Below are positions 1 through 32,000 of a DNA stretch of 32,000 bases, piece by piece. The DNA comes from Bifidobacterium longum subsp. longum JCM 1217. Its GTDB lineage: Bacteria; Actinomycetota; Actinomycetes; Actinomycetales; Bifidobacteriaceae. The stretch is taken from assembly GCF_000196555.1 (NCBI RefSeq), contig NC_015067.1, positions 510,001 through 542,000 on the forward strand, read 5' to 3'. The position numbers and the translations under genes are program-made. The stretch's first letter is position 1. Each line of letters starts with the position of its first letter. Under the pieces are notes generated by a model that was not told the origin of the DNA, did no database searches, and saw only the letters and a list, made by a program, of their open reading frames with translations.

Positions 1-3000
1 ACCGTGGCCCACACCTCCGGCCTCGATGAGGTCTTCAACGAGATCTCTCCGATCGAGAACTTCGCTCAGACCATGAGCCTGACCTTCTCCGATCCGTACT
101 TCGAAGAGCCGCGTCACACCGTGCAGGAATGCAAGGAGAAGGATTACACCTACTCCGCACCGCTGTACGTGAATGCCGAGTTCGAGAACGGCGACACCGG
201 CGAGATCAAGTCCCAGACCGTGTTCATGGGCGATTTCCCGCTGCAGACCCCGCACGGTACCTTCATCATCGGCGGCACCGAGCGAGTCATCGTCTCCCAG
301 CTCGTGCGTTCCCCGGGCGTCTACTTCGACCGCCAGCAGGATCGCACCTCCGATAAGGAAGTCTTCGGCGCGAAGATCATCCCGAGCCGTGGTGCATGGC
401 TCGAGTTCGAGATCGATAAGAAAGACCAGCCGCAGGTGCGCGTGGACCGCAAGCGCAAGCAGTCCGCCATCGTGTTCCTCATGGCCATCGGCATGACCAA
501 GTCCGAGATCGCCCAGGCATTCAAGGACTACCCGCTGGTGCTCGACGCACTGGAGAAGGAAACCCTCGAGACCCAGGACGAGGCCCTCGTTGACCTCTAC
601 CGCAAGATTCGTCCGGCCGACACCCCGACCCCCGAGGCCGGCAAGAATCTGCTGGACTCCTTCTACTTCAACACCAAGCGCTACGATCTGGCCCGTGTTG
701 GCCGCTACAAGATCAACCGCAAGCTGGGTGTCGAGGCCGATTTCAACGATCGTTCCCTCCACCAGGAAGACATCATCGCCACAATCAAGTACCTGGTGGC
801 CCTGCACGACGGTGCGGCGACCTTCCCGGGCAAGCGCAACGGCGAAGACGTTGACCTGCGCGTGGACGTCGACGATATCGATCACTTCGGCAACCGTCGT
901 ATCCGCCAGGTCGGCGAGCTGATTCAGAACCAGCTGCGTACCGGTCTGAGCCGTATGGAGCGCGTGGTGCGCGAGCGTATGACCACTCAGGACGCCGAGG
1001 CCATCACCCCGCAGTCCCTGATCAACATCCGTCCGGTGAACGCCACCATCAAGGAGTTCTTCGGCACTTCCCAGCTCTCCCAGTTCATGGATCAGAACAA
1101 CCCGCTGTCCGGTGTGACGAACAAGCGTCGTCTTTCCGCACTGGGCCCCGGCGGTCTGTCCCGCGACCGCGCCTCCATGGAGGTGCGCGACGTGCACCCG
1201 TCCCACTTCGGCCGTATGTGCCCGATCGAGTCTCCTGAAGGCCCGAACATCGGTCTGATCGGCTCCCTGGCAACCTTCGGCCGCGTCAACCCGTTCGGCT
1301 TCATCGAGACCCCGTACCGCAAGGTCGTCAACGGCCACGTGACCGACGAGGTCGAGTACATGACCGCTGACCGCGATCTTGACCACGTCATTGCCCAGGC
1401 CAACCAGGAGCTCGACGAGAACGGCAACTTCGTGCAGAAGTCCGCCCTTGCCCGAGTCGGCGAAGAAGAGGCGGTCGATGTGCCGGTGAGCTCCGTGGAC
1501 TACATGGACGTCTCCCCGCGCCAGATGGTCTCCCTCGGCGCCTCCCTGATTCCGTTCCTGGAGCATGATGAGGGCCACCGTGCACTGATGGGTACCAACA
1601 TGCAGCGTCAGGCCGTGCCGCTGATCGAATCCGAGCGCCCGCTGGTGGGCACCGGCTCCGAATGGCGCGCCGCCAACGACTCCGGCGACGTCATCAAGTC
1701 CGAGAAGGACGGTGTGGTTACCTACGTGTCCGCCGACCTGATCCGCGTGATGAACGACGACGGCACCACCAGCTCCTACAAGCTGGCCAAGTTCCAGCGC
1801 TCCAACCAGACCACCTGCTACAACCAGCGCCCGATCGTCCACGACGGCGAGCGTGTGGAAGCCGGCTCGGTTATGGCTGACGGCCCCGCCATCCAGAACG
1901 GCGACCTGGCCCTGGGCAAGAACCTGCTCATCGCCTTCATGCCGTGGAACGGCTACAACTACGAGGATGCTGTGATCATCTCCCAGCGCCTCGTGCAGGA
2001 CGACACCCTCTCCTCCATCCACATCGAGGAGTACGAGATCGACGCCCGCGAAACCAAGCTGGGCGCCGAAGAGATCACCCGCGACCTGCCGAACGTCGGC
2101 GAGGACGCTGTGGCCAACCTCGACGAGCGCGGCATCATCCGCATCGGCGCCGAGGTCGAGGCCGGCGACATCCTGGTCGGTAAGGTCACCCCGAAGGGCG
2201 AGACCGAGCTGACCCCGGAGGAGCGCCTGCTGCGCGCCATCTTCGGCGAGAAGTCCCGCGAGGTGCGCGACACCTCCCTGCGCGTGCCTCACGGCGAGAC
2301 CGGTACCGTCATCGGCGTCAAGGAGATCACCCGCGAGGATGCCGAGGAGGACGGCGACGAGCTGCCCAACGGCGTCAACCAGATGATCCGCGTCTACATC
2401 GCCCAGCACCGTAAGATCACGGTGGGCGACAAGCTCTCCGGCCGCCACGGCAACAAGGGCTGCATCTCCCGCATTCTGCCGGAAGAGGATATGCCGTTCC
2501 TTGCCGACGGTACTCCGGTCGACATCATGTTGAACCCGCTGGGTGTGCCTTCCCGAATGAACCTCGGTCAGGTGCTCGAACTGCACCTTGGCTGGATCGC
2601 CCACTCCGGTTGGGATATCTCCCTTGACCCGAACATGGAAGCCGAGTGGAAGAAGCTGATTCCGTCCGGTGCCGAGAAGGCCGAGCCGAACACCCCGGTC
2701 GCCACCCCGGTGTTCGACGGTGTCAAGCCCGAAGTCCTGAAGGGCCTGTTGTCCACCACGCTGCCGAACCGTGACGGCGACCGTCTGGTCGGCCCCGACG
2801 GCAAGGCCACCCTGTTCGATGGCCGTACCGGTGAGCCGTACACCAAGCCGATTTCCGTCGGCTACATGTACATGTTGAAGCTGCACCACCTGGTCGACGA
2901 CAAGATCCACGCCCGTTCCACCGGCCCGTACTCCATGATCACCCAGCAGCCGCTCGGTGGTAAGGCCCAGTTCGGTGGCCAGCGCTTCGGCGAGATGGAG

Positions 3001-3342
3001 GTGTGGGCCCTTGAGGCCTACGGTGCCGCCTACACGCTGCACGAGATGATGACCACCAAGTCCGATGACGTCGACGGCCGCGTGCGCGTCTACGGTGCCA
3101 TCGTCAAGGGCGATAACCTGCCGCCGGCAGGTATCCCTGAGTCGTTCAAGGTGCTCCTGAAGGAAATGCAGTCCCTGTCCCTGAACGTCGAAGTGCTCAA
3201 CGCCGAAGGCGTGGCCATCGACATGAAGGATGAGGATGACGATCCGGCCAGCTCCGCTGACGACCTCGGCTTCAACATTGGCGCCCGCCCCGACGCGGCC
3301 GCCAAGGAAGACCAGAAGGCCGAAGAGCCCGAATACCAGTGA
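1..3342 (+). CDS. rpoB: DNA-directed RNA polymerase subunit beta, 5'-truncated by the window edge
   Basis: The ORF 4..3342 stays open in frame back to base 1. The translation carries hallmark beta-subunit motifs: rifampicin cluster [56 protein letters not shown] and [11 protein letters not shown]. Stop TGA at 3340-3342. Confidence 0.98.
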
Positions 3343-3408
3343 TCCCTCGGGCTGCATGCGGTCAATACGCCGCGTGTAGCCCCGCCAACGTGAAATAGAT
3401 AACGTACA

Positions 3409-3487
3409 GAGACCTTTCCGGTTTGCACTACCCCTCAGTCAGCCTTGGCTGACAGCTCCCCTGACAAGGGGAGCTTGGGAAGGTCTC
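3409..3487 (+). promoter_or_regulatory. Structured RNA element in the rpoB-rpoC spacer: a closing stem enclosing two adjacent hairpins
   Basis: Read directly from the sequence. GAGACCTTTCC (3409-3419) pairs with GGGAAGGTCTC (3477-3487) as 11 bp with one G-U. Inside it sit hairpin GTCAGC/CTTG/GCTGAC (3438-3453) and hairpin AGCTCCCC/TGACAA/GGGGAGCT (3454-3475). No U-tract follows. The element ends 22 nt before the rpoC GTG. Confidence 0.4.
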
Positions 3488-3509
3488 AAGAACAGAAACG
3501 GATTAACAA

Positions 3510-7547
<4,038 letters not shown>

Positions 7548-7555
7548 GTGAGAAG

Positions 7556-7583
7556 GTCCTAGAAAGGATGCCCCTTCTAGGAC
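7556..7583 (+). terminator. Weak hairpin just after the rpoC stop
   Basis: GTCCTAGAA (7556-7564) pairs with TTCTAGGAC (7575-7583) across a 10-nt loop. No T-run follows. Confidence 0.25.
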
Positions 7584-7609
7584 TCAGATCTTGCGTTAAT
7601 CGCAATAAG

Positions 7610-7640
7610 ATGGCCCGGAACTATATCAGTTCCGGGCCAT
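7610..7640. terminator. Bidirectional intrinsic-terminator-like hairpin between convergent rpoC and the FHA gene
   Basis: Perfect 13-bp stem ATGGCCCGGAACT (7610-7622) / AGTTCCGGGCCAT (7628-7640) with loop ATATC. It is followed by CCGTATATTT on the + strand and CTTATTGCG on the - strand. It sits between two convergent gene ends. Confidence 0.6.
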
Positions 7641-7705
7641 CCGTATATTTGCCATTGTGATTTTCCTGTTGAACAAGAGCAGGCAGCCGCTCGTTGCTTG
7701 ATTAC

Positions 7706-8338
7706 TCAAGCCTGTTTTTCGGTGAACTGGAAGAACTGGTCTCCGATACGCACCGTGGCAGGCGCGCTGAGCTTGAGCGGTGTGCCCTTGGTGACTTGTG
7801 TCTCTTGGCCATTGGTGATGATGTAGGTGCCGTTCAACGAGCCGTAGTCCTCGATCCACAGCGCGCCATCGGTGTCGATGCTGATGGCGGCATGGTTGCG
7901 GGATGTGGTGCGGGTCGGGTCTACGATACGCACCGCCTTGGCACCCTGCGGCACATCCATGGAAGGCTTGCGGCCCAGCAACGTGCTCTTATCGATCACG
8001 ATGGTCTGGCCGGTGACATCGTTATGCAGCAGGTACGTCTTCTTCGGTGCCTTGGACGTGAACGAGGAGGAGAGCACGGTGCTGTCCCAATCCTCGATGT
8101 CGTTTTCGGCGGCGTGCGGTGTGGTGTCTGCCGGAGCGGTGGCAGCGGGCTCAGCGGCGGCGGCCGTGGCGGCAGGCTCTGCGGTAAAAGCGGTATTGGT
8201 TGCCGCTTCCGCGGTACTGGGCTGCCCGTAGTCGTTCTGCGGTTCGGCTGTGCCAACTGCGGAATCCGGGGTGCCTTCCACCGGATCGTCAGAATACCAA
8301 CCCAGTTCAGGTGCTGGAGGGTAGGGAAGTTTGGCCAT
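7706..8338 (-). CDS. FHA domain-containing protein: disordered Ala/Pro/Thr-rich N-terminus plus C-terminal FHA
   Basis: The C-terminal half reads LLGRKPS...RTTSRNHAAISIDTDGALWIEDYGSLNGTYI, i.e. the canonical FHA G-R, S-x-x-H and N-G signature. An AAGGA RBS lies about 10 nt upstream of the ATG at 8338. Stop TGA (complement of 7706-7708). Confidence 0.9.
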   Translation of the reverse strand: MAKLPYPPAPELGWYSDDPVEGTPDSAVGTAEPQNDYGQPSTAEAATNTAFTAEPAATAAAAEPAATAPADTTPHAAENDIEDWDSTVLSSSFTSKAPKKTYLLHNDVTGQTIVIDKSTLLGRKPSMDVPQGAKAVRIVDPTRTTSRNHAAISIDTDGALWIEDYGSLNGTYIITNGQETQVTKGTPLKLSAPATVRIGDQFFQFTEKQA

Positions 8339-8353
8339 GATGATGCCGTCCTT

Positions 8354-8869
8354 TCACTGACGGGAAGCCAGAGCGGCGTTGATTGCCGGGTCGCCGAGCT
8401 GGCCCAGCCATTCGATCAGTGCCGGATAGGTGTTGGGATTACGTGCGATGCAGGCGCGTAGTTCAGGCGCGTACTGGGCAATCTGGGCGATTTGCATCTG
8501 GTCGGTGGTGGTCAGGGCCTGTTCGGCGGTGAAACCGTAAGGATTGGTGGCCACAGGCTCCTCGAATGCCGCCTGAGCCGCGGGCTGCTGAGCCTGTTCG
8601 GCGGCGGGCTGCTGGGCCGCCTGTGCCGTGGCTTTCTGATCCTGAACCGGGCCGCCGAATGCCTCGGCAGTGAACCCGTATTGCGCCAGGGTCTCGCGGG
8701 CGCGACCGTCACCGAACTCGGCGATCCAACGCTTCAAGCCGGGATAACAGCGCGGATTCACGGCGACATTGGCACCGAATTCCGGATTCTCGTAGGCGAT
8801 TTTTGCCAGCAGAATCGGATCCGCGTTCGGATCCTGAACGGCAGCGACCGCAGCATCATAATCAACCAT
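8354..8869 (-). CDS. Hypothetical protein with two copies of a ~45-aa helical repeat (leucine-rich-repeat-variant-like) joined by a Gln/Ala-rich linker
   Basis: Internal duplication is visible by eye. DPILLAKIAYENPEFGANVAVNPRCYPGLKRWIAEFGD matches DQMQIAQIAQYAPELRACIARNPNTYPALIEWLGQLGD, and YGFTAEAF matches YGFTAEQA. A strong AAGGAGG RBS lies 7 nt upstream of the ATG at 8869. Confidence 0.75.
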   Translation of the reverse strand: MVDYDAAVAAVQDPNADPILLAKIAYENPEFGANVAVNPRCYPGLKRWIAEFGDGRARETLAQYGFTAEAFGGPVQDQKATAQAAQQPAAEQAQQPAAQAAFEEPVATNPYGFTAEQALTTTDQMQIAQIAQYAPELRACIARNPNTYPALIEWLGQLGDPAINAALASRQ

Positions 8870-8895
8870 GGGATTACCTCCTTATGTTCGCTCGG

Positions 8896-9828
8896 TTATG
8901 CCGAACGTATGGTCCGTAGTGTTTGTAGTGTTGCGTCTTCAATGGCGCCGATATCCTCACCTTCGTCCAGCCTGAATGCGCTGAACGCATGATGTTCGGG
9001 TTCGGTCAATGGCATATCGGCCACAATCACAGTGATATTGTCGGTTCCGCCCGCATCAAGAGCGGCCGCCACCAAGGCGTCCACGGCCTCCTGCGGACTG
9101 GAATGCGCCGCGGCGATGGCCGCGATCTGTTCGTCCGGCACCTCGCCATGCAATCCATCCGAACAGATGATGAAGCGGCCGGTCAGATCGGCGACATATA
9201 CGTCGGGCATGATGCCATCCGGATCACCCAGACATTGGGTGATGATGTTGCGTGGAATGGTCGCCTCCGCCTCTTCCGGCAACATCTGCCCGGAATCGAT
9301 GGCTTCTTGGCGCTGGGAATGGTCTCGCGTGATGCGGGTCAGCGAAGCGGCGTCCCACACGGGAATGATATCCGTGGCGGGAGCATCGGCATGCGCCAAC
9401 GGACTGAGATGGTAGGTGCGGGAATCGCCGACATTGACCACATAGGTCTGGTCCGAGAAGTCCTGATCATCGGCGTCACTGAACAAAGCAGCGCTGCGGG
9501 CGCTGGCGGAATCCGCATGATCTTGGGGCAGTACCAAACCGGAGCAGGTTGTGCCGGCCACGCCGCCAAGGCGGTCTCCCAGATCGAGAATGTCGTGCTG
9601 GGCCCGTGCCAAGGTGTCGTCGATATCCTGACGGGTGCGTGAAGGCATGGCGGCCAATTGTGCGAAATGCTGGGCAGCCAACTGGCTTGCCTGCTCGCCG
9701 CCTTTGCCGCCGCCCATGCCGTCACAGACCATGAACACGCCTTGTTGCGCGAATCCGGTGTCTTGGTTGTTTTTGCGCCTAAGACCCACGTCACTGGTCA
9801 TCGCGATACGGATGGAGCCTGTGGTCAT
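8896..9828 (-). CDS. PP2C-family Ser/Thr protein phosphatase (cytoplasmic, no TM segment)
   Basis: PP2C motifs are present: SDVGLRRKNNQD, FMVCDGMGGGKGGEQAS, ICSDGL and GGTDNITVIV. The start ATG overlaps the upstream gene's stop as ATGA (9825-9828). Confidence 0.92.
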   Translation of the reverse strand: MTTGSIRIAMTSDVGLRRKNNQDTGFAQQGVFMVCDGMGGGKGGEQASQLAAQHFAQLAAMPSRTRQDIDDTLARAQHDILDLGDRLGGVAGTTCSGLVLPQDHADSASARSAALFSDADDQDFSDQTYVVNVGDSRTYHLSPLAHADAPATDIIPVWDAASLTRITRDHSQRQEAIDSGQMLPEEAEATIPRNIITQCLGDPDGIMPDVYVADLTGRFIICSDGLHGEVPDEQIAAIAAAHSSPQEAVDALVAAALDAGGTDNITVIVADMPLTEPEHHAFSAFRLDEGEDIGAIEDATLQTLRTIRSA

Positions 9829-12338
9829 GACGCCTTCCCCTTCTTACGCGTGCGCTTGACATGCGTCGTGTGCGGCTTTGCTGCGTGCCCATTTGACAGT
9901 ATAGCCACGCTTTTCAGGGAAAGTCGTGTACGTATCCTCCTGAAACGCGGCAAAGAAGCGAGCATTGCCTTGCGTAATTGGTCGACTCCTGTCCAATATG
10001 TGGTGGCTTGGCCCGATTCAATGTCTTGCCCCGAGAACGTGGCGTAGTCGGCTTCCCGGCCAAGCTGGATCAAAGCCTGGTCATCTGTGCCGAGTTGACG
10101 GGCGATGGCACCGGCCTGATCTCGACGAGTGCCCTTGGCTGTGATGCCGCTTTGCTCGGCAAGCATGCGTATGGCATTCCAACCTGCTGCCACACGGGTT
10201 TTCGGACTGCCGTGTCGCCGCGCTCGTGCCAGCAGTATGGCCTTGAACATCAGAATCAGACCGCAGGCGATGAGTAGGGTCCACAATGGGCTGCCGTACA
10301 GGGCCACCTTGCGGGTCACTCGCCAGAACCGCGCCCAGAACAGGTTGGTCGGCGAATCATCGGCGTCGGCGCCGGCCAATGAGCTTTGGCCCTTGGCTTG
10401 CGTCTGATCGCGCAGCGGATCGGTCAACGGCACTGGTGGTTGCCGGACCAGCGTCTGCGGATTCGGCGGCGTCAGGTTCTGGTTTTCATCAGGCATCTTG
10501 GTCTCCTTGGGCGTCGGATAGAACGCCACCCATCCCAGGCCCTGCAATTTGATTTCCACCCAAGCGGTGACATCGTTGCCGGTGAATTCGATTTTGGTGC
10601 CATTGCCTGAGGTCTTCTCCGTGCGGGCATCGGTGATTTCGCCATCCTCGTTTTTCGGCAGGAAGCCCAGGACCACACGGGAGGGCAGTCCCAGATCACG
10701 AGCCATCAGTGCCATGGCGGAGGCATATTGCTCGGAGTCGCCCACCATGGCCGTGCCTGCCAGCAGCTTGTTGATGCGGTAGTTGCCATGGCCGGCATCG
10801 GAGGGATAGTCGCCTTCAAGTCCATGAGAGAACCATCCGGAGTCTTTCAATGTGTCGGCCAACGCCGTGGCTGCGGCACCGCCCGAGGACTGCCCGCCGG
10901 CAATGGACGTGGCCAGTTTGCTGGCCGAATCGGGAACATCCTGGGCTTCTGGTTGGGTGATGCGGGCCGCAGCCGCACTGCTGATCTGCTTATCGGTGGG
11001 ATTACGGGCGATAATGCCGGATTCGGTATAGGTGAGGCCTTTACGCGTGCCGGCGGGAATAATGGCGGAATCGGTATCCGTGTTGTAGTAAAACGTGTCA
11101 TTGCCGTTGTCGGCATCGTTGGCGAAGCTCACGCCAGTGGCCGCTCCCGCCAGCGGCAGCCAGGTGTCGGTCAGTCCCTGATCGACGGTGAAGGTCGCAG
11201 TGAAGGATTTACCCTGCTCATCCGCCTTGATCGTGGTGCCCACGCGATGATAATTCGAGGAGTCCGTGGCTTCGGAAGAATCGGACAGGTTCCATACTGT
11301 GCCATCGAATCGATCCATCACCGCAAGTTTGACCGGTGTTCCGGCCGGCAGATTATGAACGGTCAGCAACACGTCTTTTTTGTGGTCCTTGATATAGGAT
11401 CGCATGCCGCTGAGCGGGCTGGTGTAATCGTAGGGGCTTAACGGCGGATCGTAGCGGTCACGCAGCACGAAACGGTCCTGTGGCACCAGCAACGTGCCCC
11501 CGAAAGCAAGGCCGGCAGCGAGCACGACGATGATCAGCGCGGATATCCAGCGCCCCCATTCCAGCAGTTCAAGACGCCAAGACAGCCAGATAATCAGCAG
11601 CAAGGCAAAGGCAATACCGCAGATGGCGCGTTGCCAGCCGCTGTCTGTGCCCAGCAGGGCACATACGGCCACGGCCGCCGCAAGGGGCAGCACTCCCACC
11701 AGAGACAACCATGCGTTGGCATTAATGGCAAACACGCCGGTGAAGAACGTAAGCCACAGGCCGATGGTCCATACCGCCATCAGCACGCCGTCTTGCGTGC
11801 CCAGAGGCGGATCGACGGAAATAATGTACTTGAACGAGCCAAACGTCATTTCCCAACCTGAACTCAAGGTCTTCAAGGTGGGAATCACGTAATGGGACGT
11901 AGTGGAACTCAGCGTTACCACCGGGCCGATGATGAATTGGGCAAACGCCAGAAACACGATTTGCCACCACAGTCGCAACGCCGGCAACATGCCCGCCAGA
12001 GCGATGATCGCGCCCAGCAAGGTGGCCGGTACAGCGGCAATCGCCCAAGTGGCCACGCCGCCGTACACGTCGATGAGATTGGCTTGCGCCAGCAACATCA
12101 TCGCCGCTATGAGTACGAGGCTGGCGATTCGTTTGCCCCACGGCTGGCGACTGAGGCCCATGCCGCGAAGCACATTGCCTCTGGTCATCCAGATAACCGA
12201 ATGTGTGGAGTCGGCCCAGGAGCCGGTGGTGGTGGAGGTCCCGGTGTACGTGCCGGAGGAAGTGCCGGTGTATGTGCCGCTCGATCCGGCGTACGCAGCG
12301 GTATTGGTATTGGTGATACTGGACTGGTCGAAGGTCAT
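9825..12338 (-). CDS. Transglutaminase-fold polytopic membrane protein (TgpA/YebA-like architecture, DUF4129-like C-terminal tail); catalytic triad apparently substituted
   Basis: 837 aa. The order is a Thr/Ser-rich N-terminal tail, about 6 hydrophobic helices and a large soluble domain with the transglutaminase-core signature GDSEQYASAMALMARDLGLPSRVVLGF...VTAWVEIKLQGLGWVAFYPTP. A further TM helix and a basic cytoplasmic tail follow. The start overlaps the DUF58 stop as ATGA (12335-12338). Confidence 0.85.
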   Translation of the reverse strand: MTFDQSSITNTNTAAYAGSSGTYTGTSSGTYTGTSTTTGSWADSTHSVIWMTRGNVLRGMGLSRQPWGKRIASLVLIAAMMLLAQANLIDVYGGVATWAIAAVPATLLGAIIALAGMLPALRLWWQIVFLAFAQFIIGPVVTLSSTTSHYVIPTLKTLSSGWEMTFGSFKYIISVDPPLGTQDGVLMAVWTIGLWLTFFTGVFAINANAWLSLVGVLPLAAAVAVCALLGTDSGWQRAICGIAFALLLIIWLSWRLELLEWGRWISALIIVVLAAGLAFGGTLLVPQDRFVLRDRYDPPLSPYDYTSPLSGMRSYIKDHKKDVLLTVHNLPAGTPVKLAVMDRFDGTVWNLSDSSEATDSSNYHRVGTTIKADEQGKSFTATFTVDQGLTDTWLPLAGAATGVSFANDADNGNDTFYYNTDTDSAIIPAGTRKGLTYTESGIIARNPTDKQISSAAAARITQPEAQDVPDSASKLATSIAGGQSSGGAAATALADTLKDSGWFSHGLEGDYPSDAGHGNYRINKLLAGTAMVGDSEQYASAMALMARDLGLPSRVVLGFLPKNEDGEITDARTEKTSGNGTKIEFTGNDVTAWVEIKLQGLGWVAFYPTPKETKMPDENQNLTPPNPQTLVRQPPVPLTDPLRDQTQAKGQSSLAGADADDSPTNLFWARFWRVTRKVALYGSPLWTLLIACGLILMFKAILLARARRHGSPKTRVAAGWNAIRMLAEQSGITAKGTRRDQAGAIARQLGTDDQALIQLGREADYATFSGQDIESGQATTYWTGVDQLRKAMLASLPRFRRIRTRLSLKSVAILSNGHAAKPHTTHVKRTRKKGKAS
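12237..12284 (-). repeat. 2 x 24-bp in-frame tandem repeat encoding SSGTYTGT SSGTYTGT
   Basis: The N-terminus reads ...AYAG SSGTYTGT SSGTYTGT STTTGSW. About half of the first 41 residues are Ser/Thr. Confidence 0.8.
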
Positions 12339-13558
12339 GCGAGCACCCCCATGATCAGCGGGAGATCATCGAGGTCGCCGATGGTGGCCAATGTGAAGTT
12401 GGCGAATCTTCTGATGCCGCGATTGGCGCCGGCGCTGGCCTGCAATACCACGCAGCTGGCCGATCGGGGCAAGGCCAAGGTCATGCGCTTGATTTGCTCG
12501 ATGTCTTTCAGCGATCCAACAGTGAAAAAATAGAACGAAGCATCAGGACTGTGCTTCAGCGTGCCCTCGGCGAGATTCGGATTATCCTCACGATCAGGCT
12601 CTATGGCACTGGCGTTGTCGAGGAACTCCATGGCGTTGCGCGGCTGGCCGTGCGCGTTGCCCGCGTGGCAGAACAATGGACGATCCTGCAGCAGGCATTT
12701 GACGCCGATGGAGGAGTGGATGGACACCGCCATCTCGAATTCCTCGCCGTTGACGTATTCGTCCGGGTTCACGCTGATGGTCACCGAGGTGTCGGTGCGG
12801 CGCGTGGCCTCATATTGGCGAATCATCAACGTGCCGGTTTTCGCGGAGCTCAGCCAGTGGACGTTACGCACGTCGTCGCCCGGCTCGTATTCGCGCAATC
12901 CGTAGAAGTCGAGATCATCATCCACGATCTGGCCGGATGGTTGGCCTTCCAGGTCGCGGGGCACGCCGGCATTCAGAGTATCGAGACGCACGGTACGAGG
13001 GTGGATGAATACGGTGATGCGGTCGGCCAGCTCCTTTTCGTGACGCACCAGACCGAACGGGTCTCCCTTGCGGATGCGCAATGGGCCGATGGGCAGTATT
13101 GCGCGCGATACGGTACGGAACTCCACATCGGTTTGCTTGGATTGCCCGGGAGCCAGCATGGGGATGTTGAATCGTTCATGCGCATCGCCGATTGGCAGAT
13201 ATCCGCGTGCCGTGGTCGTCGGCGTTCTGCCGGTGTTGTCGATGCCGACGATAACGGATACGGTGTCTCCCACGGTCACGCGATGATTGGATACGACGAT
13301 GGACGCGTGGAAGCGTGTGTTGCCGAGGGAAAGCACGATTGCCGCGAGCATCATCACCATCGCCACGATGCCGAATACGAGCAGCTCATACCAGCCCAGA
13401 AACGGGAACGCAATAAGGCATGCGATGCCTGCGCCCGTTACCGCCCAGCCCAAGGGCGAGACGTAGGATGCGAAGAACCGTCTGATGCGTCTTACCGCGC
13501 GCTTGAACATGCGTTCAGCGCGCCGGCGACGGCGTAATGCGGCGGATGTAGATGCCAT
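12335..13558 (-). CDS. DUF58 domain-containing protein (vWA-like MoxR partner) with two N-terminal TM helices
   Basis: DUF58 signature DFYGLREYEPGDDVRNVHWLSSAKTGTLMIRQYE. The N-terminus is Arg-rich, followed by two hydrophobic helices. A GGAAAGG RBS lies upstream of the ATG at 13558. Confidence 0.9.
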   Translation of the reverse strand: MASTSAALRRRRRAERMFKRAVRRIRRFFASYVSPLGWAVTGAGIACLIAFPFLGWYELLVFGIVAMVMMLAAIVLSLGNTRFHASIVVSNHRVTVGDTVSVIVGIDNTGRTPTTTARGYLPIGDAHERFNIPMLAPGQSKQTDVEFRTVSRAILPIGPLRIRKGDPFGLVRHEKELADRITVFIHPRTVRLDTLNAGVPRDLEGQPSGQIVDDDLDFYGLREYEPGDDVRNVHWLSSAKTGTLMIRQYEATRRTDTSVTISVNPDEYVNGEEFEMAVSIHSSIGVKCLLQDRPLFCHAGNAHGQPRNAMEFLDNASAIEPDREDNPNLAEGTLKHSPDASFYFFTVGSLKDIEQIKRMTLALPRSASCVVLQASAGANRGIRRFANFTLATIGDLDDLPLIMGVLA

Positions 13559-13582
13559 GGTCGGATACCTTTCCGGGCCCTA

Positions 13583-14956
13583 TCAGGAACCGATGGTGGG
13601 GGAGGGAACGTCTTCGAGCACCTGTGCGATCAGGCTTTCCGGAGTCGCGCCATCGAAGGTGGCTTCCGGAGTCAGCGTGATACGGTGTGCGAGCACGGCC
13701 ACTGCAAGGTCCTTGACGTCATCCGGCACCACGTAGGCACGGCCATCGGCCGCGGCCCAGATACGGGCGCATCGGGTCAGTGCCAAAGCGCCACGCATGG
13801 AGGAGCCGACCGTGATCTTCTCGTTGTGGCGGGTCGCCTCGACGAGCCTGACGATGTATTCACGAATCGCATTATCCACATAGATTTCGGTGGCCACCTG
13901 ACGCAGCCGCATGACATCGTCACCGCTCAGCACCGGGGAAATGGTCTGCGCACGGTCGGTGATATCGACCTGCTTGAGGATATCGACGGACACATCATGG
14001 CCCGGGTAGCCGATTGACGTCTTGATAAGGAATCGGTCCATCTGCGCCTCAGGCAGCTTATAGGTACCGAGCTGCTCGATGGGGTTCTGGGTTGCAATCA
14101 CGATAAACGGCTGCGGCACATCATGTGTGACGCCGTCAACGGTGACTTTCTGCTCTTCCATAACCTCCAGAAGTGCGGACTGCGTCTTCGGCGATGCACG
14201 GTTGATCTCATCGGCCAGCACGATGGAGGCGAAAATCGGGCCTTCGCGGAACTCAAATTCTCCGCGCTTCTGATCGTAGAAAGTCACACCCACCACATCC
14301 GAAGGCAGCAGATCGGGCGTGAACTGAACACGCTTGAAACCGGTGGAAATGGAATTGGCCAAGCCTCGGGCCAACTGGGTCTTACCGGTGCCGGGGTTGT
14401 CTTCAAGCAGAATATGGCCACCGACCATCAGTGCGGTGACGCATTGCTTGATAGGGATGGTCTTGCCGATAACCACCTTGGAGACATTTTCGACCAGCGC
14501 ATTGAAGGACTGCTGGAAATCCCGGACCTGAGCCGTGGGCTGGGGCAGTAGTCCGGAATTGATGCTGGCGGGCAGTGCCGATGCGGCTGCTTGCGCGGCT
14601 TTGCTCGACTGACGCTGCGGCTGTGATTGCGGCTGGGATTGCGCGGTGGCCTGCTGCGGGATGGCTGGCGTCGATCCCTTGCGCGGCTTGAGCACGGTGC
14701 TGTCATCGCCCGCAGGAATGGAGGCGGCATCAGTAGTAGGAGACGGCTTTTCTGACGGCGCTTGTGACGGCCGCTGCGGCAGGTTAGGCAGCGCAACGGA
14801 CTGCGGCGCCGACTCGGTGCTTGGGGTCGTGCCGGTGTGTGGTGCGGATGCCAGGTGCGTGGCGTCGGACAAGTGCGTGCTGTCGGATAGCTGCGTGCTG
14901 TCGGACAGACGGGTCGTGTCAGACAACTGCGTCGCGTCATCGATGTTCTCGCTCAT
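13583..14956 (-). CDS. MoxR-family AAA+ ATPase with a ~170-aa low-complexity Ser/Thr/Gln/Pro-rich N-terminal extension
   Basis: Walker A LLEDNPGTGKTQLA and Walker B IVLADEINRASPKTQSALLEVMEE, with MoxR-like context throughout. I place the start at ATG 14956 (MSENIDD...), not the track's 15298. A GGAGAA RBS lies 6 nt upstream, and this ATG is 10 nt past the upstream gene's stop. The longer ORF would overlap that gene by about 330 nt. Confidence 0.9.
   Translation of the reverse strand: MSENIDDATQLSDTTRLSDSTQLSDSTHLSDATHLASAPHTGTTPSTESAPQSVALPNLPQRPSQAPSEKPSPTTDAASIPAGDDSTVLKPRKGSTPAIPQQATAQSQPQSQPQRQSSKAAQAAASALPASINSGLLPQPTAQVRDFQQSFNALVENVSKVVIGKTIPIKQCVTALMVGGHILLEDNPGTGKTQLARGLANSISTGFKRVQFTPDLLPSDVVGVTFYDQKRGEFEFREGPIFASIVLADEINRASPKTQSALLEVMEEQKVTVDGVTHDVPQPFIVIATQNPIEQLGTYKLPEAQMDRFLIKTSIGYPGHDVSVDILKQVDITDRAQTISPVLSGDDVMRLRQVATEIYVDNAIREYIVRLVEATRHNEKITVGSSMRGALALTRCARIWAAADGRAYVVPDDVKDLAVAVLAHRITLTPEATFDGATPESLIAQVLEDVPSPTIGS
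14846..14935 (-). repeat. 5 x 18-bp in-frame tandem repeat encoding the hexapeptides ATQLSD TTRLSD STQLSD STHLSD ATHLAS
   Basis: The repeat is visible in the DNA (tgtcggacaagtgcgtgc / tgtcggatagctgcgtgc / tgtcggacagacgggtcg ...) and in residues 8-37 of the MoxR protein. Confidence 0.85.
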
Positions 14957-14966
14957 GGATGTTCTC

Positions 14967-17900
14967 CTACTGCTTGTGAATGGTGGTTGACGATATTGGG
15001 GTATTGCCGAAACCAAGAATCCAGGGGTTCTTGGCCAAAGTGGTGACATCGGTACCGGATTTGAGCGACTTGGTCCCCTCCGAGGAGTCAGAGGGACGTG
15101 TGCCCGCGACGCTGCCTCCGTCCGCAGTGTTGTCGAGACCGGAGTATCCCGGCCCGCCGGTGACTTTGACGCTCCACGCGTAGTTGCCATCGGCGGCCAC
15201 GGCCAAGTCGGTGACATCCAATGGCTGGCCGGAGTTCCACGTGAACGGTTGGCCATTGATGATGATTTGTACAGTGGCCGACTTGCCATAGACATCAACC
15301 GAACCGCCGGTGACGTTAATGACGTGAGCGTTGTCTGACCAGCGCAGCTCCTGCGGTTTGTTGATTACAGCCTTCTTCTCATAGGTGTAAGGAGCGCCAT
15401 TGTGCGGGCCTCCGGTGACGGCGTCGCTGGTAGCGCCGTTGAACACCTGTTGCACCGATGCGGTGTTGCATTTGGCCCAAGGACTCATTCGGAAGTCGAG
15501 TGAGTTCCGGTTAGTAGCTGTACCGGAATCGATGCCATCGGCAGTCACGCTGTAGGACTGCGCATGTCCCTGCTTGGTCCAATGCACGGTGCATGTACTG
15601 CCGGATCCGGTGGTGTAGACGTCAGTGGGCGGCTGGACCTTGTACTGCGGGACAAAGCTGCTCTTGCCCGTGCCGGAGGAAGCATCGCGCTGCGGCACCA
15701 CGGTGGCCGTTACGGTGATTTCCCGGGTGTTCAAATCGTTCTCATTGATATCGAACGTAGCGCCACTGTCACTGCAATCGATGGTGTCCTTGACGTCTCC
15801 TCCCAAGGAAATTCGCCGGCAGCCGGCATTGCGGTTATTGCCGAGAGTGACTTTCGCCGTTACCGTGGTGTCGTCGTTCGACAACGCAATGTTCGGCGCA
15901 TCCGGGTCTCCCCAGATCTTCTCTGACGGCGATGCGGCGGACTCGGCACTCCAATTGATTTTGTTATGGGCTTTGACGGTCGCCGTAATGGCGGTGCCAT
16001 CGGAAATGTCGTTGTTGTTGAACGTAAACGACAGCTCGGTGGCCGTATTGCCGGTTTCCTTGGTCTGCGGAGCACCTGCACCGGTGACGGTCACTGAATA
16101 GTTGTCGACGGCGCTGAAATCACCGCTCGGCGCTTTCCACGTCACCCTGGCGGTTTTATTGCCACCTGTGATCGTAACATCGGTGGGAGCGGACGGCACC
16201 TTGTCCGGTGTGGCTTCGACGGCGGTGGACGGCTTGGACCAGCCGACGTCATTTCGCGCGGCGACGGTGAAGGAATAGGTTTTGCCGTTCTTCAGACCAG
16301 TGACCTGGCATGAGGTGACGGCACCGCAATCCTTCTCTCCGGTGACGGCACCGGTCCAACTGACCTTGTAGTTGGTGATCGGGCTGCCATTGGCGGCACC
16401 GGGCGTCCATGTGAGGCTGACCGCGCTGTCCTGCGGTTCCCCGGCTACGGGGGAGAGCAGTGGCGGCTCGGGCTTGTCGATCACGGACACGGTAATCGAT
16501 GCGGTGACTTCACGATCCTTGGACTTGGTGCCGTCTTGCACGGTGACGAGCACGGTGTTCGTGGAAGCACCTACATCGGATGCGACGGCGATGGTGATGT
16601 TTCCGGAGGCATCGCATCCGGCGATGGTGAGTTTGGCGGCGTCATCCGCCTTGCAGCTGATGACGGTCAGCGAGGAATCGGGGAACGGATTGTACGCGCC
16701 GGTAAGCACGTTCACGGCATCGCTGGCACCGGCCTTGATCTTCAACGTCTTGTCGCCGACGCGTGTCAGCGGACGGGTCGAAGACACTACGCGCACGGTC
16801 ACACCGGCATTCACGGTGCCCGCGCCGTATGCGATTTGCACGGGAACGGACGCGGTGGTGCCAGGAGCGGCATCCTTGGTGGCGGAAACCTGCAAGCTAC
16901 CGGAACGGGACAGGTTTGCGGTGATTTGCCTGGATGATGAGCTTCCACCGGAATACGTGTATTGCTTTTCGTCGTCATACACGCCGGACGGTGCATGGGT
17001 GAGCGCCGTCAGATCAACGGTCTTGGGGTCCGCGCCCGCCTCGACATCAATAGTGGAGGACGAGAACGTGGGCGGCGGCACATCGCGGCCTATCACCGTG
17101 ATCTGGAGAGTGATCACTGCGGAATTGATGATCTTGGTCTTATCCGATCCCTGCTTGCCATCCACAGCGGTAAAGGTAATGGAGGCGGGGCCTGCGTAGT
17201 CTTTTGCCGCAGTGAACTTCAGGGTCTTGTCGTTCACGTAGAAATCGGAGTTGGAAGCCTTGGTGGCGCTGACGGAATCAGCGCTTTCGATATACGGTTC
17301 CTTGCCGGCGCCGACGCGGACATAGTCATTGATGTTGATTTCAATGGTCTCGCGCGAGTTGACCTTCAATTCCGGTGCCTTGGGACGCAGCGTGGGCGGA
17401 AAGACACCATAGGCCGGTACCTGGATGAACGCGGTGGAGGTGATGTTGTATTTCGTATTGGTCACCGTGTAAGGCACGGCTCGCGCCTGTGACGTCAGGT
17501 CGACGGTGATGGTGGTCGAATGCTCGCCGCCCTTGACGTGAGCGTGAGCGCTGGCGGAGGGATGCACGCCGACCTTGAGCTCATTGGCTGTGCCGGAAGG
17601 ATTGGCGATCCACTGGGAAACATCCACATCCACGGACTTCTTATCGATGGTGGCGGCGGACGGCACACGATAGTCGTAGGCGGTAGGCGGCTCGATGGCG
17701 GCACTCGGATCCACGTTTACCGTGAGGGTGGCCGTATCGGACAAGCCGGCCTTGTCTTTGACCGTGTAGGCGATATAGTCGGTGGTGGCGCTGTCGGGCG
17801 TGGTGAAGGAGAGCATATTGTCTTTCACGCTCACCCCGTCGAGACCTTGGACCTCGACATGCTTGTCGACGGTCAGATTGGTGTTGTCGCCGGAGATGTC

Positions 17901-20900
17901 GTTCTGCGCGACCGGCACGGTTGCGGCCGTATTGGGCCTCAACGTGATTTCGTCATCCCTGGCGTATACGCCGGAGTCGGACGATCCTTGGAATACGCCC
18001 ACGCGGATCTGCGCCTGTGCGCGCTGACCGGTCCAATCCTCCACGGCATAGGAGAAGGTGTCGGTGCCGGACGAATCCGGATACGCTTCATAGACCAAGT
18101 AGTCGGAACCGACTTCGGATATGCGGCCCAGCGTGGGTGCCTTGTTGCCCAGACCCAACAGCTGATTGTCGTCGCCATCCGTGTCTATGCCGGTCAGTGT
18201 GATGGGGATGCGGACCTTCTGCCCGGCGGCAACCTGCGCTTCGGCGTCATGCGGGGTTGGCGCGGCCTTGCTCGCTGCGTCGCTCTTATGCACGGTAATG
18301 GTGATATTGGCGGAAGCCACATTACCCAGATTGTCTTCAACCGTATAGGTGATGGGGAAGTTGCCGGTCTCGCTGGATGCTTGGTAGCGGACCGTGTCTC
18401 CAGAGACGAAGGCCAGACCCTTGAACGTCCCCTTGTCGTATTGCAGGTTGTTCTTGAGTTTGACCGTGGTGCCATCCGAGTAGGCCACATGGTCAAGCAC
18501 ATCCACGGACACGATGCCGTCGGTACGCACCTGGGCATTGATATTGCTGGCCTTGGGCACTGAATTCGAGGTGGCCAGAGCCGGCGGCTGCAACACGATG
18601 GTGCCCTTGGCGGTTCCGGAGGCGTTGGCCACGGTGTAGGTAAGGGCGACGGGCTTCGTGGGCACCTGACGCGCGGTGATATACACGCGCTTATGGCTGA
18701 CGAGACCAACCTTGATGCCGGAGTCGGCCGGTGCGCTCACCGTGGTGACGGACAGCACACCGCCCATCGGATCGACGTCATTGGTGAGCGGCTCCACAAT
18801 GGCGGTATTATCCGCGCCAAGCAGGGCGACATCGTTGGCGGCAACCGGTTTGGCGGCCTCGCCGGTGGCGGGCTGCACCTCGACTCGAGCCAATCCGGTG
18901 GCCGGAATCGAACCTTGAGTAATGATGTAGGGCACATAATAGGTGCCGGGATTGGTGGCCTTGAACGTCAACGACATATCCGCCGCATTGGTGGTCGTCG
19001 AAGCGCCGTTGGGCGTATCCACCTGAGTCAGTTGTGCCGGCTGCAAGGAAGTGCCATGCACATAAGAGGACAGCTTGACGACGGTATCCGTGTTGGGAAC
19101 GGTGGTTTTCGCTACCGGGTCGATGACCGCGGCCAAGGTGTTCGCGGGCTTGACCGAGAAATACACCATGCCGGTGCCGGTTGCCGTGCCGTCGGAGACG
19201 GTGACCTCGACGCCCACACGTCCCGACGCCAGCGCACCGGTGTTGAACGTAAGCTGGCCGTCGGCTCGGGTGGACACCTGCACCTGGTCGGTGTTCTGGG
19301 CCACAGCGGAGACCAGAGTGAGCGGGTCTCCATCCGGATCGTTGAAGCTGCTCAGCGCATTGGCGGTATAACTGGCTCCCTGCTCCACATCGATCTCGGG
19401 AGGAGTGTCGAACTGTACGGGAGCGTGGTTGCCTCCATCATTCAGGGTTACGGTCACCGTGGCGGAAGAGGTCTGGCCGCGACCATCGGAAATATCGTAA
19501 GTAAAGGTAACGGTGCCTGCGGATGCGGCGGAGGCATCGAGTTGCAGATACCGGCCGTCGTAAATCGGCGAAATGGTGACGTCTTTGTTGTTTGGTGCGC
19601 CAACCTTGGTGATTTTCAGTACGGAACAATCGGTCTGCTCGTCATTGCGCAGCGCGTCGAGAATCTGTTCCGAACCGGCTCGTGCGCCGATTTCATCATC
19701 CTCGGCTTTGATTTGGCCGGATTGTGCGGAACAGGTCTTGGAGAAGTCGTGGTGGTTGTTGGCCGAGTCGTTGTTCTGCTGTTCTTTCTCGGTCTGCTCG
19801 GTCTGTATTTTGTTCCACTGTATTTTGATGACTTTGGTGGAATCCTCAGGGTTCCACACATTGCCGTTAACCGTGTCGTTGAGCACCACAAGGCGATGGT
19901 TGGTGCGGAACACCAATTCGGAAGTAGTATTGACGGATTCGAGGGTTTGCGGCTTGACGCTGGTATCCGTGGGGGAGCAGGCGCGAATGTAGTTGCTGGC
20001 CTTCTGGCTCCAAGCCGAGTACACGCAGCCCTTGGACGATACCGGTCGTGCCGGATTCGCCTTGCCCCCGTTGGCTATGAAATTCGCCTTGGCATTGGAC
20101 TTCAACGGGATAAGCGCAAGGCCTCTCGGTGATGCCGCGGCCACCCAATCGGACTGTATGTCATCGGTGGGAGGCTCCTGAAGGGTGAGGGTGCCGGTCG
20201 TGTCGACATCGACGCGGCCGCCCTTGAATATGACGGTTTTGCCGGTTGCGATTACCGGCGTGCTCCCGATGACGGTAAAGCTTTCAACGGTCTGCTGCTT
20301 GCCGTCGGTCAGCGATTCGAGGGTTTTGACGTTGGCGCTGCTGGGATTGTCAAGACGCAGCACCATACCGTCGGATGGACGGTATCCGTAGACTTTGCCA
20401 TCGTGGGTTACTGCGATGCGCCCGCCCTCGCCCAGCTTTATTTTCGGATCGGAAGTGGTGGGGGTCACGGAATCAAGGTTTTCCGACAAGCCGGTCCACA
20501 CATTGCCGGTCTTCTCGTTGATCAGGGCTGCGGTATCCCCGCCGACCACAGTGGTGGTGCTGGCTTTGATGTCGGTCTTGACACCGGTGCTGACCGTGGA
20601 TGCCTTGATGGTGGAGGCTTTGGTCGTTTCGGTCAGGATGGTGTCGCCATTATGCTGTGCGATGTCGAATCGTGGGGCGGAGGAGGAGACGCCGGCGTCG
20701 GCCTCCTTGTTCTTTACGTTGAATCGTGCGGCCTTCTGGTTTTTCAGCGAAGTGACCCATACGGTGCCATCGTCCAGTTGCACATGGCGGCGCGTGACGG
20801 TGCTCATGATCACCGCGCCGGCAACAAGTCCCAGAAGCAGCAGGAGCGTGATTACGGGAACCGTCCACGTATGCCCTCCGGAGGGCATAAGGCGGCGCAA

Positions 20901-20951
20901 AGCCGCGCTGATGCGTCGGCGACGATCGTATGACTGGGACGATGTGGCCAT
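14967..20951 (-). CDS. Giant (1994 aa) N-terminally membrane-anchored surface protein with a beta-rich head, ~11 cadherin/Ig-like repeats and 4-5 fibronectin type III modules
   Basis: A short Arg-rich cytoplasmic tail precedes one TM helix (WTVPVITLLLLLGLVAGAVIMSTV, about 20796-20867). About 350 aa of beta-rich sequence follow. Then come ~95-aa repeats with cadherin-like acidic motifs (FNDPDGDPLTLVS, LTNDVDPMGGVLSV, GIDTDGDDNQLL), each ending in ...TVTV/ITV. Next are Fn3 modules (SLTWTPGAANGSPITNYKVSW...GKTYSFTVAARNDVGWS; ARVTWKAPSG...YSVTV). No LPXTG motif is present. A GGGAG RBS lies 5 nt upstream of the ATG at 20951. Confidence 0.88.
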   Translation of the reverse strand: MATSSQSYDRRRRISAALRRLMPSGGHTWTVPVITLLLLLGLVAGAVIMSTVTRRHVQLDDGTVWVTSLKNQKAARFNVKNKEADAGVSSSAPRFDIAQHNGDTILTETTKASTIKASTVSTGVKTDIKASTTTVVGGDTAALINEKTGNVWTGLSENLDSVTPTTSDPKIKLGEGGRIAVTHDGKVYGYRPSDGMVLRLDNPSSANVKTLESLTDGKQQTVESFTVIGSTPVIATGKTVIFKGGRVDVDTTGTLTLQEPPTDDIQSDWVAAASPRGLALIPLKSNAKANFIANGGKANPARPVSSKGCVYSAWSQKASNYIRACSPTDTSVKPQTLESVNTTSELVFRTNHRLVVLNDTVNGNVWNPEDSTKVIKIQWNKIQTEQTEKEQQNNDSANNHHDFSKTCSAQSGQIKAEDDEIGARAGSEQILDALRNDEQTDCSVLKITKVGAPNNKDVTISPIYDGRYLQLDASAASAGTVTFTYDISDGRGQTSSATVTVTLNDGGNHAPVQFDTPPEIDVEQGASYTANALSSFNDPDGDPLTLVSAVAQNTDQVQVSTRADGQLTFNTGALASGRVGVEVTVSDGTATGTGMVYFSVKPANTLAAVIDPVAKTTVPNTDTVVKLSSYVHGTSLQPAQLTQVDTPNGASTTTNAADMSLTFKATNPGTYYVPYIITQGSIPATGLARVEVQPATGEAAKPVAANDVALLGADNTAIVEPLTNDVDPMGGVLSVTTVSAPADSGIKVGLVSHKRVYITARQVPTKPVALTYTVANASGTAKGTIVLQPPALATSNSVPKASNINAQVRTDGIVSVDVLDHVAYSDGTTVKLKNNLQYDKGTFKGLAFVSGDTVRYQASSETGNFPITYTVEDNLGNVASANITITVHKSDAASKAAPTPHDAEAQVAAGQKVRIPITLTGIDTDGDDNQLLGLGNKAPTLGRISEVGSDYLVYEAYPDSSGTDTFSYAVEDWTGQRAQAQIRVGVFQGSSDSGVYARDDEITLRPNTAATVPVAQNDISGDNTNLTVDKHVEVQGLDGVSVKDNMLSFTTPDSATTDYIAYTVKDKAGLSDTATLTVNVDPSAAIEPPTAYDYRVPSAATIDKKSVDVDVSQWIANPSGTANELKVGVHPSASAHAHVKGGEHSTTITVDLTSQARAVPYTVTNTKYNITSTAFIQVPAYGVFPPTLRPKAPELKVNSRETIEININDYVRVGAGKEPYIESADSVSATKASNSDFYVNDKTLKFTAAKDYAGPASITFTAVDGKQGSDKTKIINSAVITLQITVIGRDVPPPTFSSSTIDVEAGADPKTVDLTALTHAPSGVYDDEKQYTYSGGSSSSRQITANLSRSGSLQVSATKDAAPGTTASVPVQIAYGAGTVNAGVTVRVVSSTRPLTRVGDKTLKIKAGASDAVNVLTGAYNPFPDSSLTVISCKADDAAKLTIAGCDASGNITIAVASDVGASTNTVLVTVQDGTKSKDREVTASITVSVIDKPEPPLLSPVAGEPQDSAVSLTWTPGAANGSPITNYKVSWTGAVTGEKDCGAVTSCQVTGLKNGKTYSFTVAARNDVGWSKPSTAVEATPDKVPSAPTDVTITGGNKTARVTWKAPSGDFSAVDNYSVTVTGAGAPQTKETGNTATELSFTFNNNDISDGTAITATVKAHNKINWSAESAASPSEKIWGDPDAPNIALSNDDTTVTAKVTLGNNRNAGCRRISLGGDVKDTIDCSDSGATFDINENDLNTREITVTATVVPQRDASSGTGKSSFVPQYKVQPPTDVYTTGSGSTCTVHWTKQGHAQSYSVTADGIDSGTATNRNSLDFRMSPWAKCNTASVQQVFNGATSDAVTGGPHNGAPYTYEKKAVINKPQELRWSDNAHVINVTGGSVDVYGKSATVQIIINGQPFTWNSGQPLDVTDLAVAADGNYAWSVKVTGGPGYSGLDNTADGGSVAGTRPSDSSEGTKSLKSGTDVTTLAKNPWILGFGNTPISSTTIHKQ

Positions 20952-21117
20952 CTGAACTCCCTGACCCCTGTTTTCTCTGGTTGCTGGTGTAATGACAACG
21001 CTTTACGGTTCCAATACCTGCCGTTCCTGTTGTCCATTTGGTGAATTCGCCGCTGCTGGGCGCACGTCTGATGCGATACGCAATGCCAGGGTGGCATGCC
21101 CGGCAGTGGCGAGCGGA

Positions 21118-22539
21118 TCATTCTTGCGGCTTGGCCGCACAGGCGATGGCGGGGCTGACGGACATCTGGCGGTTCTTGCGCACAATGGACACCTGAATGC
21201 AGGTCTGCGAGCCTTCCTGCGCGTTGACGGTCACCGTGGGATCTGACGTTGTGACGGTTTGCGCGCTCTGGTCGGTATTGCTGCCCTGCACTATGGCCCA
21301 CGCATAGGTATCACCGCTTTGCGGGTCTGGATTCGTCCAGGTGAACGTCACGGATGACCCATCCGCCGCATAGGTGCCGTTCAGATTCTCCGGGGAAGGA
21401 ATCTGGGCGTTCGCGGTATCGGTGATCACGTCATCCTGATTATTGCGGTTGTTGTCATCATCCTTGGTGCCGGGCGTCGCCACCTGTTTGGTATCTGATC
21501 CGGTGGCGCTGTCCATGCGGGGAACGACCACGAAGGCGAATATCAGTGCCGCTGCGGTGATCGCCGCAAGTATACCGACGGTAATACCCACCGGTTTGAC
21601 CCATCGCCGTGACGAACGGGTGATCTGATCTCGCTGGTCCGTGGCCCGGCGCCGACGCTCGATGTCTTTGGGATAGGCCGGCATCCCTTCCACGGTAACG
21701 GGAGTGGCATGCCCGAAATATGCGAATTGCACACGCTGCATGGCACGTGCGAACTCCAACGCGGAGTAGTACCGCTGGTCGGGGTCCTTGTTCAGGGCCC
21801 GGCGCAGCACCGCTTCCACATCGGCCGGCACGTCGGGGCGGTTGAGGCGAGGCAATGGCTGGTTGACGATCAGCGAAATCAGTTCCGATTGCGAACGCGG
21901 GTGATAATCGTGCTGGAATGGCGAGCAGCCGACGAACATGGCGTACAGGGTGGCCGCCAGTGAATAGATGTCGGCGGCTTCCGAACCATTGGTCAGATGC
22001 TGAAGCACTTCAGGCGGTGCCCACGGCGGCGAGAATCCGGTTTCGGTACGGTCATACACATCGGTGGAGATACCGAAATCACCCAGAACAGGCAAGCCCT
22101 GCGAGGTGATGAGAATGTTGCTGGGCTTGATGTCGTGATGGATGATATTGCTGCGATGCGCGGTGAACAGCGCGCTTGACAGCTTGATGCCGAGGTCGAG
22201 TACCTGCTCGCAGGTCATGGACCGGGCCTTCATGATGCTGTTGTAGGTGCCGCCCGGCGCATATTCGATGACGATGTAGCCATGGCCATCGGAGGTGACG
22301 CCGGCACCATATACCGGCAGAATGTACGGGTGGGATGACAGCTTGGCCATGAAGTTGGCCTCGCGGTTGAACAGGGCAGCGGCCCGTGGGTCAAGGGTTT
22401 TGGCGCTGGCCTTTACCGCCACCGGGCGTGCGGGCATACGCTGGTTATATAGGTACACCGTGGCGGTGGCACCGCTTCCCAACATCTGGACGAAATCATA
22501 TCCGGGCAGCTTCGGCGGTCTCATCGGAATGTTGTCCAT
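21118..22539 (-). CDS. Hanks-type Ser/Thr protein kinase, single-pass membrane protein with an extracellular Fn3-like domain
   Basis: Kinase motifs are present: LGSGATATVY, VAVKA, IIHHDIKPSNILI, DFGIS and WAPPE. The TM helix is VGITVGILAAITAAALIFAFVVV. The C-terminal ectodomain reads SVTFTWTNPDPQSGDTYAWAIV...CIQVSIV. I prefer the start at ATG 22539 (MDNIPMRPP...) because AAGGAGGGAGGG lies just upstream; the track's 22578 start has no RBS. Confidence 0.9.
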   Translation of the reverse strand: MDNIPMRPPKLPGYDFVQMLGSGATATVYLYNQRMPARPVAVKASAKTLDPRAAALFNREANFMAKLSSHPYILPVYGAGVTSDGHGYIVIEYAPGGTYNSIMKARSMTCEQVLDLGIKLSSALFTAHRSNIIHHDIKPSNILITSQGLPVLGDFGISTDVYDRTETGFSPPWAPPEVLQHLTNGSEAADIYSLAATLYAMFVGCSPFQHDYHPRSQSELISLIVNQPLPRLNRPDVPADVEAVLRRALNKDPDQRYYSALEFARAMQRVQFAYFGHATPVTVEGMPAYPKDIERRRRATDQRDQITRSSRRWVKPVGITVGILAAITAAALIFAFVVVPRMDSATGSDTKQVATPGTKDDDNNRNNQDDVITDTANAQIPSPENLNGTYAADGSSVTFTWTNPDPQSGDTYAWAIVQGSNTDQSAQTVTTSDPTVTVNAQEGSQTCIQVSIVRKNRQMSVSPAIACAAKPQE

Positions 22540-22667
22540 CTGTTCCCTCCCTCCTTGGAAAATGCGCTCTCCCTGCATTCGTTCTACAGGATACCGTCAA
22601 GGGTACGATTCTTCGTCGGGTTCGGTAAAATTTTTCCCTCTGTGACGGTCGGGTTTAGGCTGGAGCC
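22540..22667. promoter_or_regulatory. Divergent intergenic region expected to hold promoters for the kinase operon (-) and the helicase-nuclease pair (+)
   Basis: This is a 128-nt gap between divergent starts. There is a TAAAAT -10-like hexamer at 22626-22631 (+ strand, 37 nt before the ATG at 22668). There is a TTGACG -35-like hexamer on the - strand (complement of 22595-22600). Neither has a convincing partner hexamer. Confidence 0.3.
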
Positions 22668-25600
22668 ATGATGACGAGACTTGAACCTGGAACAGTGCTG
22701 GACGGCATCGACCGTGATGGAGCGGCGAGGCTGATTGTCGGCACGCCTGGAAGCGGCAAAACTGAATTCGCCTTATCGGTGTTGATGGCGGGGCTGCGCC
22801 GCTACGGTGGCACGCAGGCGGTGATGGCCGTATCCGGCCGTGTGGCCGCCGACGCATTGGGCAATCGGGTGATTCGTGAGCTCGGGTTTTCCGTGCAGGC
22901 CAGGCCGGTCACCACGCTGGGTGCCGTGGCATTCCGGGCCATATCGGCTTTGCGCGAGGGAACTGGATTGCCGTCGCCTCGATTGCTGAACGGTGCGGAA
23001 CAGGATGCTTTGCTGCGTCAAGTCATGGCCGTGCATCTGCGCCATGCCGTAGCGGGAGATGATTGCGGCACCTGTGATTTGCTGCGCGTCTACTTTGCCC
23101 AGGATGACTGGGCGAGACTCATACGCGATGCCGGTGCCGGCGAGATGCCCGGCTCGGCCGCTTCCGCACAATCAAGCCTCTCGCAACAAGGGTCGGATTC
23201 GCCGTCTCCGACGTCGGCAGGCGGCTCGACCAGCGCGGATAGGTTCACGCGAGGTATTTCAGATGCGTTTATCAGCCAGTTGCGCGATATGCTGGCCCGA
23301 TTGGATGAGCTCGGTGTAGGCGTTCACGAAGAGCCACGTCTCTTGGACGCCGTGACGGAGGACGCGCGATTGTCGGTGCAATGGCGTTTGGCTTTCGCGT
23401 TGCGCCGTGAATATATTGCAGCCCAAAGCGCGGTATATCCGGGGCAATACCGTTTGGATGCCTCGTATTTGCTGGTGGCAGGCGCTCGTGTGGTGCGTGA
23501 GGCATTCGCCGCCGATCACGCGGATGATTCCGACCGGCCTATGTGTGTGGAGGCGTTGGGCTTGCCCCGGCTGCTGGTTGTGGATGATGTTCAAGACACC
23601 ACGCTGGCCGGCATGCGCTTCTTGGAGGAGTTGGGGAATGCCGGCGTCAAGTTGGTGCTGGTCGGCAACCCGGATGAATCGGTGCAGACCTTCCGCGGAT
23701 CGTATCCGGAATATCTGATGCGCCGTGCCGTGGAAGGGCGGCTGAAGGCCAAGGAAGAACAGCTGGTTGGCGGCAGTGCCGTCGCTGATCAGTCGCACAT
23801 GACGATGGCTGATGTGATCGCGTCTCGTATTTCGCTGTCGATTCCCTCGCCGGAAGACGAGCCGCTGCCTCCGGCCGAGCGTCCCGGCAAGCTGACCGCC
23901 ATACTGGGCGGAGTCGATGCAGCGAATTATCAGGCGGACGGCACGGTGACCGCCGGCCTGTACCGATCCTCACGTGAGGAGCTGGATGATGTGGTCTGGC
24001 GCATCAAGCGGGCGCATCTTGACCGGCATATTCGGTGGAACGACATGGCGGTCATCACCCACGACAATGCCGCCGTGCGGCTGTTCGGCGAACGACTGCG
24101 CCGAGATGGTGTACCGGTGCGGTATTCGTCGGTCACCCGTCCTTTGAAGGACGAGACTTTCGTGCAGGGATTGTTCGCGCTTGTGGAGCTTGCCCGATTG
24201 CGTGCCGAGGGGATGGCGGAATGCCAGATGACGTTGGCTTCCTGCGCGGCATATATAAGGACTAGAGTGGCCACGTTGATGAACGGCCCGTTGGTGAGTG
24301 CCGGGGCCAAACCCGGTCAGGGGCGTCCCGCAAGGCTTGCGCCGATCGAATCGGCCATGGGGTCGTTGGAGTCGCTGGCGCATCTCGCCACGGATGATGC
24401 CATGCTGACCTCTCTGACGACGGCATGGGAAACATTGCGTGAAACATACCATGAAACACGGCGTGAAACAGGTCGTGAAACATCCTCGTCAGTGGTTTCG
24501 ACGTCAGCGGTTTCGTCGTCAGTGACTTCGTTGCCAGTGTCTGTCGAAATACTCGGTGAACCGTCCGGCGATGACTTGGCCTTTGGCGTTGACGCGCTGT
24601 ACGTGATGCTTGCCATTGATGATGCCGCCGCGCCGGCGCAGGCTGCGCTCGCATCCATCCACGCGGTGCTCGGCAACGACCCTCAGGCCCGCGCTTTTGC
24701 GAACCTGTGGCATCTGGTGGGCAGCGTTGCTTCCGGCTTGGAGCGGCTGCCGGCAAGCCAGCGCGTACAGCCGCGCTATGCGCTGTCTGTTGCGTGGAAC
24801 GCCACCGGTCTGGCACCGGTCTGGCAGCGTGCGGCATTATTCAACACGGCAGAGGGGCGTACGGCCAATGACCGGCTGGACGCGGCAATGCGCCTGTTCC
24901 AGTTCGCCGATGATTCCACCGCCAGTCGAGACATCACGTCATTCATGGCACAGGTTCGGGGCATGGAAGTGCAGGCCGATTCCTTGGCCCACATAGGACC
25001 GGTGGAAGACGCGGTGACATTGACTACGCCGGCAGGCGCGGCCGGACGCCACTGGGAATATGCGTGGATACCGGTGGTCCAGCAAGACGTGTGGCCGAAC
25101 CTCGCCGGGCGCAACACCATGTTCGGTGGTGAAGACCTTGCCGAGCTCGTGCTGAGGGGAGCGCTTGAAGAAAGCGACAAAACCGGGCATGATCCGCGGT
25201 TCGCGGCTGTATTGTCGGGCGAGAAGAAGAGTTTCCTGGTCGCGCTGACCCGTGCACGGCGAATCATGATCAGCGCGGTATGGAACGACAGCATGAGCCC
25301 CTCGGACTTTCTCTTCGGGTATCTGCCGGAATACTATCCGCGCAACCGGCAACAGGCGCCTTTCACCACAGTGGGGGCACATGCGGGATTCGCCGAATAT
25401 GATCTGGCCGGATTGGACGCCGACCCACGTGGGTTGGTCAGCGCCGCCCGCGCGGTTCTGGCCACTGCTCAACCGCAGCAGGCTGCCGCAAAGGACGCCG
25501 CGATTGCGTTGACACTCCTGTTAGAGCATGGTGTGCGCGCCGCAAATCCGCAGAGCTGGGCGTTTGTGGAATCGCCGGCCCAATCGGATAGCGCGTCATC

Positions 25601-26981
25601 TGGCGGTGCGTCATCTGGCGGTGCGTCATCTGGCGATACCTCATCTGACAGTGCCTCATCCGACAGCGCGTCATCTGGTGGTGTACAGCCTGACGGTATC
25701 CAAACAGGGAAAGGCAAGACGGATGCGCAGGCCGCGCCCATGGTCACCTTATCTCCATCGGCGGTCGACAGCCTATGGGCGTGCCCGGTGTGCTGGATGC
25801 TGGAGAACCGGTTCGCCGGTCCTCGCCCCAGCTCCGTGGCCACCAGTTTCGGAACCCTCATCCATGCGGTTGCGCAGCAAGGCAGCGAGGAAGGGCTGGA
25901 CCATCTTTCCCACAATGCCCAGGCGTTGGCCGCACTGGGCTTGGACTCCACGGCCGGCGCGGAACGTCGCATCGAGGCTGTCTCGGCACGGCTTAATGCC
26001 ATCTATCAGAGCAAACGTCCTGATCCGAATGCCATAGCCGACACCCGGAACCGCTATGAGGCCACCCGTAAGGACGAGTCCGCGGCGGATACCCTGCGCA
26101 ACATCGCCGATTACTTTGTGCGCAGCGACGCCGATCCGGAAACGTATCTTGGCAAGAACTCCAGCAACTTCAGCATTGGCGCATTGGCCGGTGCCGAATG
26201 CGAACGGGAGTTTGCCGCACGATTCGATGTGCGTGACATACTCGACGCATACAATGCCGTGCCCGGCCTGCACCCAATCGGTCGGAACACGCTGGTCCGT
26301 CTGATGGGAGCACTGGTCGGAGGGTGGCCGGAAGGCATGGACGAGCATCTGACCGTGAGACTGTCCGGGCGCATCGACCGTATGGAAACCCGCGTACTCG
26401 CAGACGGCGGCGAATGCATTCGCCTCATTGACTACAAAACAGGCAGAACGCCCACGGTCAAACAGATTTTCAATGATTTGCAGCTCGTGTGCTATCAGCT
26501 TGGCCTCGTGTTCCCCGAAGACGGGCCGCGCGGTGCCAAGGCACTTGCCGCAATGCCGCATATCAGCCAAAGCGTGCTATTCCATGTCGGGCAGAATGCG
26601 GCACCAGCCAGAAGCTACGCTCCGGAAGGTGCCTTCCAGCCGCCGCTGTTCACTGATGGCTCGTTGAATGCCGAACCGTTCACGCCCCGATACTGGTATA
26701 AAGACCCCAACCGTTTCTTCGACATACCCGCCATAGATCCGGCTACTCCTCCCGAAGGTGTGAGTGCCGAAGCGTGGGCGCAATTCGCCGCGCTCGCCGG
26801 TACGCAGACGTTATGGTCGCTGACCATGATCGCCCGCGTATTCTATGCCGCGGCGGCCAGCAGATCAGCCATCATCGAGGCCCATCCGCAAGACACCCAT
26901 ATCGGATTCTGCCGTATGAAGAACGTCTGCCCTGCCTGTGCAGGCCAGATCGACACGATTTTCGAAACGAGGCAAGCATGA
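22668..26981 (+). CDS. adnA: UvrD-like helicase / PD-(D/E)XK (RecB-family) nuclease subunit, AdnA-like, with a Cys cluster bracketing the nuclease domain
   Basis: Walker A IVGTPGSGKTEF, motif II LLVVDDVQDTT and motif III LVGNPDESVQTFRGS. The C-terminal RecB nuclease motifs are GRIDRME, LIDYKTGRTP and QLVCYQL. Cysteines are CPVC upstream and CRMKNVCPAC downstream of the nuclease. 1437 aa. The symbol is assigned from the two-subunit architecture only. Confidence 0.8.
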   Translation: MMTRLEPGTVLDGIDRDGAARLIVGTPGSGKTEFALSVLMAGLRRYGGTQAVMAVSGRVAADALGNRVIRELGFSVQARPVTTLGAVAFRAISALREGTGLPSPRLLNGAEQDALLRQVMAVHLRHAVAGDDCGTCDLLRVYFAQDDWARLIRDAGAGEMPGSAASAQSSLSQQGSDSPSPTSAGGSTSADRFTRGISDAFISQLRDMLARLDELGVGVHEEPRLLDAVTEDARLSVQWRLAFALRREYIAAQSAVYPGQYRLDASYLLVAGARVVREAFAADHADDSDRPMCVEALGLPRLLVVDDVQDTTLAGMRFLEELGNAGVKLVLVGNPDESVQTFRGSYPEYLMRRAVEGRLKAKEEQLVGGSAVADQSHMTMADVIASRISLSIPSPEDEPLPPAERPGKLTAILGGVDAANYQADGTVTAGLYRSSREELDDVVWRIKRAHLDRHIRWNDMAVITHDNAAVRLFGERLRRDGVPVRYSSVTRPLKDETFVQGLFALVELARLRAEGMAECQMTLASCAAYIRTRVATLMNGPLVSAGAKPGQGRPARLAPIESAMGSLESLAHLATDDAMLTSLTTAWETLRETYHETRRETGRETSSSVVSTSAVSSSVTSLPVSVEILGEPSGDDLAFGVDALYVMLAIDDAAAPAQAALASIHAVLGNDPQARAFANLWHLVGSVASGLERLPASQRVQPRYALSVAWNATGLAPVWQRAALFNTAEGRTANDRLDAAMRLFQFADDSTASRDITSFMAQVRGMEVQADSLAHIGPVEDAVTLTTPAGAAGRHWEYAWIPVVQQDVWPNLAGRNTMFGGEDLAELVLRGALEESDKTGHDPRFAAVLSGEKKSFLVALTRARRIMISAVWNDSMSPSDFLFGYLPEYYPRNRQQAPFTTVGAHAGFAEYDLAGLDADPRGLVSAARAVLATAQPQQAAAKDAAIALTLLLEHGVRAANPQSWAFVESPAQSDSASSGGASSGGASSGDTSSDSASSDSASSGGVQPDGIQTGKGKTDAQAAPMVTLSPSAVDSLWACPVCWMLENRFAGPRPSSVATSFGTLIHAVAQQGSEEGLDHLSHNAQALAALGLDSTAGAERRIEAVSARLNAIYQSKRPDPNAIADTRNRYEATRKDESAADTLRNIADYFVRSDADPETYLGKNSSNFSIGALAGAECEREFAARFDVRDILDAYNAVPGLHPIGRNTLVRLMGALVGGWPEGMDEHLTVRLSGRIDRMETRVLADGGECIRLIDYKTGRTPTVKQIFNDLQLVCYQLGLVFPEDGPRGAKALAAMPHISQSVLFHVGQNAAPARSYAPEGAFQPPLFTDGSLNAEPFTPRYWYKDPNRFFDIPAIDPATPPEGVSAEAWAQFAALAGTQTLWSLTMIARVFYAAAASRSAIIEAHPQDTHIGFCRMKNVCPACAGQIDTIFETRQA
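24429..24488 (+). repeat. 5 x 12-bp in-frame repeat (GAAACAnnnnnn) encoding ETLR ETYH ETRR ETGR ETSS, followed by a Ser/Val-rich tract to about 24535
   Basis: Read directly: gaaacattgcgt gaaacataccat gaaacacggcgt gaaacaggtcgt gaaacatcctcg. Confidence 0.8.
25593..25682 (+). repeat. 6 x 15-bp in-frame tandem repeat encoding ASSGG ASSGG ASSGD TSSDS ASSDS ASSGG
   Basis: The first two copies are perfect (gcgtcatctggcggt x2), followed by four degenerate copies. The repeat lies between the helicase and nuclease modules of the AdnA-like protein. Confidence 0.9.
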
Positions 26982-29900
26982 GCACGTTCACTCCCAGTGC
27001 GGAACAGGCCGCCATCATCGATGCGCCAGTCGATGCTGACGTATTGGTGGTTGCCGGTGCCGGTTCCGGCAAAACCTTTACGATGACCCAACGCATCATC
27101 GCGCTTATCAATCGAGGTGTGGCACCTGAACGCATCCTGGGCCTGACCTTCACACGCAAGGCCGCAGGCGAACTGCTGGAACGCGTCTCCGCCGCAGTGG
27201 CCGGTGATATGGCGGGCTCTACGACCGCCACGGTGTCTGATCGGGCATTCCTCAAGCCGGCCATTTTCACGTATGACGCCTTCTTCCAGACCATCGTGCG
27301 CCAATATGGACTGCTTGTCGGATTCGATCAGAACACGCAACCATTGAGCGCAGCCGGAGCGCTTCAACTGGCCACCGAAGTCATCGACAGTCACATGGAT
27401 CTGGCGTTCAGTGAGGATTTTGGCGCCTTCTCCAGTTTGGCGAACCGTGTTCTGGCGTTGTCGGATGCCATTGGCAGTGCCATGATCGGTGCCGGCTGCA
27501 CCAGCTTCGATGATGCGATCAATCGAGTACGGCAATGGGATTCGGCATTCATCAATCGATTGCAACAAGCCGTTGCAGACGAACCCATGCCCGAGGACGA
27601 GCCGAAAATCCCCAAGATCAAACGACTGAAGAAAGATACCGACGCCAGCTGGCAAGCCAAGCTCGATGACCGTGCCGAACATTTGCACGCCCGCTGCACC
27701 TATCATTGCGGTGCGCTGCTGGAGACCACACGCAAACGCGATATTCTGCTCCAGCTGGTGGAGGCCTATGCCCAAGCCAAGCGGGAACGCAATATGGCCG
27801 AATTCTCCGACTTCACCATTGCCGCGTATCAGCTTATCGAGCGCTTCCCCTCCATCGGAGAGCGTACGCGCCGCAGGTACAGCCACGTGCTGCTCGACGA
27901 ATATCAGGACACCTCCACCACGCAGGCCGCTCTGCTGGCAGCACTGTTCCACGTGGATGCGTCACAGAGGTCCGCCGTCAACGCGGTGGGTGATCCGTTC
28001 CAGTCGATTTACGCATGGCGTGGTGCCAGCCCTGGTGCATTCCGTATGTTCCAGCAAGATTTCCACCTGCCTGCCGGATACAAGCCATTCCCGTTGTCCG
28101 TCACCAGGCGCAACAGCCGTATAGTGCTCGAAGCCGCCAATAATCTCACGCTGCCGTTGCGCTCCAATCCGTCGCGTCCCTCCAGCTCATTGATGCGTGA
28201 GGTCGATGTCTCATCGCTCGACCCCATGCCTGATGCCCCCGAAGGAACATTGGGAGTACTGGGCTTCGCCACGGCCGGGCAGGAGATCGACGCCGTAGTG
28301 CGTTTCTGCAAGACGGCCATCGCACGGCACCGTTCCGCAGCCGAACAACAGGAACAGATGCCGGGCGAACAGAAAGCGCCGGTCGCCGTGCTGTTTCGGT
28401 CCAAATCACATATGCCCGAATATCAGGCGGCATTGGAACAGGCCGGATTGACCACATTCGTGGTCGGCTATTCCGCGCTGCTGGAACGTCCGGAAATCCG
28501 CGATCTGATGGCGTTGCTGCACGTGGCCGCCGACCACACCGATACGGGATCGCTGATGCGCTTGCTGGCCACGCCACGATTCACCATGTCCGCAGCGGAT
28601 TTGACCATGTTGGCCCGTTTTGCTGAAGAACAGAACATGGAACAACGCTTCCAAGCATTGGTGCAGGCCGGCCTTGCCCAACCGGATACACCAGCGAATG
28701 AATGGGCGGCTGTGGTGCGTGAGTACCGCGATCAGGTGGCCAATGCGGTATTCCTGCCAGACGTATTGCTACGCGGCGACCTGGTAAAACTGCTTGAACG
28801 GTTGAGCGCACACGGGCGCAACGCCATAACCTGGGCCGCGGTGATGCTCCGTCAGGTGCATGATGCCGTCGGGCGGCCACTGGGCGACGTGATTCGCGCC
28901 GGCATAGAAGCGTTGGATCTTGACATCGACACCGTATTGGCCGGTGTGCTGCATAATCCGCAGCACCGCGCCAATCCCGCTTTGGCGCATATGCCTATGG
29001 ATGCGATTGTGGATTTGGTGGATACGTACACGCAAGAGATTGCCGCTGAGCAAACTCCCTCGTTGCATGGGTTCATCACATGGGTGGATCATCTGGCTTC
29101 GGTGGAGGATGAAGCCGCCAGTCTCCCCGACGCTCCGGTGGATGTGGAACTGATGACCGTACACCAGTCCAAAGGGTTGGAATGGGATGCCGTTGCGGTA
29201 GTGGGGCTTACCGCCGGCGGATTCCCCAGCAATCAGGGCGACCATCTCAAGATCGTGCTGGACGAACACCATACGGGAGGCACCGAGCAAGGTCACTGGA
29301 CCGCACCCGAATATCATGAGACCGCCGACTCCTGGCTCACCAACCCCACCGCCGTGCCCGTGCCTATGCGCGCCGATGCCGGCATTTTGCCGCGATTCCC
29401 CCATGATGCCGATGTGGAAGCCGACCCCATCGCATCGTTGGCGGCTTTGGATGATGTGGAGCTTATCGATGATGAAGTGTTCGGCTCCATGCGCGAATTC
29501 GGCGATGGCGTGGAAGAAGTGGATGCATCCGGCTGGTATTTGACGCAGGCGGAGGAATATGGGCGTCGGCTGCATGCCGACGAACGTCGATTGATGTATG
29601 TGGCGCTTACCCGTGCGCGGGAAGATGCCCTGATGACCTATTGCGCCTATACGGGCGAATCCGGGCGGGACCCGTCAGTGGTGCCCAAAGGCTCTCGCGC
29701 CGCTCAGCCATCCAATTTCTGGCTTGAAGTGCATGACGCGCTCCAAGCCCGTGAACATGCGATATCGGCTCAGGACTGTGTGGAACGGCTGCAAACCGCC
29801 AATGCCGGGAAGCCCATGCTGATCTCGGCGCAAGGCGAAGCGATTGCCCCTCCCGAAGGGTTCTTTATCGGAGAGCATGCCGCGGCATACAGTGACGCCG

Positions 29901-31009
29901 TGGTGGGGGAGGCGTGGCAAACGCCGATTACGCAGACGAATGCCGCCGTCGAATTGCCGTGGCCGGCTACCCTCAGCGACGCGGTGCATGAACAGCTGTC
30001 ACGCGGCATCGATGTCATCGCCGCAGATTCCTCGTCACTTGAGCAGCACCAAGACGCCGGCCCACTCCTGCAACGGGCACAATTGCTGGTGGACGACGCC
30101 GATTTGATGGCCGATGCCGCCAGCGGCCAGTCGCTTGATGAGGCAGTCAAAGCCAAGGCGCAACGCGTTCTGGCTGCAGGACGCCAGAACGTGACAAGCC
30201 TGCAAGCCCGCGTAGGTGGCATGAACGAACGGGAGGAGCGCCTCTACTGGCGTAGCATTATCCGCCCGATTCCGCGCATATCGTCTCCGGCGGCCGAGGC
30301 CGGCACGCAGTTCCATGCGTGGGCCGAGCAATTCATCAATGCCGGTAAGCCGGATGAAGCGGTACTGGCATATGAAGCCGAACCAAGCATGCCGCATACA
30401 GGTCAGGATGCGGGATTCGTTTCCCGGGAAGCCATGTTGGCCGATTTGGCCGAACGGGAGCGGCAATGCCGCAAGCCATCCACACGGCAGCCCGCTGTCC
30501 CACAGCCCACGGCTCAACAATCCGTATCCGCCGTATCCGCCGTATCCGCCACTTCCATAAGCAGCGACAATGCCACCGAGTCCAAGCTGGTGGCGTGGCA
30601 GCGCAGACTGGCCGAATCATCGTGGGCCAAGCGCATCCCGGCGTGGACGGAGCGTGCCATCGTCGTGGACGTGCCGGGCGTGGGCCTGGTCAATGGCAAA
30701 CTCGATGCGGTATTCATCGGTGGACTTGACCCGTCCAGCACCACCGCACGCTTTACCGTGGTCGACTGGAAAACCGGTCGTCGGCCCACCAAGCCAGACG
30801 ACATCACCCGCAAACTTGCCCAGCTCGACATGTACCGACTGCTGCTGGCAGCGGTCGAAGGTGTGGAATTGGACAGTATCGACGCCACTCTCTACTATGT
30901 CAGTGAGCCCGACGAGGGCTTGCGCGAGCTTCACGCCCGCGCGAAAACCAAACAGGAAATCCTTACCGAGTTGAGCTCCGGCATTCCCGAACAATCTGAC
31001 AACGACTGA
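26978..31009 (+). CDS. adnB: UvrD/REP-family helicase / RecB-family nuclease subunit, AdnB-like
   Basis: The start ATG at 26978 overlaps the upstream stop (ATGA, 26978-26981) and gives MSTFTPSAEQAAIIDAPVDADVLVVAGAGSGKTFTMTQRI, the UvrD N-terminus. Other motifs are VLLDEYQDTS, GDPFQSIYAWRGA, VHQSKGLEWD and YVALTRAR. The C-terminal nuclease motifs are GKLDAVF, VVDWKTGRRP and QLDMYRLL. The track's 26774 start would overlap the upstream gene by about 200 nt. Confidence 0.85.
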   Translation: MSTFTPSAEQAAIIDAPVDADVLVVAGAGSGKTFTMTQRIIALINRGVAPERILGLTFTRKAAGELLERVSAAVAGDMAGSTTATVSDRAFLKPAIFTYDAFFQTIVRQYGLLVGFDQNTQPLSAAGALQLATEVIDSHMDLAFSEDFGAFSSLANRVLALSDAIGSAMIGAGCTSFDDAINRVRQWDSAFINRLQQAVADEPMPEDEPKIPKIKRLKKDTDASWQAKLDDRAEHLHARCTYHCGALLETTRKRDILLQLVEAYAQAKRERNMAEFSDFTIAAYQLIERFPSIGERTRRRYSHVLLDEYQDTSTTQAALLAALFHVDASQRSAVNAVGDPFQSIYAWRGASPGAFRMFQQDFHLPAGYKPFPLSVTRRNSRIVLEAANNLTLPLRSNPSRPSSSLMREVDVSSLDPMPDAPEGTLGVLGFATAGQEIDAVVRFCKTAIARHRSAAEQQEQMPGEQKAPVAVLFRSKSHMPEYQAALEQAGLTTFVVGYSALLERPEIRDLMALLHVAADHTDTGSLMRLLATPRFTMSAADLTMLARFAEEQNMEQRFQALVQAGLAQPDTPANEWAAVVREYRDQVANAVFLPDVLLRGDLVKLLERLSAHGRNAITWAAVMLRQVHDAVGRPLGDVIRAGIEALDLDIDTVLAGVLHNPQHRANPALAHMPMDAIVDLVDTYTQEIAAEQTPSLHGFITWVDHLASVEDEAASLPDAPVDVELMTVHQSKGLEWDAVAVVGLTAGGFPSNQGDHLKIVLDEHHTGGTEQGHWTAPEYHETADSWLTNPTAVPVPMRADAGILPRFPHDADVEADPIASLAALDDVELIDDEVFGSMREFGDGVEEVDASGWYLTQAEEYGRRLHADERRLMYVALTRAREDALMTYCAYTGESGRDPSVVPKGSRAAQPSNFWLEVHDALQAREHAISAQDCVERLQTANAGKPMLISAQGEAIAPPEGFFIGEHAAAYSDAVVGEAWQTPITQTNAAVELPWPATLSDAVHEQLSRGIDVIAADSSSLEQHQDAGPLLQRAQLLVDDADLMADAASGQSLDEAVKAKAQRVLAAGRQNVTSLQARVGGMNEREERLYWRSIIRPIPRISSPAAEAGTQFHAWAEQFINAGKPDEAVLAYEAEPSMPHTGQDAGFVSREAMLADLAERERQCRKPSTRQPAVPQPTAQQSVSAVSAVSATSISSDNATESKLVAWQRRLAESSWAKRIPAWTERAIVVDVPGVGLVNGKLDAVFIGGLDPSSTTARFTVVDWKTGRRPTKPDDITRKLAQLDMYRLLLAAVEGVELDSIDATLYYVSEPDEGLRELHARAKTKQEILTELSSGIPEQSDND
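30524..30550 (+). repeat. 3 x 9-bp perfect in-frame tandem repeat (gtatccgcc) encoding VSA VSA VSA
   Basis: Read directly from the sequence, in the linker before the AdnB-like nuclease domain. Confidence 0.85.
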
Positions 31010-31168
31010 GCCCAAAGGCTCATGACCTGTACAGCATCGGACGGCCTTCACCGGTGGAGAGACCTTATGCATCGCAAGGCATCTCCGACGATGAAGACGA
31101 CTGGCCACGTACCGGTCCGCGGTTGAAACGCACCGCGTGACGTTGCCCGGGAACCGCTACCCTCGGAT

Positions 31169-31194
31169 GGCACGTGTGGGCGGGCGCACGTGCC
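31169..31194. promoter_or_regulatory. Inverted repeat GGCACGTG-N10-CACGTGCC upstream of the MFS gene (candidate operator or hairpin)
   Basis: The two 8-bp arms are perfect, and each contains the palindrome CACGTG. The element ends 26 nt before the GTG start at 31221. Confidence 0.3.
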
Positions 31195-31220
31195 GGACAA
31201 CGCACCAGTAAGGAGTTATT

Positions 31221-32000
31221 GTGTCCACGACTCGCGCGGTTTCGAAGTCGTCCGCTGCCCACTCGCCCTACCAGCGCCTGTTCATGCTGCCCGGAGCCAA
31301 GGCGTTCTGCCTGTCCGGCGCGGTGGCACGATTGCCGATCTCCATGATGAGTCTCGGCATCGTTCTGGCGCTCAACCATCTCTACGACAATTGGACCATC
31401 GCCGGCACCATGAGCGCCGCCTATGTGCTGGCCATGAGCTGCGTCACCCCGTTCTACGCCCGCGCCTTCGACCGTTTCGGCCAAGCCCGCGTGGGCCGGC
31501 TTGCGCTCGCCGTGCAGATTGTGGCCATGCTCGCCTTCGCCTTCGCGGCGTTGGTGCGCGTGCCGATTCCGCTGCTGTTCGTCCTGGCCATCATCATGGG
31601 TCTGACGCAGTTCTCATTCGGCGCATTGGTCCGAACACGCTGGTCCTATGCGTTGCGCGGTGTGGAAGATGGTGAACAGCTGCTCAACACGGCCTACGCC
31701 ATGGAAGCCGCCATTGACGAGATCGTCTTTATTCTGGGGCCGATTCTGGCGGCTTGGCTGGCCACCTCCGTGCATCCGGTATCCCAACTGTTCGTGCCCA
31801 CCGTGGCATGCGGTATCGGCGGCACCATATTCTTCTCGCTGAAATCCACCCAGCCACCGGTTATCGTGGAACAGGTCACCGTGGCCGCGCACGATGACGG
31901 CAGCCCTGCTGCAAGCGAAGATGCCGACCAGCTGACCCTGCGCCAGCTCAAACGCAGCGGCGCCAAGCCCAAGAGCGTATTGCTCTATGCCGGCGTACTG
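31221..32000 (+). CDS. MFS-type transporter, 3'-truncated by the window edge
   Basis: This ORF is absent from the ORF track because it has no stop in the window. GTG 31221 is preceded by AGGAG with a 5-nt spacer. My own translation VSTTRAVSKSS...LPISMMSLGIVLALNHLY...FYARAFDRFGQARVGR... stays open for 260 codons to base 32000. It shows several hydrophobic helices and the MFS motif-A-like D-R-x-G-x-x-R loop. Confidence 0.65.
   Translation, partial: MSTTRAVSKSSAAHSPYQRLFMLPGAKAFCLSGAVARLPISMMSLGIVLALNHLYDNWTIAGTMSAAYVLAMSCVTPFYARAFDRFGQARVGRLALAVQIVAMLAFAFAALVRVPIPLLFVLAIIMGLTQFSFGALVRTRWSYALRGVEDGEQLLNTAYAMEAAIDEIVFILGPILAAWLATSVHPVSQLFVPTVACGIGGTIFFSLKSTQPPVIVEQVTVAAHDDGSPAASEDADQLTLRQLKRSGAKPKSVLLYAGVL

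Follow-up and report, generated by a model that had tools for sequence, protein, structure and literature searches.

The two described systems closest to the locus studied here are the PFNA operon of bifidobacteria and the Esr (epibiont sensing and response) pathway of Schaalia odontolytica and other Actinomycetes. The PFNA operon, pkb2-fn3-aaa-atp-duf58-tgm-prpC-BLGT_RS02790-fha (Nezametdinova, Dyachkova, Danilenko et al.; PMC8430577, PMC6803598, PMC10688814, PMC12607495), is specific to B. longum in its eight-gene form (PMC8430577, PMC6803598) and forms one polycistronic transcript in B. longum GT15 (PMC8430577). Esr was dissected in Schaalia by genetics and phosphoproteomics (Wang ... Mougous, bioRxiv September 2026; PMC13622651). 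There, the response to a Saccharibacteria epibiont depends on the giant protein EsrA1, deletion of which abolishes kinase-dependent phosphorylation, and EsrA is the sensor in the Esr model; EsrA1 is released into the supernatant when the transglutaminase-like EsrD1 is missing, and in the FHA protein EsrG1 one Thr of the disordered region becomes phosphorylated upon infection, and the transcriptional response requires this Thr. Esx linkage is found in about 40% of Esr loci, and EsrG-EccC fusions occur (PMC13622651). Bifidobacterium is not named in the main text of that preprint, and the PFNA and Esr literatures do not cite each other. The B. longum eight-gene locus is the published PFNA operon, and we propose, with a probability of about 0.6, that it is the bifidobacterial member of an Actinomycetota-wide Esr-type surface sensing pathway. 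The finding of the gene set from sequence was thus correct but not new: the statement of the sequence-only reading that the combined set had no functional description is refuted by the work on the PFNA operon (PMC8430577, PMC6803598) and on Esr in Schaalia (PMC13622651).

The window, a stretch of 32,000 nt from B. longum subsp. longum JCM 1217, carries the eight genes on the minus strand between 7706 and 22539. As first described, they are separated by 166, 10, 24, -4, -4, 26 and 15 nt, values that we recomputed exactly from the coordinates, with ATGA overlaps at both ends of tgm, and their interpretation as an operon agrees with the co-transcription published for GT15 (PMC8430577). Each of the eight proteins has an identical counterpart in Bifidobacterium longum. 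The locus coincides with PFNA in species, in its eight genes, their order and orientation, in the WS-PS/WS-ES Fn3 motifs and in the position of the terminator, and nothing differs at the sequence level. The divergent intergenic region between pkb2 and an adnA-like gene (22540–22667, minus strand for the operon) holds the operon promoter; the GT15 transcription start site, 40–41 nt upstream of the pkb2 start (PMC8430577), would correspond to about 22579–22580 in the window. At the other end, the hairpin terminator that had been placed at 7610–7640 proved to be strong (7609–7641; 14 stem pairs by scan and 16 by RNA folding, -34 kcal/mol, z = -7.8 versus shuffles), with a weak U-tract on the cluster strand (CUUAUU). 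It lies 65 nt 3' of the fha stop codon, the position of the terminator predicted in silico 'within 65 bp downstream of the fha stop codon' (PMC8430577), and since it is located between fha and the convergent rpoC, which ends at 7547, it is common to both and probably bidirectional. The neighbours of the cluster are rpoBC on one side and adnAB on the other; no esx genes flank it in the window, and no T6SS or T7SS genes were found in the window.

Every domain call of the initial annotation was recovered with Pfam, the kinase ectodomain aside. Tgm (9825–12338, 837 aa; Transglut_core, 1e-16) is a TgpA-type polytopic membrane protein with an extracellular transglutaminase-fold domain, a Thr-rich N-terminal tail and a conserved cytoplasmic C-terminal tail. 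Alignment to the catalytic positions of TgpA (6g49) places S535, T591 and Y607 where the Cys-His-Asp triad is expected, and in most Micrococcales orthologs the TgpA triad C404/H448/D464 aligns to Asp/His/Asp. Cys was found at the nucleophile column in none of 86 family members (an alignment of 83 sequences and three further Bifidobacterium species), no column anywhere in the family alignment is rich in Cys, and the only Cys residues of the B. longum protein (226, 240 and 692) all lie in transmembrane segments, so that its ectodomain is Cys-free. With Ser-Thr-Tyr in the triad positions and no ectodomain Cys, the Cys protease or transglutaminase of the PFNA literature is ruled out, and Tgm is most likely a non-covalent anchor or scaffold. 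The lack of the catalytic Cys in all 86 family members is a modest addition of this work.

We surveyed gene neighbourhoods anchored on DUF58 in 62 loci of Micrococcales and Propionibacteriales with full 10-kb flanks. The cluster is present in all of them: on the strand of the anchor, the giant protein, MoxR and transglutaminase-fold genes occur in all 62, the kinase gene in 61, the FHA gene in 57 and the PP2C gene in 49. The core common to the two orders thus comprises, on one strand, the giant protein, MoxR, DUF58, the transglutaminase-fold protein and the kinase, usually with FHA and PP2C; the kinase, FHA and PP2C genes shift position between loci, upstream or downstream of the core. The gene set is therefore kept far beyond close relatives, and the description of PFNA as 'unique to bifidobacteria' is contradicted by the 62 loci. 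In 43 of 83 non-Bifidobacterium loci, an EccC-like FHA-FtsK gene stands no more than 10 kb away, and relatives of the B. longum locus have the FHA module beside EccC or fused to it, which matches the Esx linkage and the EsrG-EccC fusions of the preprint.

MoxR-DUF58-transglutaminase trios are widespread outside Actinomycetota (Wong and Houry, cited in PMC6803598), and the cluster lies beside rpoBC in several bifidobacteria, two facts in line with a housekeeping envelope module in which a TgpA/YebA-like trio matures wall or membrane proteins, with the giant protein as a mere adhesin substrate, and a kinase module that regulates growth in general lies alongside by chance. We consider this explanation highly improbable, because the trio and the giant protein are accompanied by kinase, FHA and PP2C genes in almost all loci, although the position of these genes moves, which points to functional coupling rather than chance adjacency, and because the transglutaminase fold has no nucleophile. 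In addition, PFNA is missing from 15 of 86 Bifidobacterium species and is hence not essential (PMC8430577).

The giant protein (fn3, 14967–20951, 1994 aa), identical to the 'putative adhesin' BAJ66082.1 of JCM 1217, has an N-terminal signal-anchor segment (AA 31–49 by transmembrane scan), a beta-propeller-like domain at about AA 60–400 and then at least 12 Ig-like repeats (Big_9/cadherin-like); the Pfam matches are seven Big_9, three Cadherin_5 and two fn3, and LPXTG is absent. Almost all PDB matches listed for the AF2 model of the N-terminal domain are beta-propeller domains, with partial confidence (mean pLDDT 57, core above 80, TM 0.3–0.48). This domain was detected in 67 of 86 loci (55 of the 62 fully flanked ones), and the C-terminal region of about 300 AA, which is hypervariable, in only one of the 86. 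A conserved, predicted propeller-like base with a hypervariable tip is a second modest addition made here from sequence comparison. The authors of the PFNA work proposed that the Fn3 domains mimic cytokine receptors and bind TNF-alpha and other cytokines, that Pkb2 and Tgm perceive signals of the host immune system, and that the operon serves a species-specific dialogue with it. This proposal is supported by the binding of TNF-alpha and other cytokines by recombinant FN3 fragments in vitro, by the increase in PFNA expression in B. longum GT15 under TNF-alpha and by the contribution of FN3 to the adhesion of B. bifidum S17 (PMC8430577, PMC10688814, PMC12607495), as well as by the reported positive selection (PMC6803598); the WSKPS and WSAES motifs of the two Fn3 domains and the hypervariability of the C-terminal region between species also agree with it. 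However, motifs of the WSxWS type are structurally commonplace in Fn3 domains, binding was measured on fragments in cell-free assays, with cytokines as the only ligands for which FN3 binding was reported, and the PFNA papers cited here describe no mutant phenotype in B. longum. Moreover, homologs of the giant protein, the kinase ectodomain and the transglutaminase-like protein occur in Micrococcales and Propionibacteriales from soil, plants, marine habitats and sediment, which have no animal host, so that cytokine sensing cannot be the ancestral or general function. This proposal is therefore unlikely as an account of the operon, and cytokine binding could be a secondary role that the variable tip plays in particular lineages.

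The remaining proteins bear on the signalling mechanism. Pkb2 (21118–22539, 473 aa) starts at the ATG at 22539, with a strong Shine-Dalgarno sequence, AAGGAGGGAGGG, 5' of it; a longer 486-aa ORF from 22578 was discarded, as it is not the database form and the 473-aa B. longum kinase matches exactly. It has a cytoplasmic kinase domain (Pkinase, 1e-37), one transmembrane helix (AA 321–339) and an ectodomain of about 130 AA that has no Pfam hit and ends in a predicted Fn3-like beta-sandwich; the single-sequence AF2 model (pLDDT 66) matches fibronectin type III domains (TM 0.6–0.74), which supports with modest confidence the earlier description of this ectodomain as Fn3-like. The MoxR ATPase (aaa-atp, 13583–14956, 457 aa; AAA_3, 7e-64, and AAA_lid_2) has Walker A (GTGKT) and Walker B (LADEINR) motifs, matches the Pfam bpMoxR model above cutoff (33 versus 27 bits), and carries an N-terminal extension of about 150 AA, rich in Thr, Ser, Gln and Pro, with T[QRH]LSD hexapeptide repeats (18 bp x 4.3 at 14856–14932). 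The DUF58 protein (12335–13558, 407 aa; Pfam DUF58) is vWA-like and has two N-terminal transmembrane helices and a soluble part predicted to be cytoplasmic; 437 representative clusters match it at E<1e-30. PrpC (8896–9828, 310 aa) is a PP2C phosphatase (Pfam; NCBIfam Stp1/IreP type, 3e-43) with intact metal-binding motifs (RKNNQD, DGMGG, DGL, GGTDN). The FHA protein (7706–8338, 210 aa; Pfam FHA, 4e-9; NCBIfam FhaB-like, 8e-7) keeps the pThr-binding residues (GR, SxxH, NG) behind a disordered, Thr-containing N-terminal region of about 100 AA. The 171-aa helical-repeat protein (8354–8869, BLGT_RS02790-like) has two LRV_2 domains (Pfam, 9e-40) flanking a Gln/Ala-rich linker; homologs were found only in the Bifidobacterium loci L084 and L085 and in none of 83 other loci, and its gene is accessory.

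The sequence-only reading had proposed that the Fn3-like kinase ectodomain senses a signal and that phospho-Thr marks, FHA and PP2C gate MoxR/DUF58 remodelling of a complex of Tgm and the giant protein, much as PpkA-PppA-Fha1 controls the H1-T6SS. The coupling of a Thr-phosphorylation module to the MoxR/DUF58/transglutaminase-fold module and the giant surface protein was right. The phosphorylation of MoxR by Pkb2, which also autophosphorylates, in vitro (PMC8430577) and the Thr-rich repeat tails of B. longum MoxR and Tgm give some support to an action on MoxR, but Micrococcales MoxR orthologs, of only 323–330 AA, have no N-terminal extension, so that MoxR phosphorylation cannot be the general mechanism. 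The roles given to the kinase ectodomain and to FHA differ from those in the best experimental model: in the only genetically dissected homolog, the giant protein acts as sensor and kinase-dependent phosphorylation requires it, and FHA itself serves as phospho-acceptor and output rather than as a reader gating MoxR (PMC13622651). The kinase ectodomain, Fn3-like as this proposal supposed, is homologous in 47 of the 62 loci while the tip of the giant protein varies, and such conservation across orders is easier to reconcile with a conserved internal partner than with an external ligand that varies. The proposal as a whole is thus rather improbable.

In the Esr-type pathway that we favour, a filament of about 2000 AA would be fixed to the membrane through the N-terminal signal anchor, with its conserved beta-propeller base beside the Cys-free Tgm ectodomain and the small Fn3-like ectodomain of Pkb2. 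Its hypervariable C-terminal tip would project through the wall and contact a variable external ligand, and engagement would be transmitted to Pkb2 via the membrane complex of filament, Tgm and Pkb2, which the cytoplasmic MoxR/DUF58 pair may assemble or reset. Pkb2 would then phosphorylate Thr-rich disordered tails, namely the N-terminal hexapeptide repeats of MoxR and the N-terminal stretches of Fha and Tgm; these marks would be read by FHA and erased by PrpC, and in response the cell would alter its gene expression or the state of its envelope.

Several other systems share parts of this architecture. The MoxR-vWA-beta-propeller ternary conflict systems (Kaur, Burroughs, Iyer, Aravind 2020; PMC7159879) have a MoxR ATPase, a vWA-type partner, a beta-propeller sensor and kinase and FHA signalling domains; however, their propeller is cytoplasmic whereas here it lies at the base of a 2000-aa filament outside the cell, the vWA partner here is a membrane-anchored DUF58 protein, a TgpA-like membrane protein is added, and a toxin or caspase-type effector is absent. 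According to the Esr authors, Esr clusters were missed in that study (PMC13622651). The TgpA (P. aeruginosa) and YeaC-YeaD-YebA (B. subtilis) trios have the same three-gene order, and Tgm shares the architecture of TgpA (polytopic N-terminus, extracytoplasmic transglutaminase core, C-terminal transmembrane helix, cytoplasmic tail), with TgpA_N hits in its orthologs, but the Tgm subfamily is tied to the giant surface protein and the kinase/PP2C/FHA module. PpkA-PppA-Fha1 of P. aeruginosa is alike in logic, with a membrane Hanks-type kinase, a PP2C and an FHA protein controlling an envelope machine, and the FHA-EssC/EccC control of type VII secretion recalls the FHA module beside or fused to EccC in relatives; both likenesses are analogies, not membership. 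Compared with Esr, B. longum has no adjacent esx genes and no EsrG1 pseudophosphatase domain in its FHA protein, and it has an additional LRV_2 gene, absent from Esr loci elsewhere, and the long Thr-rich extension of MoxR; the preprint ranks the propeller among the most diverse Esr elements (PMC13622651), whereas in our loci the C-terminal tip is far more variable. Nevertheless, both have a giant Sec-dependent filament without LPXTG, with an N-terminal beta-propeller and Ig-like repeats (about 14 in Esr), a MoxR and vWA(DUF58) pair, a membrane transglutaminase-like protein, a Ser/Thr kinase, a PP2C phosphatase and an FHA protein with a disordered Thr-bearing region, and in Esr terms Pkb2 is EsrE-like, FN3 EsrA-like, Tgm EsrD-like, PrpC EsrF-like and the FHA protein EsrG-like. 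The range is likewise shared, GTDB Actinomycetales (Bifidobacteriaceae and NCBI Micrococcales) and Propionibacteriales, with frequent EccC/Esx linkage in relatives. It is this architecture, taxonomic range and Esx linkage in relatives that argue for Esr membership of the B. longum locus, and the suggestion that the PFNA and Esr literatures describe one system is a further modest addition of this work.

The eight ORFs called in the window between 7706 and 22539, all on the minus strand, follow the order pkb2, fn3, aaa-atp, duf58, tgm, prpC, a hypothetical gene and fha, which is the co-oriented eight-gene form of the PFNA operon of Bifidobacterium. The first gene encodes a kinase (Pfam Pkinase, 1e-37) with VAVK, HHDIKPSN and DFG motifs and one transmembrane helix, and the second a giant protein of 1994 amino acids (seven Big_9, three Cadherin_5 and two fn3 matches in Pfam) with a predicted N-terminal signal anchor. 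They are followed by a MoxR ATPase (AAA_3 and AAA_lid_2), a DUF58 protein with two transmembrane helices, a transglutaminase (TGase)-like protein, Tgm (Transglut_core, 1e-16), with a polytopic N-terminus and one late transmembrane helix, a Stp1-like PP2C (Pfam/NCBIfam) with intact metal-binding motifs, a protein with two LRV_2 repeats and an FHA protein; in the simple hydropathy scan used for topology, the MoxR, PP2C, LRV_2 and FHA proteins have no transmembrane helix. When the ATG at 22539, which is preceded by AAGGAGGGAGGG, is taken as the kinase start, giving the 473-aa form present in public databases, the spacers are 166, 10, 24, -4, -4, 26 and 15 nt. The sequence-only reading, which had described eight head-to-tail genes with these spacers and domains, is thus borne out in full by ORF calling, Pfam and NCBIfam. 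The compact spacing, the ATGA overlaps and the single terminal hairpin are consistent with one polycistronic transcript; a scan for consensus sigma-70 promoters returned 6 sites against 5.8 in shuffled sequences, which is no excess. The cluster is flanked by rpoB/rpoC on one side and, on the other, by adnA/adnB-like genes transcribed divergently from it. The latter (22668-31009, plus strand, divergent from pkb2) are two large genes for UvrD-helicase/PD-(D/E)XK nucleases, whose longest ORFs (1437 and 1411 aa) overlap by about 200 nt, so that the second gene probably starts further downstream.

The hairpin proposed to close the cluster is present at 7609-7641, 65 nt past the fha stop codon and between the convergent rpoC and fha genes. 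Its stem has 14 pairs in the scan and 16 in the RNA fold, with -34 kcal/mol and z = -7.8 against shuffles. The better T-tract is on the plus-strand, rpoC side (CGTATATTTG). In the PFNA literature the terminator is predicted at most 65 bp from the fha stop codon (PMC8430577). Besides PFNA, the hairpin probably also ends transcription of rpoBC, a highly expressed operon.

All eight proteins match B. longum proteins exactly (for example BAJ66077, BAJ66079, BAJ66081 and BAJ66082 of JCM 1217), and the host is a Bifidobacterium, as in PFNA. The two Fn3 domains carry WSKPS and WSAES, that is WS-PS in the first and WS-ES in the second, which the published motif table gives as the pattern typical of B. 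longum (PMC8430577). The same 2021 review lists the operon as pkb2, fn3, aaa-atp, duf58, tgm, prpC, a hypothetical gene (BLGT_RS02790) and fha, and reports for B. longum GT15 that all eight genes are co-transcribed, with a main transcription start 40-41 nt upstream of pkb2 and a second, internal one upstream of prpC, that Pkb2 has 12 substrates, the MoxR ATPase among them, and that an FN3 fragment binds TNF-alpha (PMC8430577). According to further work, recombinant fragments bind cytokines, TNF-alpha induces the operon, and FN3 plays a part in the adhesion of B. bifidum S17 (PMC10688814, PMC12607495, PMC6803598). The sequence-only reading knew of no functional description of the combined gene set and counted an experimental characterisation of exactly this set as a refutation; one exists, for the PFNA operon of B. 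longum, and the reading therefore fails on this point. This is a real operon that has been described before under two names: PFNA, in use since 2018, and Esr, the epibiont sensing and response pathway, whose homologous components now come with a mechanism. As a discovery the locus adds little; what is left to add is the equation of PFNA with Esr, a correction of the specificity claim, a Cys-free transglutaminase fold and a likely base-to-tip polarity of the giant protein.

According to the PFNA papers, only bifidobacteria have the cluster. In a first DUF58 search only Bifidobacterium was found among the matches listed, and a word-index homolog search with the N-terminal 441 aa of the giant yielded nothing but close fragments from bifidobacteria and is uninformative on distribution. 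Identity as low as 34% still led to a Bifidobacterium, B. ramosum. The sister group was reached by an exhaustive HMMER search of representatives, which gave 437 representative clusters at E<1e-30 for DUF58, the anchor being chosen because its position lets a 10-kb flank span the whole cluster. The survey profile, an alignment of 17 more distant full-length DUF58 matches, found proteins of Subtercola, Herbiconiux, Actinotalea, Oerskovia, Sanguibacter, Cellulosimicrobium, Arthrobacter, Citricoccus, Isoptericola and Georgenia, among others. Sanguibacter antarcticus, Subtercola boreus and Arthrobacter sp. JZ12 share the order of an approximately 2000-aa Big_9/cadherin/fn3 protein, MoxR, DUF58 and a TgpA_N/Transglut_core protein; kinase and FHA genes adjoin this core in all three annotated neighbourhoods, and a PP2C gene in two. 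Another 80 loci, from Micrococcales and Propionibacteriales (Nocardioides and Aeromicrobium among them), came from a genome scan with the profile. All stop-to-stop ORFs of the survey loci were searched with the window proteins, and on the anchor strand of the 62 loci with full flanks the giant protein, MoxR and the TGase-like protein were each found in 62/62, the kinase in 61, FHA in 57 and PP2C in 49; the non-repeat N-terminal domain of the giant was recognisable in 55 and the kinase ectodomain in 47. The co-conservation that the earlier reading had asked a survey to establish is therefore observed across these orders, and the PFNA-type cluster is not unique to bifidobacteria, contrary to the PFNA papers. 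Two arrangements recur, giant-MoxR-DUF58-TGase-FHA-PP2C-(FHA)-kinase and (FHA-PP2C-)kinase-giant-MoxR-DUF58-TGase-(FHA); the signalling module swaps sides yet stays associated, which argues for functional coupling rather than chance adjacency.

Within Bifidobacterium the tail of the cluster varies. The LRV_2 gene is confined to Bifidobacterium loci in the search of all 86 loci (83 from outside the genus and three from other bifidobacteria). In B. bohemicum and B. choerinum (L084 15893-16492 and L085 16702-17487, coordinates within these survey loci) fha lies beside rpoC on the strand opposite to the rest of PFNA, and the prpC position holds a gene without a Pfam PP2C match, so that the tail has been rearranged within the genus. 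Outside the genus, a gene for an EccC-like protein (FHA-FtsK/SpoIIIE, about 1500 aa) starts within 10 kb in 43 of the 83 loci. This protein combines FHA, Yop-YscD_cpl and FtsK/SpoIIIE domains, like a type VII secretion ATPase of the EccC/EssC kind that carries FHA at its N-terminus, and in many Micrococcales and Propionibacteriales loci its gene trails the kinase module (for example at 20146-21488 in survey locus L002 and 20113-21383 in L003). Nothing comparable to it is found in the B. longum window.

The Esr pathway was named in Schaalia odontolytica in a bioRxiv preprint of 9 September 2026 (PMC13622651). Its giant protein, EsrA, lacks an LPXTG motif and has a Sec signal, a beta-propeller of the WD40 class at its N-terminus and 14 Ig-like repeats; the other components are a MoxR ATPase, a vWA protein, the kinase EsrE, the phosphatase EsrF, the FHA protein EsrG and EsrD, which is predicted to be a transglutaminase and proposed to tether EsrA to the surface by a covalent bond. 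Cells deleted for esrA1 lose their proteomic and transcriptomic responses to TM7-008, a Saccharibacteria epibiont; in the esrD1 deletion mutant EsrA1 ranks first among the proteins released into the supernatant; and a single phosphosite depends on infection, namely Thr152 in a disordered region of EsrG1, the T152A mutation blocking the response (PMC13622651). With PSI-BLAST against the Esr proteins of S. odontolytica F0309 as criterion, the preprint counts 3502 loci, in the class Actinomycetes only and mainly in GTDB Actinomycetales and Propionibacteriales, about 40% of which adjoin esx genes and some of which have EsrG-EccC fusions (PMC13622651). Bifidobacterium and PFNA are both absent from its main text, and in the literature searched we found no paper that links PFNA with Esr. 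Our independent DUF58 survey reproduces both the taxonomic range of Esr and its Esx/EccC linkage (43/83 loci). The Bifidobacteriaceae fall within GTDB Actinomycetales.

Tgm is taken as a 'cysteine protease/transglutaminase' in the PFNA papers. The triad C404/H448/D464 of TgpA (6g49) aligns with S535/T591/Y607 of Tgm, in the motifs GDSEQYA, VTAWVE and FYPTP (window 10518-10736, codons 535-607); the phmmer match to TgpA among PDB sequences is weak (E 0.77) and was used for the unambiguous motif alignment only, backed by Pfam. At these positions three further species of Bifidobacterium carry Ser, then Thr or Glu, then Tyr, and Micrococcales orthologs mostly Asp/His/Asp. In 82 survey orthologs the residue in the nucleophile column is Asp, Glu, Ala or Gln, in no case Cys; the other two positions often retain His and Asp. 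The nucleophile is thus replaced in the sequences of the whole TGase-like family: Cys is absent there in 86 of the 86 members examined, and in no column of the family alignment does Cys reach 20%. The only cysteines of B. longum Tgm, at 226, 240 and 692, are within or beside predicted membrane helices, and its ectodomain has none. Canonical TgpA-type enzymes have the Cys-His-Asp triad, whereas Tgm lacks it despite its Transglut_core fold; because both the triad and any ectodomain Cys are absent, Tgm, judged by its sequence, cannot be the cysteine enzyme assumed by the PFNA papers. If Schaalia EsrD resembles Tgm, the attachment of EsrA, proposed to be covalent, would have to be explained otherwise; the release of EsrA1 from the esrD1 mutant would be accounted for just as well if EsrA1 docked non-covalently on the TGase-fold ectodomain. 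In Tgm, two copies of SSGTYTGT, encoded by a 24-bp tandem repeat (1.9 copies, 12234-12279), lie in the N-terminal tail, which is predicted to be cytoplasmic, is rich in Thr and adjoins the first membrane helix. Readings of the T6SS or housekeeping TgpA type were set aside, as there are no secretion genes in the window and no TGase nucleophile, and as not every member of the genus has the cluster; a housekeeping role in the envelope is highly improbable.

The AF2 model of residues 45-440 of the giant protein, built with 19 bifidobacterial homologs, has an all-beta core with pLDDT above 80 over about 200 residues (aa ~130-335) and low-confidence ends. Almost all the PDB matches listed are beta-propellers (designed Pizza, the sensor domain of M. 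tuberculosis PknD, hemopexin, Kelch, WD40 and YWTD), with Foldseek probabilities of about 1.0 and TM-scores of just 0.3-0.48, and we assign an N-terminal propeller with moderate confidence. This N-terminal domain was detected in 67/86 loci (lowest E 1e-136 within the genus, 1e-52 beyond it). The last 300 or so residues (aa 1691-1994, window 14967-15881) have a detectable homolog in a single locus of the 86, a Bifidobacterium metagenome contig, that is in 0/83 loci from outside the genus and 1/3 other Bifidobacterium loci. The signal anchor looks uncleaved, with an Arg cluster before the helix, TRRH after it and no small-residue cleavage motif, which would place the propeller near the membrane and the variable C-terminus far from it, suggesting a conserved base and a variable tip. 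It is to the C-terminal part of FN3 that the PFNA group mapped cytokine binding. Their model of the operon as a cytokine sensor agrees with the in-vitro binding and expression data, to which its support is confined, and we regard it as a minor possibility: the cluster occurs in free-living soil and marine actinomycetes, so that cytokine sensing cannot be its ancestral function. Even so, the variable tip may serve this purpose in a particular lineage.

The MoxR ATPase scores 214 bits with AAA_3 and 33 bits with bpMoxR (cutoff 27). Its N-terminal extension of about 150 aa, rich in Thr, Ser, Pro and Gln and missing from the Micrococcales orthologs (323-330 aa), contains five T[QRH]LSD hexapeptide repeats, encoded by an 18-bp tandem repeat (4.3 copies, 14856-14932, minus strand); being repetitive, it may vary in length between strains. 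The Thr-rich repeats of MoxR and Tgm are plausible candidates for Pkb2 acceptor or FHA docking arrays, which fits the phosphorylation of MoxR reported in vitro. No Pfam family matches the kinase ectodomain, and its single-sequence model (pLDDT 66) matches fibronectin type III domains, with TM-scores up to 0.74. A homotypic pairing of kinase and filament domains was dropped, BLASTP of the kinase ectodomain against the giant giving a non-significant best E of 0.17. The sequence-only reading had placed the sensor in this ectodomain and made MoxR the target of the phosphorylation read by FHA and erased by PP2C. Its components are correct, but the ectodomain that it takes as the sensor shows conservation across orders, and MoxR as the general route finds no support in the Schaalia genetics, which makes the mechanism as proposed decidedly unlikely.

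The best-supported reading of the locus, with a probability of about 0.6, is an Esr-type relay. A long surface filament would detect a variable external ligand, and the kinase would be activated by a membrane complex that unites its ectodomain with the filament base and the TGase-fold protein and is itself assembled or reset by cytoplasmic MoxR/DUF58; disordered tails would then be phosphorylated on Thr, the marks being read by FHA and erased by PP2C, with transcriptional or envelope remodelling as the output. A wider proposal, whose chances we put slightly short of even, is that PFNA 'cytokine-sensing' and Esr are one ancient system, acting in B. longum as a contact or threat sensor for microbes (epibionts, phage, competitors) and not primarily as a host-cytokine receptor; that the TGase-fold component would be, against both literatures, a Cys-free pseudoenzyme holding the giant non-covalently; and that the ligand would be recognised at the hypervariable C-terminal tip and not at the conserved propeller base. 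Whether host cytokines or microbial antagonists are sensed matters in practice, B. longum being a major infant-gut commensal and a probiotic. Joining two literatures that do not cite each other would let bifidobacterial groups reuse the Esr genetics and phosphoproteomics, and the Esr authors the operon mapping and kinase-substrate data of B. longum; the survey, for its part, shows the claimed Bifidobacterium specificity to be wrong. A family 'transglutaminase' unable to act as a Cys enzyme changes how the anchoring of the giant sensor should be tested.

MoxR-vWA-beta-propeller ternary systems combine a bpMoxR-type ATPase, a vWA-MoxR-associated protein, a beta-propeller and linked effector domains (PMC7159879); in B. 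longum, by contrast, the putative propeller is extracellular, and neither Pfam nor NCBIfam finds an effector or toxin domain in the eight proteins. Compared with Schaalia Esr1, the B. longum cluster has the additional LRV_2 gene and the extension of about 150 aa on MoxR, its FHA protein lacks the pseudophosphatase domain of EsrG1, and its flanks (rpoB/rpoC and adnA/adnB-like) hold no esx genes, a linkage that is not obligatory in Esr. The likenesses extend to most components: a giant surface protein with a propeller-like N-terminus, at least 12 Ig-like repeats and no LPXTG in its C-terminus, MoxR and DUF58 (a vWA-like family) encoded side by side, a Ser/Thr kinase together with a PP2C, and, as a candidate counterpart of EsrG, an FHA protein with a low-complexity, predicted disordered and Thr-bearing N-terminal region of about 100 aa. 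Comparison of the B. longum proteins with the published description of Schaalia Esr thus leads us to recognise PFNA and Esr as what appears to be the same system.

Follow-up and report, generated by a model that had tools for sequence, protein, structure and literature searches.

The PFNA cluster of Bifidobacterium longum encodes a transglutaminase-like protein, Tgm, which has been described as a putative transglutaminase or as "presumably a cysteine protease" (PMC6803598, PMC8430577). Does this protein still possess a catalytic center, and what would its transglutaminase-like (TGL) domain do if it does not? The window analyzed here, a stretch of 32,000 nucleotides from B. longum subsp. longum JCM 1217, contains the complete PFNA cluster, its eight genes arranged as published, pkb2–fn3–moxR (aaa_atp)–duf58–tgm–prpC–hyp–fha (PMC8430577):

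21118..22578, minus strand: pkb2, Ser/Thr protein kinase with one transmembrane helix (residues 327–358) and an extracellular tail (Pkinase, E=1e-37)
14967..20951, minus strand: fn3, 1994-aa giant surface protein (six Big_9 matches, cadherin-like, and two fn3 matches)
13583..14956, minus strand: MoxR-family AAA+ ATPase, aaa-atp (AAA_3, E=1e-63, and AAA_lid_2)
12335..13558, minus strand: duf58, membrane-anchored DUF58 (vWA-like) protein (Pfam PF01882; two N-terminal hydrophobic helices)
9825..12338, minus strand: tgm, TgpA/YebA-type polytopic membrane protein with a dead transglutaminase-like ectodomain (open reading frame and Pfam PF01841)
8896..9828, minus strand: prpC, PP2C-type phosphatase (weak Pfam match, 20.4 bits against a cut-off of 20.3; the gene order fits PFNA)
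8354..8869, minus strand: LRV_2 repeat protein, the seventh, "hypothetical" PFNA gene (PF25591, E=9e-40)
7706..8338, minus strand: fha, FHA-domain protein (PF00498, E=4e-9)

The stop of duf58 overlaps the start of tgm, and the start of prpC overlaps the stop of tgm. The probable ATG of moxR lies at 14956 and is preceded by a GGAG ribosome-binding site, and the encoded ATPase carries an N-terminal extension of about 180 residues rich in Ser, Thr, Pro, and Gln. FN3 has an N-terminal signal-anchor helix (residues 25–54), a large external part, and no LPXTG motif.

The tgm open reading frame encodes an 837-residue membrane protein with eight helices. Identical copies were found on at least 1000 contigs, and the members of its cluster are named B. 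longum. The protein is organized as follows:

12141–12338, minus strand: N-terminal cytoplasmic tail rich in Thr, Ser, and Gly, ahead of the helix bundle (residues 1–66)
11475..12140, minus strand: N-terminal bundle of seven hydrophobic helices (residues ~67–288; hydropathy scan and AF2)
10344..11474, minus strand: ectodomain, consisting of an N-terminal beta-sandwich and the transglutaminase-like core, predicted outside the membrane (residues 289–665)
10515..10919, minus strand: Pfam Transglut_core match (residues 474–608)
10215..10289, minus strand: eighth transmembrane helix (residues 684–708; hydropathy and AF2)
9828–10214, minus strand: cytoplasmic C-terminal helical domain, Arg/Lys-rich at its start (residues 709–837)

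The seven helices of the bundle were modeled by AF2 at residues 67–88, 95–115, 124–147, 185–204, 209–229, 236–255, and 262–284. The corresponding family, PF11992 (TgpA_N/DUF3488), gave no match in Tgm itself at E<=1 and is carried by many orthologues at 52–72% identity; PF13559 (DUF4129), found at the C-terminal domain in relatives, is undetected in Tgm, where the domain is helical nonetheless, and NCBIfam held no family for Tgm.

The TGL domain is recognized by the full-length family profile: Transglut_core (PF01841) matches residues 474–608 (E=9.8e-17; 61.6 bits, cut-off 23) and covers profile positions 2–108 of 108. The first full-length AlphaFold model was mediocre (pLDDT 67), and the ectodomain was remodeled with a more diverse alignment, giving a pLDDT of 85.8 and a pTM of 0.83. 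When the ectodomain model was compared with the PDB by Foldseek, the best match was the periplasmic domain of Pseudomonas aeruginosa TgpA (6g49/6g4h; E=7e-15, TM 0.68 on the target over 324 columns), followed by 3isr, TG2, TglA, and PeiP. TgpA (PA2873) resembles Tgm, as predicted, throughout its architecture: a helix bundle (DUF3488/TgpA_N) comes first, followed by a beta-sandwich and transglutaminase-like domain, one further transmembrane helix, and a cytoplasmic C-terminal domain, and the motif frame is common to both. Tgm is a TgpA/YebA-family membrane protein that keeps the papain-like transglutaminase fold. The periplasmic domain of TgpA shows transglutaminase activity in vitro, the tgpA gene is critical for viability, and PA2873 lies in a predicted operon with PA2875, PA2874, and PA2872 (PMC3507681).

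The side of the membrane on which this domain resides bears on a possible contact with FN3. The odd number of helices preceding it, the Arg/Lys-rich cytoplasmic flanks (positive-inside rule), and the precedent of TgpA, whose domain was placed outside the membrane by PhoA and shaving data (PMC3507681), suggest that the TGL domain of Tgm is exposed outside the cytoplasmic membrane. Zhang and Aravind predicted the opposite, a cytoplasmic TGL domain, for this family (PMC3495828); were this to hold for B. longum, the domain would be out of reach of the FN3 ectodomain.

The catalytic columns were located by three alignments that agree with one another. A phmmer comparison with the PDB paired GDSEQYA, DVTAWVE, and GWVAFYPT of Tgm with GFCAHYA, DAHAWVE, and GWLSVDPT of TgpA (6g49); the single-sequence match was marginal (E=0.77) and became significant only with a 49-sequence family profile, which reproduced the identical register at E=9.5e-10. 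A MAFFT alignment with seven Cys-bearing homologues gave the same triad columns. At these columns Tgm, in contrast to TgpA, which retains Cys-His-Asp, carries the following codons:

10734..10736, minus strand: Ser535 (TCC), catalytic Cys column (alignments to TgpA and homologues)
10566..10568, minus strand: Thr591, catalytic His column (phmmer and family profile)
10518..10520, minus strand: Tyr607, catalytic Asp column (phmmer and family profile)

Tgm therefore lacks a Cys-His-Asp/Glu triad at the conserved columns. The sequence-only reading had proposed exactly this replacement, at precisely these nucleotides, and the Pfam match and the phmmer, family-profile, and Foldseek comparisons with TgpA all bear it out; alignment to the Pfam profile and to TgpA and comparison of a predicted structure, which it had suggested as checks, gave the results described above, with no genuine triad at the active-site columns. 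Its spacing of 56 and 16 residues was likewise exact, compared with 44 and 16 in TgpA, so that the 16-residue gap is the same in both proteins, and the additional 12 residues form a loop insertion (about residues 569–583) found in only about 45 of the 142 relatives surveyed. A misplaced register, with a real Cys-His-Asp triad elsewhere in the protein, has practically no chance of being correct: it is refuted by the three agreeing alignments and by the cysteine content of Tgm, whose only three cysteines (residues 226, 240, and 692) all lie within transmembrane helices, leaving none in the soluble domain.

The absence of the nucleophile extends far beyond B. longum. Column 535 is free of cysteine in all 142 cluster representatives, which reach down to 31% identity, and in all 80 genome loci, and an exact scan of metagenomes for MVGDCEQYA returned 0 matches compared with at least 114 for MVGDxEQYA. 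Across the 142 relatives, column 535 is occupied by S (52), D (35), A (21), E (14), G (12), Q (7), and H (1), the His column (591) mainly by T (40), E (21), H (19), S (15), A (14), and Q (14), and the Asp column (607) by D (53), Y (32), F (23), H (15), R (6), and N (5). Whether Ser/Thr/Tyr is fixed in the lineage, as had been asked, receives a divided answer: within Bifidobacterium, Ser is nearly fixed at column 535 (120 of 121 rows, the remaining row being a fragment that does not cover the site) and the Asp column is mostly Tyr, whereas the His column varies among T, E, A, S, and D. A few divergent Bifidobacterium representatives carry Gly (B. avesanii) or Asp (B. hapali) at column 535.

The near-fixation of Ser535 in the genus, together with its being the commonest residue clade-wide (52/142), raises the idea that serine has replaced cysteine as the nucleophile, in which case Tgm would be an active peptidase or acyltransferase of the serine type with a papain-like fold. 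Activity has been suggested for TGL domains with this Ser-for-Cys exchange (PMC3495828), and the precedents proposed are SERA and certain TGL domains of the CCDC135 or menin-like kind. A general base is missing, however, as the His column is Thr in Tgm and T, E, A, S, or D in the genus, and the acid column is Tyr; moreover, column 535 is occupied by Ala, Gly, Asp, Glu, or Gln in same-operon orthologues, among them those of B. avesanii and B. hapali. Because Ala and Gly cannot act as nucleophiles, a Ser-based mechanism is not the conserved function, and we consider serine catalysis in Tgm highly improbable.

Phylogenetic analysis suggests an early loss of the cysteine. A protein-database query with a 66-aa TgpA fragment returned only short fragments and no full-length active homologues, and active homologues were gathered from plasmid tblastn matches and from a search seeded with a Cys-less protein of Streptomycetaceae. 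In neighbor-joining (NJ) trees the Cys-less proteins are monophyletic (bootstrap 96/100), and their sister group consists of Cys-His-Glu proteins (85/100). These nearest relatives belong to fn3-less MoxR–DUF58–TgpA operons, and the three sister-group proteins that were checked are all encoded in dcw-adjacent operons. Judged from these trees, the loss of the catalytic cysteine looks single and old.

The residues around the lost triad have not followed it. Over the 142 representatives, the three catalytic columns stand out as variable (entropy 2.3–3.1 bits) amid near-invariant motifs: G533, E536, and Q537 are present in 142/142 and W593 in 141/142, and W603 and P610 are invariant. A comparison of 24 Cys-bearing and 32 Cys-less proteins showed a specific loss of Cys, His, and a single Gly and of nothing else, and G533, R547, P552, R554, G558, W593, E595, G602, and W603 were kept in both sets. 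By the measure of sequence conservation, the scaffold around the triad columns (G533, E536, Q537, R554, W593, E595, W603, and the PTP motif) is under strong purifying selection. The retention of the fold, the loss of the triad, and this selection on the domain are the features of a pseudoenzyme, and the earlier suggestion that Tgm is one is supported by the lack of Cys throughout the clade and by variable triad columns inside a conserved scaffold.

The same pattern bears on the reading in which the ectodomain is a functionless relic, so that the importance of Tgm would lie entirely in its membrane and cytoplasmic parts, which might, for instance, anchor DUF58 and MoxR. The loss of all three catalytic residues would fit such a relic, as would the positive selection reported in the transmembrane region rather than in the domain (PMC6803598). 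However, phylum-wide conservation of Tgm peaks in the TGL core, with invariant residues clustering at 501–610 against an overall mean column identity of only 27%, no frameshifts or truncations were found in the loci examined, and the fold of the ectodomain is confidently predicted, making a relic very unlikely.

A near-fixed Ser535 in Bifidobacterium combined with near- or fully invariant H517 (140/142), R521 (142/142), E536, and Q537 makes a different chemistry at the old site conceivable, and the cleft could have been rebuilt into another active or metal-binding site (H517, R521, D534, E536, Q537, and E595), turning Tgm into a neo-enzyme or metal sensor. All 142 representatives have D or N at column 534. 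Conservation of H517 and E536 reaches at least 94% among Cys-less proteins, compared with 21–38% among Cys-bearing proteins, and MoxR–vWA systems elsewhere, such as NorQD, serve metal-center maturation. On the other hand, column 535 ranges from Gly to Glu, and the PGHG and GYCEQFA (C-E-Q-[FY]-A) motifs are already present in the nearest Cys-bearing relatives (P0386–P0388, P0395, and P0396); the latter motif also confirms that the pattern G-x-C-E-Q-F-A, given in the sequence-only reading, is real. The H517- and E536-type residues are thus inherited cleft or structural residues, and the proposal that PGH(517) and E536–Q537 are innovations of the dead clade was rejected. We regard a rebuilt site as unlikely, if somewhat less so than a relic.

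The drift of the triad within a scaffold kept under strong purifying selection makes a non-catalytic binding module the most likely interpretation, in which Tgm binds proteins rather than cutting or cross-linking them. Precedents exist among eukaryotes: Rad4/XPC, Cyk3, CC2D2A/MKS6, erythrocyte band 4.2 (EPB42), and FBXO21 have, like Tgm, kept the papain-like TGL fold and lost catalytic residues. Their domains are conserved and put to use in binding or scaffolding, and those of Rad4, Cyk3, CC2D2A, and EPB42 serve as peptide-binding or scaffold modules (PMC3495828, PMC3386208, PMC10318531). By analogy, the Tgm domain may bind as well, although these eukaryotic proteins are soluble or peripheral, whereas Tgm is a bacterial polytopic membrane protein whose operon includes MoxR and DUF58 genes. 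The literature searched revealed no pseudoenzyme clade of the bacterial TgpA type.

A candidate ligand is suggested by gene order. The order fn3–moxR–duf58–tgm, with tgm directly downstream of the MoxR AAA+ and DUF58 genes as in B. longum, occurs in 73 of 73 related loci with enough flanking sequence, ranging from Bifidobacterium to Cellulomonas, Arthrobacter, Microbacterium, Jonesia, and Propionibacteriaceae, and likewise in Actinomyces oris; FN3 orthologues in syntenic loci share 30–40% identity over 660–1150 aa. Divergent Cys-less proteins from three Streptomycetaceae/Nonomuraea-type loci (Nonomuraea, Embleya, and Streptomycetaceae) also have an fn3-domain gene upstream; tblastn of B. longum FN3 against the Streptomycetaceae-type loci gave nothing at E<=1e-4, and only the Pfam fn3 domain is held in common. 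Every Cys-less-clade locus examined has an fn3-domain gene upstream, and none lies beside the Cys-bearing active relatives examined. As FN3 is signal-anchored with a large external part, it plausibly shares a compartment with the Tgm ectodomain. The sequence-only reading had tied the domain, with a "perhaps," to the giant surface protein; as a genomic association, this link is now supported by the 73/73 synteny and by the restriction of upstream fn3 genes to the Cys-less loci among those examined, and with regard to physical contact we infer from these comparisons that the ectodomain may bind the fn3 protein.

These lines of evidence make it reasonably probable that the Tgm ectodomain is an ancient pseudoenzyme that serves as a non-catalytic binding module of a conserved fn3–MoxR–DUF58 machine, with FN3 as the prime candidate ligand. 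A single loss of the catalytic cysteine would have occurred in the ancestor of a clade that spans the Actinomycetota, after which all three triad positions would have drifted while the surrounding scaffold was held by purifying selection. The resulting ectodomain would be incapable of thiol-based transamidation, proteolysis, or deamidation, and its retained fold would act on the outer face of the membrane as a peptide- or protein-binding module, most plausibly for the co-encoded membrane-anchored fn3 giant protein. On the cytoplasmic side, the transmembrane bundle, together with the N- and C-terminal parts located there, may link the binding module to the AAA+ ATPase MoxR and to DUF58 as a membrane-anchored adaptor, with phospho-regulation presumably added by the Pkb2 kinase, the PrpC phosphatase, and the FHA protein.

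Two known systems invite comparison. LapG is a soluble periplasmic protease with an active Cys-His-Asp triad, controlled by LapD and c-di-GMP; it has no MoxR/DUF58 partners, is not membrane-integral, and is compared with Tgm here at the level of the fold. MoxR–DUF58–TGL operons, for which a degradation machine has been proposed, share with the tgm locus the gene triad and the eight-helix TGL membrane protein; the Listeria and dcw-adjacent actinobacterial loci examined are of this type, and the operon partners of PA2873 (PA2875, PA2874, and PA2872) presumably include MoxR and DUF58 genes. The degradation-machine model depends on a TGL peptidase that is catalytically active and places its domain in the cytoplasm, whereas the Tgm clade has no nucleophile; the conserved role of the system in the Cys-less clade is therefore not TGL-mediated cleavage, and the model does not apply there. 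Tgm also differs from TgpA in the fn3 giant gene upstream. As a lead only, LapG/DvhG-type cysteine proteases are also, like Tgm, TGL-fold proteins tied to a giant repeat-rich surface adhesin (PMC13090378).

The PFNA literature treats Tgm as an enzyme or cysteine protease, and these findings correct that picture of a probiotic locus under study, as the evidence of the sequence shows a dead enzyme. The cluster and FN3 have been called unique to bifidobacteria (PMC6803598, PMC8430577), whereas the fn3–moxR–duf58–tgm core is Actinomycetota-wide, and its occurrence in soil and oral actinobacteria weakens host-specific interpretations. The label "transglutaminase-like putative cysteine protease" is attached to proteins of the Cys-less clade, and since more than 580 genome stretches encoding Tgm relatives were found in one scan, the mislabeling of this clade as enzymes is probably widespread. 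In all, Tgm has roughly 4700 homologues. The widespread, uncharacterized MoxR–DUF58–TGL operons are constrained as well: a large clade has long retained the system without a nucleophile, which suggests that the TGL domain works by binding, at least in the Cys-less clade. The dcw-adjacent Cys-His-Glu proteins and their dead, fn3-linked sister clade constitute a natural experiment with which recognition by the TGL cleft may be dissected. More speculatively, and with the odds clearly against it, fn3–MoxR–DUF58–Tgm may be an ancient Actinomycetota-wide trans-envelope machine, in which the dead ectodomain would serve as an outside receptor or clamp for the giant fn3/cadherin-like protein, and MoxR and DUF58 would drive its ATP-dependent assembly, remodeling, or release through the Tgm helix bundle under the control of Ser/Thr phosphorylation. 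If this were true, it would be the first role assigned to a MoxR–DUF58–TGL operon, and the core function of the operon would be independent of TGL catalysis.

The tgm gene belongs to the eight-gene PFNA cluster known from Bifidobacterium longum (PMC6803598, PMC8430577), which is flanked by rpoB/rpoC and an AdnAB-like helicase–nuclease pair, and all eight genes of which lie on one strand:

7706-8338, reverse strand: FHA protein (domain content)
8354-8869, reverse strand: LRV_2 repeat protein (Pfam LRV_2 twice, E=9e-40)
8896-9828, reverse strand: PP2C phosphatase (domain content)
9825-12338, reverse strand: Tgm, 837 aa (ORF call)
12335-13558, reverse strand: DUF58 protein (domain content)
13583-14956, reverse strand: MoxR AAA+ ATPase (domain content)
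14967-20951, reverse strand: giant FN3, 1994 aa (Big_9, cadherin-like and fn3 domains)
21118-22578, reverse strand: Ser/Thr kinase (domain content)

At least 1000 contigs carry an identical Tgm sequence, and the named members of that sequence cluster are B. longum. The seventh gene (8354-8869), 'hypothetical' and of unknown function in the cluster papers (PMC6803598, PMC8430577), encodes a leucine-rich repeat variant domain (LRV_2). The probable MoxR start codon is the ATG at 14956, which has a GGAG ribosome-binding site and lies 11 nt past the fn3 stop; the AAA_3 domain of MoxR is preceded by a Ser/Thr/Pro/Gln-rich extension of ~180 aa (14400-14956, reverse strand) with TQLSD/TRLSD/THLSD repeats, which are plausible candidates for Pkb2 phosphorylation or FHA docking, and the PFNA ATPase is a Pkb2 substrate according to the literature. 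The UvrD-helicase/PD-(D/E)XK nuclease ORFs (AdnA/AdnB-like; 22668-26981 and 26774-31009, forward strand) overlap by ~200 nt as listed, and the second probably begins further downstream than the GTG listed for it.

Tgm residues 474-608 match the full length of Pfam Transglut_core (E=9.8e-17, 61.6 bits against a 23-bit cut-off), with Ser535, Thr591 and Tyr607 in the Cys, His and Asp columns; an NCBIfam search returned no family match. Comparison with PDB sequences by phmmer paired GDSEQYA, DVTAWVE and GWVAFYPT with GFCAHYA, DAHAWVE and GWLSVDPT of Pseudomonas aeruginosa TgpA (6g49), an active transglutaminase-like (TGL) protein. This single-sequence match was weak (E=0.77); a profile from 49 family members gave the same register (E=9.5e-10), as did MAFFT when seven Cys-bearing homologues were aligned with Tgm. 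The Ser/Thr/Tyr register assigned by eye in the sequence-only reading is correct, its codons lie exactly where it placed them, and its 56 + 16 residue spacing is borne out, the second gap being that of TgpA (44 + 16). The longer first gap is due to a 12-residue loop that only about 45 of 142 relatives (about a third) share. The insertion TDARTEKTSGNGTK (12-15 residues; Tgm residues 569-583, 10590-10634, reverse strand) lies within the hairpin that connects the Cys helix to the His strand, and relatives with an insertion at this site include the Bifidobacterium representatives.

The fold itself is retained. Among PDB structures, the AlphaFold model of residues 289-665 (pLDDT 85.8, pTM 0.83) best matches the TgpA periplasmic domain (Foldseek E=7e-15, TM 0.68, 324 columns), followed by other TGL proteins, and an earlier full-length model gave the same match at lower confidence. 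As all three cysteines of Tgm sit in transmembrane helices, the soluble domain has no alternative thiol, and the ectodomain cannot perform thiol chemistry.

The loss extends well beyond B. longum. The Cys column holds Ser in all 120 Bifidobacterium homologues that cover the site, while the His column reads T/E/A/S/D and the Asp column is Tyr apart from a few His or Arg; divergent homologues from B. avesanii and B. hapali carry Gly and Asp at the Cys column. Exhaustive HMMER searching of 1.84 billion cluster representatives yielded 4682 homologues, and among the best 150 (to 31% identity, E=7e-67) none of the 142 that span the core has a catalytic Cys. The three columns are variable (Cys column S52 D35 A21 E14 G12 Q7 H1; His column T40 E21 H19 S15 A14 Q14; Asp column D53 Y32 F23 H15; entropy 2.3-3.1 bits), within a frame that is invariant at G533, E536, Q537, R521, R554, W603 and P610 (142/142) and nearly so at W593 (141/142), H517 and E595 (140/142 each). 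Sinomonas and Psychromicrobium homologues read Asp-His-Asp at the triad columns, and a Blastococcus homologue Glu-Thr-Asp. No DNA encoding MVGDCEQYA turned up when 241 million metagenome records were scanned for exact matches; with any residue allowed at the Cys position there were at least 114 matches, those listed having S/D/A/E/G/Q. PFNA loci resembling those of Bifidobacterium (56-63% identity to the query) also occur in two genome records under the names Dysosmobacter segnis and Senegalimassilia sp., which are probably contaminated metagenome bins.

Tgm is thus a dead enzyme, conserved across its clade, which supports the earlier proposal of a pseudoenzyme. Serine-based catalysis through Ser535 is unlikely, since base and acid are both missing and that column is occupied by Ala or Gly in orthologues. 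Variable catalytic columns within an invariant frame, across a phylum-wide clade, are the pattern expected of a pseudoenzyme that retains its cleft for binding.

Cys-bearing and Cys-less relatives were gathered by tblastn against plasmids and by a search that started from a Streptomycetaceae homologue. Cys-His-Asp/Glu proteins occur in Listeria, within a MoxR-DUF58-TgpA operon, and in Kineococcus, Rubrobacter, Rathayibacter, Cryobacterium and Halobacterium. The closest relatives with an intact triad (Cys-His-Glu) read GYCEQFA...HAWPE...FEPTP; the three examined, on metagenome contigs, lie in three-gene MoxR-DUF58-TgpA operons with a DUF3040 gene downstream, a divergent ROK gene upstream and, in all three, no adjacent fn3 gene. 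One of them (L207) adjoins mraZ, rsmH and a PBP gene, a cell-division/cell-wall cluster, which hints that the ancestral, active system acts on the cell envelope. Cys-less proteins are of a GDxEQYA type (Bifidobacteriales, Micrococcales, Actinomycetales, Propionibacteriales) and a GT[S/P/A]EQFA type (Streptomycetaceae, Nonomuraea, Frankia and others). In a neighbour-joining tree (56 sequences, 645 columns), bootstrap values were 96/100 for monophyly of all Cys-less proteins and 85/100 for their sister relationship to the GYCEQFA group; a single loss of Cys is well supported but, as this is a simple distance tree, not proven. Between 24 Cys-bearing and 32 Cys-less proteins, the only columns lost from the latter despite conservation of at least 90% in the former are Cys, His and one Gly, and G533, R547, P552, R554, G558, W593, E595, G602 and W603 are common to both.

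The triad loss coincides with the gain of an fn3 partner, because the Cys-less loci examined have fn3 upstream and the Cys-bearing loci examined have no adjacent fn3 gene. Every one of the 73 related loci whose upstream flank is 5 kb or longer carries fn3-moxR-duf58-tgm in this order on a single strand, including those of Cellulomonas, Actinotalea, Sanguibacter, Jonesia, Georgenia, Arthrobacter, Microbacterium, Leifsonia, Cryobacterium and a propionibacterium, whose FN3 proteins are 30-40% identical to that of B. longum across 660-1150 residues. The Actinomyces oris locus keeps the same order, with a giant protein of Ig-like type followed by MoxR, DUF58 and the TGL protein, and a kinase and an FHA protein are encoded close by; divergent Streptomycetaceae-type Cys-less loci encode an upstream protein of 700-850 aa that shares only its fn3 domain with B. 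longum FN3. The order and orientation of this core are kept in many other Actinomycetota, and outside bifidobacteria it often has FHA, PP2C and kinase genes in its vicinity, at varying positions. B. longum FN3 has an Arg-rich N-terminus and a single hydrophobic helix (25-54), and no LPXTG was found in it, which fits a signal-anchored surface protein.

Tgm has seven hydrophobic helices before the TGL domain and one after it, with Arg/Lys-rich segments before helix 1 and after helix 8; under the positive-inside rule, the TGL domain is predicted to lie outside the membrane. The TgpA domain has been shown experimentally to be outside (PMC3507681), but Zhang and Aravind predicted a cytoplasmic location for this membrane-protein family (PMC3495828). 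The cytoplasmic N-terminal tail (12220-12310, reverse strand; residues ~10-40) comprises the Thr/Ser/Gly-rich GTYTGTSSGTYTGTSTTTG followed by conserved SWADSTHSVIW, and is a possible phospho-threonine switch, given the Ser/Thr kinase, PP2C phosphatase and FHA protein encoded at the same locus.

Given the variable columns in an invariant frame and the precedents for inactive TGL domains kept for binding (Rad4, Cyk3, CC2D2A and band 4.2; PMC3495828, PMC3386208, PMC10318531), Tgm most likely serves a conserved fn3-MoxR-DUF58 module as a membrane-embedded subunit that is not catalytic but acts as receptor or scaffold. Outside, the fn3 protein would be the prime candidate ligand of the ectodomain; inside, DUF58 and MoxR may act with kinase/phosphatase/FHA regulation. 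The first suggestion, that Tgm might bind or scaffold the giant surface protein, gains comparative support from the unbroken synteny. What the data establish is a dead enzyme conserved throughout its clade; the partner itself and the coupling to DUF58/MoxR are inferred from synteny and compartment.

In the PFNA papers, Tgm is a putative transglutaminase, 'presumably a cysteine protease' (PMC6803598, PMC8430577), and the cluster and FN3 are stated to be unique to bifidobacteria; neither fits the present data. MoxR-vWA-YebA operons have been proposed to be degradation machines with the TGL protein as protease (PMC3495828), a model that cannot hold for the Cys-less clade. No description of an inactive TgpA-type clade was found in the literature searched, whose incomplete coverage means that such absence does not prove novelty. 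Tgm is a bacterial, membrane-integral, clade-wide TGL pseudoenzyme of the TgpA/YebA family. Inactive TGL domains are familiar, but a dead Tgm alters the model of the studied PFNA locus and provides a handle on uncharacterised MoxR-DUF58-TGL systems.
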